A DNA stretch of 64,000 nt. Source: Bilabrum cf. latius. Taxonomy: Eukaryota. The notes below the pieces were generated by a model. That model worked only from the letters and a program-made list of their open reading frames with translations. It did no database searches and was not told the origin of the DNA. The translations under genes were made by a program, and so were the position numbers. This document shows, piece after piece, positions 1 through 64,000 of this stretch. The DNA lies in contig OZ237759.1 in assembly GCA_965178125.1 (NCBI GenBank), forward strand, positions 124,001 through 188,000. Reading direction: 5' to 3'. Position 1 is the first letter of the stretch. Every line of letters starts with the position of its first letter.

Positions 1-1632
1 CCCCGTGCCGGTTGCCTTGCCCCTGCCCAGCCTCTTCTCCGCGACCTGCTTGTCAGCCAGGAAGCACTGCACCAGCCCGTCCGCATGCACCGTGTACTGG
101 TCCTGCGGCCCGTTGAATATCGCCGAGTTGTTCCTCATCAGCCGCACGTCCGCCTCGAGGTGGTCAAAGTCGCGGTACCGGCCCTTTTTCACGCCCGCCA
201 TCAGAGTGGAGAGGTCCATCGGTCGCTTGACCACCTGCCGGTAACGATCGCACACAGCCGGCTGGTCCGCCACCAGCTCCAGCACTGGCCTGGAGAAGCT
301 CCCGTGGGTGTCCCGCTTCCTCATCGCCTCGATGGCCCGCTCCATGGCGGCCCTGAGCTTGGCGCCGGCAGAGTCGCTGCCACCTCCACCACTTCCTCCT
401 CCTCCTCCTCCCTCCGCCTCGGCCGCGCGCACCAGCTTGCCGAGCTGCAGCGCCGCCGCAGTGATGTGCTGCGCCTGCGGCTTGGGCCTGCTGGCCAGCT
501 GCTCCACGGCAATGGCCAGCCCGAGGCAGGGGTCCTCCTTGGCCGAGGAGGGGTGCCCCTTGTCCTGCAGGTACAGGGGCAGCCAGGCACGGGCCGCGGC
601 GTACACGGGGCTCCTGGTGGCCTCCCACGCCTCGACCAGCACCTGGAGAACAGCCGCCAGGAGGGCGGGGTGCTCGGTTGCAACCGGCAGCAGCGGCTTG
701 AGCAGCGTGTCGCGCTCGCGAGGAGCACGGGCCGCGGCTCGTCGAGAGGCGGCCTGCGCGGCTGCAGTAGAAGCCCTGCGGCGAGGTGGAGGGACATAGA
801 GGGGGTGTGGCGGCGATGCGGTTGCTCGTGTGGGTGAGGGGTTGGGAGACGGAGGGGACTGCAACCAGCGCGGCGCGGCATGGGCAGCTGTGGACGGCAC
901 TCGCGGTGCAGGTGCTCACTGCGTGACGAGGTGCTCCTGATAAAAGGAGCCCAATGACTGCACCAATTTAGGGGTGCAGAGAGCCGGTTTCAACGCCTCC
1001 CCCACGATGCGGCGCACCGCGTCCGGGTGGGCGAGGAGCAGCCTCCTCCGGGCCAGGGGCGGGAGCTTCGCGAGAAGGTCTGAGCGCTTTGAGATGGCCT
1101 TTTGTAGGGAGCTGGGGAGAGAGTCAGTGGCAGTCAGCGGCGCTGAAGGCGGCAGCAATCGTTGCAGCAGCGCCCGCTCGGCCTGAATAGCTCGAGGCAG
1201 TCGCAGAGGCAACAGATATAGCAGCAGGGACATCACCACGGGCTCCTCTAGCGATGCCGCCTCTCTCTCAATAAATTTTGAGCATTCCGACGCGACCCCA
1301 GCCATAGCACGCTGGGCATCAATGCCAGCGTATGCCAGCAAGGGGACGCCGTCCGCCATGACTGGTCGTCTCGGCAACACGATCGGACCTGCTCTTTCTG
1401 CCAGTGCTCTCGGGCCTTCGCGCTGCACTATAGATCGAACATTTTCAAACAGACGCCTTCCCGCCAGAACCCCAGCCGGTGGGGCGCTGGGATCCACGGG
1501 CGGCTGTGGCACTCTCCGGACCTTTAGTTGTGAGGCATTAGAGGCCCTACCCGCCTTGCTTGTTTCCGAAGCAGCCGGCTTGGGGGGAACAGACCCCCCG
1601 GTCGCGTCCTGCGCAGCCCGGGGGGCCGCCAT
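1..1632 (-). CDS. Bromodomain-containing protein with a possible NELF-B/COBRA1-like N-terminus; one intron (~777-919); 3' end runs off the window
   Basis: Exon 1 is the ORF at 916-1632, with a GTGAG donor near 919 and a GCAG acceptor near 777. The downstream frame reads YRQVVKRPMDLSTL..KKGRY..ADVRLMRNNSAIFNG, a bromodomain signature. Confidence 0.7.
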
Positions 1633-1791
1633 TACGACGGCGGTCCGAGAAGCAGGGCGTGTTTAGCGGATTTGGGCATCGCCAACTTTGACTTCTATAG
1701 CGTGCAGTTTGGGATGAAATCGGATCAACCATTCGGAGCAGAAATAAACCGTTCTCTCGATTGCACTTCTTTCCAGGCAAGTATCACGCCA

Positions 1792-4035
1792 ATGCAGGCT
1801 CTTGCGGCAGCTGAATCAGCTGTACTTTCGCCAGAGGATGCAGACAGCTGCACATGCTGCACATGTAGCTTGAAATTTCCCAGCCATGACGAGGTACGGG
1901 CGCACTACCAAACAGAGTTGCACAAGTTTAACTCGAAGCGTCGTGGCGTGGGATAGCCACCGGTTACTGGGTAGGTCTTTGAAACGGCAAGACGGGCCGC
2001 ACTGGCGCGCGCTGCGGCATAGCGAGCCGTGCAAGAAGGTGCAACGAGGGATGAAGCGGCCGAAGCCGCGAAACTGGCAGCGAAGAAAGGCGCCCTGGCA
2101 CCCGTGCAGAAAGTGTTGGCGCCAGATGGCACCATGGTAGTTCCTGCTGGTCGCCGATGGCACTGTGAGCTGACTGGCAAGTCGTTTGCTTCAAGGCAGC
2201 AGTATGAGAATCACCTGAAGAGCCGAAAATACCGCGACGCCGCCCGTGCCGCTGCCCAGCTGCGCCAGCGAGCGGCTGCCGACCGTGCCATCGAGGGTGG
2301 AGACGCGGCGGCGGCGGTGGCAACCGCTAGCGGCTCGAGCACCTAGGCCACCGGCCCGTCCACTGCGCTCTCGCTGCTTGGGCCTAGCGCCAAGGCGACC
2401 GGACTGGGCTCTGCGGAGGCTCCTCTCGTGCCGGAGCCGCCGCGCATCCAGGTGCTGGCAGAGTCGCGGGCGGATGCCAGGCGCCGCGCCCGGGGACTTC
2501 CGGTGGGCCCCGAGGCCACTGCGTCGGGCGAGTCAGGGGAGGATCGCGAAGATTCCGTGCAAGGCGATGAGGATGAGGGGCCGGTGGAGGGGGAGGAGGA
2601 GGAGCTGTCGCTGCCTCCCGAGCTGGAGGGTATGACGGTGGAGAGCCATTGCATGTTCGACCTGCAGCCCGTGTACGGGGGGCTGCAGGGGCACCTCAAG
2701 CGGGCCCGCGAGAGGTATGGATTCCGGGTCCCCGACGCGAAGTGGCTGTCTGACCTGCCTGGCCTGGTGGAGTACTGCATGAGCAAGGCCCTGGTGGGGC
2801 GCAGGTGCCTCTACTGCGACCGGCAGTTCCACGAGTACCGGGCTTGCCTGTAGCACATGAGAGCCTCGAACCATTGCAGGCTGCCCGTGGACAAGCAGGA
2901 TGATGCGGGCATGGACGAGTACGCAGAGTTCTACGACTACGAGCAGGAGGACCCCGAGAGGGTGCGGGCCAGGCTAGAGAGGCGCGCGGGGAGGGCGGGC
3001 AGGGGGGTGGTGCTTCCCGACGTGCTGCGGCTCAAGTTCATGGGGGCGGAGGAGAGGTTGCAGGCCCTGGCTGCCATGCCCAAGGCCGTTCGGGACGCGG
3101 AGGCAGCTGGGAAGGGGAAGGGGAAGCTCACGCTGCTAGGGAGCGCAGGGGACAGCGTGCGGGCGGGTGACCCTGCTAGGGGAGCGAAAGAGGGGGAGGA
3201 TAGTTCAAAGGCGTCGTCTGCGGGGCGGGCAGGTGATTCCAGTGCCGCGGCAGGAGGGGCGGCAGCAGCTGCTGAGGGCGAGGCCGAGGCCGAGGGCGTC
3301 TTGTCTCTGCCCCCGGGCGAGGCCGAGGCTGCATGGATGTACGACTCAGACTCGGAGGGCGAGGGTCCCCCCGAGTTCGATGTGGAGCTGCTGGACACGG
3401 GAGAGCTGATGCTGCCGTCGGGCCGCGTGGCAGGGAACAAGGAGCACCTGGACGTGTACCGCAAGCGAGCACGGCACGGGGGCAGGTTGGACGCCCGCGC
3501 CAGGCAGATGCCCATCGTGGAGGCGCACGCCCGCACCCTGACGAGGATCGGTTTCGCGCGGGCGGACGCAGCGGCAGCCGCGCGTCAGTTTGCGCGAGAG
3601 GGGCGCGAGTCCCGGCGGGGCCTGGAGCAGGACGGCGAGGATGTGGCGGAGGAGGGAAAAGGGGCCGAGAGGGGGGGCAAGACTCGGGTGTCCTCGCGCG
3701 GGTCCGCTGCAGCCGCGGTGGATGAGGACGAGGTGGCCCGGGGGATGGCCCTGCTGCGGTCCTACCAGCAGGTGGGCGGGAGCGCTGTGGATGTGGACGG
3801 GATGCCCATGGCGGTGCGCATGCGGGGGCGGGGGACGGACAGCAGCGCGCTGGCCAAGTCCTCGGGCAGGGGGCTGGCGGCGCTGCGGAGGAGAGACCCC
3901 ACGGTGCGGCAGGCAGAGGGGCAGCGCACCCGCGCGATGGCCCGGAGGGGGAGGGACATGCTCAAGACTGGCATGACGCACAACGTGATGCAGGGCAGGT
4001 ACTTCCGGTCCCAGGTGGTGCAGTACGAGATGTGA
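1792..4035 (+). CDS. ZNF622: Pre-60S ribosome maturation zinc-finger protein (ZNF622/Rei1 family), read through 4 TAG codons
   Basis: CCTC..RAHYQTELHKFNSKRR, CELTGKSF..YENHLKSRK and CLYCDRQF..HMRASNHC zinc fingers lie in one frame joined across TAGs at 1954, 1972, 2344 and 2851; ends at TGA. Confidence 0.85.
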
Positions 4036-4144
4036 TGTGAGCTGAAGGATAGCTATGAAGTGATCGCGTCATTGCATTCAAGGGTAGAACTTGGTGGTGC
4101 GAAGGCAATGCAGCGGAGAAACTGGATCCAATCCCATCCGATGA

Positions 4145-4837
4145 TCACTGCCCGAACGTCTCCCCGCCACCCTGCAGGAAGTCCTCCTCCTAGGGTGTGC
4201 TCTTCCTGCCAAGCACTTCGTTGCGATGGGGATACCGGCCAAACTGTTCCAGCAGCTTCGTGTGCTTGTCGAGAAACGCGACAAGCATTGAATCCTCTCC
4301 TCCTGTGTGTTTCACCAAATCCAGCGTCAGGAATGCCTCTCGCATGATCTTGTGGTGGGCGATGTCCTCGGAGTGCTCGAGAGGCATCAGCGCAAATGCA
4401 GGCTACATTCCAGGTGACTGGTGCCACCAGCCCTTTCCAAGCCCGTCCAAGGCTACACGCAAAGCACGTGAATCTCCATCAAATGCCTTTGCTTGCTTCC
4501 TGTACGAGTTCCGCGTGAATTGATCGAGCATGATGATAAGTGCCAGGGCAGATTCTCTATCGGCTTCCCAATCTTCCAGGTAGTTACTTCCTGTACCAGG
4601 GTCCAGCAGCTTCTCGACAGCCTCGCCGAATCTCGCTCTGATCTAGTCGTCCGTCTCGGGTCCGCCCTAGAACCACATTTTCTTCATCTCGTACGAATTG
4701 GAATTGTAGTCGTCGCCGAACCAAAACCGAAGGACCTCCTATGGCTATACGTCCTCGGCTTCGGTGCTGAGCGCGGACGACGCCACAGACGCGCACGATG
4801 CAACTGTTCCAGCGGCAGTGAAGCAACTCCACTGCAT
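4145..4837 (-). CDS. DUF924 family protein (TAG read-through)
   Basis: EVLRFWF, WF(TAG)GG, LDQFTRN, MPLEHSED and FGRYPHRNEVLGRKSTP motifs in one frame ending at TGA; start codon uncertain. Confidence 0.8.
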
Positions 4838-5116
4838 TCGTCTGTATCGGACAAACCCACTCGCAGATCGCACAATTGTTTTGCTTCGCTGGTGTAGACG
4901 TCTCCAACGCTGCATATCGCAAATCAGCTGTAGCTCGCTCTAAATTTTGCGGTGGGTCTTGCCGACGTGTCTGTGGTAACAGACTGAAGTTACTAACAGT
5001 GTGGTTCGTTCGCCGAGTTCGTTCGGGTTCGCTCTGCAGACAAGCAATCCAACCCTGCAATAGGCGGCCATCTCTGTGCCCACTCAATCCGTGTAAAGGG
5101 ATTGCCAGGGTAACAT

Positions 5117-6379
5117 TCACGTCGAAGTGCCTCGTCCACTGGCCGGTGGCACGAATCGCACGGTGAGCGACACCCTGGCCCCTCTCTCGACCACATCCCC
5201 GGGCTTGCACCCAGCTTCCTCGCAGTTGGCGCACGGCCCGTCCAGGGACAGGGACAGGGACTCATCGTCGCCACCATCGCCGCGGCTTGCTGCTGCCCCT
5301 GGTCCGCTTGATGCACCACTTGTTTCCCCGTCTTCATCTACTTTCTCTCCTACACTGGCACCTGTCCCCGCCTGCCAGTGACCGGGCACAGTCTCGCTGA
5401 CCAGCGCCCGTATCCCGTGCAGCATGCCAGAGTACACGTGACCGGAGAAGACGAGCAGGGAACGGGGCCGCAACACCAGGCAGAACGACTCTGCCCTCTC
5501 CCTCGCCCTGTGCTCCGCCGTGCCCACCAGCCCGGGGGCTACTCGGGGAACAAACCGCATGATGGCGCTGCTGCCCAGCGACAGGATGGCCACTGCGGGG
5601 CGGTAGGCGGGCCCGTCCGAGTGCGGGAGGATGCCTTCCCCGGAGCGGTACTCGTTCACCAGCACGTGGTTGGGCACAGGACCCAGGCTTGCCACTGGCG
5701 ATGCTGCACGCGAGCCACTGCCACTGCCACTGCCACTGCCACTGGCACTGGCACCTCCCTGGCCCGTGGCATCGATGGAACTCGCTAGGCTACTGGAAGC
5801 AGCGGCGGCGCTGCTCGCCAGTGCCGGAACAGGGTGGGGTATGCCGGATAAATCAGTGCTATTATCCATGAATTTTCGATCTGGTGATGCACTTGCAACC
5901 TTGCAGCTTGGCTGTAGCACTCGCATTGCCCCGGCAGAATGCACCGCTCTCGCGACAGGCCGCAGCCACGAGGGCAGAGGCTCCTGCTCGCACAGGCCAA
6001 CGTCGCGCACCATGCCACCCCAATTTTGCAATTTCCTAGTTTTCAGTGTTACCCAACGCCGAGACGCGGTGTACTGCGGGTGTCTAGCAGCGCGCAACAG
6101 GCAAGTCTCGTCATCTTCGGACAAGGCGTCTGGAACGTACCACAGGCAGCCAAGCGCTTTCGGAGGAACCTGACTGAGTCGGCACATGTCAAGCGATGCA
6201 CATGATCCCGGAAACAGCGACATAGAGGGCCCAGGAACCTCCAGCCGTTCGTACGACGCATCAGGCCCAGTTGAAACAACGCGCTTGGTGCCCGTGCCGG
6301 ATGCACCTGCGGCTCCAACCCCTCTTTTGCCAGCGAGCAACTTTGCCTTTTCTGCTTCAAACATCTTTTTTAAATCCAT
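5117..6379 (-). CDS. ALKBH6: AlkB-family 2OG-Fe(II) dioxygenase (ALKBH6-like)
   Basis: RKLQNWGG, PNHVLVNEY..GILPHSDGPAY (HxD), MLHGI and RVSLTVR motifs. Confidence 0.85.
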   Translation of the reverse strand: MDLKKMFEAEKAKLLAGKRGVGAAGASGTGTKRVVSTGPDASYERLEVPGPSMSLFPGSCASLDMCRLSQVPPKALGCLWYVPDALSEDDETCLLRAARHPQYTASRRWVTLKTRKLQNWGGMVRDVGLCEQEPLPSWLRPVARAVHSAGAMRVLQPSCKVASASPDRKFMDNSTDLSGIPHPVPALASSAAAASSSLASSIDATGQGGASASGSGSGSGSGSRAASPVASLGPVPNHVLVNEYRSGEGILPHSDGPAYRPAVAILSLGSSAIMRFVPRVAPGLVGTAEHRARERAESFCLVLRPRSLLVFSGHVYSGMLHGIRALVSETVPGHWQAGTGASVGEKVDEDGETSGASSGPGAAASRGDGGDDESLSLSLDGPCANCEEAGCKPGDVVERGARVSLTVRFVPPASGRGTST

Positions 6380-6626
6380 AATCCGCGAGGCTTGCTAAAG
6401 GCTCAATGACTTCGGTGACCGGCTGTACTAGTAGCACACTGGCAGGCCAAGGTGATGACGACTGGCAGTTGCAGTTCGGCACGGGTGCTCTGCAGCTTTC
6501 AGTGCGTAAGATTCGATTATGTATCCATGCAAAGTATGCGGGCGTGTACTGTAGAAATCTATGTGGCATGGACCTTCGTCTCGGCAAAAGCATTCTTTGG
6601 CTCAAATGGGCTCACAATTCGGTGCG

Positions 6627-8935
6627 ATGCTCGTCCGGCTCTCATAGCCGCCAAGGTTCGCTCGAATCGACAATTTGTTAGCAAACGATGGCTTCATTGG
6701 GCACAAAAAGTTCGCAAGGCGCTTCTTGCGCGATCACCAAGTGGTTGGTGTCGACAGAAAAGGTCGAAAGCGTGAGAGCATACAATTCCTCGGCACTTTC
6801 GGCATCGCTCGTGCTACGGTGGCGTCTTTCAAATCATATGGCCGCGATTTATGCCACAGAATTACACTGCAGGTAGAATGACAAGCCGAAATGACTCGGT
6901 TGATCCCCTCACGGTTCAGGTCAATGGCGAAAAGCTGCAGCAGGCCGTGCCGCTGCACGCGGTGCTGCACAAGCCCCCAGGCCTTCTCGTGACGGCTGCT
7001 ACCAACGAGGGCCCCACTGTGTTTGACATTCTTCCGGACTAGTGGCGCTACCGCACTCCGCCGCTGCACGCGATCGGCCGGTTGGACCGGATGACATCTG
7101 GGCTGCTTCTGCTCACCCAGAGCGGGGAGCTCACAGAGAGGCTGCTGTCCGAGCGACGGCGGGTGAGGCGCGTGTACGTGTGCCGCCTGCAGCGCCCCAT
7201 AGCACCTGGTGGCGCCGAGGTGGGCGCATTTGCGAGCGGAGCCCTGGAGCTGGTGGATGGGCACGTCTGCCGGCCGGCCAGGCTGGAGGTGCACCCTGAT
7301 GACCCGCACCTGGCGCGGGTGACTGTGTGGGAGGGCAGGTACCACCAAATCAGGCGCATGTTCGCGGCGGTGGGCAATCGCGTGCTGCAGCTGCGCAGGG
7401 TCCGGTTCGGGGAGCTGTCGCTGGACGGCTTGGGGCTGCGGGAGGGCGAGGCCAGGGCGCTAACTGCGAGCGAGCTGTACGCGCTGCTCCTGTCCACCGA
7501 GAGGAGGAGAAGCAACCCAAGACTGCTGCGGCAGCTGGCGGCCATGGAGGATGCAGGGGCGCTGGGATCTACGGGGACGGTGCAGGCGCTGGGGACAGGC
7601 ACGGAGGACGCGGGTGCCGCGCAACTGGCCGCAGCAGCTCTGCTGCAGGAGCAGGGACAGGGGCATGGAGACCGGAATGAGGATCATGGTGCATCGGTGC
7701 ATGCACTGGCGGCTGGCTTGCTGGGCTCCTCCGCGAACGAGGCGGGTAGAGTTGGCCTGGAGCAGTCCTCTGGGGCTCTGGCGGTGCGTGAGGGCGTTGG
7801 GTCTGGGGCTCTGGCGGACTAGTCCGTGGGCCATGGGCAGGACACGGAGGGCGACAGCAAGGCAGTACTCGGGGCTGGCGTGGTGCTTCCTAGGTTCCAG
7901 AGACAGACACGCACGAGACAGGCGAGTCAGGCGCTCGCAGGGCGGCAAGGCAGAGCCGGGGCATCCCCTGGTGACAGCGACAGCGAGGTTGAAATGAAGG
8001 GTGCGTCCGAGGCCGAGCGGGACAGCGACGGGGGGCATGGCAGCGATCGCAGCAGACAGGAGGGTATGGGGGTCGCAACAGGGCCGGGGTCTCCCATGCG
8101 CCAGTACCTCGTGGACTAGGGGGCATTGCCTGATGGTGCCCAGGTCCTGGGCGAGGACGAGTTGGCGGAGGTGCTGCGGTCCCGAGCCGAGCACCGGGAG
8201 GAGAGTCTGCTTGAGGGGGATGAGGTCGTGCAGGGGAGCGAGGAGCTGCTCTGGGAGCTGTAGCTTCTGGCGGCGAAAAGAGCGGATAAAGTGAGTGGCA
8301 CGACGCGGGGCAGGAAACGAACGAGGAGAGGACAGCAGATGCAGCGCGGCTCAGGCATGTCCGAGATGGGCGCAGGAGCTCACCATGGTGCACGTTCCGA
8401 CGATGTTGCGGCTGGTATTCTGCAGGGTGCATGGACCAATGACGACTCCACGGATTTGGGTGGAAGTGACATGGAGGATAGTGATAAGGAGGGCTTCGGG
8501 AGGGATGGGAATGTCATTGGTCACGATGAGTCGTGGGGCAGCTTGGGAGCAATGCATGGGGGCGGTGACCTGGGGGCCGCACATGGGAGACGCAGGGGGG
8601 ATGCTCCGGTGGGGCTTGCTTCCATTCAGATGGATCGGCAGAGGGGTGTCTTGCTCAGTGAGGATGAATCGGAGGGCCAGCCGGCACTTGAGCATCATGG
8701 ACGGCAGGACAGTACAGTCGTCGGAGACCCTAGCTCCGCGGAATCCTGGCAGGAGATGGCCGACGTGCATGGTAGTGAACACGAGAGTGCAACAAGCTCA
8801 CCGGACCTCTCGGATGATCTGACCGACTACTCCGACTATGGACCTGTCGAGGAGGTTCCAGAGTCTGTTAGACGAAGGATGGTTGGCGGCAGGTCGGGGC
8901 AGAAAGACCTCTACGGCTCTCAAGGACGCATGTGA
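6627..8935 (+). CDS. RsuA/RluB-family pseudouridine synthase with a long acidic low-complexity tail; intron ~6772-6872
   Basis: S4-like RIDNLLANDG, HKPPG, catalytic IGRLDRMTSGLLLLT and EGRYHQIRRMF. The frame continues through several TAGs (7040, 7820, 8117, 8260) to TGA at 8935. Confidence 0.75.
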
Positions 8936-9042
8936 GACCTCCACAATCCATATTGCATCGCTATCGTTTGATAGGTTATAATACACGGGTATACCCCTCC
9001 GTATAGACAGGATCCGGGATATTTTGCTGCAGAAGGTCGGAT

Positions 9043-11196
9043 TTATTTTATGGGTGGACATGCCAGCTCCCACACTTCAACCCAGGCACTGCTCTCCTCG
9101 TCGTTGGCTGGATCTCCCGACCACACTGCAGAGCCCAAGTTGTGAGGAAATCTTGCACTCCGTACCAATCCGCGGGACTGCAACCAATGCTTTCCAGCGC
9201 CTCCTCGCCCTTCCACGAACGACTCAAAGACAAGCACGTGCGTCGGTCTCGCAGCCATCACGAGAGCCCCACCTCTTGTGCCGCCATCCACGGAGATTGA
9301 ATTGCAGGACGGCAGCAGACCCGCGGGCTGTGAGAGCTGGCGCTCGTCAAGGGCGAACTAGCTATTGCCGTTGGCCGGTATTACGGACGGCGGCATTCCA
9401 TCGACTGGCACCAGGCCCTGTAGCCTTGCAGCTTCGCGCAGCATCACTGACCGAGGCATGCCTGAGCATCGCCCCACCTCCCACGCATCCAAAGCGGCCA
9501 CACCATCCCGCACAAAGGCCTCCGACAGGCTCTTCGTATCCAACCGTGCCTCTGGTCGACAGTCCAAGTACGCAGCCGGGACAGGAATGTGCAGCACCGA
9601 GTACATTGGGGCGCAATGGCACCCACATAAATAGAGCACCGAGGCCACGGGGGCGACACTCGCAGGCTCGTGGCCACTGGCTTCGCTTGGAAGCCGCCAC
9701 CGACCTTCCTTGACACCGCTCGATATGCGGGCAGATATGTGCTGCACTGCCGCGACTGGTCCCCGCTAGTGCAGCTGGCCAAGTGTAAGGAACATTACGC
9801 AGTTGATAAACGCACCGAGACCCAAGATACACGCCGCTGCCACTGCGTAGCTCTCCCGCGCGCCCTCGCGGCGCTGCTACCTCCGGCCTACACGCGGCTC
9901 GCAGGCTTTGCACAGACCTTCCGCTGCAGCCTGTACTCCGTGTCCGATACAAGGCATGAAGAACGGAACTAACGGCAGGAGAAATCTGTGCTCCTTGTGT
10001 GCGCCGAACGAAAATACAGCCACTGACAAGAGGCCAACCACGAGCAGCACAAGCCCCTCGCTTGAGGCACACCGCCACAGCAGCTCCATGCAGCCGGCAC
10101 GCCGGCCACCGGCCGAATGCCTCCGCCACAAAGCCCACACGCCAATTGGAAGCGCGAGAACAGCCGGTCCAAGCACCGGGGGCAGCCCCTGCAGCCAGTA
10201 CCAGGCGGGCCCGTGCTCCCCGTACAGCCTCCCCAGGCCCCGAACCATGTTGAACGAAATGAAGTTCCACAGTGGCAAAGGAAGGGCTTCAAGGGACTCA
10301 TCTTCCCTATTATAATCATCAGGCAGCGCTATCGACGCGTTTGCGCCGGCCTACATTCGGGCAGCCGGGGACGAGGCCGGGGCCAGCGCAGCGTGCAGCA
10401 CCGTCTCGGCTGCGGCCAGACCGAGCATGCCCACAGCGAGCCATGGTAGGACGTCTGCCAGCAAGAAAGACAGCGATCGATGCAGGCCGTGCTGCATCCC
10501 AATGCGGACCACAAGCAAGAGCCCCAGGAGTCCGATGGGCACCGCAGCCGTGGGTCGAATCCAGCACGCCAGGCACGCCAGCACCAGCACAAGCGGGAAC
10601 GGCAGGCGGTTGCTCGACGCTGTGGTGCGGCTCAAAGACAGCGCGGGCCAATGAGCAGCGCAGGCCGTCACCAAAGCCAGTTCAATCGAATTGGAGAACG
10701 GCCTCAGCCCTGCAAAGCCAACGAACCAGCACGTCAACCAGGCAGTCCACGCATGCCGATACGCTGAGCCGGGCACTGGGCGACCCCGCTTGAGCAGCTT
10801 GTCAACTTGCAAGTCTGTCCCCGTCATCAGCACAGCATGGACGATTTTTGGAATACATTGAATAACGTAGGGAGAATCTACCCCCTGCGTCGGACATGGG
10901 AAAGGAAGGCGGAGTGCGAGCACCGTGCATCAACAAGTCTGCGTGCCACTTCATACCAAGCAGACTCTCCTCACCAACAATCGAGCGATAAAAAAGAAAG
11001 GTACATATATAATGGGGTGCAGCCAGCTGCGGATTCGAGCATGGGGCTACCATTCCCAGGTTAGTTCTCCATTTCCAAACACAACCGAGTGCGCAACTTC
11101 AGGACCTTGCCAGAATTCATCTGGGTTGAAATGAGACCAGATTGCAAGAGACATGACACATCGAAGCATTAATAATATAATTCCGTAGTTCTTCAT
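9043..11196 (-). CDS. PIGB: GPI mannosyltransferase III (PIG-B); at least one intron near 10885-11050
   Basis: FNPDEFWQGPEVAH..GELTWEW, RPFSNSIE, IRPT, HKEHRFLLP, H(TAG)RG and CHCAPMYS motifs; ends at TAA. Confidence 0.85.
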
Positions 11197-11387
11197 GGTA
11201 CCTGTAGCGAGTATTGCCGCGCGCTCGGGACTCGACAGCAACGGCCCGGGACCGATGGCGGAACCGCCGGCGAGTTCGCGGCGACTTTCCTTTCTTTGGC
11301 TATTGTTGCTCTATTCCGGCCAGTTTTTCTGGCAAATAGCGGTCGAGAGCTCAAAACATCTTTCGCGCTCAGGCATTGCAATTTGAG

Positions 11388-12726
11388 ATGAAGTCAGCCG
11401 CCATCCTGTTCATTGCGGCAGCGGTCCGTGCATCGACCAACTATTGCACAAGCGGAGGGACTGGAGGGTGTGGGATCCCTCAAGATCCTAAATGGGACAG
11501 GTGAGAATACCATGCATGCATGCACATGCAGCTGTCGCCGGATTGGGAGCCTCAGGCAACCGATGATCGCAACTTGCAGTGACGTCGAACGGTGAGGTAT
11601 ATTGACGCGCAGGTGGGACATGGCTGGCTCAACGTACGCGTACTGCTTTCGGGGGTGCCCCATGGAAACTATCATTCAGAACAGAACTCGCTTGGGGCTG
11701 CAGGGCTTCGCCGGTGTGGTTGGTGTGGATCATTACTACACGAAGCAAGGCATGCCGTGCGTGGACGGCAAGCCTCGGGAGTTTGAGATGTAGCAGGAGC
11801 TCGCGCAGCAGTGGAAGGGCATGTTTCCTGAAATGCGGTTTATGACGTACCGCATCCTGTCGGCTGTGCCGTACACGATGGTGGTGCAGGACAAGATCGA
11901 ATCGGACCCGGATTTCTTCGTGCGCTGGCAGCACCAGGCAGGGAGCGCAGAGCCAGGCAACGGATCTGTCTGCTACAACTACGTCTCTGCGTGCTTCAAC
12001 GACCCGACCCGCATCAACGACCCGGCGCACAACTGCTCCTTCGAGATCAGAGCAGCGGCCTACAACTGGGCCAGGCGGGACTCGGCGGTCCGCGACTGGT
12101 TCGTGGAGAGCATCATCGCGCCGGCACTGGACTACGCAGACGGTGTCTGGCTGGACGGGATTGGGCCCGACAACGGGGCCTACATGTGCGCGGGCGTGTG
12201 CTGCGGGTACGGGCCGGACAACTCCCCGCACAACCTGTCGGAGATCCACGCCCAGTGCGACGGGATGGAAGCGGCTGGCACTGCCACGCAGCAGTACCTC
12301 CTCCAGCACGGTGGCTACGAGATGATGATGTGCTCCTCGTACAGAGGCAGCTCCCAGATGCCCTCCAAGGGAGACAGCCCCGGGCAGTGCGCCGGCAAGC
12401 TCAAGGAGCAGGCGGCTTGGGCCTCGGACCATTCCAACTACAACATGGCGGTGGCCTATGGGTCCCGGACGGGGGGCAGCGACGGTTATGACGATGACTC
12501 TGTTGACGGGGCAGTGGCGGCCTTCTTGCTGGTGAGGCAGAAGCACTGGCTGTTCTCGCTCGGCTCGAACCCAGGCGAGAAGACCGCCCAGCTGATCGTG
12601 TCAGACTACGGTGCGCCGCTGGGCAACATGACTCAGGTGAGCGACACCGTGTTCCAGCGCGAGTTCGAGCAGGCGACGGTGCAGCTGGACTGCAGCACCT
12701 TCAAAGGAACCTTTACCCCTAAATAA
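11388..12726 (+). CDS. Secreted putative glycoside hydrolase (GHL15-like); intron ~11500-11612
   Basis: Signal-like MKSAAILFIAAAV, DGVWLD and C-terminal YGAPLG..VFQREFEQATVQLDC; one in-frame TAG at 11791; ends at TAA. Confidence 0.55.
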
Positions 12727-12897
12727 TGATCCTGGATATGAGTTTGTTGATTCCGACTGGAAGCAAGGCGATCTCTGGCCAGGTCGGCAGCCTGCGAGAG
12801 GTTCGGCGCGAACTTGTGAAGGTTCGTCGCGATCTAGCTGTTCGCGCGCGACTTCCAATGCGGCACTATTGCGTGGGTTCCAAGGGGAGTTTGGAAT

Positions 12898-15800
12898 ATG
12901 TCGTCTATGGATATGCTATCAACTGATGTATCAAATGTGTGTTCCACGCACGGTAGTGATATCAAGGCTGTACAGGCTGCAGAGTCGGTGCAGAGCAAGG
13001 CTGTGGCAGCAGCTGCAACAGCTTCGAAATCTTCCTCCGGAGAAGGATCTGTGATGCAGGTGTGCCTTCGAGTCCGCCCCATGCTAAAAAAAGAGCTTGA
13101 TAAAGACTCTGAATGCCTAGAAGTGCAATCGTGAGCCCTCCCGTGAAGGTGCTGTCCTGTTCGTTTGTAGCCCTGGAACGGTCGGATCCGCGCTGCTTGG
13201 CGCTTCCCAGCAATTGAGCGACTTTGCTTTGAAGCACATGCGATCGTGGTTTTGAGTTCAAACATCTATTTTGTGCCAAATTCCTGCGTTGCACTAAAAT
13301 TTGTTTCGAATTTCACTTTTGCAGGGATGACACGGTCCGTCTGGTGCCTCCCGCCTCGAGCGCCGCTTCCAAGTCGCACGTGGCGCCCGAGACGTTCTCG
13401 TTTGACCGCGTTTTCCCCCCATCTGCGGGACAAAAGGACATGTTTGAGTCTCTCGTGGCTCCCCTGGTGCAGTCGGCGCTCTCTGGCCAGAACGGAGTGC
13501 TGTTCACGTACGGCTGCTCCAACTCGGGCAAGTCCTACACGGTGCTGGGCAGCAAGGAGAAGCCAGGCCTCGTGCCAAGGGCGGTGGGAGCGCTGGCCAG
13601 GGCCAGGAGCGGGCTGCAGATCGCGGTCCTGGAGCTGAGCAAAGAGGGCATGTGCGACCTGCAGGCCGAGCACTTGCTCGCGAGCACCAGGGCGAGCAAG
13701 GCGGCAGCAGGAGGAGCAGGAGCCAAGGCTCCTAGCCGCGCAATCCCAGGGGCGCGCAGATCTGCGTCTATGATCAAGTCCAAGGGAGGCAAGACTAAGG
13801 GCAAGGGAAAGGGTGCGCTCAGCGGTCTCATCAAGACATCCTCCGCCAGGACCCCCAAGGGGGGTGCCCCCAAGACCCCTGGGCAAGCGGGGGGCCACGA
13901 CCCCCCTACGCTCTACATCCGAGACGATGGCACCGGTCGCTCCGTGCAAGTGGAGGGCCTGACTTGGAGGGGCGTCAGCGGGGAGGCGGCGGCGGGCGAG
14001 CTGGTGCAGGCGGCGCTGGCCCGACGCGCGGTGGAGGCCACTGCGCTCAACTCGGCTTCTTCCCGCGGTCACACGGTGGTGATGGTGCGGGTACCCCGCG
14101 AGGGCAGCACGCCTGAGGAGCTGGCGGCGTGTGATGGGGAGGGCGAGGGGGAGGGGCTGCTGGTGCTGGTGGACATGGCCGGGGTGGAACGGAGCGGGAG
14201 GGTCGCAGGGGAGCGGCAGGCAGAGACCAGGTTCATACTGAGCTCGCTGACATCTCTTGTGAATGTGTTTCGCGCGATGCGGAGGGCCACACAACGCAAG
14301 GCCCGCGAGGCCGCTCGCTAGGAGAGGCAGCTTAAGCAAAATCAGCTTGAAGCATAGGCGACTCAGTCGGTGGGGGCCATGGCGGCGACTCTGCTCGGAG
14401 CGGAGGGCGATGAGGGCGAAACAGGCGAGTCGGTGGGAGCCTCCGCCGCCGCTTCCACCGTGGGGGCCGGCGGGGAGGAGGGGGAGGGGGAGGGTGAGGT
14501 GCCTGCCGGTCTGTCCGAGGACGGGCTGACGGCGGGCCGTGCCTCGATCTACTCGACGAGGAGCGGGGTGTCCATGGGCAGGGAGTCTATCATGTCCGCG
14601 GCGAGCAGCAGGTCAGGGGCCAGCGGGAGGGTCAGCTTCACGCTGGGCAGGTCCTCGCTGGGAGGCTCATCAGTGGCGAGCGTGCGGTCCTCCATCGGGG
14701 GAGCGTCTGCTGCCGGGGCCGTGGCCGGGCGGGGGCGCCGGAGCTCGAGCGCGGTGGTGGTGCCGTTCAGGGAGTCGATCCTCACGCGATTGCTGCAGCC
14801 CGCTCTGGAGGGGCGGGGGGGGCCGGGGTCCCGCGTGGTGCTTCTCATGACCGCGTATCCCGGAGGCTCGACCTTCGATGAGCAGCGGTCTGCCTTCAAG
14901 CAGGCCACCAGTGCGAGGGGGGCTCGAGTTGACCTGCGGACCTCGATCGGGTCTCGGGTAGCGGCAGCACTGGTCAAGAACCGCAAGCGGGCGGCAAAAG
15001 AGCGGGAGGAGGAGGAGGCAGAGGAGGAGGCAGAGGACGACAGCAAGGTCGAGGAGGGAGAGGGGCCGAAGACCCCGGGAGCCAGGGGGCGGGCCAAGGG
15101 CAAGGCATCCGGCCGCAAGACACGGGGCAAGACCCCCGCCACGAGCGGCCGCAAGACAAAGAGCAGACGTACGGAGGGCAAAGGCGCCTCCTCGCAGTCG
15201 GGCCGCAGCCCGGGCGCGGAGAGTGGTGATGACTGGGACAGCGAGGAAGACTGGCGCTCGGACGAGGAGGGGGACGGTGAGGGGGGCTTGTCCTCGGCGG
15301 TGCCTGGGGTAGCCAAGTTCCTGGCTCGCAGAAGGGGGTATGCTCCAGGGAAGACCCCGGCTGCCTACAAGCGGGCTCCCGGGGGCAAGCGCTCAACAGG
15401 GAAGCGGAGGCTCAAGTCATGCCTCAAGAGCAAGGGGAAGGTCAGGGCAAGCGCAAGGCGTGTGGGCGCGCAGGGCCGGGCCATGGTAGAGGAGGAGGCG
15501 GCACGGGTGCTGCAGTACGATGCAGCAGACGGGGCAGCCGGCACGAGGGCTTGGCCCGACCTTACTGACGAGGCACTGGGGCACGACGGCCTGCCCGATT
15601 TTGTCACCTCTGGACCCCGGCTGTGCAGCTCCGAGGGTCAGGAGCAGCATGCATTCGAGGAGGGTGCGAGCGGCGGGGAGCAGAAGGCGGCTGCGTGGGC
15701 GGCCTTCACTTCAGCGGCATTGATGGAGGGACTGCGGGCCGAGGGTGCCAGAAGGGCAGAGCGCGCTGAGAAGGAGAGTACGAGGCTGGCGGGTGAGCTG

Positions 15801-18266
15801 GAGGTCTCGCTGCAAGCGGCACAGCAGGCAAGAGACAAGTCGATTCGCCTGGAGAACGAGGTGAAGGAAGCCAAGGACAAGGCCGCTCGGCTGGCGGGTG
15901 AGCTGTCCGCGGCTCGCTCCGCCATGGAGCAGATCTCGAGCGGGGCAGCTGAGGCGGAGGGAGAGGCGCTGGGTGCTCTAGCACGGGCGGAGGCTCTGGT
16001 GGAGGACGCCAGGGAACAGGAGAAAAAGGCTAGGGAACAAGCAGAGGAGTCGCAGCAGAGTGCATGCGCGGCAGCAGCGGAGGCCAGGGAGCATGCGGAG
16101 GAAGTGGCCTAGCTGAAGCGGGAGCTGGCCGCCACCCGGGCAAGGGTTCTAACGCACAACGAGCAGGCAGCCCGCCAGGTGAACAAGGTCATTGCAGCGT
16201 CCGCCAAGGATGCTTGCAAGGCAATGAGGGCGCGCCGTAGGTTGCGTGCTAAGCTGCATGAGGCCGCAAGGGAGCATGAAGCAGCTCTGCAGCGGGTGTC
16301 CAGCACGGAGGAGCACGCCCGTCAGCTGCGGGCCCGACTGCGGGACTGCGAGGATGACCTTAGCCAGTTCGGTGACAGACTGCGGGAGCGGGGCTCCGAC
16401 GTGGTGCGGGCCACCCTGGCGAAGACAGCTGCTAAGAAGGAGCTGCAGGCCGTTCGGGATGAGCTGGAGGCCGCCACCAAGGAGCTTGAGGGGTGCAAGA
16501 GCGAGTTGCGGGCCAAGCAGGGCATCGTGTCGGACCTGCAGGGCGAGCTTGAGGGGTACAAGCTGCAGCTGAGCGAGGCCCGGGGCACCATCGAGTCCCA
16601 GGACAAGCAGCTGAGCGAGGCCCGGGGCACCATCGAGTCCCAGGACAAGCAGCTGAGCGAGGCCCGGGGCACCATCGAGTCCCAGGACAAGCAGCTGAGC
16701 GAGGCCCGGGGCACCATCGAGTGCCAGGACTAGCAGCTGAGCGAGGCCCGGGGCACCATCGAGTCCCAGGACAAGCAGCTGAGCGAGGCCCGGGGCACCA
16801 TCGAGTGCCAGGACAAGCAGCTGAGCGAGGCCCGGGGCACCATCGAGTGCCAGGACAAGCAGCTGAGCGAGGCCCGGGGCACCATCGAGTCCCAGGACAA
16901 GCAGCTGCAGCAGCTCCGGTCCCAGCTGCAGGTGGCCCAGCACGCCCTGGCAATGGGAAAGCAGGAGGCCCTCAGGGAACAGAAGCAGGCCAGTGCCCGC
17001 GAGAAAGGCATGCACGAGCAGCTGGTCGGGCTTAGAAAAGAGCTTGCCACGCTGCAGGCGAGGGCAGCTACGGTGGGACCCACCTTCGCGAGGCTCGGGG
17101 ACCGGCTTCGTGCCGCTGCCTGCGAGGCTCACAGGGCAGGTGAGAGGGCAAGCGCAGCCCAGTAGGACGCGCGGGAGTCCCGTGAGGCATCCGATAGGAG
17201 CGCCAGGTAGGCCGAGCTGGCCCGTCGGCAGGCGCAAAAGACCTCGAGAGGGTACCAGCGGGCGGCCGCCGCGCTGCGGGAGGCCGTGTCGGCCAGGGAA
17301 CAAGAGGCGCGGGCCTGGCGGGGAGCGGCCCTGGGCATGGCCAAGGAGGTGCGACAGGCCAGACAGGCGGCCGAGCAGAGCCAGCGGGCCGCCCTCGGGG
17401 GCGCGCAGGCGGCGGCATCGGCGCGCACTCGGGTGCAGGGCATGGTGGCTCGTGTGGGGCAGGGGCAAGAGGCTCTGCTCGAGGCGCTGGCGGGGTGCAC
17501 CGCAGGGATGATCAGGGCCAGGGAGGCTGTGGGGGCGGCAAGAGCGGCGGCGGAGAGCTCCAGTCGAGATGCACTGCACGCAGGTGCGGGCGCCAAGTGC
17601 GCAGAGAAGGCAGCGGCGGAGGCCCGGTCAGCGGCGGCGGGGCATGCCAGCGGTGCGGTTGACGCGCTCGCTGCCGCTGGCCGCATAGAGGCCAGATGCA
17701 TTGCGCTGCAGAGCATCGAGGAGACGACGGGGGTCGTCGGGCAGGCAAGCGTTGTACCCGATGGTGAGATTCGGCGGCAGAAGGAGAAAGAGTCGGGCGC
17801 TGTGTCCGTCCGTCTGTTCAAGCTGCAGCGGGAGGCAGCCGAGGCGAAGGAAGCCCTGGCGAGGCAGCGACAGGAGGCGCGAGCCGCGTGTCAGGAGCTG
17901 CAGGCCACGATGGAGAGGGAGGTGATGCGAGCGCAGGAGGAGGGGCGGGCGGCGCTGGAGCAGTCCAACAGGGCGCAGACCGACGTGATGAGGAGGGTCA
18001 ATGCAGAGCTGGGCAGGAGGGCGGCGCTGGTGAGGCAGCTGTCAGCCGCCCTGAAGAAGGCGGGGCTGAAGCCGGGCGCAGTTGCCGCTGTGTGCCCCGG
18101 TGCCGGTGCCGGTGCCGGTGGCAGAGCCAAGGCCAAGCCTGGGGCTCAAAGAGAGACGCATGATGGACTCGGAGCTGCGACGAAGGCAGATTAGGCTAGC
18201 GATGACGGCTTCAGGCCGGCCAAGCTGTCTCGGAGGCACGCGAAGATGGCAGCAAGGATGAAGTGA
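12898..18266 (+). CDS. Kinesin motor protein with a long coiled-coil stalk (possibly kinesin-6-like); intron ~13131-13325
   Basis: VCLRVRP, FSFDRVF, P-loop YGCSNSGKSYT, NSASSRGH, LVDMAGVER and VPFRESILTRLLQ. One frame runs through TAGs at 14319, 16110, 16731, 17163, 17208 and 18192 to TGA. Confidence 0.85.
16566..16901 (+). repeat. 42-bp coding tandem repeat, 8 copies (QLSEARGTIE[S/C]QDK)
   Basis: Near-identical CAGCTGAGCGAGGCCCGGGGCACCATCGAGT(C/G)CCAGGACAAG units; copy 4 ends in TAG instead of AAG. Confidence 0.95.
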
Positions 18267-18787
18267 GCCGGCGAAGGGATCAAGTGAATGAATCGGCCAC
18301 GTCCGGTTAGATCCGACAAGGGGCAGTGTGGGCTTGTGGAATGTGGAAATCAAGTAAGAGAACATGCTTGCAAAATCTATAATAATTTAGGTCCATGGAA
18401 CACTGTAGTGTGCGAGTGCCCGCAAGCCGCAAGCAACATTGCATGCAGCACCCACTGGCAGAGGCACTGGCACAGACCCTGGCACTGGTCACACGCTTGC
18501 CAACTCGCTGCTGCACCAGGTGGATTGCCACACCGGCAGTTTTGGTCTTCCACAGCAGCTACTAGCCCACTTGTCAGACTGTTGAACAGTCTCTGCAGTA
18601 GGCGAAGTAGCTTTAATAGAACTGGTGCATGCGTAGAGCGCTTCGAAGCTTTTCACGAAGACTCCGTAGCAAGTTTTCTGCACGATTCCCCAGATCATCG
18701 GATCAACTAGTTTCGCTCGAAGAAGGCGCTCAGTTGTCCAGAAAGCTCCCTGATACTTTCAATTTGTATATACGAAATAATTCTAGC

Positions 18788-20440
18788 ATGCCTTCAGCGA
18801 AAGGTGGTGGCAAGAAAGGCAAGAAGCAGGGTGGTGGCGGCGGCAAGAAAAAGCAAGTGAAGAAGGAGACGGGTCTCAGTATCTCTGTGAAGAAGAGCGA
18901 AGACTTTGCCCGCTGGTATTCTGAAGTGATTGTATGCAGCGAGATGATCGACTACTACAGCGTCGCCGGCTGCTACATTTTGCGCCCGTGGGCCTTCAAC
19001 ATTTGGGAGCACATTCAGGGATTCCTCGACGGCGAGATCAAGGCCCGTGGCGTGAAGAACTGCTACTTCCCCTTGTTCGTGACGCCGGAAGCCCTCGAGC
19101 AGGAGAAGGACCACATCGAGGACTTTGCCCCCGAGGTTGCCTGGGTGACCCGAAGCGGCGAGACGGATTTGGAGAAGCCGCTGGCAATCCGCCCCACCAG
19201 CGAGACCATCATGTATCCCGCCGTGAAGAAGTGGATCCGGTCCCACCGTGACCTGCCCATGCGCCTGAACCAGTGGACGAACGTGGTCCGCTGGGAGTTC
19301 AAGCACCCGACCCCCTTCTTGCGCACCCGCGAGTTCCTGTGGCAGGAGGGCCACTCTGCCTTCGCCACCCGAGCCGAGGCCGACGAGGAGGTGCTCGAGA
19401 TCCTGGACCTGTACGCGCGCGTGTACGAGGAACTGCTGGCCGTGCCCGTGATCAAGGGCCGCAAGAGCGAGAAGGAGAAGTTCGCCGGCGGGCACTACAC
19501 CACCACGGTCGAGGCGCTCATCCCCGCCACCGGGAGGGCCATCCAGGGGGCCACCAGCCACTGCCTGGGGCAGAACTTTGCCAAGATGTACGACATCCGT
19601 TTCTCGGACAAGGAGGGCAGCAAGCAGATGGTCTGGCAGAACTCGTGGGGCCTCACCACCCGCACCATCGGCGTCATGATCATGGTGCACGGAGATGACA
19701 AGGGACTGCGCCTGCCCCCCCGCATCGCCCCCGTGCAGGTGGTCATCGTGCCCATCAGCAAGTCGGACGACTCGGAAGAGGTCAAGAAGGCCGTGAGGGA
19801 GTCCGCATCGGCCGTGTACGACTCGCTGCGTGCCGCCGGGGTGCGCACAGAGCTGGACGACCGGACGGACCGGGCCCCCGGCTGGAAGTACAACCACTGG
19901 GAGCAGAAGGGGGTGCCCCTGCGGGTGGAGGTGGGGCCCAAGGACCTGGCCAAGAACAGCTGCATGGTGGTGCGGAGGGACGGCAGGGGTAAGCTGTCTG
20001 TGGGCGTGGACGGGGGACTCCCGGCCCGGCTGCAGGCACTCCTGGAGGAGGTGCAGTCCACGATGCTGGCGGAGGCGAGGGCCGAGCGCGACTCGAGGCT
20101 GACGGTGGTGACCAAGTGGGAGGACTTCGTGCCTGCGCTGGACGCGGGCAACCTTGTGCTGGCGCCGTGGTGCGAGGACGTGCGGTCCGAGGAGTGGGTC
20201 AAGGAGTAGACCAAGGCCACGGGGGTGGAGGAGGAGGCGCCGGGCACCGAAACAGAGGCGGACAAGGGGCCTGCCTCAGGGGCGGGCGCGGGGGACGCCC
20301 CTGCTGCCAAGCTCAGTGGGAGTGCCAAGACTCTGTGCATCCCCTTTGACCAGCCGCCCATGGCCAAGGGCATGAAGTGTTTCACGGGCTTCGAGGGGAA
20401 GGAGGCCACTGCGTGGACCCTGTGGGGCCGCAGCTACTGA
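18788..20440 (+). CDS. proS: Prolyl-tRNA synthetase (eukaryotic/archaeal type)
   Basis: [35 protein letters not shown] and [10 protein letters not shown]. The conserved C-terminus ([15 protein letters not shown]) lies beyond an in-frame TAG at 20207-20209. Confidence 0.95.
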
Positions 20441-20608
20441 GCCCGCTGGCAGAGGCATGCTAGCAGGGTAGAGTATGCCAGGGAATATATCTGGGTGGGG
20501 GGGGGGGGGGCGGGGTGCGACCATTGCAAGATTTGGTGTAAAATGATGTACAAATCGAATTCAATCCATTTGAGTCAGCTCTTCCTACTCTCATCTCGCC
20601 AGCATCGC

Positions 20609-21287
20609 TCAGCTCGCCCTGGCAGCGTTGGAAACGACAATCTCTAGGGCCTCCCTCAGCAGCGAGGTTGTCTCTTTGCTACACGAAAACAGCTCGTAGC
20701 CCCTGAGGGCCGCGGGCGGATCCACCCCCGGGCTGGGGTCGTCCCCCCTGACGTACGCAATCACGGCTACCTGTCGCTTGTCGAACCTTGTTTTGAGTGC
20801 TGGATTCTTGGTGGCTTGTGTGACGAACCAATCGTGCCAAAGAGCGATCTCAGCCTTGTGGCCTGCCTGTGTAGGGTCGTACATGAAGATGACGCCGCTG
20901 CATTTTTGCTGGATGGCCGGCCAGCACGCTTCATGTCTGCGACACTAGGAAGCGATGCCACGAAAGTTAACGTACTAAATAAGGGCATTGGTATGATCGT
21001 TTATTGTGGGCATAATGCGCAACAACTTACGCTTGGTCTCCCGATACGTCCCATACCTCTACCTTGCTCCCATTCATTTCAGTTTCCAATATTCTGCAGC
21101 CCGCAGTTGCTATGTACTTACTATCATCACACACTATGGAGTCCTTCTGGCCGCTCAAGAAATCACAAATTACAGATTTACCGACCTTTTTCGGGCCCAC
21201 GACAACCACTTTAATCTTGGAATCCAGGTCGTCTGCACGAGCACCGGCACCACCTCCAGCCGAAGTAGATCCAGACGCTGCTGCCAT
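20609..21287 (-). CDS. IFT22: Intraflagellar transport protein 22 (RABL5); intron ~20937-21030
   Basis: KVVVVGPKKVGKS, TAGCRILE, EVWDVSGDQA joined by a GTAAG..GCAG intron to HEACWPAIQQKCSGVIFMYD. Confidence 0.85.
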
Positions 21288-21526
21288 GTAGTCTTGTTGC
21301 GACAAAGGAGGCTATACTCGTTCAGGAAACTGATTGAATCTGATTTTTACGAACCGTTGCACTGGCTTGAACGTTCGTAAAAGGTTCGTCGGAAGAGGAG
21401 ATTGCGCGGCAATGAGACTACATTTTTGGAGTACTGAGGACACCGTAGTGGGTCAAAGCATCCAAATTTTTTACGTACTAGTATATACGGCGTCCTATTG
21501 GGTCAGTCGCGTTTTTACTAGCTAGA

Positions 21527-22045
21527 ATGTCGGTATGGACTCAAACATCATCCGGGGCCGCTGCTCCAGTGTTTGCCCCGGCTGCTGTGGGGAATGAGGG
21601 GGCAGGCAACATACTCGGGATGGTGACAGGCACATAGGAAAACCCATGCTGCTGCAGTCTCACGTACGAGCAGCGGTTCTACGGGTTTGCGGGGTGCTTC
21701 GGCTTGGGGCTCTTGCTCTCTTTCATCTCGCCCTTCACGATCCTGCATCCGGACCAATTCGCGATCACGTACTCGTTCGGAAACATTTTGGCAATGGGAT
21801 CGACAGCGTTCCTAATGGGACCTTGGAGGCAGATCAAGAACATGTTCGACCCAAGCAGGCTCATTGCAACATTGATTTACCTGGGCTTGCTGGTCGCAAC
21901 GCTGGTAGTGGCATTTACGATCGCTAACATACCTCTACTCCTCGTACTTATTGTGTTGTAGTTTTTGGCCCTCGTTTGGTACACGGCTTCGTACATTCCC
22001 GGCGGCCAAGCAGCATTGAAGTCGTGCGCCACATCCTGTTGCTGA
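21527..22045 (+). CDS. SFT2: SFT2/Got1-family vesicle transport protein
   Basis: LTYEQRFYGFAGC, FAITYSFGNIL..STAFLMGP..QIKNMF..RLIAT and VL(TAG)FLALVWYTASYIPGG; ends at TGA. Confidence 0.9.
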
Positions 22046-22320
22046 CTGAGCGCTGCTCCAGGCTGACTTGGGCTCAAGACACAGCAGACCGCGTCCAAAT
22101 ATGGAGAGGGCTAGCCTGCAACACTATTAATGGCGGGCGCATTCGTTGACAAAGTGCTGCACGGTTGGACTTGGCGTGCCTGGGAGGATGTGCATGACTG
22201 CGGCTGCGTCGCTCGGATCGATTATGATGAATACGCTTCAAGCAAGTTAGTTTCCATCTTATAGTACATTCACTGGCGCGTGCATACACATTACACACGA
22301 AAATACATATGGGACGGTCG

Positions 22321-23928
22321 TTATCTCCTGTCCACCGCCGGCAGCGCCGCGGCACCGTCCCCCATCCCCGCCCTCCAGACGCCCAGCCGTCGAGCCGCCT
22401 CGTGCAGGGCATCGTCCGACTTGCAGAAGGCAAAGCGGGCCGTGTTGGCGGCGTACCAGTCCGCGCTACTGGCCTCTTGAGCTCTCCCACCGTCCCCCGC
22501 GCCGTGTGCATGTGCACCACCCCCTGGTCCGCTGTAGAAAGGGCTCGGGGGGATGCACACGACGCCCGCCTCTCTCGCGATCCGGTGCGCAACGCGGTAG
22601 TCTCTCGAGCCCTCCTCTGCACCGCCGTGCGATGCCCCCTTCGATTCGTCCATCCGCAGCGCCGACGTGTCTGCCATGACGAAGAACCCAGCGGAGGGAA
22701 CGTAGGGCGAGAGACCGGCGGCAAGCAGCCCGTCCACAAGCACCTGGGCCTTGGACCGGAACATGGAAGACAGCCAACCGTAGTAGCTCTCATGCCCCTC
22801 GAAGGGGTCCCTGGCCCGCTCCAGGCAGCGGGCAGCCGCTACCTGCAGCGGAGTCGCCACGCAGAACTGCGACCACTGGTTCACCCCCGCCACTCTGGCC
22901 ACCAGGTCAGGCGCACCCGCCACCCACCCGATTTTGTGGCCCGTGCAGCTGAACGTCTTGCCGATGCTGCCCACCTCCAGGCAGCGATGCCTCACCTCGG
23001 GGATCGATCGGAGCCGTGGCAGAGGCGGGGTCGAAGTGCCGCTGGCGCTGGTGCTGGCAGCCCCCCCGGCTGCCCGGGCACCCTCCCCACTGGCAGGGGC
23101 AGGGTCCCGTCCCAAAGGTGCCCCCGCCCCCACCAAGGGGTCGAACCGGCAGTGCTCGTACACCGAGTCCAGCACCACAACGAGGCGGGGGTGCCGCAGC
23201 ACCAGGTCGGCCACTTTCTCCAGGTCCTCCTGGGAGAGAACAACACCCGTGGGGTTGTGCGGCGAGTTGAGCACGAGCACCCTGGTGCGGGGGCCCAGGG
23301 CCTCCTCGATGGCGGCCACGTCAAGCGAGTAGTGCTCCTCGGCGAGCAGCATTCGTGCGGGCTCGCCAGGGCCAGGGAGGGATGAACCTTCGCCAGATCC
23401 TGCCTGGGCAGCATATTTCGGCCGCATGGGTACTCGTTTCACGGCAGCACCCGCCAGCTCGGCCGCAGGCTGGTAGCAATCGTAGGCGGGATCGACCAAT
23501 ACGACCTCGTCATCGGGGGACACCAGGGCGCGCATCGCGGTGAATATAGCCCCAGTAGCCCCCACAGTAACGCAAATATCTGTCATTGGATCCAAGCTAT
23601 GCGTAGTCCCTGCCATTCCTGTGGCTGCATCGTCCTCTTCGGCTACTATTGAGACCAGGTCAGGGTGTCCCTATGCTCGACAGTATTGGTTGTGTCCGTC
23701 CATCGCAGCAGAAGCTACAGCTTCCTTTACGAATTCAGGAGATTCCCAATCTGGGAACCCTTGCCCCAGGTTGACAGCACCAAGATCATTGGCTAAGGGA
23801 GTAAATACGCTGAACACTGTTGGCTTCATGTGCTGCGCCACTACATCCCGTGCCGCATGCCCAGACGATGAACGGTGGATGCATCTGACAATTGAATTAT
23901 GAGCCAGCTACCGAATCTGCCGAATCAT
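22321..23928 (-). CDS. Class I PLP-dependent aminotransferase (kynurenine-oxoglutarate transaminase-like), possibly mitochondrial
   Basis: AVNLGQGFPDW, NQYCRA(TAG)GHP, VTVGA, LNSPHNPTG, SIGKTFSCTGHKIGW and RFAFCK; ends at TAA. Confidence 0.85.
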
Positions 23929-24294
23929 TCGAAACGTGTCTGCACTCTGCGGCCAAGAGGCGCTTCTGGCTCCGAGTCCACCAGGAGGGCATTGGTCGAA
24001 TGGTCGGCGCCGCGCCCAGGGAGCCATGACGGACCAATATTATTGTACGGTGGCAACACTCTGGGCATGCTAGTTGATACACGGGCGGCATGGGTACGTA
24101 GGGGGCGAACTGAGTGGCTAGTAGCGTGGTGAAACCGGCATCACACGTGACCCATGGGCCTTGTGCCATGTGCATGTCACGGTGTGACACTTGTAGCTGC
24201 GTGTGATACGGCAAGGTGCAGGTGGTGAACCGGTTACAAGGCAAAGCAGTTGCTTGGTGCACCGATACAAGCTCTTCTGCCACGCGCGCGCCGA

Positions 24295-27200
24295 TCACTT
24301 CTTCCTCTTCTTTACCTTGCGGCGCTTCTTCCCTCCCTTCAGGCTGGCCGTGCCCCCGTCCTAGTCAAGGCCTTCAGTCCCCCCTGGTGTCTCCGCTGAC
24401 CCCATAATAGGGGCAGCTTGAAGTCCGCTCGGCTAGACAGGTGGCGTGAGTGTCTCCGGCGGGCCTGGCGCGGATCCAGCACAAGCACGATCACCATCGC
24501 GACCGACAGCCCCCGACACGGGCACAGCCACGCCGCGCACGGGAGGTCTGGCCCCGGTCGGTGCAGGGGCAGCTGCAGACGCAACACCCCCACTGCCCCT
24601 CGCGACATCTGCCTCCAGCGCAGATGACCCGCTCTCCAGCGAACCCGCCTCCTCTGTGGCACCGTCGCGATGAAGGGCAGGGTCCATGCGCCCCCACAGC
24701 TGATCCACTGGTACAGGCTCGACTCCGAGCTCGCGGACCCAGCGCTCCTCCTCCTCTGCAACCGCAGCAAGCACCGCAGTGCGCTGCAGCGCCCCCAGCT
24801 TGTCCTGCAGATCTGCCCTCGAGAACGGCTTGGGCAGCAGACCGTAGAAGCCCGCCGCCCTGTACTCTGGCAGATTCCATGGGTCGTGGTTGGCCGTCAT
24901 GGCGAAGATCGGCACCCTGCACCCTGCCTCGAGGAGCCGGCTGCACACTTCTGTCCCCCTCGAGTGGACCATCACAATGTCCAAGAGCACTGCATCCACC
25001 CGACGCGCGCCAGCCGCCTACGGCGAACTCTTTGCAACCTTGCCCCCTCCTTCCCGTGCGTGCGGCGGGATCTGCCCCCTGGCCCTAAGCACCTTACGGC
25101 AGTGCTTGCCATCATCCAGCTGCTCCACCGTGGCGCCCAGCCTCTGCAGCATGCGAGTGGCCATCCGCCGGAGAGAACGCTCGTCGTCCACGACCAGCAC
25201 GTGCAGCCCTGCAAGAGGCCCGCTGGTCCCGCCATTGTGGCCACCTTGCTCACGTCCAGCGCCGTCCACGGCAGGCGCAAAGCTCACAGTGGATCGCCTG
25301 CCTCCTCGACCAGCGGAAGAGCCCAACACAGAGTCCGGATCCATTGGAGCAGGCTCGAGATCGACAGAGGACTGCACGCCCTGCTGGTATGCCTCCCACA
25401 GGGCACCGCTGAGAACCTGCCCCGTGGGGATCCGGTCGCCTGGCGTTGCAACCGCTGCCAGCTGCTGCTGCTGCTGCTGCTGATGATGATACTGCTGCTG
25501 CTGCTGCTCCCCGTTCTCTTTGCCTGGACCAGCCGCACGGGCGGGCCCCAACCCGATGTTCTGGATGGCCCGCAGGTCTGCTGCGGGCTGCCGCCGCCTC
25601 TGTGCTTGGCTGTCGGCCCTGCGTGCCCTCTCTGTCCATCGCCCCACAGCCGATGGGCGAGAACCACTCCCCAGCGGACTGCCCGCCGAGGTGCTCCTGC
25701 TCTTGCTAGTCCCATGCTCGTGAGCGCTATGTACTGGAATAGAATGGTTAGAGCTCGCCTGCCGCTGCGCCTTCCTGCCTGACTCGTCGAATCGGCCCGA
25801 GAGGGAGCGCATGTGCACCAGCAGCACGCGCTGCAGCTGCAGAGGGAGAGCCTCGAGTCGAGACGCGATGCTCCCCGCGGGAACTCGACCGCTTCCGCTT
25901 CGCGAACGGCCTTGCTGGGACCCTGGCTCGAGTCTCATGCTGCCGCTTCTAGTCCTTGAGGACAGGGGGGCCTTCTTGGCGCCACCGCTGCTGGTGCTGC
26001 TGTTGACAGCGTCCCCACTCGACTCCGCCGGCATGAGAGCATGCAATGCGCGGAGCACGAGCTGCTTGCGTTTGGAAAACCCTTGTCTGGGTGCGCTCCC
26101 GTCTTTGTTGCGGGGCAGGGCGCGCTTGCTTTCGCCAGCCTTGCTTTGGACCTTGGAGGCGCTAGCAGGTGCAGCACTTCCTACGGCTGAACCGCCGTCG
26201 TCGTCGACTCCATCGTTACAAATCTTGTCTGCCTTGGCATGCTTGTCTTCGCTTTGATGCATTGGAGAGCTCTCTGCGCCATCGCCCGAGCTGTCCGTTG
26301 CTTCAACCCATCGCGTAGGCGTGTGGGACACGCCTTCATCGCCTGCACGGGTTGCAATGCCCCCGGTCCGATTCCTGCTCGCCTGCCCTTGCCCCTGGGC
26401 GCGAGGCTGCTCCCCCAGGCCGGCATCCACCACCGGTTCTGGGCCTGGCGACAGTGCGGCGGCCAGTGGAGGCTGACTCGATGGCGAGGTACCCGGGTTT
26501 GCACCTCTATGTGTGCCGGCTGTATCGCTCTAGTCCTCGACATGCTGGATAGTGGTCAGGCTGTTTCGGTACAGTCCCGAGATGCTGCGAGCCGAGGGGC
26601 TCTGGCCCTCCATGCGTAGCCCGACGGGCATGTCGTCGAAAAAGGCCATGCCGCTGATGGACTTGGCACAGCACGCGTCCAGGGCCTCCTTCTGCTTGCC
26701 ATGCGCCAGCTACCTGACTGCAGACCGCACGGCAGCCAGCTCCGCCGTGCTGATGATCTTCCGCAGCACCCTGGCCTCACTCGGCAGCCTGCTCACCGCG
26801 GAAGCCTCCATGCGGCGGAGCACGCGCCATGGGGGCCGCAGCGGCAGCGCCACCTCCAGCACGGTCCTCTTCCTCCTCTTCTCCGTCCTCAACTCGATGG
26901 TCCCGCCCATCTGCTTGGTCAGCTCCTGCGCCATGGCTAGCCCAAGCCCTGAGCCCTTCTGCTTGGCCACCGAGCTGGCGCTCCCATCCGGCGCCGCTGG
27001 GGTGTACTGTGCCCTGCTGCCGCCTTCTGACTCGGATCCGCTGTGAGAGGCACCCCCAGAGGGAGGCAGCTCGTTGCCGCTGCTACCAGCCGATTCGCTT
27101 CTGCTCGAAGCGGCGGAATCCACCCGCCCCTTTGGCGAGCGCTCCTTCGAGTCGCCATGACGGTCACGAGCCGCCGCCCCGCGTGCAGAACCCTTGCTGT

Positions 27201-30200
27201 CATTTCGGCCGCCTGTACTCCGATGGCCAGATTCCCCTGTTGCAAAGGCCTTGAAGAACTCAGCTCCATTGGAGCTGTGGTGGCCGAGCCCTGCGCCCGT
27301 GTCGATCACACGAAACACTAGCATGGGCATCAGGTACGCGCCATCACCCGATGCAGACCCATCGCGCTTGCCCATAATCCCCACATGGTGGTCACTCTCA
27401 TCGTCAGTACCCTGGGCCGCGTGCGCCCACGCCGACGAGGCTCGCACCAGCTTGCGGCCAGTTTTCGCGCCGGCTGCTTGTGCGTCGCCGAGACCATTCA
27501 GGTCACCGGACGCAGTGGTCATGGGCTGCACCAGTCTGGACTCGAGCGGGAACGAGCTGAGGGACCGCACTCGTCGTATGCGTGCCAGCTCGTCTCCGGG
27601 AGCGGCGGAACGACCAGTGGAGCGATTCCCTCGCGCGAACATGGGCCGGATGGTCCCTGCCAGCACCTCCTCTGCGGCACACAGCCGATCGAAGGCGCTG
27701 GGTACAGCCGCCATGACCACCCGAGGCACGTCGGGGGGCGGACACTCCTCCATTTCTTGTCCGTCCCCAGCCTTCTTCCATTGCCTCTCCATCGCCTGCC
27801 GCACGGCCTCGAATACCGGTCCCGGCCGAGCGCGCCTTCCATCGCGAACACGCATTTGCTCCATCGCCTCTAGGCAGGCAGTCCCTGTTAATGACGAGCC
27901 GGCGCATGCATCCGTGCAAGAGGCCAGCTGCTCTTGCCTCAGAGATGCTTCGTCCATGCCTGGGATAAATCGGCTCTAGTTATCCGCGCGACTCGAGCAG
28001 CAAAGCCCAACCGAGGCATCGCCCGGACAAGTGCCTCGTGTTTGTGCTTCGCCGCTGGCTTCGATTGCGCGGTCTCTCTCGTCCTCCTCAATCTGCAAAT
28101 GAGGGTCGTGCTGCATGACCCAGTGCAGCATCGCAGCGCTGTCGGTGGCCTGGAGCTGCAGCGCACTGGAGCCGGGCTTGCTGCTGCCCGCGCGATGGTC
28201 TGTCGCATCACCACCTTCAGCTCTGCCTCCCTTGCTGCTGGTCTCGTTGGCTTTGGTCTTGTAGGCGCGGGCGAGTAGGCTAGAGGTGACCTCTTCTTCC
28301 ATGAACTCGGGCGCCACGGGGCGGAACCGGATGTCCAAGTCCACCAGGATGTACCCGCTTAGAGCGAACTTGGCTGCGTTCGTCAGCCCGCTGCGGTGGT
28401 ACGGTGGAATCAAAGCAGCAGAGGAGAAAGCAATTCGGCGAGGAGCATGCAAACGCAAACACGATAGCAAGCACCACATTCGGTAAGAAGCATGCGATGG
28501 CAAACACGTTAGCAAGTACCGCCAAATAGTAAGCAAGCAGTTCAGCGGAACGATACCTCACTTGGCAAGGATCTGCGTGATCCTCAGCTGGTCTGCGAGC
28601 ACCACTGGAGGCACAGCGGCGGAAATGTGGAACCGAAGAGGCACCTGTGCAAAGGACTGGTGGCTGGAAGCCACTGCCACGATCAACCTGCGGGGGTCCA
28701 TGGGTGCCACTGTCACGGGCAGCTTGCCCTGATGCAGCCTGCTGAGGTCCAGCATGTCGTTCACCAGCCGATGAAGCGTCTCTGTGCCCTGGTGGATGAC
28801 GTCCATGTCGGCCTGGCTCGACTGAATCTCGACCGCAATGCGCTGCAGCTGGCGCTAGGCACCTTGTAGATGCGTCCCGCCTGCCTCCATCACCCGCCGC
28901 GCAGTACCGAGGGTCCGCAGCCCATCCACACCGCCTGCAGCACCTGAGGATGGCGAGGCAAAGCCTGTACCGTCGGTCAATCCCTGACCCATTGCTCCGT
29001 CGGCATGGGCCGTGAGCAGCTGTTGCACCGCTTGGTCGCAGGTGCGGCCCGCCCGATCCTGTCCCTCCGCCACCGCCTGCAGCAATCGCGCCGCATCGTG
29101 GGCGCACTGCCTCGCCGCCTGCATGGTCTCCTGCATCATGGCCAGGCTGCCGCTGCACAGGTGCAGAGGATTGCGCTGTTCGTGCACGACGAATGACACG
29201 AGCTTCTCGTGCGCCTGTTGGGCGGCCCTCACTTCCGCCTGCTGTGCCTCCCTGTGCTCGTCCAGAAGCCGGGCCCGCACGCCCAGGTACACCACGATCA
29301 GCGCGGCGGCAATCGCGACCGAGATTAGACAACCGGCCAGAAGCGGGGCCAGCAGGGGGTCTGTTCCCTGGTTATCGAAGAATGCCTGTGTCACCGCCAC
29401 GTGGATGGACCACACCCTGTTCCCCACCGGGACAAGGTACCCCAGCACCTGCCTGCTGTCCTCCTCGGCCTTGTCGCGCAGGAACCGGAGCACCTTGACC
29501 TGCGTCTGGTCCGAAGCAGGGTCGTCCACGTCATTGACGTCGTCCGTTCCAAACTGAAACGCGCCCAGACCGGGCTCGACTGAGTGCTGGGGCAGCCTGA
29601 CGGCAGGGAGCTGCAGCCTGCGGAAAGCGGCACCCGAGGATGGATCTCCGATCCCAGCCTCCTGCACCGCATACGCGTACTCGTCCCCAGGCTGTTCCCT
29701 GGCCCCCGACAGCGTGACCGCATCTCCGTCTCCCCCCCCCTCTCCTCCCAGTCTCTGGTAGGCCCCCCTGACCAGGTCCGTGACGTCCTCGCTGTACAGC
29801 ACCAAGGGCGAGTTCACGTCACGGGCGATCTCTGCCTCGCGGGCCACTGCTGCGAAGTAAAAGGCCGCGATCACATAGCCTCTCATAAGATGCCCGTTCA
29901 CGCACCTGCTGCTGCACGGCTCCAGGGGGTGCTCCCTTCTGCCCTCTTGCACGTCGATGAGGCTCTGGTTGTAGGCCGCCAGCGCGTCCTCTGCAGAGGT
30001 GAAGGGCAGGCACACGGCCCTGAAGGCCTCCCCGCAGGCGTCGCTCGCGTTGTGCGTGAACTGCGTCTTCTGTACCACCTCCTGCTCACTCGTCACGCGG
30101 TTGATGCCCGGGGCCACCTCTCCCGCCAGCGCGACGAGGTCTACGTCCGTGGGCAGCAGCAGGATGCTCCCGTCGCGGTCGTACCTGAGGTGGGAATACA

Positions 30201-30939
30201 CGGGGTGTATCACCTGCATGCCCCTGCGCCTGCCGGTGCGCGCCGCCACAAAGGTGGGGGTGGAGACGGCGGTCGAGTGAAATCGACCGCTCTCGGTGAG
30301 TAGCTGGAAGCGGAGGTCCTGGGACGCGAGGTCCAGTCCCACGGCTGGGACGTCCGCGTCAGAATAATTGCCAAGCGCAGTGATTGCTACCGTCCTTCGA
30401 GGGGCTAGTTTTGTCTGGTTTGCCTGCGCGAGAGGCTAGAATCCCCGAGCGGCAAAGGCCTTGAGCGTGAACGGCCTAGTCCTCTGCACCAAATCTGGGT
30501 ACAGTACATCCAGCTGCGCCTCTAGAACCGGTATGTGAACTCGATCGATCTCTTTCATAAAGGCCACCGCTGTGACCCTGTCTACGTTGCTGAAGCGGAT
30601 CAAGTCCCCAATGGCTTCCGCGACGTGGTTTCGGGTACCTAGGCTCTCTGTGCTGGACGCGTCGCCCTCCAACGCAGACCGCATTGATGCCAGTTCATCG
30701 ATATGCCCATAAAATGATTGTGCGATGGAATTAACGCGCAGCAGCGCCCTCTCGCTGAACGTACGGAAGTGCCGCTCACGAACGGAAGCACTCACGACAA
30801 ATGCGATCCCCACGGTCAACCCCAAGCACAAAAGCAGCTAAACTATGATCAAGAATACTGGGTGTACGCCACACATTAGGAGTTGTGGGTCATGGCGCTT
30901 CGCTGTGCTCGACTTCCTTCCATCGGCTTTTACTAGCAT
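24295..30939 (-). CDS. Membrane hybrid histidine kinase (CHASE-like sensor, HisKA, HATPase, receiver); intron 28391-28561
   Basis: Two TM segments flank the sensor region. H-box FVVHEQRNPLH, N-box GLTNAAKF, G1 VIDTGAGL, G2 GSGLGLAMAQELTKQMGG and receiver LVVDDE/LLDIVM/AMTAN/LPKP are in one frame across about ten TAGs; ends at TGA. Confidence 0.85.
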
Positions 30940-31342
30940 GCTAAACGCGCGGCTTCCCTACTGCTGTTTTATCTTCAGACTCAACCGGGATTCGTTTATT
31001 TTTGTCTAAATTTGCAGAAACTGCCGGGAATCGAGTGTACGGGGTTCTGCTGTGAAACCCAGGGCGGGGCTGGCGACTCCAAAATAGTACTCGGAGCTTC
31101 GCCTCCACCGATGGATTTCTGAAGTTTGTGACGCCCAAGCCGAGTTCAAGAGGAAACTTTCGACAGAAAATCGGTTGTGTTGTTAAGCATCTCAAACATG
31201 AGAACTACCAGACTGCGCGCTGCCCCTGCAGCCCTCGCAAAGACACCGCGTCCGCTGGCATGTCTCCAAAACACGGCCGACCGTGGCCATCACGCATTTA
31301 CAGCAAGCAAGCAAGCAGATTGGAGCCCCTTTCGACATCCAC

Positions 31343-31969
31343 TCAAGCACCTTCGGCAGGCACCTGCGCCACGAGCCCCACCGGCATGGCATGGCACTGC
31401 GTCAGCCCGGCCTCGTGGAAGACCTCCGCGTGCCCCGTGGCGTCCCAGTGGTGGCACATGAGCAGCCCGCGGCGGGTCTCCTGCTCCCCGTCCGCGCGCA
31501 CGGTGCCGATAAAGAACACCCCGGTGTTGAAGGCCCGGTCCTGGGGCTTGTGGCACCACGCGCCGCCCTCCTTGGCGTGGCAGCGCACCGTGGTGGTGGC
31601 GTCGATCCTCTCAGCCGATAGCACCGTCACGTTCTTGCCCAGCAGCGCGGGGTCAGTGCGCCACACGCGCTGCTCGGCGGAGCAGCCCTCGTCCACGGCG
31701 CACGCCGCCAAGGTGGCGTACGTGGGGAACTGCTTGCCTGCCTCCTCGTTGATGAATGCGTTGAGCGCCTGCATGTCGCCGGCGAATACCTTGGCCATGC
31801 CCAGGCGCGCCATCTCCTGGCCGCCCATCAGGTACTGCTTGGCAGTCAGCAGGCCCAGTGGGGTGCCTCCGAAAGAGGCGCGATGGACGGTCTCCGGGCT
31901 GGCCGCGATATCCTCGATGTCGTCGGCGGGACCTGCGCGGCGCACCCAGTAGTCTGCGAGCCAGAGCAA
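31343..31969 (-). CDS. Hypothetical host protein (5' end probably in an upstream exon near 32060)
   Basis: 208-codon ORF with host-like GC-rich third positions; no family recognised. Confidence 0.5.
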   Translation of the reverse strand: MLWLADYWVRRAGPADDIEDIAASPETVHRASFGGTPLGLLTAKQYLMGGQEMARLGMAKVFAGDMQALNAFINEEAGKQFPTYATLAACAVDEGCSAEQRVWRTDPALLGKNVTVLSAERIDATTTVRCHAKEGGAWCHKPQDRAFNTGVFFIGTVRADGEQETRRGLLMCHHWDATGHAEVFHEAGLTQCHAMPVGLVAQVPAEGA

Positions 31970-32290
31970 GGCAAGGTGTACAATTGAGTCGGAAATGCAT
32001 TTGTACTGACATTTGTTGCCAACTTTTCATGCATGGCTGGGGCAGCACAAGCTTCATCATGCGGTGCAGATCGTTCGACCTCGGCAGCTTTAGCAAGTCC
32101 CAGAACGGACTACGGGAACGATGCACGCGTACCTTGCCACAATTCACAGAGCGGCGCGCCGAACTTTATCACATTCTGACCAGATATAAATCTACTTTGT
32201 ATGACCGCTATGAAGCCATCGGGCAACCAACGCACCCTTTGGCTAACGGGATATCCAATCCAGCCGTCACCGGCTCGGCCGTCGGTTGGG

Positions 32291-32295
32291 CCATG
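32291..32295 (+). repeat. Left target-site duplication (CCATG)
   Basis: Identical to 49464-49468; this choice gives symmetric 7-G and 7-C element ends. Confidence 0.85.
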
Positions 32296-33356
32296 GGGGG
32301 GGACAACAGGTGGTGGTAGGTACACCAAGCGTTTAGGACGAGGGCTACGCTACGCTCGCCCCTCCTTTAAAGGCATATTTAGCAACTCAAGTGTTTCCCC
32401 TATAAACCTAAATGATTTCACAGGGGGTTCCCCAAGAACCCCTATAGAACCCCTCTATGTACCCATTTTCAGATATAAAATTTACTCCTACGAAGTAGGG
32501 GTAAATTGAAGAATTCTAATATTTAACCCCCTTATAAACTCTAACAGCAAAGACAGAGATGTTTTAGTAAAGTAGGAAAAAATGAAGAAATTAACCAAGT
32601 GTCCAAAATATCTCTGTGTTTGCTGTAGGAACGGAAGGATGAATTCCCAAGAGACCAAGAGACCAACCGAGGATTTCCCCAAGAGAACAAGGTATTTTAT
32701 CAAGAGACCGAGGTATGTTCCCAAGCGACAAACCGATAAACCGACCGATGAACCGACCGATGAACCGACCAAGGATTTCCCAAGGATTTCCCAAGGATTT
32801 CCCAAGGATTTCCCAAGGATTTCCCAAGGATTTCCCAAGCGACTAAATTGTTCTCCGAAGCAACCAAACCGATTACCCAAGAGATGATACATTATAAGGA
32901 AAACGAAAACGTATTTTAAGTCCCTTTGGAAAAGTCCCCCAAGATGCTCGGGCTTTGCCCTCCGCTCTTTTGATATCTTTTTCAAAGATTAAAATTGAGA
33001 GATTTTACAGGTCAATTTTAAGAGACTTAGAAAGAATAAATATATTTTCCAATTAAAATTAAATGTTGTAATTCCTATGATGCCACCATAAAAATTAAAA
33101 GGAAAACGAAAACGTATTTTAAGTCCCTTTCGAAAAGTCCCCAAAAAACTTGTCAATTTTACAGGTCAATTATAAGAGACTTAGAAAAAATAAATTAAGT
33201 TCCCAAGATGCTCGGGCTTTGCCCTCCGCTCTTTTGATATCTTTTTCAAAGATTAAAATTAAATGTTGTAATTCCTATGATGCCACCATAAAAATTAAAA
33301 GGAAAATAAAAAACAAATTATAATTGTTTTCCAATTAAAAACACAAAAATTGATTG
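32296..33356 (+). repeat. Left terminal inverted repeat (~1.06 kb, modular)
   Basis: Starts GGGGGGGACAACAGGTGGTGGTAGG. Matches the reverse complement of the right end to ~32940 except for 11-mer copy number, then contains duplicated modules up to ACACAAAAATTGATTG. Confidence 0.9.
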
Positions 33357-33372
33357 CCTAAAGTGGAAATGT

Positions 33373-33405
33373 CGTACCTTAAGCATAACTTACGTAGTCT
33401 ATAGT
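33373..33405 (+). promoter_or_regulatory. Extended viral upstream motif, copy 1 (CGTACCTTAAG..CGTAGTCTATAGTA)
   Basis: Near-identical to the motifs upstream of the helicase and pPolB start codons. Confidence 0.7.
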
Positions 33406-33417
33406 ACAACCACATAA

Positions 33418-33657
33418 ATGGCAAAATCACAAAAGGAACTCGAGAATTACATCTTGGCGACCAAAGAATGTCTTAAATCAGTCCCGTTTATTACAACACG
33501 AGAAGCATACGATATGGCCAAAAAGTACCTTGAATTTACAAAGACTATTATTTGGATTAATTATGATGATGACGATGACCTGCTTGCTGACTTTGAGGAA
33601 GCTAAAGATTTAAGTCAAATTGTAGTTGAATGGCACGAAAGTACCAAAACCAAATGA
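33418..33657 (+). CDS. Virophage hypothetical protein (79 aa)
   Basis: ATG preceded by the shared upstream motif; ends at TGA. Confidence 0.7.
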   Translation: MAKSQKELENYILATKECLKSVPFITTREAYDMAKKYLEFTKTIIWINYDDDDDLLADFEEAKDLSQIVVEWHESTKTK

Positions 33658-33722
33658 TTTTTTCCCAAGAATTATTTTCCCTACTTTACAAAAGTAAGGA
33701 GAATGATACAACTATATAGCAA

Positions 33723-34778
33723 ATGAGTAGCGCCTTTGAAAGAATATTACAATCCCTAAACATTTATCCCAACAGTCGTATTGTAAATTTAATGAAACGA
33801 CCAAAACGACCCAAAGGAGTAAATCGACCCCACGTAAATGTACCAGAACCTCACCAAGTGGTACAAATGGATTTATTATCATTACCCCACGACAATAATT
33901 ATAAATACGCATTAACTGCTATTGATTTACATACAAAGTAGGCCGATGCTGAACCGCTCAAAACCAAGCGTTAGAACGAAGTATTAAAGGCATCAAAAAA
34001 GATTTTCAATCGTGGTAATGTCCAGAAACCGCAGCACCGTTTGGAAATAGATAATGGAAAAGAATTTAACGCTTTACAAAGATATTTAGAAGAGACCGAT
34101 GTATTTGTACGAAGAAATAAAGCAGGTCGCCACCGACAACAGGCATTAGTGGAAAACCTAAATAAAACGTTGGGAAAAGCCATATTTACCCTATAGAACG
34201 TTAATGAGTTAAATACAGGTAATGAAAGCGTAGAATGGGTGGATATGCTTCCAAACATCATTGAAAACTATAATGAATATCAACTAGAAAAGTATATAGA
34301 AGAACCACCTTTACCCCCAGAACACTTCGACTTTACGTAGTGTAAAGGAGACGCTTGTAATATATTGGAAGAGGGTACAAGAGTTCGTATACCATTAGAA
34401 GAACCCAGAAAGGCTACAAATTTACAGCAAAAATTATCCGGAAATTTTCGTGCTTCAGATTTACGCTATAATCCAGAAATCAAAACGATAACTAAAGTAT
34501 TATTAAGACCGAGACAACCACCCTTATATGTTGTGGATTAGGATGATTTAGTGGCTTATCCAAAAGAGGAATTACAGATTATCGACTTTGATAATGAGGA
34601 CAATAACCGAGATGCTCAGACAATCTTTCTCCCAAAAAAAATAAAATCCGAGAACGAAACAGAATATCAAATAGAATGGAAAGATTTTCCAGAACCAGAA
34701 CATTGGACGTGGGAACCAAAGAATAAAATCCAAGAAATTGCTCCTAATTTAATTTTGGAGTGGGATATAGAAAATTGA
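33723..34778 (+). CDS. Retroviral-type (rve) integrase with C-terminal chromodomain, 351 aa
   Basis: DDE triad in QMDLL / EIDNGKEF / ALVENLNKTL; chromodomain EYQIEWKDFPEPEHWTWEP; 5 in-frame TAGs; ends at TGA. Confidence 0.92.
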
Positions 34779-34790
34779 GATGCCCCGTAT

Positions 34791-34823
34791 CGTACCTTAA
34801 GGATTATTTTCGTATTCTATAGT
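34791..34823 (+). promoter_or_regulatory. Extended viral upstream motif, copy 2
   Basis: CGTACCTTAAGGATTATTTTCGTATTCTATAGTA ends about 11 nt before the helicase ATG. Confidence 0.7.
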
Positions 34824-34835
34824 ACAACAACAAAA

Positions 34836-36497
34836 ATGTCATTCACTCTGCCGACTAAAGCGTATTCGTCAAAAAGCCTTATGGACCTATGTAATGCCGG
34901 AAAACAAGAGGAATGTATTCAATACCTTAAACAATACTTCTACCGCACCCACGAACAAGGTGGCGGGGTGTATTTTCTAATAGCATCTGAATTAAATCGG
35001 AATAACATAAGTGATGACGAACCCCAGAAACCAGTCTGGTAGTTCCTTACGAATAAAAATATTACTGAAAATTACCTGATTGGGGGACACTGTATTTACG
35101 CGATTGTGGGCAACAAAAGAGTAAAGACTTGGTCAGCACGAGACTGGTTCTTAAATGAGAATACCGACGTATTTACGATTGTAAGAAAATTCAATTCACC
35201 TACCGTTGATTACGACAATCAAACAATTAACGTTATGGGTTCACCTATACTTACACGGGAAAACTGTGGAAACATAGAGGATTTAACCGAAGACGCAAAA
35301 GCAGGCGCGACTATGATTTACGAACATATCCAGAAGGTGTGGACTTCAGAAGACAAAGAATAGTGTGATTTTGTGATGAAGTGGTTGGCTCACGTTATTG
35401 TGGGCGGAAAGAAGTTGGGTACAGCACTATATTTGAAATCTCCACAAGGAACTGGTAAATCGATGATTATTACCTTCCTTATGAGAAAACTACTCGGATA
35501 TACCCTCACACTATAGACGCTTACACACAAGATGCTTCAACCCGACGCCTTCAACTCAATTCTGGACGGGAAACTATTAGTCAATTTTAATGAAATTCCA
35601 AAAGCCTCGCCAACTATTTGGGACGCCATGTAGGCAACACTAAGAAATCTTATTACGGAAAAACACTTTTCCTGTAATGAGAAGTTTGTCAAATCCGAAA
35701 GTCGTCCGAATACATTCAATTTAATTATTGATACGAATGATAGTCCAATCAAAATCACCGAGGAAATCCGTAGATATTGTGTTTTGGATGTGAATACATC
35801 TAAGAAAGGAGACAAAGAATACTTTACAACACTAAAACGTTTTACAGAAAATCCAGAAGTGGCTAAGGCATTTTATATGTTATTGGTTGAAATCTATGAT
35901 ACATCACCAGACTTTACAGGACAATTCGCACCAAAATCAAAGAATTTTTACAAAGGAATTCTTGATGGCGCACATCCGGTTTTAAAAATTCTAAAAGAAG
36001 AGTGGCTGGACGAAGGCAGAGATTTTAAAATGACAGTCTTGGAATTCCGCAATTATCTAAAGCAGGAACTGAACGGTAGAGTGAAGAACCTTGGTACACC
36101 TATGATTAAAACACTATTGTCAGAGGTAGGTGTTCATTCAACGATGAACAAATAGAGAAAACAAGAATTTAATGTGAAACACGCAGACTTACTAAAAGGC
36201 TTCCAATCTAAATTTTAGGCACTTCGTCATTCTGCTGAGATGGAAAAAGCAAAATCCGAGGTAGATGTTCTTCGAGAGTAGATTAGAGAACTACAGAAAC
36301 AAGTCGCATAGCAGTAGGAAACGATTGAATAGTTGGAATTAGAAAAGGAGATTACACCGACGGAACAAGTCCATAAGAAAATCCAGAAACAGCTGAGTGT
36401 TGAGAATAGCATCGCTATTCAAAAATGGATAAAAGAGAACCCACCAAAGAACAAAAAAGGAAAACTTTCCAAATTCCTCTGTAAAATTGAGAAGTGA
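34836..36497 (+). CDS. Superfamily 3 (D5-like) helicase, 553 aa
   Basis: Walker A SPQGTGKS, Walker B-like LLVNFNE, motif C IIDTN, IRRY and a coiled-coil tail; about ten in-frame TAGs; ends at TGA. Confidence 0.9.
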
Positions 36498-36504
36498 GTG
36501 AGTT

Positions 36505-36538
36505 CGTACCTTAAGAATAATTATCGTATTCTATAATA
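36505..36538 (+). promoter_or_regulatory. Extended viral upstream motif, copy 3
   Basis: CGTACCTTAAGAATAATTATCGTATTCTATAATA upstream of the pPolB ATG. Confidence 0.7.
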
Positions 36539-36554
36539 TAATAGATACTATAGA

Positions 36555-38396
36555 ATGCCCGAAATCGATTTTACGGAACCCCAAAGAACCAAATTGCGTC
36601 TTAATGGGAAACCAATATGGAGTATGCGATTTGAGAGCGAGGACCTTATCACCGTAAAAAATGTCTTGGAATTTATTCGTGATTACGACGATGGTGGTGA
36701 AAATCCGTTTGATGACTTTAAATTTAAGGTGAATATCAATTACCAAGATACAGGTTGGCGAACACGAAGCACTTGGATTACTACAGATGATTTAGAAAAT
36801 CAAGATAGTTTATGGGCGGGCTACGAAGACGACGATGACGACGAATATAGAAAATTGAATTCTTTTGAACTACTGCTTATTAGAAAGCCAGAACCAGAAG
36901 GCGGTGCTGACGAACATAACGATTGTTTATATAACGCTATAAAACAGGCTTTTCCTTTTTCAGTTGGTCGTAAGGTAAATGTAAAGAGCGCAAAAGGCAA
37001 ATGGAAAACTACTATTAAAAGATTGTCGAAGTCCGACCTCAAAGAACTCTTGAAAATTGGACGTGATGACCCCGTTGATTACAGAAGAATACCAGAGATA
37101 GAAGACGAACTTCAAGTACGCATTCATGTTGTAGGCGACTTTGAATACACATCTGGAAAAACTCATTTTGACCGTCTTCTAACTGTTTCATTAACAAATG
37201 GGCATTACAAGTATGTTCCCCCCATTAGTTAGAAAGAATTATTTACACCGCCGTCTAAAGAACCGTGTACGCTAATTACCCGCTTGTATCAATCCGAGAA
37301 TTCTTATTTACTATTTGATGGAGACCGTGAGTATCAATCAGAAGGCATTACATCAGTTTCCAAGGATAAATTCATCTTTGAAGTCAAGTCCAAGGAAGAA
37401 CTAAGAACAAAACACGAAGAACGGATGAAAAATGTAAGGGCATTAGCGAAGGAGACGGGTGGATATATGGATTTATCACGATTTATGTTTAGAACATCCC
37501 TATTTGTAAAGTCGTATTTCAGTAAGTTTTCCAAACTTTACCCTGCCGACCCGATTGACCAAGTTGAAGCACTATGGATTTCTAAAGCCTCGGGTGGTGG
37601 ATTGAATTGGGCAAACAAGAATACTACATTAAAAAACGCATACCAGTACGATATTAACTCATTTTATCCAAGTATTATGAAGGGTACATTTACATTTCCG
37701 GTTAGAAGGGGTAAGTTCGTAAAATTTGAAGTACCTTCAAGTGGTTTCTATCCGTACGGCATTTTTAGGGTACATATTGAAAATATCAATTCTAAATTGG
37801 TACAAAAAAGAAAAAACAATTATTATACCCAATATGACATTAACCGAGCGATTGAGACGGGCGCTTAGGTGTCTCTGATTGAAGACGGTGAAGCCAACGC
37901 TTTACTTTACGATGAGACAACAAGGGTGAAGGCAAATGGACTGTTCAAAACGATGATTGAGCGATTGTACGGTTATAAAAAATAGGGATTGAAGTGTGCG
38001 AAGGAGATACTAAATAATATTTGGGGTTCTCTATGTTAGAAAAACACAATCACAAAAACACTCCGAGATGGTGATTGTATGAATTTTAGACAATTAAAGA
38101 ACGCGTATCCTAAAGCATCTGGACGACTTGTATCGGGTATACTATATGACGAAGAGTACGATTACAAAACAGCCTACGCAAGAATGGGCCCCTTTCTGAC
38201 TGGACTTGGACGAAGTAAATTGTCCAAAATGATTGAGCCATATCTTGAAAACATTCACTATGTCAACACGGATGGTTTCATTAGTGAGAAAGAATTACCT
38301 CTAAAGTTATCAACGAACCTTGGGGGTATGAAGTTGGAGCAATCAGGTGAATGTCAAATTATTCACAGTAAGAAGAAAATTTTTAGAAAAGATTGA
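36555..38396 (+). CDS. Protein-primed family B DNA polymerase, 613 aa
   Basis: Motif A YDINSFYPS, motif B KEILNNIWG and motif C YVNTDG in one frame through TAGs at 37230, 37866, 37983 and 38037; ends at TGA. Confidence 0.9.
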
Positions 38397-38397
38397 A

Positions 38398-38670
38398 TTA
38401 AATAGTCTGCTTTTCCTTTAGTCTCTAAATTTCCTATCGCAAACTATCAAGTTCATCCATAATATTAATTTGTTCCCTTTTTGTGTCTTCCTCTTTTTGA
38501 AGCCAATCAAGGTGTTTTTTGGTTCTACAATGATGTGATTTATTGTACTTCTTATATACACCACCACAGGAACACTTTATCTATTCTCCAAGTTTTTCCT
38601 TGTTTTTCCGGTAGTATTCACGGGCATACAGCTTATCCTGTTCTTTTCTTTCTGAATGACTGAGTGTCAT
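38398..38670 (-). CDS. Zinc-ribbon/C2H2 protein of the type common in virophages, 90 aa
   Basis: YAREYYRKNKEK..IKCSCGGVYKKYNKSHHCRTKKH; 3 TAGs; ends at TAA. Confidence 0.75.
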
Positions 38671-38711
38671 TTTTGTATTCTATAGTATTATACTATAGAG
38701 TTAGATTTAAG

Positions 38712-39353
38712 TCATACATTCTACCAAGCAATTTTTAGAGCATCACTTTTCCCATATCCTCTACCTCTTAACTACTGAGCGATTTTCATTGCTAGTTTTG
38801 CTTTTGGGTTTTTCCGACGGCGCCTCCCTTTTCCAGTTTTTTGTGGTTTAAAACTCTACTTCGCTCTTTCGTTCGAGCCCCAATCAGGCACTTCACCACC
38901 CATTCGCATTACTCTAGCCTATCTCGATGATAATAGTTCTTTCTAACTATTTCCCTTCTCTCTAGCATCAAAAAATTCACGCATAGTATCTCTCCGTTCT
39001 GACGCATATTTTCTATGAATTGCCTAATTAAAATCATCAAGTGTTGTGTCGTGTTGCTCGTGTAGTGATGGTGATAAGAATTTTAGTATACCCACGTCAT
39101 AATCACCATCACTATCTTTGTCAATTCCTAGCGTATCAAATTCTTGTTCGGTCTTTTCGGCGAGCATTTCCATCATTTCCCTTTCCTAAGGGTTTACATA
39201 TACACGATTAGCGTACTTTTCCCCTATACTCTAGTGCTTCCTCAATCCTTTCAAAATTGCTAGTGCTTGTCTAGCGTCTTTCCCCAAACTCTGATGTGGC
39301 TAACTAGCCAGTAAATGTAGTTGTTCTTCGGTATAATCATCAACACCCGCCAT
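38712..39353 (-). CDS. Virophage hypothetical protein (acidic N-terminus, basic C-terminus; possible core protein), 213 aa
   Basis: ATG after TATAGTA; the inspected segments are open when TAG is read through; TGA stop in frame. Confidence 0.65.
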
Positions 39354-39373
39354 TTACTATACACAATCATAAA

Positions 39374-40630
39374 TTAATCATACGCAAACATTTTCCAAGC
39401 CTACTTAAGTGCTGTCTTCTTGGATATTCCTTTTCCTCTTAAAATGGACGCCATTTTCATAACTCTTGAACGTTTTGTTTCACACTGACATTGACCTCCA
39501 AATATTTCCAGATACATACCCGATACTGGGTCATTCGTATGCGAATGGATTTCTTTCATAATTGGTCTTCCAACTGTTTTAGTTGCTAAATCCCAACCTT
39601 CCTTAAAATCTTGTCCAAAATCCCTTTCTGTGTTCTACTTATGCTTTTCCTAATTTTTTCTTAAAGCGTTTCTTACATCTTCCGGTAAATCATCTAAACC
39701 TCTCCCGAACCATTTGGAAAAATACCCAGCCACATCAGTAGCAGCATTAGCCACTCTCTTAGTAAATCCCGATACGTTCTTAGCAATACTCTCTACATCC
39801 TACATAATAAATTGGTTTAAGGGTGGTGTCAAAAACCCATTTGTGCGTAGAACATCCTAAATGAACTTTTGACAATTCAACGAGAAAGCACGATACTAAT
39901 AAAAATTGTATTCTCCTATTTTCTGTAAAGTGGTTTCATATAATTCCCTTACTGTTTTCTAAGGTTTTCCATTAATATTTACTTCCATAGTTTGTGTTTT
40001 CTTGTTGGTGGAAAATCTTGAGGACAAATTAACCCTCTCATTCTTCTCAAGATAAATCTTTTTTCCACCTCCAAGGTTCAACTCTAAGGCTAAGTGAAAA
40101 AAATCATTATATCCGTGTTTATTTTTTAACTTTTTCATTTTTCCAAGGGTAATCCAGTTAAGCAACCGATTAATCGCGCCACTAATGGGGGTTCTAATTA
40201 CTTTCATAGCTATAATTGTTCTATCCCCGTATTGCTGTAGTGTTCTCTGGACTTCGTTTGAATTCCCATACACTACTCCACCCTTAAGCTGTTGCGCCAG
40301 CTAACTGCGCCGAGAGGGGGTGCTTCGCAAACCATCTTTTAAATACTAATGAAGTGTGTTGGATTGTGTGGATTTCTTCTAGGATTTCTTTTTTGGTTTT
40401 CCTTTTGTTCCCACACCATCTTTAAGCTGTTGCGCCAGCTAACTGCGCCGAGAGGGGGTGCTTCGCACACCATCTTCAAACTTAATTGCTTTTTCAAGGG
40501 CTTCTTTAGAATAAGGATGTTCACTTTTCCATGTCCTTGTTGTTTTACTCTTTGGTTCTTTGACACTAATGTACGTCTTAACAAAACCAGAATTCATTTT
40601 TCCGCCACTAAGTGTATAAAAACTATCCAT
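39374..40630 (-). CDS. Virophage protein with a permuted papain-like (PPPDE/LRAT-like) domain, 418 aa
   Basis: FFHLAL..YLEKN..YRAFSLNCQKFI (His before NC); ORF-track fragments 40439-40630 and 39959-40273 share one frame; ends at TAA. Confidence 0.65.
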
Positions 40631-40655
40631 TTAGTATAGGCTTGTATTAAAAAAC

Positions 40656-41273
40656 TCATAGACGACTTCCAAGACCGAAGGTTTTCCGGACGAATTCCTC
40701 CAGTTGCTAAAAGGATGAATAGACACAGTACTAACTCTAATGTAATCCAGCGATTAAATTCGTTCTTGAGCGTTCTACAGACAATAAGTCCCCCGATTTT
40801 TTCCCTTCACGGATTTCCTCAAAAAGACTGTGAGAAGGCACACACACAAAAATTGAACTTTCCTTAAATAAATCTTTCGCTAATTCCAACGAACCAACCA
40901 TAACAATTAAACGCCTGGATTTCTTTGTGAGCCAATCCGCTTTAATTTTTTCATACACTAATCTTGACTAAGAGTAATAAAAGAGACGGTGGGTGCTTTC
41001 ATCACCATCAATTAGCATTTTCTCCATTTTCTATTTTTCCTACCCTGAAATCTAACCATTTACGCATTCATCTAAGTCAATGACCAAAGTGTCTTTATCA
41101 ACACTTTCTATAGAGCGACACAAAGTAGTTTTCCCAGAGCCTTTTGGAACAACCACGCAGGATTTCTGTTTCTAAGTTCCGTCTTTCGTCCACCAAGAAT
41201 ATAGACACCGACTACCAGAATACATTAAAGGAGCCAAAGTCCCAGCAACCATTACAGCAGATGATACTGACAT
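40656..41273 (-). CDS. Small P-loop NTPase/kinase-like protein, 205 aa
   Basis: VVVPKGSGKTTL followed by LVIDLD; hydrophobic N-terminus; ends at TGA. Confidence 0.7.
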
Positions 41274-41328
41274 TGTTTTGATATACTATATACCAAGACA
41301 AATATTTATTGGTTTACCCTTTTCATAC

Positions 41329-43095
41329 TCAAGCTTGGAGCATAGCGAGTAATTGATTGCGAGAGAGAGATTTACCACCTGTTAATCCAGAACCCAACTT
41401 GGCACCTGTTAAGCCCTTGCCTTTCTTGGTAGTTTTTCGGGGTTTCCTTTGGCGTCCCATACCAGCCATTTCACCCACCATTTTAGCGGTGTCAAATACC
41501 TACTTACCATCCTTTAATACTTTTTTGAGATTGCCTTTCTTTACCCAATCAGCGGTTTTGTGTGCGAACTTTTTTAAGGCGTGTCTAATCTTTTTCCCAA
41601 GACCGCGACCGTGTAGTCCTGATAATTGACTTTCATATACTACGGGTAGTTTAGAGGCGGAAAGAACATCTGCCCGTGAGATGACACCCTGCTAATACTC
41701 AATCTTAGAACCATCAATCACATTCATTACTCCTTCGTACAATCCCACAACCACACACTACACATTTTGGTAATCTACAACATCATTATTCTTCACTCGT
41801 AGGGTGATAGACAATTGGTTAGAGCCGTTGCTTCCATTTGTCTAATCTACATCTAGGCTCAAATCCTTGGCGGGGTCGATGGAGAGAATTGCGCCTGATA
41901 GCACCCTATCCCCGAATTTACGCATAGCCCATTCCGCGTATTGCTATTCAAGTCCATTGCTTCTGGATAAGTCCCATAGCTACTGAGGTGAAGCATCTGC
42001 GAGTAATCCACTTTGGTTATTCATCTCAATAGATATTCCCTCAATTCCAAGGAATGTGTTTCCCTAATCTACTGAGACGCTGGTAGGTGAGCGACGGGCA
42101 AACACAAATAGACGAGATGGAACTGAATTGCTAAGTTTAATATTGTTGTTCGTAAGAGTTGCTGTTGTTCCTGCGCTGATTGTTGCACCATAGCTTTGAG
42201 TATATGAAGTCATTTCAAAAATATCATAGGATACCTGTTTTGGAAGGACAAACCCTGTTTTAGGGGTAATCTATTCAAGGTATAAATAGGGGTTCTGGAC
42301 ATCTACCGACTAAACGGTAGCAGTTAAGTCCTATTGTGGAATACGAGACCACACGGTTCTACTCAGTTGCGACCAATTGATATCCAAGGAAAGAGTTTCT
42401 AAACCGAAAATGGCTGGTTGTTCCTATTTACTTTCGTAATGGAAAGGTGGGCAAAGAACCGCCTCAGTACATTCAAAGACAAGAACACGATTTTGCGTTT
42501 GACCTGCGGGCACTGGAGTGTTATCCATTTGAACCAAGTTATAAAATCCACTTCCTCTTGCGGGTTGGTCCTAAAGCACGTCCTCATACGAAGCAAGAGC
42601 GTTATTTGTAGCCTAACTCATCATCGCGTATGAAGGCACATTGTCGCGTCTATACACACTATCAAGGCAATTCACACGATGAACATCATCATCTAAACAA
42701 TGGGACACTACGTCCATTATTTCCGCGTTATTCTAAGTAAAGCGAATGTTATTGATACCAACTGTCTGTGTTGCAATGGAGCGATTAAGTGGATATGAGC
42801 GTGGAGCATCGTAATCTGGTGTAAATGGTACGAGAGCACCTGCGGTTTGATTATTCACGGAAAAGGTAATGGAAAAACGGCAAGACACGTATGCGCGGCG
42901 GCATAAACCTACACCTGAAGGCATACTAATATTCCAATTCACACCTGAATTATAATTACCGGCTGAACCAGATGGAGCGTATCTGCGAAACGTTCGGTTC
43001 TCATAACCTTCTTGAACTTCATAAGGCTTTGGTTGTACGTCTAATGTTGCGGGAGATACTTTGACTGGCTGAAGGGCAAATGTATTCAATGACAT
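41329..43095 (-). CDS. Virophage major capsid protein (double jelly-roll), 588 aa
   Basis: APRSYPLNRSIATQTVGINN, NNALASY..PARG, TEAVLCPPF, VPSRLFVFARR and ISIEMNNQSGLL..LWDLSRSNG resemble virophage MCP motifs; Gly/Lys-rich C-terminal tail; ends at TGA. Confidence 0.9.
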
Positions 43096-43200
43096 TTTTG
43101 TTTTCCTTGTATATTATATACAACGAATAAAATTCTATCACTCAGTTCTTTAGAAAAGAACGCAAACTCGTTTCTTCATAAAAGTAATACAAAACTAATT

Positions 43201-44310
43201 TCACTTCCGTTTCTTAAATAAAAACTTCACACTCACACTTCCGTGGCGTAAATAAAGAGGTCTTAGATTTGAATAATTGTCTTTCCAATATAGATTAAAC
43301 TAAATCCTATCTACTGAATGTGTATCTAAAAAATCAATTTCGTGGAGAATATGGGGCTGGTATTGAAGAACCTACTAATTAACTGTTTCAGTATCATCTA
43401 ATACACAATCCATATCCACTAATAAACTCTCGGTCCCTGAACCTGAATTTTGAACTGTATTAGTGGATTGTCCATAGGCGGATTTCTAGGATATTGCCTC
43501 ACTCCTCACTGGAAGACTTGAAGATGTGAAAACTATTCCGCGAAAAATCTAAAACTACACTAAACTCCCTCGTTCCTAGGTCATCATTAATCTGTAGTCT
43601 CCCGTTGGGTTTCCCTCGAAGTATGCCTAAGGTTCATATTTTCCAACAGAAGAGCCATCATCAAATAAAACATTCGTTCCTAAGGATTTGAATAGAATGC
43701 TTGCGTATAAGTCGTCATCTTGGATATCCATTCGTTCCATAGGAAAACCCGTCATCAGTTCGTTAAGGGCTTCGTTCAACACTAATTTAAATTTCTGTCC
43801 TGAGTTTTCCTCGTCGTAATCGGGATTTGCTACTAAACTGAACTTTCCATCTTTAAAGAGTAAAACCGGAACTGATGTAATATCCGCTGATAAAGCATTC
43901 TATATGGTTTCGTTGAATAAATCAACAAAATGCTACACGGAATACATATAATAATAAGGAACAAACTACATAGGATTGGAAAATGATGGTTGGTTTTCCC
44001 CTGTTAACTAGGGTCTCCACTGAATGCTTGAGGTCCACAAACTTACTCCGTCTTCATCTGTAATGCTTATTCTATACACCGTTTGATTAGGATTTGAAGA
44101 TGGATTTTTCACTTTATCGGTTTCTATGTGTGGAACCCATAAAGGTATTGAATTGGTGCTTATGGAAAACCGGAATACTGACATCGTATAATCACCAACA
44201 TCCTTATCTAATAATGGCTACTTGCGGGTTTCGCTATAGGTCGCTGGTTGGAAAGTATCTTCGTTATTTCGTATGTTTGCGGTAATGTAAAATCGGTCTG
44301 GAGAACTCAT
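43201..44310 (-). CDS. Virophage minor capsid protein (penton), 369 aa
   Basis: N-terminal FYITANI..ATYSETRK(TAG)PLL..DYTMSVFRFSI..IPLW and C-terminal SVKFLFKKRK; directly upstream of the MCP gene. Confidence 0.85.
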
Positions 44311-44366
44311 TTTACTATAGACGTTTATAATTATGGGGTGGGTTTGATTACTTTTCTAAAGTATAA

Positions 44367-44858
44367 TTAAGATGGTGTAATAAGTGAACCTGACACTAAG
44401 GATTTCCAACTAGATGTAGAAGAACTGCCAATCGCCACATAGACATCGTTGTCGCTTCCATTATACACTAAAGCGCCCTTGAACTTTCGCTCTGCTGACG
44501 TATTAATAGGGGTAGAAGCGTCAGCCAATGTAGCTCCAGCAACCTCACTCAGCCCAACAACACCCTCTTGAGAAGTCTTGAATGAACCAACTAGTGAAAT
44601 ATCGCATCTTTCTCCTTCTTCGCTCATACTGAACTGACAACCAGCAGACGCTCCGTTTTTTCCAAACCGTAGAACAGTTTCACCCCACTCCATATAAGGC
44701 TCTCCGTCTTTGAATTCAATACTTGGATTGCCTATGACTGCTCCCGTAGAGTTAGTAATTGCGGACACTTTAATTGCGTCGCTACTCACAACATTACACG
44801 TAATAGTTTGAGACATAAGGTCTAGACTGTTCTTAGATAGAAGATTTGAAACTGACAT
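44367..44858 (-). CDS. Putative fibre/spike-like virion protein, 163 aa
   Basis: Uninterrupted ORF next to the penton gene; N-terminal MSVSNLLSKNSLDL and Ser/Gly-rich beta-like composition. Function is inferred. Confidence 0.5.
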   Translation of the reverse strand: MSVSNLLSKNSLDLMSQTITCNVVSSDAIKVSAITNSTGAVIGNPSIEFKDGEPYMEWGETVLRFGKNGASAGCQFSMSEEGERCDISLVGSFKTSQEGVVGLSEVAGATLADASTPINTSAERKFKGALVYNGSDNDVYVAIGSSSTSSWKSLVSGSLITPS

Positions 44859-44923
44859 TTTATAGTATATCCACAGAAATAATTTTTATCAGGTTGCCAA
44901 AAGATGTAAATAAGAGGTTTTGG

Positions 44924-46105
44924 TCAATCTTTTCCTAAAAGATGTAATAGTTCCATAGCAACCTAATGATGAATATCTTTATCGGCTCCTTTTACTTTCT
45001 TGGCTACATTCATTGCTGTATCATAGATAATCCTTTTTCCACCTCGTAATCCTTTCCCCTTTTTTGGTTTTCCACTTTCTTCTACAGTCATTGCGCGTGA
45101 TGGTGGGTCTTCTAAATCAGGCTACTAAATTCCATAGGGCGGACTAAACCCCGTAAATCGCTACACAGGTCTAGTAGCACGTTTTCCAATTCCCTGCTCA
45201 ATTTCTATCCTACTCGGCATATCATAGTACTCACCAGTTTCTGGGTCCCATGCCCCCGGAGTGCTTCCTTGCGGTAGTGGTCTTTCATTGCTCGCTGCGG
45301 CTAATATGGCATCTAAGTCTTTTGATGTTTTTGACGCATTACTACTTGAACCCTCTTGAAAATGCTAAAACATATTTGTCTGCCCCTGTGATGTTCTTTG
45401 TGAGAAATTCTTTCCCTATTCTAAATCCCACGCTATTCGTTGTTTTTCAGTTAAGGGTCTGTCTTGTTGTATTCTTTCTCTGGCTCTTTCCAATAACTAT
45501 TTATACGCACCCGAAGACCTTTTTGGAAGCTGTACTTGTGTTGGAGCGGAAAACGTGTTTCTTCTTGTTGTTCGAGCAGGTGTTTGTAAAGATGTTGGCT
45601 ACTAATCAATTCCCAACATTCCCTACGGTATTCGTTGTCCGGATGCCTCCTATATAACTTTCCCTAATTCTAAGAGTTGTTTTCTGTCTTCAGCTGGAAC
45701 TCTCTGCAGTCCTTCGTAGCCTTTCCTTTGAAATCTCTCAATATTTACGTATTGACGGGCTAGTTGTTGCTTCATTTGTGGAGACATATTGATATTACCA
45801 ACAAAATCCTTCAATGCTTTCACTGCTGGACTTACATTTTTACCCTCAATAATACCTTTCATTATACCAGATATTGACTTAGATATGATTTCCTCGTTGC
45901 TTTGGTCTGCCTATTTTCTCTACGCTGGAGTTCCATACCTTCCACTTTCTTTTAATCGTTCAATTTTTGCCCTTTTCCTTATAAAATCACTATATTCTGT
46001 TTCTAAATCTACGTCGTCCCTTGCCTGTAAATCTAACATTTTAGCATTGTCCAGTTCCCTTTCTAGGGCTTGCTGAATAAGAGCATTCACTTTAGCAGTT
46101 TTCAT
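44924..46105 (-). CDS. Virophage hypothetical protein (low complexity, candidate core protein), 393 aa
   Basis: Manually translated; open throughout when TAG is read through; contains GKGLRGGKR; ends at TGA. Confidence 0.7.
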
Positions 46106-46168
46106 TTACTATAAGCTTTTATAAAAAGCTTGACCAAAAAATAAAAAAAAGTGTTTGTGTATAGTATA

Positions 46169-46408
46169 ATGGATATTGATAAGTGGATTATATAGAGAAC
46201 CAAACAACTCGCGCTATAGAAAGAACAAGACGCTTTAAATAGAGTTAAAAACAAACATATTAAAGTTGGAAAAGGCCGTAGTAAGCCTAAGCGGAAAGTG
46301 AGCGCCAAAATGAAACGCCGCAATAAACTTGTAAAAATGGTGATGTAGTAGACTGGTATGAGTTTACCTCAAGCAAGTCGGTATATACGAGAATAGAATA
46401 TTATTTAA
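46169..46408 (+). CDS. Small basic protein, candidate DNA-condensing core protein, 79 aa
   Basis: GKGRSKPKRKVSAKMKRRNKLVKMVM(TAG)(TAG)TGMSLPQASRYIRE; 5 TAGs; TATAGTA upstream; ends at TAA; absent from the ORF track. Confidence 0.75.
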
Positions 46409-46437
46409 AGAAACTTTTATAACAAGTTTGACCAAAA

Positions 46438-47340
46438 TTACATAAGGTAAGCCTACTTTTCTCCTAATAAATACCTCGGGTAATTCCTGTGGACACATAC
46501 CCACCTAGAAGGCATTTTTAAGACTTTAGAGATTTCTTGTTTCTCAAGTCCTATATAATTTTTTAGTAAATACCTTAGAGAATGTGCGGAAGAACACTAA
46601 GGGAATATAACGAACTTATGACTTTCCGCAAGAATAATTCGGGTACTTTTATAGTTGGTAGATAAATGACTTGTGATTAATACAGAAGTATTCGAATGTC
46701 TTCCAACCTACAATATTTCATCCTGTAAATGATTGAGGGCTTCCCTTAACTTCTTATCTTTGATTGTATCAATATCATCCAAGATTACTAAGGCGTCCCT
46801 TAATTCCTAATGAATATCAATCGGGTTCTCCACCAGTTCCTCATTTAAAATAATCCTTTTCAGTCCTTTCACTTCATCTAAGACTTTATCCTACTATACT
46901 CGTGAAAATAAAATAATTCTCCTGTTTGGAAACATTCTGTGATAATTCTTAGCATATTTGGAAACCCAAGTAGACTTCCCAGCACCTGATGGTGCGGTGA
47001 TATAAATGACCTCTCTTCCTTTTGGATTTGGTAATGATTGGAATTCACCCTATTTTAATGTAATCTCTTTATGTTTCTTTTCCTATGCTTTTTCATACAA
47101 GTATTTGATGTCTTCGTCTAGGGGTTCGACCTGTTTGATTAAGTGTCGTGCTAATAAATCCATTTTCCTCTGCGGAAATCGTTTCCCTGTAAGTGATGAT
47201 ACTTGAAAATCCTAAAATGACATACTATCATCTCCAAATTGGTTGTCTGTGTTTTCCGCCGTGTATAAAATACGTTTTCCGTGAGTGTCATATGCGATGG
47301 GTGTTGATTTTGTAGTTTCCTTCCAAGAAAAATGAGCCAT
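46438..47340 (-). CDS. FtsK/HerA (A32-like) genome packaging ATPase, 300 aa
   Basis: Walker A YITAPSGAGKST, Walker B LVILDD and EIL(TAG)VGRH..LITSH; ends at TAA. Confidence 0.92.
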
Positions 47341-47529
47341 TTTAGTGTATTTACTATATGTTTTTATTTTTTCTAAAGTGTTTTGTCTTTTTGTTGAAAA
47401 CTTATTTTGAATGATTGTCTTTTATGCTATCCACAAATTCCAAAACGGATTTTGTAGAAATACTTCTACGCTTAAATAGTGGTTAAGAGAATTCATCTCC
47501 CCCAATATATGTTTCTATAATAAATATAT

Positions 47530-48066
47530 ATGGATTATGCTCTTAGCGATAGTGATATTCGTGTTCTCCTCCAAACTCCACCAAATATTAAGGGGTTTCT
47601 TCCTACGTCGGTAAACATCGTTCCATATACAGAATTAGGATAGTACAATAGTATTGATGGATTATTTAGTCGTTGTAATTGTTGTATCATTCTATACCAA
47701 GAAGAAATAAATTCTGGACACTGGGTGTGCTTATTTAAGCGTAATAAAACAATATACTTCTTTGACAGTTATGGAATTCGTCCTGATAGGCAATAGCACA
47801 CAATGAGTGAAAGCGTGCGGAAACGTTTTTATGAAGACCCTGAGTTAATATATTTAATGTATCATTCTCCGTATAAGATTGACTATAACCCATATTAGTT
47901 TTAGGCGGATGGAATGGATATAGCAACCTGCGGGAGACATTGTATAGTTCGTCTTTGGAATAGGGGAAAAAACGCTGATTAGTATAAAAAGTGGGTGGAT
48001 AAGGTTTGTAAGAAACATACATTAAATCCTGATGAATTAGTGTATTTATTGACGTGTCATTTATGA
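47530..48066 (+). CDS. Adenain/Ulp1-like cysteine maturation protease, 178 aa
   Basis: GHWVC (His), FFDSYG (Asp) and F(TAG)ADGMDIATCGRHC (Gln, Cys); 5 TAGs; ends at TGA; absent from the ORF track. Confidence 0.92.
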
Positions 48067-48345
48067 ACTCCAAAGGTAAAAATGTGAGAAGAACTTTGGG
48101 GTTCTTGGTTTTACTTCGATACCGTGTCGTTTGAAGTATCTAAATTGGCGGTCCGTATCTAAATGATTTAAATGGCTGTAATACCCTATTCTATCGTAAA
48201 ATTGCTAATACCGCCTATCACCAAACGATGTAATATATTCATCATTTTCGTCAAAAACATCATACTTCTTATTCTTGCGTCTTGAGGGTGCTTTAAATAG
48301 AAAATTCTCAACAACCTTTTCAAAATCGTAGGTATGTAGCTTCAT
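48061..48345 (-). CDS. Conserved small virophage/polinton protein (Tlr6F/DUF5754-like), 94 aa
   Basis: RKNKKYDV..SFGDRRY..YFKRH..TPKFFSHFYLW; its stop overlaps the protease 3' end by 6 nt (TTATGA). Confidence 0.6.
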
Positions 48346-48376
48346 AAGTACTTTATAGTATAGTCTTCTACTTATA

Positions 48377-48490
48377 TCAAAGCCCGAGCTTCTTGTATTC
48401 CTTTAGTTTTTCGTGTAATTTTTTCCAAATACGTGGATTAATTTGCTTGACAATATGCTCTATCATCAACTCCTTTAAAAATGGGTTCAT
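48377..48490 (-). CDS. Very small virophage ORF (37 aa)
   Basis: ATG directly after CTATAGTAA; MNPFLKELMIEHIVKQINPRIWKKLHEKLKEYKKLGL. Confidence 0.4.
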   Translation of the reverse strand: MNPFLKELMIEHIVKQINPRIWKKLHEKLKEYKKLGL

Positions 48491-48638
48491 TTACTATAGT
48501 GATATAGAATGGTCTTAATTATCATCTCTTGGGAAATCCAATCTTTGAAAAAGATATCAAAAGAGCGGAGGGCAAAGCCCGAGCATCTTGGAAAATTAAT
48601 TTTAATATTTCTTTGTATCCTATATTGTCAAAATTTTT

Positions 48639-49463
48639 CAATCAATTTTTGTGTTTTTAATTGGAAAACAATTATAATTTGTTTTTTATTTTCCTTTTAA
48701 TTTTTATGGTGGCATCATAGGAATTACAACATTTAATTTTAATCTTTGAAAAAGATATCAAAAGAGCGGAGGGCAAAGCCCGAGCATCTTGGGAACTTAA
48801 TTTATTTTTTCTAAGTCTCTTATAATTGACCTGTAAAATCTCTCAATTTTTGGGGGACTTTTCCAAAGGGACTTAAAATACGTTTTCGTTTTCCTTATAA
48901 TGTATCATCTCTTGGGTAATCGGTTTGGTTGCTTCGGAGAACAATTTAGTCGCTTGGGAAATCCTTGGGAAATCCTTGGGAAATCCTTGGTCGGTTCATC
49001 GGTCGGTTCATCGGTCGGTTTATCGGTTTGTCGCTTGGGAACATACCTCGGTCTCTTGATAAAATACCTTGTTCTCTTGGGGAAATCCTCGGTTGGTCTC
49101 TTGGTCTCTTGGGAATTCATCCTTCCGTTCCTACAGCAAACACAGAGATATTTTGGACACTTGGTTAATTTCTTCATTTTTTCCTACTTTACTAAAACAT
49201 CTCTGTCTTTGCTGTTAGAGTTTATAAGGGGGTTAAATATTAGAATTCTTCAATTTACCCCTACTTCGTAGGAGTAAATTTTATATCTGAAAATGGGTAC
49301 ATAGAGGGGTTCTATAGGGGTTCTTGGGGAACCCCCTGTGAAATCATTTAGGTTTATAGGGGAAACACTTGAGTTGCTAAATATGCCTTTAAAGGAGGGG
49401 CGAGCGTAGCGTAGCCCTCGTCCTAAACGCTTGGTGTACCTACCACCACCTGTTGTCCCCCCC
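48639..49463 (-). repeat. Right terminal inverted repeat (~0.83 kb; an extra module copy lies at ~48539-48590)
   Basis: Reverse complement of the left end; terminates CCTACCACCACCTGTTGTCCCCCCC. Confidence 0.9.
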
Positions 49464-49468
49464 CCATG
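49464..49468 (+). repeat. Right target-site duplication (CCATG)
   Basis: Matches 32291-32295. Confidence 0.85.
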
Positions 49469-50039
49469 TTCGGAGACATCAGTTTCGATATCTCGCGAAC
49501 GAAGCCTCAATACCCCCCCAAACTTTACAATTTCATCGTAAACTATTCGACTCAAATCTGATGATGCGTACAAACGTTCAGTTGGCCGTACAGAGTAGGA
49601 AAAAACAAGCAGGCAATCATTTGACCCAGCGTAGCTTACCCAAAGCGATCCTCCTGTACTGCTCCTCCTCAGTTTCAGCAGACACAGCGGCGACAGCGCA
49701 TGCAAAGGCAAACATAGCGGCTTGAACCTTCATGATAGTCTCCGGCTGTTATTGTGCTGATAGCCCATGCGCGAACCGTATGGTATTGGAGATAATCACA
49801 CACAACTAATGACAGCCTGCTGAGCTGAGCAGTGAGCTCGACCAGGCCACCAGGGGGAAAGGGGTCCCCAGGGTGGAGCTTAGGTGGGTTAGGCCATTGC
49901 AGCTGAAGTGGGCCTGGTTCCAGATTTGGGGAGAACATGCCTCGTAACAGGGTGCGCTATTGATTTCACAAAATATCAGATGGCCCCCCGAGCAGCACAA
50001 AACTTCCGAGAAGAGTGGCTGCAATCATAATGGCATGGC

Positions 50040-51557
50040 TCATGCCTCGATCCAGTCGGCTGCCCTCTGCCCCGCGAGCATACCTGCGGCCCACAGCCAG
50101 ACCCCCGCCGAGCCGCTCGCCAGCGCCATGAGGCCGGGGCCGGGGCACACACCCGACAGGCCCCAGCCCAGCCCGAACAGCCCCGCACCCACAATCAGCT
50201 TCCCGTCGATCCGAGTAGTGGTCGGCAGCTGGTACACCGGCCGCAGCCAGGGGTGCGGCTGGACTGCGTCTCCATCAGCGCCATCAGCACCATCAGTACA
50301 GCGCGCATCGCTAGCGTCGAGTTGAGCCCCACCCGATGCACCGTTACTCGCGTCACCAAGGCGCACATGCCCAGCGAGCGCATCCGTTTTCCTTGCATGC
50401 TACGCCTTCTCCCAGGCCCTCTGCTCCCGGAGCACGCCCTGGAACACCGGCAGGCTCACCCCCGCCGCGCCCCCCATCACGAACGCGAGAGACGGGTCCC
50501 AGCCCCCGGGGTGCATCACGTCCAGAAACGACATCACTTTGACCGGGTTGGCCATCCCGCTCACGATGAGCCCTCCCCCGAACGCCAGCCCAAGGCCATA
50601 AGACACGGCGGTGTCTGCGAAGGCCCGTCGTCGCATGAACTCGCGCGTCACTGGCGACAATTCCGGCCCGCTTGCTTCTCCCTCTCGCCGCCGTTCTTCC
50701 TCTCCGATCACCGTCCCCGCCCCGGCATCCGCCCCGATGCCACCCAGCATCGCCCGTGCGTCCCTGTGCGCGAGGTATGCGAGCCAAGCGGACATGGCGC
50801 CCACTGCGGCAGGGGCAGCCACCCCCAGGGGCACCTGGGCCAGGCTGGGGCTGTACTGCACGCTGGATGCAAGCACATCCTGCGCCACAGCCGCGCCTTC
50901 GCTCGCCCCATCGCCTTGTCCTCCTCGCCCCACAGCAGCAGCTGCAGCAGCCGCCTCGTCCTGCAGCAGCCCCTGCACGGCTTGCCACTCCGGGTCTTGG
51001 TCAGGCACCGATCCGCCTCGAAGCAAAGGCCGAAGCGCGTCGATGTGCTGGGCGCCCCATGCGGAGACGGATCCTGTCGCCATGAACGAAGCGACTGCGG
51101 CAGCAGATCGAGGAGACAGGCGGGCGAGGCCGCACACCCCGTGACCGCTCGTGCAGCCGCTCCCGAGCCGTGTTCCCACCCCAACCAGGACGCCACCAAC
51201 AAGCAGACCAAAATTAGAGATGTGATACTCGCTCATTGGGCCGAACACTGCATCGGGGGCGATCGCCCCGGCCGCTGCTCCGGCTCCAAGGAGGCCTCCC
51301 ATGAACGCTCGCCGCCAGCCAGGTGATGCATCCGCGGGATCGAGCCCACCCACAGCTTTTCGCGGGTTCACAATACCTCGATGTAGAATGCCCGATATAC
51401 CCGCTACTCTGCCTGTTGAACGAAGTTTCAGTGCGGCTGTTCCACCAATCAGCGCGCCGCCAATCGTCGACGCCACAATCGACATGTGTGGCGACAATGA
51501 TGCTGATAGCGCTGCTGGAGCGGTCGCTAATAGCTCCAGCATAGCATACGAAGCCAT
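50040..51557 (-). CDS. YeeE/YedE-family sulfur (thiosulfate) transporter with two fused halves
   Basis: [49 protein letters not shown] and [18 protein letters not shown] at 50400; ends at TGA. Confidence 0.85.
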
Positions 51558-52014
51558 AATGCTAGAAACTCGGTCTAGTTGCTGGCTTCGGTGCACAGAG
51601 AGATCCGGATGCGTGCTGCTGACAAAAACCGGAAGAGATTCAGGTCAGCTGATCGACGAAATTAGGTAGTCTACAATTAGGTGAAACGGGCTCGACTGCG
51701 ATGGCGACCAGATACATACAGAGCTGTGTGCAGGCTTCCTGTTTGTTGGCTTTCGCCGGCATTGGTCCAAGATCCGCTACACTCACCGCACTAAGCCGTT
51801 AACACTGAACCTTTTAACCTTGGCAAGAACCGCAATGATAATCAATTGCAGTGCAGCTATTATGCTCGCTGCACGCAACGAGAGGTCAGTACAGGTGGCT
51901 CAACTTGCCGAAAGGGTGTTGGCGCCGCGCCGCTCACGAATGGAATTTACGGAACCAACCGCTGGACTGGGACCTATCTGCAAGTTGTGCAGTAGCCGTT
52001 GAAGTCGGCACCAA

Positions 52015-54825
52015 ATGGGCCCAGGAAGCCTCTGCGTGTTAGGAGCTTTTATGTGTGCGGCGATTGGCGCCAAATCGTCTCCCTTACCGCCCTGGAGGAA
52101 TTGGACCCTGCCGATCGAGGACAGGATCCAAGATATCGTCTCTCGCCTGACGCTCGAAGAAAAAGTGCAGAATCTTGAGGGCCATGCACCTGGTGCGCCC
52201 CGACTGAACCTGTCTGCGCATTCTTACGCGCACGAATGCCTGAGAGGAGACGTGTCGGGCAAGTCAGGCACGGGCTTCCCGCAAGCCATTGGATTAGCCG
52301 AGAGCTGGAGCACGCAGATCATGCTCCTGGTGGCTCGTGCATCCGCCGATGAAATCAGAGCCAATTACAACACGGATCGGGCCTCCAACCCGGGGGGCAG
52401 CACCGGTCTCAGCTGCTTCGCACCCGTGGTGAACCTGTGCCAGAACCCTCTGTGGGGCCGCTGCCAGGAGACGTACGGGGAGGACCCTCACCTGACATCG
52501 GAGCTGGCTTACTCGTTTGTGCGTTGGATGCAGTTCAACGACGCGGTTTCGATCGAGTACCCCGAGCTGCTGACCATAGTGAAGCACTTCGCGGTGTACG
52601 CCGGGCCGGAGGGGTACTCCTTCACCTTCTCGCCTCAGGCGGAGCGGTTCGGGTTCGATGCGGTTCTCTCCGAGAGAAGGTTCCGCGAGGACTTCCTGCC
52701 CGCTTACCGGGCTACCATCGAGGCGGGGGCCGTGGGCGTGATGGCGAGCTACTCGGCCATCACACTGACGGGCAACCGCTCCCTGTCCATGACCAACCTC
52801 CCCTCCAGCATCAACAGGCCGCTGCTGCAGACGGTGCTGCGGGAAGAGCTCGGCATGGAGAAGAAGGGAGGGTACGTCATCTCGGACGCGGGGGCCGTGG
52901 TGTTCGCCTACCACGCTGTGGGCCAGGGCCACGATGTGGTCAAGAGCCCCGCCCAGGCGGCCGAGAGGGCCATCGAGGCGGGCCTCGACATCGAGCTCAC
53001 CTGCTGCGGGGCCCCGCAGGTGTTCCCTCTGCTGGTGCAGGCCGTCAAGGAGGGCCGCATCAACGAGAGCACCGTGGACCGCGCCCTGTCCCGGGGCCTC
53101 AGGGAGTAGTTCCGGCTTGGCGTGCTGGACCCGCAGGAGGCGCCCAGCCAGCAGCTGCAGCGCTTCAACGACCTCACCACCGCCAACACGGTCGAGTCTG
53201 AGAAGCACAGGGAGGTTGCCCTGCGGGCGGCGAGGGAGGGGCTGGTCCTGCTGCGCAACGGAGGGGCCGGGGGCACCCTGCGGTGGAGGAGGCAGCGGCT
53301 CGTGCAGGGGGGGTCGGTGGAGAAGGCTGCCGGCAGCGGGCCGTGGGGCGCCTCCGCTGACGCCATCCCTTGGGACCCCAACGGCATGCAAGGGAAGCGA
53401 GTGTGCGTGGTGGGTCCCCTTGCAAATGACTCTGCTGCCCTGATGGGCGACTACCACCCGAAGCCCTCCAGGACCATCTACACGCCGTACCTGGGGTTGC
53501 AGCGGAGGCTGCAGGAGCTGGGCACGGGGGCGGAGGCGGTGCTGGCCGTGGGGTGTTCCGACTACACGTACTGCCCCGTAGTGGACGATGCAGCGGTGAA
53601 GAAAGCCGTTCAGTCGTGCGACCGCACCGTGCTGGCGCTCGGTCTCTCGGCCCGCTCCATGAGTCCCAACACAACGAATGCTTGCGGGTGCCCCAAGGGA
53701 GACGCGGTAGAGGGCGAGTGCTGCGACAGGTACGCCGTCGGGCTGCCCGGCATGCAGGGTCACCTGCTGGACATCGTGGTGCAGGCAGCGGCGGGCGCAA
53801 GGACCCCACACCACCCAGTGCTCTTCGCCAACTCGGCGGGCATGCTGGACCTCGCCTCAGTGCTGGAGCCGGGGCCGGGGCCGGGCACCGTCCCGGTGGA
53901 TGGGGGCGGGCAGGGCGTGGCGGCTGTTCTCCATGGTGCGTTCCTGGCCGAGGCAACGGGCCTGGCCCTTGCTGATGCAGTGCTCGGGCAGGGCGCCCCC
54001 AGCGGGAGACTGGCCACCACCTGGTACAGGGATATCGCGAGGGCCCCCGGGATCAAGAACTACACATGGGCCGACCGGGGCTACAAGAGCGCGCCGGAAG
54101 ACAACATAGCCGTTGAGTTCGGGTTCGGACTGACGGGGTACGGCGTGGGGGCTCGTTATGAGGACGTGTTCCTGTACCCCTACAAGGTATCCGCTCGCCG
54201 CTCCTTGCTCGGGGAAGAAGGCCAAGAGGTGCCATTGCCACCGGCGCTCATGGGCGGCAAGCAGCAGGTAGCGCGGGAGCTACGCGAGGGGACGTAGCGT
54301 GACTAGGGGGTGGCGGAGGGCCCCTGGGCGCCGGGCGCAGGCTCGGGGGCGAGGGCAGCTCGTTCCGGCTCCGAGTCCCCCGTACCGATCGATGCATGCA
54401 TGGCTGTGGGGTGGACCCTGCGGCTGTGCACGGATGACCCCGAGGCGGAAGTGATGGAGGCGGTGCAGGTGTACATGGTGGGCAACCACAGCGCTCCGGG
54501 CGGTGTGACGAACGGGCGCGGTCGCCTGGTGGACTTTATGAAGTCTAGTCTATCGACGCAGTGCGCCATGTTTGCGAGCCAGGTGCAGCCCGAGGCTTTG
54601 GCCGTGTTGCGAGAGAGCGATTTCGAGCGGGTGCTGGAGCCCGGGGTGAGGTGCCTGCGCTTCGGGGCCTCCTCTGGCGTACTGCACGGGTCGGGGCTGG
54701 TCGATGGGGATGTCAATGTATCTATGGAGCAGATGGCAGCTGAGGGGGCGGGCCTGGAGGCCTGCTTCGACCTGCAGACGCCCGACGGCAAGCCCGTGCC
54801 GCTGTCAAGCTGCGGAGCTGCCTGA
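52015..54825 (+). CDS. Secreted glycoside hydrolase family 3 (beta-xylosidase/glucosidase)
   Basis: Signal peptide, WGRCQETYGEDP, VKHF, VMASY, GYVISDAGA, EGLVLLRN and PSGRL; TAGs at 53107, 54295 and 54304; ends at TGA. Confidence 0.9.
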
Positions 54826-55096
54826 GCGAAGGAGGGGGTGCGCCGCCTCAGGCTGCAGTTTGATGTAGATGGTTGCTACATGCTGGCTCGCGATGCAAAC
54901 ACCCAGTGCTTCACACACCTTCTGGCCTTGTCGAAGGGGATTGAGATATGCAGGCACTCCAGCATGCAGTGCCTCCGCACTGCAACTGCAGCGCACTGAC
55001 CGCTGTCGTGGTTTGCTGCGCGGCCGAGATAGAGACGGGCAGTTTTCAAATATCTGCCTACGCCAAGGCAGAATATCTCTGCATACGTGGTATGCA

Positions 55097-56869
55097 ATGA
55101 TGCGTAAAGTCGTTTGTGTCCGTCAAAGTATGTTTGCGGGCTGTCGCATGGCGCCTACCACCACATTGGCTCGTTGGTTGTCCAGGAGTCCATCGCATAG
55201 GCAGCACACCTTTCCCAGCGTGACTAGGATCCTGAACGTGATCGACAAATCTGGTCTCAAGGATTGGGCGGTTTCCATGAGCATGTCAAGAATCAAGAAA
55301 GAATTGCTGAATGGTCCGCTGCCGCCCGCCGCAATTGCGAGCAGCTCTGTGCTGCCAGTCTCTGGCGGCAGCAAAACGTCGGCACCGCTAGACTCCAGCG
55401 ATTCTTATACCAGTGGCTTTGATTTGGACGATATTGCCCTCGCTGAAGCAGCCGCAATGGAGGCAGCAACGGATTCTCGCTCCGACCCCGCCGTAGCCCC
55501 GCCGCGGCCTGCAGCTGCCAGTGCCGCCGGGCAAGAGAGCTCAAGGCGGCAGCCCGGCGCATCAGTTTCGATCGCGCTCAGCTCGGATTGGCTGGCACGC
55601 GCAGCGGACCGCGCTGTTGCCTTCCCCGACTCGATCCGGGACAACGCCGCGAGCCTGGGCAGCGCCGCCCACAACGTCATCGACGCTGTGATCCGGGGGG
55701 AGATCGCGACGGAGGACGAAGCCATGGCCAGGGCCGCAGAGGAGGACAAGCGCATCCGCAAGGAGGCGGGTTCTCGCCCCGCGAACACGGGGGGCAACGG
55801 TCGGCTGCCTGCATCGCTCCCTCGGCGGGGGGGTGTCTCCAACTGCGTGCGCAGCTTCTTCCGGTGGAGGGCGGCCTCGGGGGCAAGACTGGTGCCTGCG
55901 GGGGACTCGGCCGTGTGGAGCTGGCTGTACGGATACGGTGGGTATCTGGACTGCGTGGTGCTGCACGGGCGCGAGGGAGGGGGAGAGCGAGAGCGAGAGC
56001 GAGAGCGAGAGGGAGAGGGAGAGTCGGCGGTGGTGGTGGAGCTGCCCGGGCTGGGCGCCAAGATCTCGCTGGCCCCTCCAATAGAAGTGCTGGAGCTCAA
56101 GTGCACCACGAGCATCCACGACTCGTACGCGCTGCAGCTGGCTGCCTACGGGCACGCCCTCCGCGAGATGATCGTGGCGGAGGCAGGGGCGGCTCTCGTC
56201 GCCAGGGCGGGGGAGAGAGGGGAGGCAAAGGTGGTGCAGGCGATCGCGGAGGCATTGGGGGGGTCCGGTGTGTCTAGCAAGGACCCTGCAGTTGGTGTGG
56301 GTGCCGGAGATAAGGACGAGGAGGACGAAGACGTGGCGCGGGCAGTGAGCGGGCTAATCGGATCGCTGTCTGAGAGCACCAAGATCGGGCCGGGCCTGCT
56401 GCGACTCGACGAGCCGCTGCCGAGCAGCGAGGTGCCTTTGGTTGCACTGCACTGCAGCGGCTAGGCCCCAGTCCGCGCGATGGGCGTGGGGTGGAGCGAT
56501 GAAGCTCAGTCGTCGGGCCGGGCGGCGCTCTCGAGGGCCACGCGGGGGCTGCTGCGGTCGCTGCTAGGCCATGGAGCGGCAGCAAGTGGATCCGGTGAGG
56601 CGGCAGATGATGGCAGCGAGTCACCCCTGCACCTGAGGATCCCCGTGGGTATTGGCGGCAGGGTGGTCCGGCTGGATAGGGGAGGGGGTGCCGCAGAGGA
56701 CGTCACAGTGGAGGAGGCCTCCCGCGCGCTGGAGGGGTTCAAGGCGGCGGCGCTGCTGGGGGACGTGCTTGGCGTCCTCCGCAGCAGCAAGCAGGCGGCC
56801 GCGGAGGAGCAAAGGGAGGGGGAGGGAGAGGGGCCCAGGCCACTGGTGAGAAGAACCAAGGTGGGGTGA
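55097..56869 (+). CDS. PD-(D/E)XK exonuclease, MGME1/phage-exonuclease-like, probably mitochondrial
   Basis: FPSVTRIL..LKDW, GSAAH, GGYLDCV, LELKCT and YALQLAAY; Arg-rich N-terminus; TAG at 56462. Confidence 0.7.
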
Positions 56870-57020
56870 CCCATCCGGCTGGTTCGGTGGGGGGTGGTGT
56901 AGTCTAGCGGGGTCCGGGCCTGTGAAGGTGGCCATGCACTATCCCTACCCCACCTCCATGAATTGCACAGTTTGTTGTCTACATCCAGATCCATGTTGAT
57001 CCAACACTGTCTATCTGCAT

Positions 57021-59945
57021 TCATGTCACGATTTCGAGCAGCTATGTCACCCTGTCCAGCAGGCCCCCCATGTCAGGGTGTGCCGACTGCACCTCCTCCA
57101 GCAAGGCCCTCACCTCGGCCACCTCCTGCTCCGCCTCGTCCACCGCCCTCTCAACCGCTTCGAAGTCCTCCTCGGACTCGCCCAGTGGGGCCCTCGTCCC
57201 ATCCGCAGCTGCCCTCAGAGCCGCGGCCATGGCCTGCATGGCCTCGGCCTTCTCCACCTCCCGCTGCCTGTCGTAGAGCAGCGAGTTCACGTCGGCCTGC
57301 CTCTCATCGCACTGCTTCTCCAAGCCCTCCACCTCCCCCATGCGCCGGGCGGCCTCCTGCTCCGCCTTGCCCTTCTCCTCCTCCTTCTCCTCCACCGCCG
57401 CCCGGTACCCCTGCAGCTCCCTCCTCTTGGTCTTCACCTCCTTCTTCTTCCCCTTGGCCGCCTTCTTGGCCTCGCCCAGAGTAAGGCCGGCCCCGTGTCC
57501 TCCCATGAGCCTAGCCGCCGCTCCACCCTTCTTGGTCCCACCTCGCGCGGTGCCTCCCCCTAGCGTAAGCCCGCCCGCCTTCTTCCCCTTGACCCCCTTG
57601 GCTGCGGCCTTGGCGCCCCCGGTGGCCGCGAACTTGGTAGCGATGTCCTCCCGCTTGGACACGGCCCGCTCGATCTCGTGCAGCAGTTTCCGCTGCTCCC
57701 TCTGCAGCTCCTCCAGCCTCAGCTTCATGCGGTGGATCTCCTTGGTCATCTGGGCGATCTCGCCCTGCCCCACGCTGGGGTCCAGTGCCGCCTGCAGCTC
57801 TTTCTCGAGCGTGATCTTCTTTTCCAGAGCAGCGGCCTGCCTCTCGCACTCGAGAGTGTCCTCTAGAAGCTCGGCCCTCGCTTCCTTGACCTGCGCCACC
57901 TTGCGCTCCGCCTCCACAAAGGCCTTCTCCGCCTCCTTGAGCTCCTCCGCAAAGTCCGACTCGGAGGCGTAGGCGCCCTCCCTCAGCTTCTTGCTCAGCG
58001 CCTCGTTCTTGGACACGAGCTCGCTGATCCTCGTCATGTCCTCCCGCATCCTCTCGATCCCAGCGCGCAGCTCGGCAGCTTCTCTTCGCTGGGCTTCCAC
58101 CTCTTTCTCCAACCGGATGCGCTTGCGGTCCAGCAGCATGCGCTGCGTCTTGAGCTCGCGCTCCTTGGCCGTCATGTCCTCTATCTTGGAGGCAGCCGAT
58201 ACCATGGACGTCTGCTCCTGCAGCCATCGCTTCTGCAGGTCCTCCGTCTCCTGCCTCACCTGTGCGATCTGCTTGCCCGTGTTGTGGATGGCCGCGTGCA
58301 AGGGCCCCATGTGTTCCTCCTCGGGGAGGGCCGCCACCAGCTTCTCGTACTTGCGGTTGAGCCTGTCCATGGTGGACATCTTCTTCTCGATCGCGTCGTT
58401 CCGCTGCCGGATCTCCATCTGGTACCGCGCGGCCAGCGCCTCCTTCTCCTTAACCTCCTCCTCGGCCTTCTGCAGCTCCACCTTGAGGCCCTCGGCATGC
58501 GCCGCGCGGTGCAGCTTGTCCAGCTGGATGCGCTCCATCTCGTTCTCGATGCCCGCCAGCTCCTGCTCCTTCTGCCGCACCAGCTCCATGATCTTGCGCG
58601 CGTCCCGAGAGAGGTTGCGGGCCGCCTTGCGCGCCGTCACCTGCGCATTTTCGTCCTCCTCAATCCCTGCGTCCGCGTCCCGGATCCGTTTCTCCACCAG
58701 GTCCTTCTTCCCGTCCGCCTCCCGCAGCTGCCTCCGCAAGCCCTCGGCCTCTTTGACCAGCCTGTCCACCTCGGCGTCGGCGCTGTCCAGGGACCCCTGG
58801 AGGATCTCCTGCCGCTGCACCACCTCTTCCCTCTTCCTGGCGGCCTCCTCGAGGGCCCGGATGCAGTACTCGATCTGCGACTGCTCCCTCTCCAACACTG
58901 CTGAGAGCTTGGCGTGCTCCTGCTGGGCCTCCCTGATGCGCTTGCGGCAGTTCCCCTCTTCCGCGTCCAGGGACTGATACGCCTCCTCCTGTTCCCTGAT
59001 GGCCTTGAGCGTCCCCCCCAGGGCCTCGTCCCTCCTCTGCTGCTCGAGGACGGTGCTCTTCCACTCCTGCAGCAAGCGGGCCTTCTCCCGTGACACCACC
59101 TCCATCTCCTTGGTGGCCTCTAGGAGAGTGGCCTCCGCGGCGGCGGTCTCCTCCTTCTGCGCGCGGATCTGGCCGTCGTACAGCGCCACCTGCTCCCCTA
59201 GCCTCTGGATTCGCCCGTTGAGCACGTCAATCATCTCGTCCTGCTCGCTCTTGGCCTTCTCAGCCTTGCCCGCCTCCTCCTCCGCCTTGTAGGCAGTGCG
59301 CCGCTTCAGAGCCACCTCCGCCTCCACCTCCTCGTTGAGCTTGCCGGCCTGCCGCAGCGTGTCGTGGATGCCTTCCAGCTTGCTAGCGAACTCCTCCAGC
59401 TTGGCCTGCTGCTCCTGCAGCTGCTGCCGGCGCAATCGGATCCCTTTTCGGAATTCCTCACGGTCGGCCTCTACCTTTGTGCGCACCCTCTAGATGGCTT
59501 CTGCACTTTTCTGCGCAGAATCTAGCTCTCCCTGCAGCTTTGCTAGCTGCTGCTGCACGCCATACAGCTCGACGCCAGTGTCCTCCCTGGCTTTCTTGAG
59601 CCTATCAGCGTCTTCCTTCTTTTCTCTCAGCTGAGCCATGATGCGGTCTCTTCGCTTCTCTACCTATTTGTGAAGCACCTACTGCACCCGCTGCATCTGT
59701 GGCGCATCGGCTAGCCCTTCTCGGATTCGCAAGGCCTCTTCGTCCAAGTCCTCATCAGAGTCCGAGTCACCCGCCCCTCCTCTCGCCTGTCCCATCCCTG
59801 CATCATGATAACCACCATCATCGCCACCATAGGCACCTCCCATGCCCATGTCAACACCAGGAGGGCCGTATCCATCGCCTCCGTCGTCACCAAAGGCGTG
59901 TGCTGCATCCCCGGCTCTGCCGGCGCCCTACTCCGGGCCAGCCAT
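57021..59945 (-). CDS. CCDC40: Coiled-coil domain-containing protein 40 (axonemal ruler)
   Basis: REDTGVELYGVQQQLAKLQ, WLQEQT, LEKKITLEKE and GQGEIAQMTKEIHRMKLR; several TAGs near the 5' end; ends at TGA. Confidence 0.85.
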
Positions 59946-60315
59946 ATGTGAGCACTAAGGCGGATAGAATCAATAAACTAAATATGTGTGTGCTGGCAGT
60001 CTGCGTCTCGAATGGCACGCAGCTGAGAGCTGGTATCCGTTGCCAATAAACAAGATTTTATTGTCGGCCTGCACGCTACCTCAAGCACGGTCGCAAAATT
60101 GACGATTTAAAAGGGCACGTCTGTGGACTGTGAGTGATGTCCGGGCTTTTAGTTGTCACTATTTTAAATATGTTTATAGATAGCGACCTTAAAGTTGATG
60201 AAGTAGACTGAATACCTTTGATTATGTCCGTCCTAGTCGCAGCTTGTCCTTTCACATCAAACGGTGTTGAAACTAATCGAGTCAAATGCGATCTGTAGTT
60301 CTATGGTAGGATAGA

Positions 60316-63300
60316 ATGAAGGCCGTGAGTTGTGCTGACTACTACCGCCACTGATATGGACCGCTGACTTGGCTTTGGAATGCTCTTGCGAGGTTGATTC
60401 TCAGAAGCACCGTTGATCGAGCATGCCCTTACTGTCGCAACCGTAGGCCACTCGGCGTGATGGTTCAGAGCCTGATTTCGCGCCTGACGTTCACTGCATA
60501 GGATGGAAACCAGGTGAGACTTTCAATACAAAGCGGAAGCACCAAGCATTCTGCTGAACTGCATCATCGTGCAATCAACTGTGCGGCCTATCCCTTCGCA
60601 GATGGGAGCTAGCTGATCGTGGCAGTCGGCAGAAGAGTACTGCAGTACGACATGCATGGGACTCTAATCCATGCGCTGCGAGGTCACAAGGGCGACGTTT
60701 ATTGCGTAGAGTGGAGCAACGATGGGCAACGGTTCGCATCTGGCGGAGCAGACAACGTTGTTTTCATTTGGAGTGGCAACGTGAGACTTCTGGGTTCGGC
60801 GTACACTGACATATGTGATGGACACGCACGCTTTAGCACTCGTTGTTTTCCAGGCAGCCTGCAAGCTCGCTCTAGGCACCAGTGCGAGACCGCCACTGTC
60901 ACTCTGGCACCTCGCCTGCTGCACAGAAATGCTGCCACGTCATTGCTTTGCCGTTCGCCCCAGTGGTAGTCGCACGCACTCCTACTACGCCCATAAGACT
61001 CGCCGCGATGCCCCTCTCTCACCGCAGGGGGAAGCCATCGTCAAGTACACGCACAACGAGGCCGTCCAGGCACTGGCGTTCAGCCCCACCTCGGGACAGC
61101 TCGTCTCGTGCTCCACCTCGGACATCGGGCTGTGGTCGCCGGACAGTGCCTCAGTCAACAAGATCCGCATCGGATCCAAGGCGCTGTGCGCGGCGTGGGC
61201 CATGGATGGTGAGGTCCTTGCGGTGGGCCACCAGGACGGCACGGTCACACTGCGCAACGCCTCGGATGGCAAAACAACGGCCCAGTTCCGGAGGGGCGGG
61301 CCCGTGTGGTGCCTCCAGTGGTCCCCGTCGCCCGAGGAGGCCTTTGCCATTCTGGCGGTGGGCGCGTGGGACTTCCCTGGGGAAGGGGGGGGCACGCTGA
61401 GCTTTTACCAGCAGAGCGGCAAGCAGCAGGGAGAGTCCGTCAAGCTTGGCTTCGACCCGACGAGCCTCAGCTTCTTCAGCGCGGGGGAGTACCTGGTGGT
61501 GGCGGGGTCCGACAAGAAGGCCTGGCTCTTCACCCGGGATGGGATCCGGCTGCACCACATCTGCGAGAAGAAGGACTGGGTGTGGACGGCAAAGCCCAAG
61601 CCGGGGACGGCCAAGGGGCACTTTGTCGCGGTGGGCACCGCCGATGGGAACCTGGCCATGCACCAGCTCATGTTCTCCACGGTGCACGGGCTGTACCAGG
61701 ACAGGTACGCGTACAGGGACGGCATGACGGACGTGATCGTGCAGCACATGGTCACGGAGCAGCGGGTCCGGCTCAAGCTAAGGGCGTACGTGAAGAAAAT
61801 ATCGGTCTACACGAATCGGCTCGCAGTGCAGCTGCCGGACAGCGTGCGCATCTACGAGTTGGCTGAGGGCGGAGACCAGTTTTCGATGCACTACCGGCCC
61901 ATGCGCCGCATCCAGCGGCCCATCGAGTGCAACCTGCTGGTGGTCACCTCGCAGCACGTGACCCTGTGCATGGAGAAGCGGCTGCAGCTGCTGTCGCTGG
62001 ACGGGGATACGGAGCGGGAGTGGGTGTTCGACGCGGTGATCCGGTACATCAAGGTGGTCGGGGGTCCCCCGGGGGCAGAGGCTCTCCTGGTGGGCCTGCG
62101 CAACGGCGCGGTGATGCAGGTGTTCGTGGGGAACCCCTTCCCGCTGGAGCTCGTGCGGCAGAAGACGTCCATCCGTTGCCTCGACCTCTCCCAGTCCAGG
62201 AAGAGGCTGGCCGTGGTGGACGACCAGACGAGGGTGTGCGTGTACGACGTGGGGACCAAGGAGCTCCTGTGGCAGGCCACGGGCGCCAACAGCGTGGCCT
62301 TCAATTCCAGCCACGAGGACAGCCTGTGCTTCTCCGGCGACAACCACCTGAGCATCAAGGTGGGGGACTTCCCCGTGGACAAGAGGCCCATGCCTGGGTT
62401 CGTGGTCGGGTTCAACCGGTCCATGGTGTACGTCCTGCACTTTGTGGCCATGCGCACCGTGGACGTGCCCCAGTCCACGGCCATGGCACGATACCTGGAG
62501 CTGGGCAAGCTGGACCGCGCGTACGACGCGGCGTGCCTGGGTGTCACGGACCAGGACTGGCGCACGCTGGGAGCCGCGGCCCTGCAGCAGGGCGACCTGC
62601 AGGTGGCCAAAGGGGCATACAGCCGAGTCAAGGACGCCCGCTTCCTGTCCCTGGTGTTCGAGTCGGAGACCAAGGAGGCTGCGGGCGGCGTGTCGCCGCA
62701 GGAGATCGCGGGGGAGGCACTGGCGTACGCCGGCAGGTTCAGCGAGGCCGCCAGGTCCTTCGTGAGGGCGAGCAAGCCGGAGCGGGCCGTGGACATGTTC
62801 GTGGACCTGCGGCTGTGGGCGGAGGCCAAGCGGCTGGCGCAGTCCACGGGCAGCGTGGACGTCGAGGGCCTGATGCTGCAGCAGGCAGGGACGCTCGAGG
62901 CGCAGGGGGACTACGCCGGGGCTGCCTCGGTGCTGGTGGCGGTGGGGCACCGCATCCGAGCCATCCACTTGTTCAAGGAAGCGGGGCAGTGGGTGTTCAT
63001 CGGGCAGATGGTCACCGATGCTGCCAACCACGTGCGCCGTGCGAAGCGCGGCCAGGTATTGCCGGCTGCGGCCTCGGGGGCTGGCGCGGATGCTCCCTCA
63101 GGCGAGGCCGGGTCGAGCAGCACTGGCGACCAGAAAGAGAGCCACGAGGAGGTGCTGCGCGCGGCCGCAGTTGCCCTTCGGTCCATCGGCACAGAGGGTG
63201 CCCTGTCTTCGGCCAGGGAGGCCTACGTGGCGCTGGGGGATGACTTGGGGCTGGCCACGCTGCTGGTGGCCATGAAGCGATGGGACGAGGCCAGCGCGCT

Positions 63301-64000
63301 GGCGGGGCGGGTGGCGCTGGAGGCTGCCGCGGGGGGCAGCGGGGGAGGCGCTGCTCCCGGGGATGCGGAGCGTCGGGCCCGCGAGCTGGCGGTGAAGGTG
63401 TTCTTGCCTCTGGCCGAGCACAGGGCGGTGGAGGGCGATTTCGAAGGGGCCCGGAGGGCGTACGAGCAGGCGGGGCGGCCGGACCTGGCCTCTGTGCTGC
63501 TGCGGGTGCTGCTGGACAACGCCATCAAGATGGACGAGCAGCAGCAGGCGGCAAGGCTGGCCTGGAGGCTGGCGGATGCCGAGATGGCGGTGGCGAGCGG
63601 GGCTCCTCTGGTGGCGGGCGGCAAAGAGGGCGAGGGCAAGGAGGCGGGGGAGGAGCTGGACGTGGAAGGCAAGTACGGCTCGGCCCTGGGACCGGAGCGG
63701 TACGGGGAAGCGGAGGGCCTGCGCCGGTGGTGGCTGCTGCGGCGGCGGGGGGACATGCACCTTGCCTTTGGCGCGGTCTCGGAGCTGTCGAGAGCCCCCT
63801 TCGCCAGGGAGGGCCCTGAGACGCTGCTGCACGCGGCGTGCTTCTTGGTGAACTGCATGGGGGTGTCCGAGGACAGCGCCAGGGAACAGTCGGAGGGGTG
63901 GGAGAGGGCGTGCGGGGGCGCGGGGGGCAGGGCACTGGACGCGTTGCTGGCTCCCCCCGAGGTGGGGGCGGGGGTGGGTTTGCACGAGCTGTGGGAGGAA
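60316..64000 (+). CDS. IFT122: Intraflagellar transport protein 122 (several 5' introns; continues beyond the window)
   Basis: LRGHKGDVYCV..RFASGGAD, KYTHNEAVQ, FSTVHGLYQDRYAYRDGMTDVIVQH, IRYIKVVGGPPGAE and ACLGVTDQDW; start position approximate. Confidence 0.9.

What the first reader, a model, noticed from the sequence alone, without database searches (positions are those of the whole stretch)
32296..49463. Hidden, apparently intact endogenous virophage written in a non-standard genetic code (UAG=Gln)
Seen: a 17.2-kb AT-rich island with TIRs and a 5-bp TSD that yields only fragments in the standard code. With TAG read through it resolves into about 17 tightly packed ORFs ending in TAA or TGA, and I found no frameshifts in the segments translated. 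Known: MCP, penton, A32-like ATPase and adenain-like protease are the four virophage core genes, and rve integrase, SF3 helicase and pPolB form the mavirus-type module. Integrated mavirus protects Cafeteria populations from the giant virus CroV. Inference: this is a potentially reactivatable provirophage adapted to a recoded host. I do not know of a described virophage using UAG=Gln, and standard pipelines would miss it or call it decayed.
Basis: partly seen in the sequence, partly recalled or inferred. Interest (0 to 1): 0.97.

Follow-up and report, generated by a model that had tools for sequence, protein, structure and literature searches.

The report
Integrated virophage reading TAG as glutamine
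A complete virophage (a small virus that parasitises giant viruses) sits integrated in a protist chromosome and, like its host, reads the stop codon TAG as glutamine, so ordinary gene finders would see only fragments.

Summary
Window 32296-49463 is a 17.2-kb AT-rich island (GC 0.37; flanks 0.63/0.64) with about 1-kb terminal inverted repeats (outer 512 nt identical) and a 5-bp CCATG target-site duplication. Read with TAG=Gln it gives 16 packed ORFs with no internal TAA/TGA. They include virophage major capsid protein, penton, FtsK/HerA packaging ATPase, adenain-like protease, rve integrase with chromodomain, D5-type helicase and protein-primed polymerase.

TAG=Gln is shown by TAG/CAG/CAA swaps at homologous codons in metagenomic relatives, which are recoded too. 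Host genes in the flanks also carry in-frame TAGs inside conserved domains, so the code is the host's. The element carries no tRNA.

A TATAGTA-type motif precedes 12 of 16 genes. Contigs of public runs suggest several copies at different sites.

Polinton-like endogenous viruses using a host's variant code are already published for Streblomastix, so the principle is not new. A true virophage, and a clade of them, in a UAG-only code was in no paper my seven full-text searches returned. Giant-virus dependence and reactivation are inferred, not shown.

The parts
32291..32295 (.). Left copy of the 5-bp target-site duplication, CCATG
32296..33356 (.). Left terminal inverted repeat, about 1,061 nt. 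The outer part is GC-richer. It holds an 11-nt tandem repeat (32758-32845) and direct repeats about 200 nt apart.
   Evidence: I1, I3, I2; D1, D6-D9.
33372..33423 (+). Long upstream motif TCGTACCTTAAG..CGTA.TCTATAGTAC. It is repeated before the helicase (34790-34841) and pPolB (36504-36555) and is a candidate promoter of the replication module.
   Evidence: D3: 3 copies, 85% and 67% identical to the reference copy.
33418..33657 (+). orf79a, a small acidic protein of unknown function that overlaps the integrase start by 28 nt in another frame
33630..34778 (+). rve (DDE) integrase with C-terminal chromodomain, 382 aa, 6 TAG
   Evidence: Pfam rve 1.7e-9 and Chromo 6.7e-6. 245 homologues; most of the 120 listed are 340-390 aa with the same two domains.
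34836..36497 (+). D5/VapE-type (DUF5906) superfamily-3 helicase, 553 aa, 10 TAG
   Evidence: Pfam DUF5906 3.3e-15. PHROG 'DNA primase' 4.1e-19. 56% identical to the L004 homologue. Walker A GTGKS.
36555..38396 (+). Protein-primed family-B DNA polymerase, 613 aa, 4 TAG
   Evidence: Pfam DNA_pol_B_2 1.3e-5, which is 24.7 bits and just under the 25.8 cut-off. tblastn to phi29-group polymerases 2e-4. 61% identical to the L004 homologue. Motifs DINSFYP, KEILNNIWG and YVNTD are present (the motif definitions are recalled).
38398..38670 (-). orf90, small Cys/His-containing protein, conserved in relatives
38712..39353 (-). orf213, unknown, 9 TAG, basic C-terminus
   Evidence: no family.
39374..40630 (-). 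orf418, unknown accessory protein, 11 TAG, conserved in relatives at 44%
40656..41273 (-). orf205, small P-loop protein (GSGKT), 8 TAG, conserved in relatives at 54%
41329..43095 (-). Virophage major capsid protein, 588 aa, 14 TAG
   Evidence: Pfam Sputnik_MCP_1st 1.9e-22 and MCP_V20_C 2.2e-27. PDB Sputnik V20 5.4e-29 and mavirus MCP 1.6e-8. Relatives at 90%, 61%, 43% and 47% identity by BLASTP in the search listing.
43201..44310 (-). Penton (minor capsid) protein, 369 aa, 13 TAG
   Evidence: Pfam V18-19 9.9e-11. PDB Sputnik minor virion protein 1.7e-13.
44367..44858 (-). orf163, Ser/Gly-rich protein, no TAG, unknown function
44924..46105 (-). orf393, unknown, 13 TAG; the N-terminal 156 aa are conserved in relatives
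46169..46408 (+). orf79b, small basic protein, 5 TAG
46438..47340 (-). FtsK/HerA (A32-like) packaging ATPase, 300 aa, 9 TAG
   Evidence: Model with pLDDT 58.6. BFVD best hits are Sputnik V3 at 37% identity (1.7e-18), a Yellowstone Lake virophage 5 packaging ATPase, the mavirus FtsK-HerA ATPase (1.6e-9) and A32-like ATPases. Walker B LVILDD.
47530..48066 (+). Adenain/Ulp1-like cysteine protease, 178 aa, 5 TAG
   Evidence: H64, D79, Q125 and C134 are invariant in 4 of 4 aligned sequences. Model with pLDDT 60.8. BFVD best hit is Sputnik V9 at 35% identity (2e-10), then adintovirus adenain and Ulp1-like proteases.
48061..48345 (-). orf94, DUF5754 protein
   Evidence: Pfam DUF5754 3e-6.
48639..49463 (.). 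Right terminal inverted repeat, about 825 nt; shorter than the left arm because of repeat copy number
49464..49468 (.). Right copy of the target-site duplication, CCATG

Best explanation
This is an intact, recently mobile provirophage: a 17.2-kb dsDNA virus of the virophage class, integrated by its own DDE (rve) integrase into an intergenic stretch of a GC-rich flagellated protist.

Its genes are written in the host's nuclear code, in which UAG means glutamine and UAA/UGA remain stops. 41% of its Gln codons are TAG, and it carries no tRNA of its own. It can therefore be translated only in a cell that decodes UAG.

Shown:
- anatomy (TIRs, TSD)
- full-length core and replication genes
- the meaning of TAG
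- TAG used as a sense codon in host genes
- a short promoter-like motif before most genes, shared with relatives
- a clade of equally recoded relatives in metagenomes
- signs of several copies at different sites

Inferred by analogy with mavirus/EMALEs and Sputnik: the genes are silent until a giant virus whose transcription machinery recognises the TATAGTA-type promoters infects the cell. The genome is then copied from its TIR ends by the protein-primed polymerase and packaged by the FtsK/HerA ATPase into an MCP/penton capsid matured by the cysteine protease. New particles reintegrate through the integrase, with the chromodomain possibly steering it to chromatin.

The helper giant virus must itself be compatible with UAG=Gln.
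For: Anatomy and composition.

Core genes:
- MCP and penton by Pfam and by PDB sequence search.
- Protease by invariant H/D/Q/C residues and by fold.
- ATPase by fold.
- Integrase, helicase and pPolB.

Intactness: 16 of 16 ORFs have no internal TAA/TGA. 11 of 16 match the relative L004 at 44-65% identity, 8 of them over most or all of their length and 3 (orf90, orf393, orf79b) only in part. The outer 512 nt of the TIRs are identical.

TAG=Gln:
- At the 14 TAG codons of the MCP, homologues P0001-P0004 have Gln in 27 of 52 non-gap cells, including two columns invariant in all five sequences.
- Against metagenomic relatives L002-L004, 18 alignment columns hold a TAG on either side. 7 are TAG/CAG or TAG/CAA swaps, 2 are shared TAG and 9 are other residues.

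Recoded relatives: L002-L007 (6 of the 7 close loci) carry 2-6 in-frame TAGs in the MCP. The gene ends in TGA in the 4 of these loci that reach its end; L005 and L007 stop at the contig end.

Host code:
- 40 in-frame TAGs occur in 8 of the 9 long host ORFs.
- Pfam domain matches run across TAGs in ALG9, the pseudouridine synthase and the REI1-type zinc finger.
- The GH3 TAG at codon 369 lies inside a gap-free alignment to solved xylosidases, which continues for 55 residues after it.
- Yeast REI1 has Gln at the zinc-finger TAG.
- One of 8 perfect 42-nt repeats in the kinesin gene has TAG where the others have AAG, with more than 500 open codons downstream.

No tRNA or other RNA family in the window, and no tRNA in relatives L001-L004.

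Promoter motif TATA[GC]TA: 26 copies in 15,282 nt, against 5.4 +/- 2.3 in 200 Markov shuffles (maximum 14). 12 of the 26 lie on the gene's strand within 39 nt upstream of an ATG, which is 2% of strand-positions. 12 of 16 genes have one. The same motif precedes at least 8 of the 11 homologous genes of L004 (HEL, POLB, orf393, orf79b, ATP, PEN, MCP, orf205), read by eye from the printed upstream stretches.

Copies:
- Contigs of runs from 3 studies (X5, X1, X7) run from host flank into the TIR end at one or both junctions.
- Summed contig depth over the element is about 12 times (X5) and about 10 times (X1) that over the flanks.
- The TIR end joins at least 3 unlike flanks in X1, and other flanks in X7.
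- Variants at part depth are shared by X1 and X5.
Against: - No expression data: no listed run is on record as RNA. Silence, inducibility and dependence on a giant virus are all untested.
- The junction contigs enter the TIR by only 28-29 nt, under the 31 nt that the tool asks for before a record counts as bridging. No record spans the whole element.
- Depth of summed contigs is not a copy number, by the tool's own warning.
- The protease and ATPase models are of low confidence (pLDDT 60.8 and 58.6). Sequence searches of PDB gave only spurious or no hits for them.
- The pPolB Pfam score is just under the curated cut-off.
- Host evidence on which residue TAG encodes is thin and mixed. The aligned residue is Lys in the GH3 homologue, Lys codons in the sister kinesin repeats, Ala in human ZNF622 and Gln in yeast REI1. 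The Gln assignment rests mainly on the viral genes.
- The host genome was not available, so no tRNA-Gln(CUA) or altered release factor could be sought.
- Five ORFs (orf79a, orf213, orf163, orf94 and, through lack of data, INT) have no counterpart in the relatives held, so their integrity is judged from open frames alone, or for INT from database homologues.
Confidence: 0.82

Rival explanations
1. An autonomous Polinton-like virus or self-synthesising transposon that needs no giant virus. It moves and perhaps forms particles on its own, using host nuclear transcription.
For: It has the Polinton hallmark set: pPolB, rve integrase, TIRs, 5-bp TSD, adenain-like protease and FtsK/HerA ATPase. No giant virus was seen anywhere in the window. 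Several copies at different sites are what a transposon would give.
Against: MCP and penton are of the virophage type, with Sputnik and mavirus as the only solved relatives, and not of the Polinton type. Nearly every gene has its own short AT-rich motif a few bases before the ATG. That is the arrangement described for virophages that borrow giant-virus transcription (PMC8547959, passages), and it is unlike nuclear promoters of a host with GC of about 0.63.
Confidence: 0.12
2. A dead fossil: an integrated virophage that looks whole but no longer works.
For: Function was not tested, no RNA holder is listed, and 5 ORFs lack relatives for comparison.
Against: 0 internal TAA/TGA in 16 ORFs and 92.7% coding density. 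Catalytic motifs are intact. The outer 512 nt of the TIRs are 100% identical and the TSD is perfect. There are signs of several copies at different sites.
Confidence: 0.08
3. The recoding is virus-specific, as in TAG-recoded phages. The host would use the standard code, and a helper virus or the element would supply a suppressor tRNA.
For: TAG is far commoner in the element (111 of 272 Gln codons, 41%) than in the host ORFs (40 of 476, 8%).
Against: Host genes need TAG read through inside conserved domains. Neither the element nor its relatives carry a tRNA. The difference in TAG share fits the difference in GC content (0.37 against 0.63).
Confidence: 0.03
4. An assembly artefact: a free virophage or contaminant contig wrongly joined to host DNA.
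For: No single record spans the element, and the junction contigs overlap the TIR by only 28-29 nt.
Against: A perfect 5-bp duplication flanks perfect TIR ends. The same host-TIR junction sequences occur in runs of three studies. Element and host share the same rare code.
Confidence: 0.02

Closest known systems
Mavirus and the endogenous mavirus-like elements (EMALEs) of Cafeteria burkhardae (PMC8547959, passages read; PMC10945749, search listing and abstract start only)
   Same: An AT-rich island in a GC-rich flagellate genome, with TIRs, a short TSD (mavirus 5-6 bp, EMALEs mostly 3-5 bp), rve integrase, pPolB, the four morphogenesis genes, type-specific short promoter motifs, and many copies per genome with strain-specific sites.
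   Different: Mavirus and the EMALEs are described with the standard code: the EMALE paper has no occurrence of 'genetic code', and the Cafeteria genome paper mentions only the mitochondrial UGA=Trp. Here 41% of Gln codons are TAG. The MCP, protease and ATPase are nearer Sputnik than mavirus. The main motif is TATAGTA and not plain TCTA, although 4 genes have TCTATAG. The host is not close to Cafeteria: no Cafeteria hit is among the 120 IFT122 homologues listed.
Sputnik virophage (PDB 3j26; BFVD entries V3 and V9)
   Same: It is the closest solved or modelled relative of the MCP (E 5.4e-29), penton (1.7e-13), protease (V9, 35% identity) and ATPase (V3, 37% identity).
   Different: From my own recall, not tested here: Sputnik has a tyrosine-type integrase and a primase-helicase, has no rve integrase or pPolB, infects an amoeba system and uses the standard code.
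Endogenous Polinton-like/PLV elements of Streblomastix strix that use the host's TAA/TAG=Gln code (Bellas et al. 2023, PMC10120064, passages read)
   Same: An integrated small DNA virus that shares the variant nuclear code of its protist host, read there as a sign of long association.
   Different: Those elements belong to a 'Metamonada' MCP group of the Maverick-Polinton/PLV kind, not to virophages, and both TAA and TAG are reassigned (table 6). Here it is a Sputnik/mavirus-type MCP and only TAG is reassigned. That paper's supplementary tables could not be opened, so I cannot exclude that a virophage-type MCP in a recoded host is listed there.
Metagenomic virophage with an ochre-suppressor tRNA (Paez-Espino et al. 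2019, PMC6905037, passages read)
   Same: The only hint of stop-codon reassignment in a virophage context that the searches found.
   Different: That is one tRNA with anticodon TTA in one clade, offered as a possible sign of host recoding. No recoded genes were shown, it concerns UAA and not UAG, and the genomes were not integrated. The element here has no tRNA.
Giant-virus MAGs best annotated with variant codes (GVMAGs V2, PMC13524828, and GVClass, PMC11721457; passages read)
   Same: Large DNA viruses of eukaryotes whose genes make sense only under stop-codon reassignment, code 15 being among those tested. They are the expected kind of helper for this element.
   Different: They are giant viruses, not virophages, and their hosts are unknown. 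'Virophage' occurs 0 times in either paper.
TAG=Gln ('code 15') recoded phages such as Lak and crAss-like phages (recalled, and named in earlier scan notes)
   Same: The same codon has the same new meaning, and standard gene callers fragment the genes.
   Different: As I recall it, in those phages the code differs from the host's, is often limited to late genes and is often served by a phage tRNA. Here the host shares the code, there is no tRNA, and a bias between gene modules was not reproducible.

Membership tests
Virophages (Sputnik/mavirus class) | Virophage-type double jelly-roll major capsid protein | tested here: met
   Pfam Sputnik_MCP_1st 1.9e-22 and MCP_V20_C 2.2e-27. PDB Sputnik V20 5.4e-29 and mavirus MCP 1.6e-8.
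Virophages (Sputnik/mavirus class) | Penton (minor capsid) protein | tested here: met
   Pfam V18-19 9.9e-11. PDB 3j26_N 1.7e-13. Only the N-terminal 140-180 residues align.
Virophages (Sputnik/mavirus class) | FtsK/HerA (A32-like) packaging ATPase | tested here: met
   BFVD fold hits: Sputnik V3 1.7e-18, YSLV5 packaging ATPase 2.4e-17, mavirus FtsK-HerA 1.6e-9. The model pLDDT is only 58.6. Pfam gave only generic AAA hits below cut-off.
Virophages (Sputnik/mavirus class) | Adenain/Ulp1-like cysteine protease | tested here: met
   H64, D79, Q125 and C134 invariant in 4 of 4 sequences. BFVD hits: Sputnik V9 2e-10 and adintovirus adenain 9.2e-5. The model pLDDT is only 60.8. There was no Pfam, PHROG or PDB sequence hit.
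Virophages (Sputnik/mavirus class) | Replication depends on a co-infecting giant virus | not testable with these tools
   The only evidence is indirect: a short conserved motif directly upstream of 12 of 16 genes.
Mavirus-type provirophage / EMALE | rve integrase and protein-primed polymerase | tested here: met
   rve 1.7e-9 with Chromo 6.7e-6. pPolB by Pfam at 24.7 bits (cut-off 25.8), by phi29-group tblastn hits and by motifs.
Mavirus-type provirophage / EMALE | Integrated with TIRs and a short TSD | tested here: met
   TIRs of about 1 kb and a 5-bp CCATG TSD. The literature values were read.
Mavirus-type provirophage / EMALE | Capsid genes nearest to mavirus | tested here: not met
   Sputnik is the better match for the MCP (5.4e-29 against 1.6e-8), the protease and the ATPase. 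No tree with named references could be built.
Mavirus-type provirophage / EMALE | CroV-type late promoter TCTA flanked by AT | tested here: inconclusive
   TCTATAG occurs before 4 genes, but the shared core is TATA[GC]TA.
Nuclear code with UAG=Gln only (NCBI table 15 pattern) | TAG is a sense codon | tested here: met
   Element. Host.
Nuclear code with UAG=Gln only (NCBI table 15 pattern) | TAG encodes glutamine | tested here: met
   27 of 52 aligned cells are Gln. There are 7 TAG/CAR swaps and 2 shared TAGs in 18 columns. Yeast REI1 has Gln at a host TAG. Host-only evidence is weak.
Nuclear code with UAG=Gln only (NCBI table 15 pattern) | TAA and TGA remain stops | tested here: met
   Reading TAA or TGA as sense hardly lengthens the element's ORFs. 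The MCP (TGA) and the ATPase (TAA) end where their homologues end. This was not tested genome-wide in the host.
Nuclear code with UAG=Gln only (NCBI table 15 pattern) | A host tRNA-Gln with anticodon CUA and an adapted release factor | not testable with these tools
   No genome is held for this window, and there is no tRNA in the 64 kb.

The most novel reading that the evidence does not exclude
The element is the visible third of a complete host / giant virus / virophage system that runs entirely in a UAG=Gln code. That would imply three things. First, this sequenced, apparently culturable flagellate of an unplaced lineage is a natural host for the 'orphan' TAG-recoded giant viruses now turning up in metagenomes. 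Second, the virophage's heavy use of TAG (41% of Gln codons) acts as a code lock that confines it and its helper to recoded hosts. Third, the TATAGTA-type promoter can be used as a probe to find the helper virus.
Probability: 0.5. Interest if true: 0.8.

Novelty: new variant of a known kind. Interest (0 to 1): 0.66.

Why it matters
Integrated virophages are the best-studied candidate for an inducible, heritable defence of protists against giant viruses, but they are known in detail from one host (Cafeteria) and only in the standard code.

This element shows that the same lifestyle exists in a host with a rare UAG-only reassignment, and that a whole environmental clade of virophages is written in that code. 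Three practical points follow:
1. Surveys that call genes with the standard code will score such elements as decayed, or miss them.
2. A shared variant code is a strong and cheap host-virus link. It ties this virophage clade, and by implication a giant virus, to hosts that read UAG as Gln.
3. The recent giant-virus catalogue states that all isolated giant viruses come from standard-code hosts (PMC13524828, passage). A sequenced host with resident virophages therefore gives a concrete place to look for a recoded giant virus.

Tried and rejected
- **Own genome:** none is held for this window, so there was no genome-wide code inference, tRNA search or copy census.
- **Scan notes:** nothing on this genome or on sequences like the MCP.
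- **'phages' collection:** no match to the MCP, so that collection gave no named virophage for a tree. The pPolB hit only phi29-group phages.
- **IMG/VR:** the single MCP found nothing. The alignment found one distant standard-code virophage, L001. The search patterns contain Gln, which would be missed where Gln is written TAG.
- **Protease against PDB by sequence:** only spurious WD40-repeat hits, with single protein and with profile.
- **ATPase profile against PDB:** nothing useful.
- **PHROGs:** no family for orf213, orf418, orf205, orf163, orf393 or the protease.
- **Host taxon:** the protein atlas gave only generic IFT families. The best non-self IFT122 hit is 45% identical and unnamed, and named hits of about 40% are scattered over eukaryotes. 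The host is left unplaced.
- **Expression:** no RNA holder is listed.
- **X8:** same study as X1, but only four pieces of 18-23 nt were laid and it holds neither element nor flanks, so it says nothing about an empty site.
- **X7:** covers the flanks and the outer part of the TIR (about 500 nt laid on the right arm) but not the interior, and its kind is uncertain, so no conclusion on silence or absence.
- **Early/late bias in TAG use:** 26% of Gln codons in the replication module against 46% in the rest (p = 0.0025), but 22% against 22% (p = 1.0) in relative L004. Not reproducible, so dropped.
- **orf79a/integrase overlap:** suspected as a hidden frameshift. Rejected, because integrase homologues are no longer than this ORF.
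- **Papers that looked promising but were not relevant:** the Phaeocystales paper concerns the plastid code, the Antarctic virome paper concerns Crassvirales, the cryptophyte PLV paper only ran Codetta, and the Cafeteria genome paper concerns the mitochondrial code.
- **orf418:** the idea that it has an LRAT/NlpC-like H...NC domain comes from recall.
- **Literature claim:** 'no virophage in a UAG=Gln code in print' rests on searches of the held library only.

Full report
**1. The observation**

The window is GC-rich (0.50-0.73 per kb) except for one block. From 33001 to 49000 every 1-kb bin has GC 0.32-0.42. Overall GC is 0.374 for 32296-49463, against 0.628 and 0.641 for the flanks.

The block is bounded by inverted repeats. 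The outer 512 nt are 100% complementary (32295-32806 and 48953-49464), and further inverted segments of 97-100% carry the repeat to 33356 and 48639. Directly outside the repeat ends stands CCATG on both sides (32291-32295 and 49464-49468).

Under the standard code the block holds 6 stop-to-stop frames of at least 150 aa (1,118 aa in all). With TAG as sense it holds 17 (5,365 aa). Making TAA or TGA sense gives only 10 each (2,013 and 1,834 aa).

With TAG=Gln and ATG starts there are 16 ORFs of 79-613 aa. None has an internal TAA or TGA. Ten end in TGA and six in TAA, and they cover 92.7% of the DNA between the TIRs.

**2. What the genes are**

Pfam recognises:
- both domains of the Sputnik-type major capsid protein (1.9e-22 and 2.2e-27)
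- the Sputnik V18/19 penton (9.9e-11)
- an rve integrase core (1.7e-9) with a chromodomain (6.7e-6)
- a DUF5906/VapE-type helicase (3.3e-15)
- just under its cut-off, the organellar/viral family-B polymerase (24.7 against 25.8 bits)

Against solved structures the MCP matches Sputnik V20 (5.4e-29) and, more weakly, the mavirus MCP (1.6e-8). The penton matches the Sputnik minor virion protein (1.7e-13). The polymerase finds phi29-group protein-primed polymerases (2e-4) and has the three polymerase motifs (the motif definitions are recalled).

The two remaining core genes gave nothing by sequence against Pfam, PHROGs or PDB.
- The 178-aa ORF has His64, Asp79, Gln125 and Cys134 invariant in all 4 aligned sequences, including a distant standard-code virophage. 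Its model (pLDDT 60.8) finds Sputnik V9 (35% identity, 2e-10), an adintovirus adenain and Ulp1-like proteases.
- The 300-aa P-loop ORF (model pLDDT 58.6) finds Sputnik V3 (37% identity, 1.7e-18), a Yellowstone Lake virophage packaging ATPase, the mavirus FtsK-HerA ATPase and A32-like ATPases.

All four virophage core genes are thus present, and each is nearer to Sputnik than to mavirus. The integration and replication genes are of the mavirus/Polinton kind.

Seven further ORFs have no assigned function. One has a P-loop, one is DUF5754, and four are conserved in relatives.

**3. Intactness**

11 of the 16 ORFs have counterparts in a 13.8-kb metagenomic relative (L004) at 44-65% identity. Eight match over most or all of their length; orf90, orf393 and orf79b match only in part.

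The integrase overlaps a small upstream ORF in another frame, which made me suspect a frameshift. However, 245 database homologues were found, and most of the 120 listed are 340-390 aa with the same rve+chromo architecture, so the 382-aa ORF is whole. The identical TIR ends and perfect TSD also speak for a recent insertion.

The reconstructed empty site lies in a locally GC-poorer stretch (0.46-0.56) and breaks no long ORF. No other copy or fragment lies in the window's flanks.

**4. The meaning of TAG**

The element uses TAG 111 times in frame, beside 115 CAA and 46 CAG. At the 14 TAG positions of the MCP, four database homologues have Gln in 27 of 52 non-gap cells. Two of those columns are invariant Gln in all five sequences, and no other residue exceeds 4 cells.

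The metagenomic relatives L002-L004 (64% identical MCP in my own MAFFT alignment) were read at the DNA level. Of the 18 columns with TAG on either side:
- 7 are TAG against CAG or CAA
- 2 are TAG in both
- 9 are other residues

TAA and TGA remain stops. The MCP ends in TGA, and the ATPase in TAA, where their homologues end.

**5. Whose code it is**

Neither ARAGORN nor Rfam finds any RNA gene in the 64 kb, and relatives L001-L004 have no tRNA.

The flanks encode ordinary eukaryotic genes on both strands: IFT122, a kinesin, a hybrid histidine kinase, ALG9, a GH3 hydrolase, an RsuA-type pseudouridine synthase and a REI1-type zinc-finger protein.

Eight of the nine long host frames contain in-frame TAGs, 40 in all, beside 51 CAA and 385 CAG. 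The longest frame in the left flank grows from 585 to 1,678 codons when TAG is read.

TAGs lie inside Pfam domain matches in ALG9 (3 TAGs), the pseudouridine synthase (1) and the zinc finger (1). The GH3 TAG at codon 369 lies in a gap-free stretch aligned to solved xylosidases, and the alignment runs on for 55 residues after it. In the kinesin, one of eight otherwise identical 42-nt repeats has TAG where seven have AAG, with more than 500 open codons after it.

Which residue the host inserts is less clear from host genes alone. The aligned residue is Lys in the GH3 homologue, Lys codons in the kinesin repeats, Ala in human ZNF622 and Gln in yeast REI1. Since virus and host share one translation apparatus, the viral evidence for Gln should apply to both.

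The code is therefore the host's, and the element's higher TAG share (41% against 8% of Gln codons) fits its low GC.

I could not place the host. Its IFT122 is at most 45% identical to anything but itself, and named hits of about 40% are scattered across eukaryotes.

**6. Relatives**

Seven metagenomic loci (L002-L008) encode MCPs 55-62% identical by best tblastn segment. Six of them (L002-L007) have 2-6 in-frame TAGs in the MCP; the seventh, L008, covers only 157 codons and has none. The gene ends in TGA in the 4 loci that reach its end (L002, L003, L004, L006).

So this is a recoded lineage, not a single oddity. The protein collection also holds an MCP 90% identical (P0001, on a 19.5-kb contig) and an integrase 100% identical (P0131, on a 13-kb contig). 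One IMG/VR virophage (L001, 25% identical MCP, GC 0.29) uses the standard code.

**7. Regulation**

The heptamer TATA[GC]TA occurs 26 times in the 15,282 nt between the TIRs, against 5.4 +/- 2.3 in 200 Markov shuffles (maximum 14). 12 of the 26 copies lie on the gene's strand within 39 nt upstream of an ATG, a space that makes up 2% of strand-positions. 12 of 16 genes have one.

Three of the remaining four genes (pPolB, MCP, protease) have close variants such as TCTATAATA. The integrase has none and may be read from the orf79a promoter. The same motif stands before at least 8 of the 11 homologous genes of L004, read by eye from the printed upstream stretches.

The three replication-side promoters share a longer 52-nt motif (D3).

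In EMALEs and mavirus such motifs match the late promoter of the helper giant virus (PMC8547959, passages). By analogy I read the motif as the handle by which a giant virus switches the element on. That is inference.

**8. Public runs**

Six runs from two studies, under two coded organism labels, hold 0.74-0.91 of the sampled words of 40200-50100. All the material laid is contigs.
- In X5 one contig covers 31000-32324 and another covers 49436-50500.
- X1 has the right-hand junction contig.
- X7 has short contigs over both junctions.

They enter the TIR by only 28-29 nt, which is the limit of unitigs at a repeat and is below the tool's 31-nt rule for bridging.

Summed contig depth is about 49 on the flank and about 600 on the element in X5, and 2-4 against about 30 in X1. 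The TIR end is joined to at least three unlike sequences in X1 and to others in X7. Variants at part depth and three internal deletion joints are shared by X1 and X5.

Together these point to several slightly different copies at different sites, as in Cafeteria. Contig depth is not a copy number, and free viral DNA cannot be excluded.

**9. Comparison with what is known**

The closest system in lifestyle is mavirus/EMALE. The closest in capsid genes is Sputnik.

The principle that an endogenous small DNA virus shares the variant code of its host is published for Polinton-like elements of Streblomastix strix, where TAA and TAG mean Gln (PMC10120064, passages).

A possible link between virophages and recoded hosts was raised once, from an ochre-suppressor tRNA in a metagenomic clade (PMC6905037, passages).

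Giant-virus MAGs that annotate best with variant codes are catalogued, with hosts unknown and no mention of virophages (PMC13524828 and PMC11721457, passages). Two unchecked earlier notes of this scan describe soil giant viruses with TAG=Gln.

Seven full-text searches found no paper describing a virophage, integrated or free, written in a UAG=Gln code.

**10. Verdict**

I file the element as a virophage and as a provirophage of mavirus-like lifestyle. It is not a member of the mavirus lineage proper, because its capsid module is Sputnik-like.

It is a new variant of a known kind. The mechanism expected is the known one, but the code, the existence of a recoded clade, and the unplaced host that reads UAG as Gln are new as far as the searches reach. 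Its main value is as a pointer to a three-partner system in a variant code and as a warning for standard-code surveys.

I put the interest at 0.66.

Noticed in passing
window 1-32295 and 49469-64000: The host itself appears to use a UAG-only reassignment: 40 in-frame TAGs in 8 of 9 long ORFs, several inside conserved domains. It has no close named relative; its IFT122 is at most 45% identical to anything else. A GC-rich flagellate with this code may be of interest in its own right.
   Followed up: partly
window 16569-16904 (+): There are eight perfect 42-nt tandem repeats (LSEARGTIE[SC]QD[KQ]Q) in the coiled-coil tail of the host kinesin gene. One unit carries TAG in place of AAG.
   Followed up: partly
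window 32296-33356 and 48639-49463: The TIRs are internally repetitive, with an 11-nt tandem repeat (CCAAGGATTTC, about 6 copies at 32758-32845) and direct repeats about 200 nt apart. The left arm is about 236 nt longer than the right. TIR depth in run X5 is about 3 times that of the interior, not 2 times, as if solo TIRs or other elements share these ends.
   Followed up: no
window 38712-39353 (-) and 39374-40630 (-): orf213 and orf418 end in a similar basic tail followed by ...ALK(I/Q)AW.... The MCP, orf393 and orf79b also have basic C-terminal stretches. These might be protease-processing or DNA-binding tails. Not tested.
   Followed up: no
window 39374-40630 (-): The central part of orf418 has FHLALEL ... 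SLNCQKF, which reminded me of the H-box/NC pair of LRAT/NlpC-type enzymes. This is recall only.
   Followed up: no
window 36555-37550 (+): The first 330 or so residues of the pPolB ORF match no family (the Pfam match starts at residue 342) but are conserved in the L004 homologue. Their function is unknown.
   Followed up: no
window 40342-40654, 45055-45604, 48743-48791: Contigs of runs X1 and X5 show variant copies that skip 311, 548 and 47 nt at these places, at part of the depth. They lie in orf418, in orf393 and in the inner TIR.
   Followed up: no
run X7 on window 31182-32324 and 48961-50500: A third coded organism label holds the host flanks, both junctions and the outer part of the TIR (about 500 nt laid on the right arm), but none of the interior at 92% likeness. 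It also has TIR ends joined to other flanks. Possible reasons: a different element with the same ends, a small data set, or an RNA library.
   Followed up: no
window 33418-38396 versus 38398-48345: The TAG share of Gln codons is 26% in the replication-side genes and 46% in the rest (p = 0.0025), but the relative L004 shows no such difference (22% against 22%).
   Followed up: yes
proteins P0001, P0002, P0131: The protein collection lists these relatives with Gln where this element has TAG, and at nearly full length. Its gene caller must therefore have read TAG through on those contigs, or they are written with CAA/CAG. The contigs' DNA could not be fetched.
   Followed up: no

Follow-up and report, generated by a model that had tools for sequence, protein, structure and literature searches.

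A probable virophage with in-frame TAG codons in the chromosome of a flagellate that very likely reads TAG as glutamine

Endogenous polinton-like viruses of Streblomastix strix use the code of their host, in which TAA and TAG specify glutamine; to the authors, this shared code indicated that the association is an old one (Bellas et al., 2023, PMC10120064). The element described here resembles them as an integrated small DNA virus that has a double jelly-roll capsid gene and shares the reassigned stop codon of a protist host. It departs from those viruses, as they are presented in that paper, in that reassignment is limited to TAG, the capsid belongs to the virophage (Sputnik V20) type, free relatives in metagenomes share the code, and TAG is used at its neutral share. 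Mavirus and the endogenous mavirus-like elements of Cafeteria burkhardae, which reside in the very GC-rich, intron-poor genome of a flagellate (PMC8547959, PMC10945749), are a second point of comparison. Low GC, a length in the 15-25 kb range, inverted ends, an rve integrase, a protein-primed polymerase and a GC-rich, intron-poor flagellate host are common to both. Unlike that of the mavirus elements, the capsid protein is closer to Sputnik V20 (3j26_A, 5.4e-29) than to mavirus (6g45_A, 1.6e-08). The mavirus-like elements of C. burkhardae use the standard code. Code-15 phages use a code that differs from their host's, and frequently have a suppressor tRNA of their own. The glutamine meaning of TAG in viral genes links them to the present element (PMC9523058), in which, unlike in these phages, the code is common to host and virus. 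Phage-style recoding, in which the code of the virus differs from that of its host, does not apply here: the host reads TAG, and no tRNA gene was found in the window (the whole 64-kb stretch of DNA that was analyzed).

Giant-virus metagenome genomes whose genes are predicted best under alternative codes have also been catalogued, with code 15 on the list, and the authors propose variant-code hosts (GVMAGs V2, 2026 catalogue, PMC13524828; GVClass, PMC11721457). These too are eukaryotic viruses whose genes are open under stop-codon reassignment. As the catalogues describe them they come without an identified host or virophage, whereas here a small parasite is found inside a host chromosome. Finally, some nuclear codes give UAG a meaning other than that of UAA (Panek et al., 2017, PMC5304391). 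Like these codes, that of the present host has TAG alone reassigned and TAA still a stop; what sets the present host apart is that it is a flagellate of 60-70% GC whose long genes are poor in introns and include IFT122 and a hybrid histidine kinase. One organism of the same study is said to read UAG alone as glutamine. A literature search on stramenopiles and bicosoecids found nothing relevant on a code in which UAG alone is reassigned. Alternative-code giant viruses and endogenous polinton-like viruses with their host's variant code have already been published, and that viruses are confined to their hosts by a variant code is, as a general idea, not new. For a recoded virophage, no report was found in the literature; supplements (e.g., those of PMC13524828, PMC6905037 and PMC10120064) might list per-genome codes.

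The chromosome of the GC-rich flagellate contains a virophage of 17.2 kb at ~32296-49463 (Table 1). A first-pass annotation had correctly seen a virus at 33723-48345, but the true limits are wider, with inverted ends at 32296 and 49463. The ends consist of inverted repeats of ~1 kb with a 5-bp target duplication. Alternatively, the inverted end may be taken to begin with the final G of the left CCATG. Complementarity between the arms is 100% at 32295-32806/48953-49464 (512 nt) and at 32802-32942/48850-48990 (141 nt), giving 653 nt of full identity in total, and 97% at 33094-33356/48639-48901. The left repeat is GC-rich in its outermost ~170 nt, and an 11-nt tandem unit is present six times at 32758-32845.

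Table 1. Features of the integrated element; positions are counted in the 64-kb window.
Feature	Position	Strand	Evidence
Target-site duplication CCATG, left copy	32291..32295	.	Read directly from sequence
Left terminal inverted repeat, ~1.06 kb	32296..33356	+	Arm comparison
Acidic ORF, 79 aa, 0 TAG	33418..33657	+	No Pfam family above cut-off
Integrase, rve core and C-terminal chromodomain, 6 TAG	33630..34778	+	PF00665 1.7e-09, PF00385 6.7e-06, both above cut-off
Superfamily-3-type helicase (DUF5906/VapE-like), 10 TAG	34836..36497	+	PF19263 3.3e-15
Protein-primed polymerase (PolB), 4 TAG	36555..38396	+	PF03175 1.3e-05, 24.7 bits, slightly below cut-off of 25.8
ORF, 90 aa, 3 TAG	38398..38670	-	Homolog in L002 and L003
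ORF, 213 aa, basic C-terminus, 9 TAG	38712..39353	-	No family found (Pfam)
ORF, 418 aa, 11 TAG	39374..40630	-	44% identity to L003 ORF
P-loop protein, 205 aa, 8 TAG	40656..41273	-	54% identity to L003 ortholog
Major capsid protein, Sputnik V20 type, 14 TAG	41329..43095	-	PF22031 2.2e-27, PF21915 1.9e-22
Penton (minor capsid) protein, Sputnik V18/19 type, 13 TAG	43201..44310	-	PF21507 9.9e-11, 3j26_N 1.7e-13
ORF, 163 aa, 0 TAG	44367..44858	-	No family found
ORF, 393 aa, 13 TAG	44924..46105	-	157-aa stretch 57% identical to L003
Basic protein, 79 aa, 5 TAG	46169..46408	+	ORF call
P-loop ATPase, 9 TAG	46438..47340	-	61% identity to L003 ortholog
Putative clan-CE cysteine protease, 178 aa, 5 TAG	47530..48066	+	Family conservation
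ORF, 94 aa, 1 TAG	48061..48345	-	DUF5754 3e-06, 27.6 bits against cut-off of 27.4
Right terminal inverted repeat	48540..49463	-	Arm comparison
Target-site duplication CCATG, right copy	49464..49468	.	Read directly from sequence

Read with table 15, the element tiles into 16 intact ORFs, and read with the standard code the island yields only ORF fragments. Two features of the virophage lineage are present, the V20-type double jelly-roll major capsid protein and the V18/19-type penton protein. Mavirus-like features are present as well: the rve integrase, whose gene start is overlapped by the 79-aa acidic ORF, the protein-primed PolB (its Pfam score is below the cut-off; PF03175 is also present in relatives), the inverted ends and the short target duplication. 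The helicase is 56% identical to its ortholog on the metagenome contig L003. The P-loop ATPase matches only generic AAA families, near the cut-off (AAA_22, 26.6 bits against 27), and is presumed to act in DNA packaging. As a single query, the 178-aa ORF has no Pfam or PDB match, the WD40 matches of its PDB search being spurious. Across its family of 25 sequences, residues G63, H64, Q125, C134, and G135 are invariant, and Peptidase_C48 is matched by three of the 25 members (best 1e-4). Clan-CE enzymes head the list when the family profile is compared with the PDB, as weak matches (E 0.27-0.88).

The 16 viral ORFs contain 111 TAG, 115 CAA and 46 CAG among 4717 codons, and no in-frame TAA or TGA. 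At least one TAG is found in 14 of them, and the genes stop at TGA (ten) or TAA (six). On the host side, 15 Pfam-supported segments, taken as ORF stretches from the first ATG to the stop with no intron model, contain 44 TAG, 60 CAA and 446 CAG among 11533 codons; their terminators are TGA or TAA, and 13 of the 15 have at least one TAG. TAG is indeed much denser in the virus, as the first-pass annotation had claimed (2.35% of codons vs. 0.38% in the host, 6.2-fold, Fisher p = 4e-28). Recounting also gave its figures for the 79-aa basic protein (five TAG, with an adjacent pair at codons 60 and 61), the 178-aa protease (five) and the helicase (ten, announced as about ten). Its range of 1-6 TAG for host genes becomes 0-7 per segment, while the absence of TAG from IFT122 (1071 codons in our segment) holds. 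Searched for clues to the host's lineage, IFT122 matched generic IFT families only.

The meaning of these codons can be read from alignments. When 104 viral TAG sites are aligned as X with the L003 orthologs, read from DNA, the facing residues include Q 27 times, K 15 times, S 11 times and E nine times. Log-likelihoods for these sites are -262 for Q, -317 for K and -324 for E, placing Q ahead by 55 log units. In the host, TAG encodes residue 388 of a GT22 glycosyltransferase, and all 13 distant homologs that cover this residue have there the Q of a motif resembling HQRGP; the glutamine-specific meaning of host TAG has this one conserved site behind it. TAG sites in an aminotransferase and a pseudouridine synthase of the host are uninformative about the residue, as they fall at unconserved positions in solved homologs. 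At 13 of 13 capsid TAG sites a 90%-identical capsid protein, P0001, shows Q, but it was rejected as independent proof because genes in its collection are called with TAG translated as Q: the collection has a polymerase of 613 aa that is 100% identical, despite the four TAG of that gene. Three features of code 15 are present, namely in-frame TAG in conserved genes, TAG aligned with glutamine, and termination at TAA and TGA. It is very probable, in a single judgment on the code and the whole virophage explanation, that TAG specifies glutamine in the nuclear code of the host, with TAA and TGA still serving as stops, and that the element is an intact, recently integrated virophage in such a host, with viral TAG at its neutral share.

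The excess of TAG in the virus follows from its AT-rich composition, since TAG/(TAG+CAG) is 0.71, in line with CAA/(CAA+CAG) at 0.71, TTG/(TTG+CTG) at 0.70 and TTA/(TTA+CTA) at 0.70. This bears out the earlier proposal that an AT-rich virus prefers the AT-richer glutamine codon. In its TAG:CAA ratio the virus is not distinguishable from the host (odds ratio 1.3, p = 0.29). Within the element, TAG makes up 20 of 76 glutamine codons (26%) in the integrase, helicase and polymerase genes vs. 91 of 196 (46%) in the others (p = 0.0025), at nearly equal GC3 (0.347 and 0.341, respectively). With GC3 equal, drift alone leaves this lower use in the replication module unaccounted for.

TAG enrichment might instead have been selected, as a barrier to host range or as a timing device of the kind found in recoded phages, where the recoded stop is abundant in late genes. 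The difference between modules speaks for such selection, but it is absent from L003 (11/50 vs. 32/145, p = 1.0), and the total TAG share is that of comparable neutral codon pairs. Moreover, since the host itself reads TAG, infection needs no code switch, and no suppressor tRNA is encoded; selection thus seems improbable. The element cannot be translated in standard-code hosts, as the first-pass annotation had concluded, because 14 of its 16 genes contain TAG, and its hosts are consequently limited to those that share its code. The proposed genetic-code lock on host range thus stands as a logical consequence and is a real barrier to standard-code hosts, but it looks like a by-product of drift rather than a selected device.

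On the preferred explanation, TAG would be an ordinary glutamine codon in the host, and AT pressure on the virus would let CAG drift to TAG as it does to CAA, bringing TAG to its neutral share, ~41% of viral glutamine codons. As the element has no tRNA, translation of its mRNAs would fall to the TAG-decoding machinery of the cell itself. Viral TAG could also be decoded by a suppressor tRNA from a helper giant virus, not by the host. The viral demand, six times the host's use of TAG, fits this idea, as does the existence of virophages and giant viruses with tRNAs, including glutamine and ochre-reading ones (PMC6905037). It is nevertheless still less probable than selection, since with 44 in-frame TAG in host segments, one of them at an invariant glutamine, the cell must decode TAG when free of virus.

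The code of the virophage can also be followed in its relatives, previously recorded as capsid fragments of 109-150 aa. The capsid protein as a single query found no relative in viral_contigs; with a capsid alignment, the same search found a distant standard-code virophage (L008, 25% identity). The capsid genes of contigs L001-L006 have 2-6 in-frame TAG and no TAA or TGA, and a 157-codon capsid fragment (L007) has no in-frame TAG. In the three contigs tested (L001-L003), ORF content rises about threefold or more when TAG is read as sense. At the 87 TAG sites of the window in nine shared genes, L003 has TAG 11 times, CAA 12 times, CAG ten times, another codon 50 times and a gap four times, and it has TAG at seven sites where the window has CAA or CAG. 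Recoding thus extends to relatives that share 44-61% protein identity, in which TAG, CAA and CAG sites have turned over. The lineage has therefore long been in the TAG=glutamine code, in agreement with the long residence proposed at first pass. The lineage would long have been confined to TAG=glutamine hosts, because its relatives share the same state. Of the 38 coding differences listed between copies or strains (a further 345 differences are outside those listed), 29 are synonymous and nine nonsynonymous; one of the 29 turns a window TAG into CAG. The listed differences are those of purifying selection among copies or strains. One sequencing run, X7, covered almost none of the region, host flank included, and is thus uninformative on presence or absence.

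The least credible alternative, with hardly any probability left to it, is that TAG marks damage, a standard-code virophage having decayed after integration into a dead pseudogene array by C-to-T change at CAG: the ten L003 sites and the one variant copy with CAG are what this drift scenario, named at first pass as a possible refutation, would predict, but such decay should equally have made TAA out of CAA and TGA out of CGA, and there is no TAA beside 115 CAA and no TGA beside 43 CGA, the 653 nt of inverted ends are identical, all 16 ORFs are intact, the listed coding differences are mostly synonymous, L003 has TAG of its own, and host genes contain in-frame TAG too.

With the intact virophage as the favored explanation, the position of a helper can be considered. 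The window has 17 copies of the motif TATAGTA, and all but one fall within the element (16). Shuffling of the entire GC-rich window gives an expectation of 1.33, which is too low for an AT-rich island. The motif adjoins most viral start codons, a few bases upstream of the genes, and is found upstream of L003 genes as well. This motif would point to transcription by a helper giant virus, and together with the family membership of the element it suggests that replication may depend on a giant virus. Such a helper would need either to use the TAG=glutamine code itself or to tolerate it. The first-pass annotation had called this recoded giant virus undescribed, which is overstated, as the 2026 catalogue (PMC13524828) has alternative-code giant-virus genomes, code 15 included. 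A system of three levels, in which a TAG=glutamine flagellate, a clade of TAG-recoded virophages and an unseen helper giant virus would all write glutamine as TAG, can be proposed tentatively, as a possibility that may well fail. If it is true, the genome of the helper would, if AT-rich, have TAG at about the level of CAA, the helper may carry a tRNA-Gln(CUA), viral TAG demand being six times host use, and TATAGTA would be its late promoter.

This element gives a recoded virus a direct link to a host chromosome, one that is missing from the recoded giant-virus catalogues as described, and it flags a eukaryote with a rare TAG-only reassignment. Standard-code gene callers miss or fragment the whole virophage clade. 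The element also provides a natural test of how quickly a virus comes to use a reassigned stop codon at the neutral level, and it leads to a concrete prediction about the helper giant virus. It follows logically that such a virus can be expressed only in hosts with this rare TAG=glutamine code.

An island at ~32.3-49.5 kb has a GC content of 32-42%, against 60-70% across the remaining window. Under the standard code it holds only short ORFs; once TAG is read as a residue, it resolves into 16 tiling ORFs separated by short intergenic gaps. Inverted repeats of ~1.06 kb, whose outer 653 nt are 100% identical, form the ends of the element, and a 5-bp direct repeat (CCATG) lies on both sides of them. 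The element is a virophage of ~17.2 kb, intact and recently integrated. It is wider than the interval delimited in the first-pass annotation, and its inverted ends and target duplication show that integration took an rve-type route. The outer ~170 nt of the inverted ends are GC-rich, in contrast to the other viral sequence, and each end also carries six tandem copies of an 11-nt unit, adjoined by shorter 12-nt repeats.

Coordinates of viral and host features in the window
Feature	Position	Strand
Virophage element	32296-49463	
Tandem 11-nt units, left inverted end	32758-32845	
Tandem 11-nt units, right inverted end	48953-49027	
Integrase-helicase-polymerase module	33418-38396	
Region compared with the module	38398-48345	
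52-nt block, first copy	33372-33423	
52-nt block, second copy	34790-34841	
52-nt block, third copy	36504-36555	
Small ORF with DUF5754	48061-48345	-
Host GT22 glycosyltransferase	9046-10929	-
Host kinesin gene	13233-18266	
Kinesin coiled-coil tail	16500-17000	+
Histidine kinase ORF	28558-31182	
Histidine kinase ORF	24295-28557	
TGA between the kinase ORFs	28555-28560	-

Pfam identifies two capsid components, a Sputnik V20-type major capsid protein and a penton of the V18/19 type. The other families it assigns are an rve integrase that carries a chromodomain, a helicase of the DUF5906/VapE type, a P-loop ATPase and, at 24.7 bits and slightly below the cut-off, a protein-primed family B polymerase. 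Comparison with solved structures matches the capsid protein to those of Sputnik (V20, 5.4e-29) and mavirus (1.6e-08), and the penton to that of Sputnik (1.7e-13). Taken alone, the 178-aa ORF has no Pfam or PDB match. Across its 25-sequence family, His64, Gln125 and Cys134 are invariant, three members match the Ulp1-type Peptidase_C48, and the family profile gives clan-CE proteases as its top, weak PDB matches (E 0.27-0.88). From these sequence comparisons the ORF is plausibly a putative protease. Beside the right end, a small ORF matches DUF5754 at 27.6 bits, the Pfam cut-off being 27.4.

A search with the capsid protein returned close proteins, among them P0001, a recorded capsid protein that is 90% identical and has Q at all 13 aligned TAG sites. 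It was rejected as independent evidence for Gln, as the protein collection evidently translates TAG as Q in such contigs: a 613-aa polymerase is on record that is 100% identical to the element's, despite the four TAG codons in its gene. The independent test was made at the DNA level, by aligning nine gene pairs between the window and L003, a metagenome contig with a related virophage locus, and masking TAG as X. Counting both genomes, 104 TAG sites entered the comparison; the residues of the non-TAG codons facing them include Q (27 times), K (15), S (11), E (9) and T (8). Gln gives a log-likelihood of -262, Lys one of -317 and Glu one of -324. In the host GT22 glycosyltransferase, the TAG at residue 388 falls in an HQRGP-like motif, and all 13 distant homologs covering the site have Q there. 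Two further host TAG sites, compared with solved homologs, lie at unconserved positions and say nothing about the residue. No tRNA genes were found within the window. Most simply read, these results mean that a single code serves both host and virus, with TAG as Gln and TAA and TGA as stops; the common Gln meaning of TAG is established.

In the host nuclear genome, represented by positions 1-32290 and 49469-64000 of the window, TAG is a sense codon and genes end in TGA and TAA. TAG-only reassignment is rare among eukaryotes, and this host code may merit its own report. The host is further marked by 60-70% GC, long intron-poor genes, IFT122, and a hybrid histidine kinase. P0022, a recorded 236-aa fragment 87% identical to the GT22 protein, terminates exactly one residue ahead of codon 351, a TAG in the window, as though TAG also stood there in a related organism and a standard-code gene caller had halted at it. 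The two halves of the histidine kinase lie in one frame with a single TGA between them; the ~60 residues that follow it look non-coding, after which an N-box-like kinase stretch resumes. This interruption is probably a short intron rather than a read-through stop. The coiled-coil tail of the kinesin contains about eight tandem 14-residue units (SEARGTIESQDKQL).

The TAG numbers of the first-pass annotation all hold: five in the 79-aa basic protein (codons 9, 17, 60, 61 and 76), five in the 178-aa ORF, and ten in the helicase. The 4717 viral codons comprise 111 TAG, 115 CAA and 46 CAG, with TAG present in 14 of the 16 ORFs; no in-frame TAA or TGA occurs, the terminators being TGA in ten genes and TAA in six. 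The host set of 15 Pfam-supported ORF segments, taken from the first ATG to the stop with introns ignored, has 44 TAG, 60 CAA and 446 CAG in 11533 codons; TAG is found in 13 segments, and the IFT122 segment (1071 codons) has none. TAG density is thus 2.35% in the virus versus 0.38% in the host (6.2-fold, Fisher p = 4e-28).

This excess was ascribed to AT-richness, as the codon ratios bear out. In the virus, TAG/(TAG+CAG) is 0.71, next to 0.71 for CAA/(CAA+CAG), 0.70 for TTG/(TTG+CTG), 0.70 for TTA/(TTA+CTA) and 0.67 for AGA/(AGA+CGA); the corresponding host values are 0.09, 0.12, 0.16, 0.21 and 0.44. The TAG:CAA ratio is alike in both (odds ratio 1.3, p = 0.29). TAG therefore acts like an ordinary synonymous codon that tracks the base composition of each genome; its use in the virus is neutral, and selection for it is unnecessary as an explanation. 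At equal GC3, TAG makes up 26% of Gln codons in the integrase-helicase-polymerase module versus 46% elsewhere (p = 0.0025), a difference looked for in L003 and absent there; one possibility is that lineages have exchanged modules. Post-integration decay by C-to-T change, the scenario named earlier as refuting viral adaptation, should also have made TAA from CAA and TGA from CGA, and is contradicted by the identical inverted ends and by the lack of any in-frame TAA beside 115 CAA or TGA beside 43 CGA. The element was found in six public runs from two studies, and contigs from three of these runs hold variant copies or strains. The differences listed include 38 coding ones (385 in all), 29 synonymous and 9 nonsynonymous, one of the synonymous being TAG to CAG. 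With TAG read as Gln, the viral genes are under purifying selection.

Scanning metagenome contigs yielded seven loci whose capsid gene is 55-62% identical. In six of them (L001-L006) this gene has two to six in-frame TAG and no TAA or TGA, and reading TAG as sense raises the ORF content of L001-L003 three- to five-fold. The nine genes shared by L003 and the element (44-61% protein identity) contain 43 TAG, 86 CAA and 66 CAG in L003. Opposite the window's 87 TAG sites, L003 has TAG 11 times, CAA 12 and CAG 10, while 50 sites encode another residue and 4 are gaps; opposite the 43 TAG sites of L003, the window has TAG 11 times, CAA 5, CAG 2 and another residue 25. Synonymous turnover has gone both ways between lineages ~57% identical in protein. 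Judging from these alignments, this recoding is old and common to a clade, in line with the long residence in this code proposed at first. Further polymerase relatives reach at most 32% identity, and L008, the sole distant relative in IMG/VR, uses the standard code.

Virophages borrow the transcription machinery of giant viruses through short, uniform, start-proximal promoters, such as the late promoter of TCTA type in mavirus and the Cafeteria giant virus. Exact TATAGTA matches number 17 in the window, 16 of them inside the element; shuffling predicts 1.33, a figure too low for the island because the entire window, which is mostly GC-rich, was shuffled. Most start codons have the motif, in either orientation, no more than ~35 nt upstream, frequently as TCTATAGTA. 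A ~52-nt block containing it precedes the three transcription units of the replication module, with copies 67-85% identical to the first. In L003, TATAGTA also lies upstream of genes, and a similar 52-nt block precedes those for helicase and polymerase. The helper would transcribe the virophage genes, and the TAG-decoding system of the host would translate the mRNAs.

It is a direct consequence of the counts, with TAG in 14 of 16 ORFs, that hosts with the standard code would be unable to translate the virus. The barrier in the proposed "lock" on host range stands; the word implies a function, whereas the observations are consistent with a barrier that arose as a by-product of drift. That the helper giant virus avoids TAG stops or is itself recoded is a sound prediction. 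Calling such a virus undescribed was overstated: a 2026 catalogue reports more than 1,300 giant-virus genomes whose genes are called better under alternative codes, code 15 included (PMC13524828; for the method, PMC11721457). Endogenous polinton-like viruses of Streblomastix strix use their host's TAA/TAG=Gln table, which the authors read, as we do here, as "long-term association" (PMC10120064), and in one virophage clade a tRNA that reads the ochre codon was interpreted as hinting at a reassigned stop in the host (PMC6905037). Searches of the main text of published papers found no virophage with a reassigned stop codon. As a case of a recoded virophage, the element is genuine, clean and well supported, and it brings no new principle. 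Its value lies in a recoded virus caught within a recoded host, in the neutral-equilibrium signature of TAG use, and in a metagenomic virophage clade that standard pipelines fragment.

Follow-up and report, generated by a model that had tools for sequence, protein, structure and literature searches.

An integrated Sputnik-type virophage that appears to write glutamine as TAG, including the conserved glutamine of its protease

The genes of a virophage-like element integrated in eukaryotic DNA most probably use a code of the NCBI table 15 type, in which TAG specifies glutamine whereas translation stops at TAA and TGA, and the host in all likelihood shares the reading of TAG as a sense codon; we estimate the probability of this reading at about 0.88. 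A compact demonstration is provided by the cysteine protease of the element, in which an invariant residue of the putative active site is written in three ways, TAG, CAA and CAG, among relatives. The element was analysed within a 64-kb stretch of DNA, hereafter called the window.

A virophage-like element in GC-rich eukaryotic DNA

The GC profile of the window delimits a 17.2-kb virophage-like island at 32295-49464, which has a GC content of 37% and is flanked by eukaryotic DNA with 63% GC. The end sequences show that CCATG is present on both sides of the island (32291-32295 and 49464-49468). The pair is possibly a 5-bp target-site duplication, in which case the element proper spans 32296-49463. 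The two ends are inverted repeats, the arms of which (32295-32806 and 48953-49464) are 100% complementary over 512 nt. Additional inverted arms extend to 33356 and 48540, so that the repeat is approximately 1 kb long. Because the inverted ends are identical over 512 nt, the insertion is probably recent. The element and its repeats are positioned as follows:

32295..49464, unstranded: integrated virophage-like element (GC profile, inverted repeats, end sequences and contig break-offs)
32295..33356, unstranded: left terminal inverted repeat, composite, ~1 kb (inverted-repeat search)
48540..49464, unstranded: right terminal inverted repeat (inverted-repeat search)

Six public runs, which belong to two studies, have contigs that contain the element in many pieces and with variant letters. 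The contigs exit the element at 32294/32296 and at 49463 into unlike flanking sequence. The differing flanks, together with the broken and variant contigs, fit the presence of several copies at different sites. The region 47526-48055, which covers most of the protease gene, is represented in contigs of three public runs with zero differing letters, although one of these runs may be the source of the window itself.

When TAG is read as a residue, the island contains 16 ORFs comprising 4717 codons. The ORFs with assigned functions, and those described further below, are:

33630..34778, + strand: integrase with rve core and C-terminal chromodomain, 382 aa, 6 TAG (Pfam PF00665, E 1.7e-9; PF00385, E 6.7e-6)
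34836..36497, + strand: primase-helicase-like protein (DUF5906 / VapE-like), 553 aa, 10 TAG (PF19263, E 3.3e-15; homologues in metagenome loci L004 and L007)
36555..38396, + strand: putative protein-primed family B DNA polymerase (pPolB), 613 aa, 4 TAG (PF03175, E 1.3e-5; 61% identical to its homologue in L004)
38398..41273, - strand: four ORFs without assigned function, 90, 213, 418 and 205 aa, with 3, 9, 11 and 8 TAG, respectively (homologues in metagenome relatives for all four)
41329..43095, - strand: major capsid protein (MCP) of the Sputnik V20 type, 588 aa, 14 TAG (PF21915, E 1.9e-22; PF22031, E 2.2e-27)
43201..44310, - strand: penton / minor capsid protein of the Sputnik V18/19 type, 369 aa, 13 TAG (PF21507, E 9.9e-11)
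44367-44858, - strand: orf163, no TAG, without homologue in the metagenome relatives
44924-46105, - strand: orf393, 13 TAG (ORF list and codon count)
46169-46408, + strand: orf79b, 5 TAG (ORF list and codon count)
46438..47340, - strand: packaging ATPase (P-loop), 300 aa, 9 TAG (2971 library proteins at E<=0.001)
47530..48066, + strand: cysteine protease, 178 aa, 5 TAG (residues 38, 89, 123, 125 and 151), stop TGA (26-member alignment)

The product of 41329-43095 is a double jelly-roll MCP of the virophage type, as indicated by PF21915 and PF22031, and the penton, packaging ATPase and cysteine protease are all encoded beside it. Conserved columns of the ATPase are G121, K122, D188, D189, R214 and H225, among them those of the P-loop and the DD pair. 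The polymerase matches PF03175 with 24.7 bits, slightly below the cut-off of 25.8. Features of an integrating element occur together, namely the rve integrase, the terminal inverted repeats and CCATG on both sides. Judged from its sequence, the element is probably a virophage with a capsid module of the Sputnik type, an integrase of the rve-chromo type and a putative pPolB, which was recently integrated and exists in multiple copies.

A short AT-rich motif of the TATAGT type precedes nine of the 16 ORFs. This shared motif is the sole lead towards a dependence on a giant virus. As a virophage, the element would be expected to depend on a helper giant virus.

The conserved glutamine of the protease

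Translation of 47530-48066 (+) under table 11 reads KIDYNPY-stop-F-stop-ADGMDIATCGRHC, i.e. Y-TAG-F-TAG-ADGMDIATCGRHC. This is exactly the motif given in the first-pass annotation of this DNA. The two stops are TAG 47896-47898 at residue 123 and TAG 47902-47904 at residue 125. The window product was aligned with 25 homologues from a database search (28-50% identical by BLASTP), which resulted in a family alignment of 26 members (A1). Column 125 is occupied by Gln in all 25 database homologues. The invariant columns of A1 are G63, H64, Y81, Q125, C134, G135 and D168, and Q125 is the only invariant Gln. In the metagenome loci that carry relatives of the element, the codon at column 125 is CAA (L007), CAG (L003, L004 and L002) or TAG (L008). 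The earlier claim that TAG encodes a conserved protease glutamine located shortly before the cysteine is thus borne out by the alignment, in which Gln125 precedes the invariant Cys134 by nine residues. The codons of the putative active site are:

47719-47721, + strand: His64, invariant in A1
47764-47766, + strand: Asp79, replaced by Asn in 4/26 rows of A1 and Asp in the others
47902..47904, + strand: TAG codon of Gln125, putative oxyanion-hole residue, Gln in 25/25 homologues
47929..47931, + strand: Cys134, invariant in A1, putative catalytic Cys

Cys138 varies across A1, and the catalytic cysteine is probably Cys134 rather than Cys138. In clan CE enzymes, a conserved Gln helps to form the oxyanion hole; it precedes the Cys by 7 residues in adenain and by 6 in Ulp1. 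The order of residues in A1 is His, Asp/Asn, Gln and Cys (H-D-Q-C), as in clan CE, and the Cys is followed by Gly, as in adenain (C5) and Ulp1/SENP (C48). The spacing of nine residues between Gln and Cys is wider than the 6-7 of these enzymes.

Sequence comparisons point to the same clan, but the links are weak. The protease from the window has no Pfam match at E<=0.01. When the A1 profile was compared to the PDB, only the SdeA DUB (E 0.43) and adenain (E 0.77-1) were matched, both of which belong to clan CE. GHW and FDSYG-like motifs align with both proteins. In the alignment with adenain, which covers its residues 39-132, GHW pairs with HW, FFDSYG with FEPFG, and Q...CG with Q...CG. The profile Gln pairs with the adenain Gln located 7 residues before the Cys in alignment one, and with that 10 residues before it in alignment two. 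The Pfam cut-off of Peptidase_C48 is passed by one of the 26 members of A1 (22.7 versus 20.7 bits), and two more members score below it. Neighbours in the ESM Atlas are cysteine proteases of Preplasmiviricota and include clusters annotated as Peptidase_C5/C48 with a score of 0.95. Matches of the single protease sequence to WD40 repeat proteins in the PDB were rejected as spurious, since they were produced by summed sub-threshold matches to one 25-residue stretch. The first-pass annotation had assigned the protease to the adenain/Ulp1 family. The order of the residues agrees with this assignment, whereas the sequence links (profile E-values of 0.4-1 and one C48 match among 26 members) make it a suggestion: the protease may belong to clan CE as an adenain/Ulp1-like enzyme, and Gln125 may act at its oxyanion hole.

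TAG as a sense codon of the element and its relatives

In-frame TAG occurs 111 times across the 16 ORFs and is present in 14 of them. The Gln-type codons of the element are TAG (111), CAA (115) and CAG (46), so that TAG accounts for 41% (111/272). Ten ORFs terminate with TGA and six with TAA; the ORFs were delimited by these two codons, so the zero count of in-frame TAA and TGA follows from the definition, and a TAG terminator would go unseen. The first TAG of the capsid gene is at codon 121. Given the presence of TAG in 14 of the 16 ORFs and at codon 121 of the capsid gene, the element would not be expressed in a cell using the standard code.

A metagenome scan identified eight loci, L002-L009, that carry relatives of the element with MCPs 50-62% identical to that in the window. 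The loci share with the element the helicase, polymerase, orf205, orf418, penton, ATPase and protease. Their MCP stretches contain 2-8 in-frame TAGs each, and 176 TAGs are distributed over 12,587 codons in 41 distinct ORFs. Residue 211 of the ATPase is TAG in all four clade sequences. Scanning IMG/VR with the MCP alone as the query found no locus. The MCP alignment, used in the same way, detected a single distant locus, L001 (25% identity), in which in-frame TAG is absent from the matched MCP stretch. Because the environmental relatives share the trait, the recoding is probably old and lineage-wide, rather than a property of one decaying copy.

The exchange of codons between the element and its relatives was tabulated. 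Opposite TAG codons of the window, 305 cells of the relatives contain CAA 35 times and CAG 34 times (69 together), TAG 40 times, Lys 34 times and Glu 32 times. Opposite CAA and CAG codons of the window, 353 cells contain Gln 94 times, TAG 31 times, Glu 41 times and Lys 23 times. The share of Gln or TAG is 36% opposite TAG and 35% opposite CAA/CAG, in cells that are non-independent because L002, L003 and L004 are near-identical, and the runner-up residues K, E, T, S and R are the same in both sets. The equal shares indicate that TAG behaves as a synonym of CAA and CAG.

A decaying endogenous copy could also accumulate TAGs, as nonsense mutations arising for example by C-to-T deamination of methylated CAG, which would favour Gln codons. 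Such decay would suit an element that is integrated and far more AT-rich than its host, in which CAG is the rarest Gln codon and some TAGs stand opposite conserved Tyr or Glu, one base change from TAG. However, the two alternative frames of the same DNA contain 106-159 TAA and 88-188 TGA each, whereas the 16 ORFs, the longest of which comprises 613 codons, remain uninterrupted and match virophage protein families end to end (Pfam). The relatives, which are on separate contigs, carry TAG at other positions, TAG exchanges with CAA as well as with CAG, and the TAG at residue 211 of the ATPase has been kept. Among the 38 variant places listed for the copies in public runs, beyond which 200 further places exist, 28 differences are synonymous and 10 non-synonymous, and none of the 38 affects a TAG codon. 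The inverted ends are identical, which points to recent insertion, and housekeeping genes of the host carry TAG as well. Deamination of CAG to TAG does not account for the exchange between TAG and CAA, the conserved TAG positions and the TAGs in host genes. We consider decay to be already largely refuted and assign it next to no probability. The viral TAGs had been proposed in the first-pass annotation to be functional glutamine codons rather than products of nonsense decay. This proposal holds, based on column 125 of the protease, the spectrum of partners that TAG shares with CAA and CAG, and the log-odds described below.

Glutamine as the most probable residue specified by TAG

The identity of the encoded residue was evaluated in columns of homologue alignments; two entries, P0027 and P0028, could already be translations made with TAG as Gln. 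MCP residue 384 (TAG) is Gln in 13/13 homologues, and residue 372 (TAG) is Gln in the four closest of the 13 and Asp in the other nine. Log-odds were calculated from homologues with less than 45% identity only (23 protease, 9 MCP and 146 ATPase sequences). Summed over 27 TAG columns, they are +5.0 for Gln, -7.3 for Glu, -16.2 for Asp and -18.6 for Lys. The same test over 30 CAA/CAG columns also ranks Gln first. In the penton, columns 126 and 245, in which the window has TAG, contain Gln or TAG in 7/8.

Individual TAG columns are not uniform. Two motifs had been cited in the first-pass annotation as further conserved sites of TAG. The ATPase motif EIL-TAG-VGRH exists, with the TAG (residue 211, codon 46708-46710) two residues before the near-invariant G213-R214, but among 146 distant homologues the residue in this column is Glu 96 times and Gln 25 times, so that Gln is not singled out there. 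Likewise, ETRK-TAG-PLL of the penton (residue 31, codon 44218-44220) lies in a motif conserved as E[TV]R.xP, but column 31 itself varies (T, K, F, E, R, E, E, Q). At MCP residue 175 (TAG), 8/8 distant homologues have Tyr and all five relatives have TAT. At residue 446 (TAG), 9/9 distant homologues have Glu, and the five relatives that align at this site all have GAA. At residue 275 (TAG), 9/9 distant homologues have Phe and closer relatives have ATG. When TAG is read as Gln, the differences at MCP 175 and 446 are ordinary substitutions within reach of the code, as TAT and GAG are one base from TAG.

These columns could be taken to mean that TAG specifies another residue: Glu in the first place, as in codes with UAR as Glu, and then Lys, Tyr or Leu. 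ATPase column 211 and MCP column 446 would agree with Glu, several TAG columns of the ATPase are mostly acidic, Glu is second in the likelihood sum, and a TAG in the host ProRS gene stands opposite Glu. On the other hand, TAG occupies the invariant Gln columns 125 of the protease and 384 of the MCP, relatives use CAA/CAG 69 times opposite TAG as compared to 32 times for GAA/GAG, and Gln leads Glu by approximately 12 bits. The acidic and basic runners-up are also the same in CAA/CAG columns. A residue other than glutamine is highly improbable, and we retain the reading of TAG as Gln.

The host reads TAG as sense

The host was examined within the 64-kb window, where its DNA has 63% GC and is intron-poor. 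Halocafeteria seosinensis was discarded as a candidate host, since its genome is reported to have 47% GC and a variant code is not mentioned in the available part of the preprint (10.64898/2026.07.28.741278). When TAG is read as sense, frames of the host are up to 1677 and 1420 aa long, and the domains found in host frames include kinesin, histidine-kinase, Alg9, aminotransferase, pseudouridine synthase and ProRS. The host ProRS homologue aligns to a solved eukaryotic ProRS from residue 37 to the last (E 1e-191), contains one internal TAG, which is opposite Glu, and terminates at TAA or TGA straight after the conserved C-terminal Tyr. In the homologue of REI1/ZNF622, a TAG is opposite Ala of the human protein or Gln of the yeast protein, and in that of kynurenine aminotransferase (KAT) a TAG is opposite Phe. 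Homology of ProRS, REI1 and KAT continues downstream of the internal TAG. The sequences indicate that the host reads TAG as sense, while the columns of the three proteins (E, A/Q and F) leave the amino acid undefined. In 14 stop-to-stop frames of the host, there are 49 TAG, 436 CAG and 70 CAA codons, so that TAG makes up at most approximately 9% (49/555), as compared to 41% in the element.

The difference in TAG usage would be expected if the recoding belonged to the virus, as in code-15 phages, with a host of standard code and a suppressor tRNA provided by the virophage or a giant virus during infection. Variant codes have indeed been proposed for some giant-virus genomes in the available part of a 2026 catalogue (PMC13524828). 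Nevertheless, the host genes for ProRS, REI1 and KAT have internal TAGs beyond which conservation extends as far as the normal C-terminus, TAG-sense frames with kinesin and histidine-kinase domains extend over more than a thousand residues, and tRNA genes are absent from the 64-kb window and from the eight metagenome loci. A code private to the virus is extremely unlikely, and a code shared by host and virophage remains the preferred reading. Since neither the window nor the eight loci contain a tRNA gene, the decoder of TAG would be encoded at another place in the host genome or by a helper virus. Because host genes run through TAG and the window is without a tRNA gene, the virophage presumably depends on the recoded translation of the host.

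Alternatively, TAG may be ambiguous, specifying Gln inside genes but ending translation at certain sites, as is the case in context-dependent stop/sense codes. ORFs delimited by TAA and TGA would hide any TAG stop, and the sample of the host is 64 kb. However, no ORF of the element requires a TAG stop. In the ATPase gene, a TAG precedes the terminal TAA by four codons, and the residues beyond this TAG align with the C-termini of homologues. The ProRS gene, too, uses TAA or TGA directly after the conserved Tyr. We regard ambiguity as very unlikely, and the code with TAG as Gln and with TAA and TGA as stops is used in the following.

Proposed expression of the protease and its implications

Based on the above, a mechanism for the expression of the protease can be proposed. 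Cytoplasmic ribosomes would translate virophage mRNAs using the TAG-decoding tRNA of the cell. The TAG at 47902-47904 would be read as Gln125 of the maturation protease. Gln125, together with His64, Asp79 and Cys134, may form the H-D-Q-C arrangement typical of clan CE, with the Gln contributing to the oxyanion hole.

We speculate, tentatively and as a possibility to which we assign rather less than an even chance, that the system is recoded at three levels: a GC-rich, intron-poor host with reassignment of UAG only (to Gln), an environmental virophage clade that evolved in this code and writes approximately 40% of its glutamines as TAG, as compared to less than 10% in the host, and a helper giant virus that also operates under UAG as Gln. 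If this is true, the code forms a barrier that confines the community of virophages and giant viruses to one host lineage. A virophage clade locked to UAG as Gln would mark a host lineage with the rare UAG-only reassignment, and predicts giant viruses with the same code. The system lends itself to testing, in nature, whether a variant code limits the host range of viruses.

In-frame "stops" of an endogenous virus can be a matter of code and not of decay. Premature stops in elements of this kind are discussed mainly as assembly artefacts in the available part of Bellas et al. 2023 (PMC10120064). Gene callers and virus-detection pipelines that use the standard code would score the element and its relatives as pseudogenised or fragmentary.

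Comparison with known systems

The element is similar to the EMALEs of Cafeteria burkhardae and to mavirus. It is an approximately 17-kb low-GC element in a high-GC protist, with long terminal inverted repeats, an rve integrase, a putative pPolB, a helicase, a module of MCP, penton, ATPase and protease, multiple copies, and an AT-rich motif before most genes. EMALEs and mavirus are described as using the standard code, whereas the element described here has 111 TAG codons as Gln.

Code-15 phages use another code than the bacteria they infect, and they often carry suppressor tRNAs of their own. As described in the available part of the source, these phages have TAG reassigned to Gln (genetic code 15), and their structural genes are rich in in-frame TAG read as Gln, similar to those of the element (PMC9523058). 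In the present case, by contrast, the host itself appears to read TAG as sense, and the element is without a tRNA.

The UAG-only nuclear codes described in 2017 are reportedly those of one rhizarian and one fornicate, whereas the present host is a eukaryote with 63% GC and few introns. The accessible text of Panek et al. 2017 (PMC5304391) describes nuclear codes that reassign UAG alone, in which, as here, the meaning of UAG differs from that of UAA, and UAA and UGA remain stops. A literature search for stramenopiles or flagellates in which UAG alone is reassigned found no description of this case. A search combining virophages with genetic-code terms found no virophage with TAG reassigned, which does not prove that none has been described.

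A virus that shares the variant code of its host is a known phenomenon. In the part of Bellas et al. 2023 that was available (PMC10120064), endogenous polinton-like viruses found in Streblomastix strix follow the host table with TAA and TAG as Gln (code 6), and the sharing of the code is taken as a sign of a long virus-host association. These viruses resemble the element in being integrated DNA viruses of the polinton/virophage supergroup that use the stop-to-Gln reassignment of the host. They differ in that both TAA and TAG are Gln, the capsid is of the metamonad polinton-like type, and only MCP matches are described in that text. In the element, TAG alone is reassigned, the capsid is of the Sputnik type, the whole element is intact, and free-standing metagenomic relatives share the code. 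What appears to be new is therefore a clade of Sputnik-type virophages with TAG-only reassignment, which is represented by an integrated and intact member as well as by relatives from the environment.

Upstream motifs and TAG usage of the element modules

In the 60 nucleotides upstream of the 16 ORFs of the integrated virophage-like element, a TATAGT(A)-type motif precedes most of the genes, located 2–25 nucleotides 5' of the ATG. TATAGT itself is present in nine of the 16 regions, and TATAATA and TATACTA are variants of the motif. The motif may be a promoter common to the element ORFs, possibly recognized by a helper giant virus. The upstream regions of orf79a, the helicase, and the polymerase have in common a longer block of about 35 nucleotides (TCGTACCTTAAG...CGTA.TCTATA), which is not found upstream of the morphogenesis genes. 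The block may constitute a second promoter class, serving the replication module.

Upstream regions of element ORFs (60 nucleotides each)
47470-47529; 43096-43155 (minus strand): examples of the regions scanned
33358-33417; 34776-34835; 36495-36554: regions with the block of about 35 nucleotides

TAG shares of the modules were computed from the codon counts of individual ORFs. TAG accounts for 20 of the 74 glutamine codons (27%) in the integrase, helicase, and polymerase genes (33630-38396), and for 41 of 86 (48%) in those of the major capsid protein (MCP), penton, ATPase, and protease (41329-48066).

Terminal repeats

A 47-nucleotide stretch, within 33204-33252 and 48743-48791, is missing from some copies of the element in public sequencing runs. 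The two sites occupy mirror-image positions in the inverted ends of the element, and the absence is a length variation inside the terminal repeats. The related metagenome locus L007 contains internal inverted repeats (1459-1906 and 8579-8812) of 60–180 nucleotides, which are 71–90% complementary and about 7 kb apart.

Host kinesin-like gene

13233-18266, plus strand: host kinesin-like gene, 1677 codons

The gene appears to be a single unbroken frame, and introns seem to be scarce in the host genes of the window. The kinesin-like gene encodes a tandem 14-residue repeat (LSEARGTIESQDKQ), one unit of which has TAG at the place occupied by lysine in the other units.

Individual genes of the element

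34640-34778: integrase C-terminal chromodomain (PF00385, E 6.7e-6)
44367-44858, minus strand: orf163, no TAG codons
48061-48345, minus strand: orf94, Pfam DUF5754 (E 3e-6; 27.6 bits against a cut-off of 27.4)

Because the integrase bears the C-terminal chromodomain PF00385, its sequence suggests that integration is targeted to chromatin. orf163 lacks a Pfam match, none of the eight related metagenome loci carries a homologue of it, and the GC content around it is locally higher (46% at 44400-44699); the gene may have been gained recently. orf94, which shares 67% identity with an ORF of L007, overlaps the protease stop on the opposite strand by six nucleotides.
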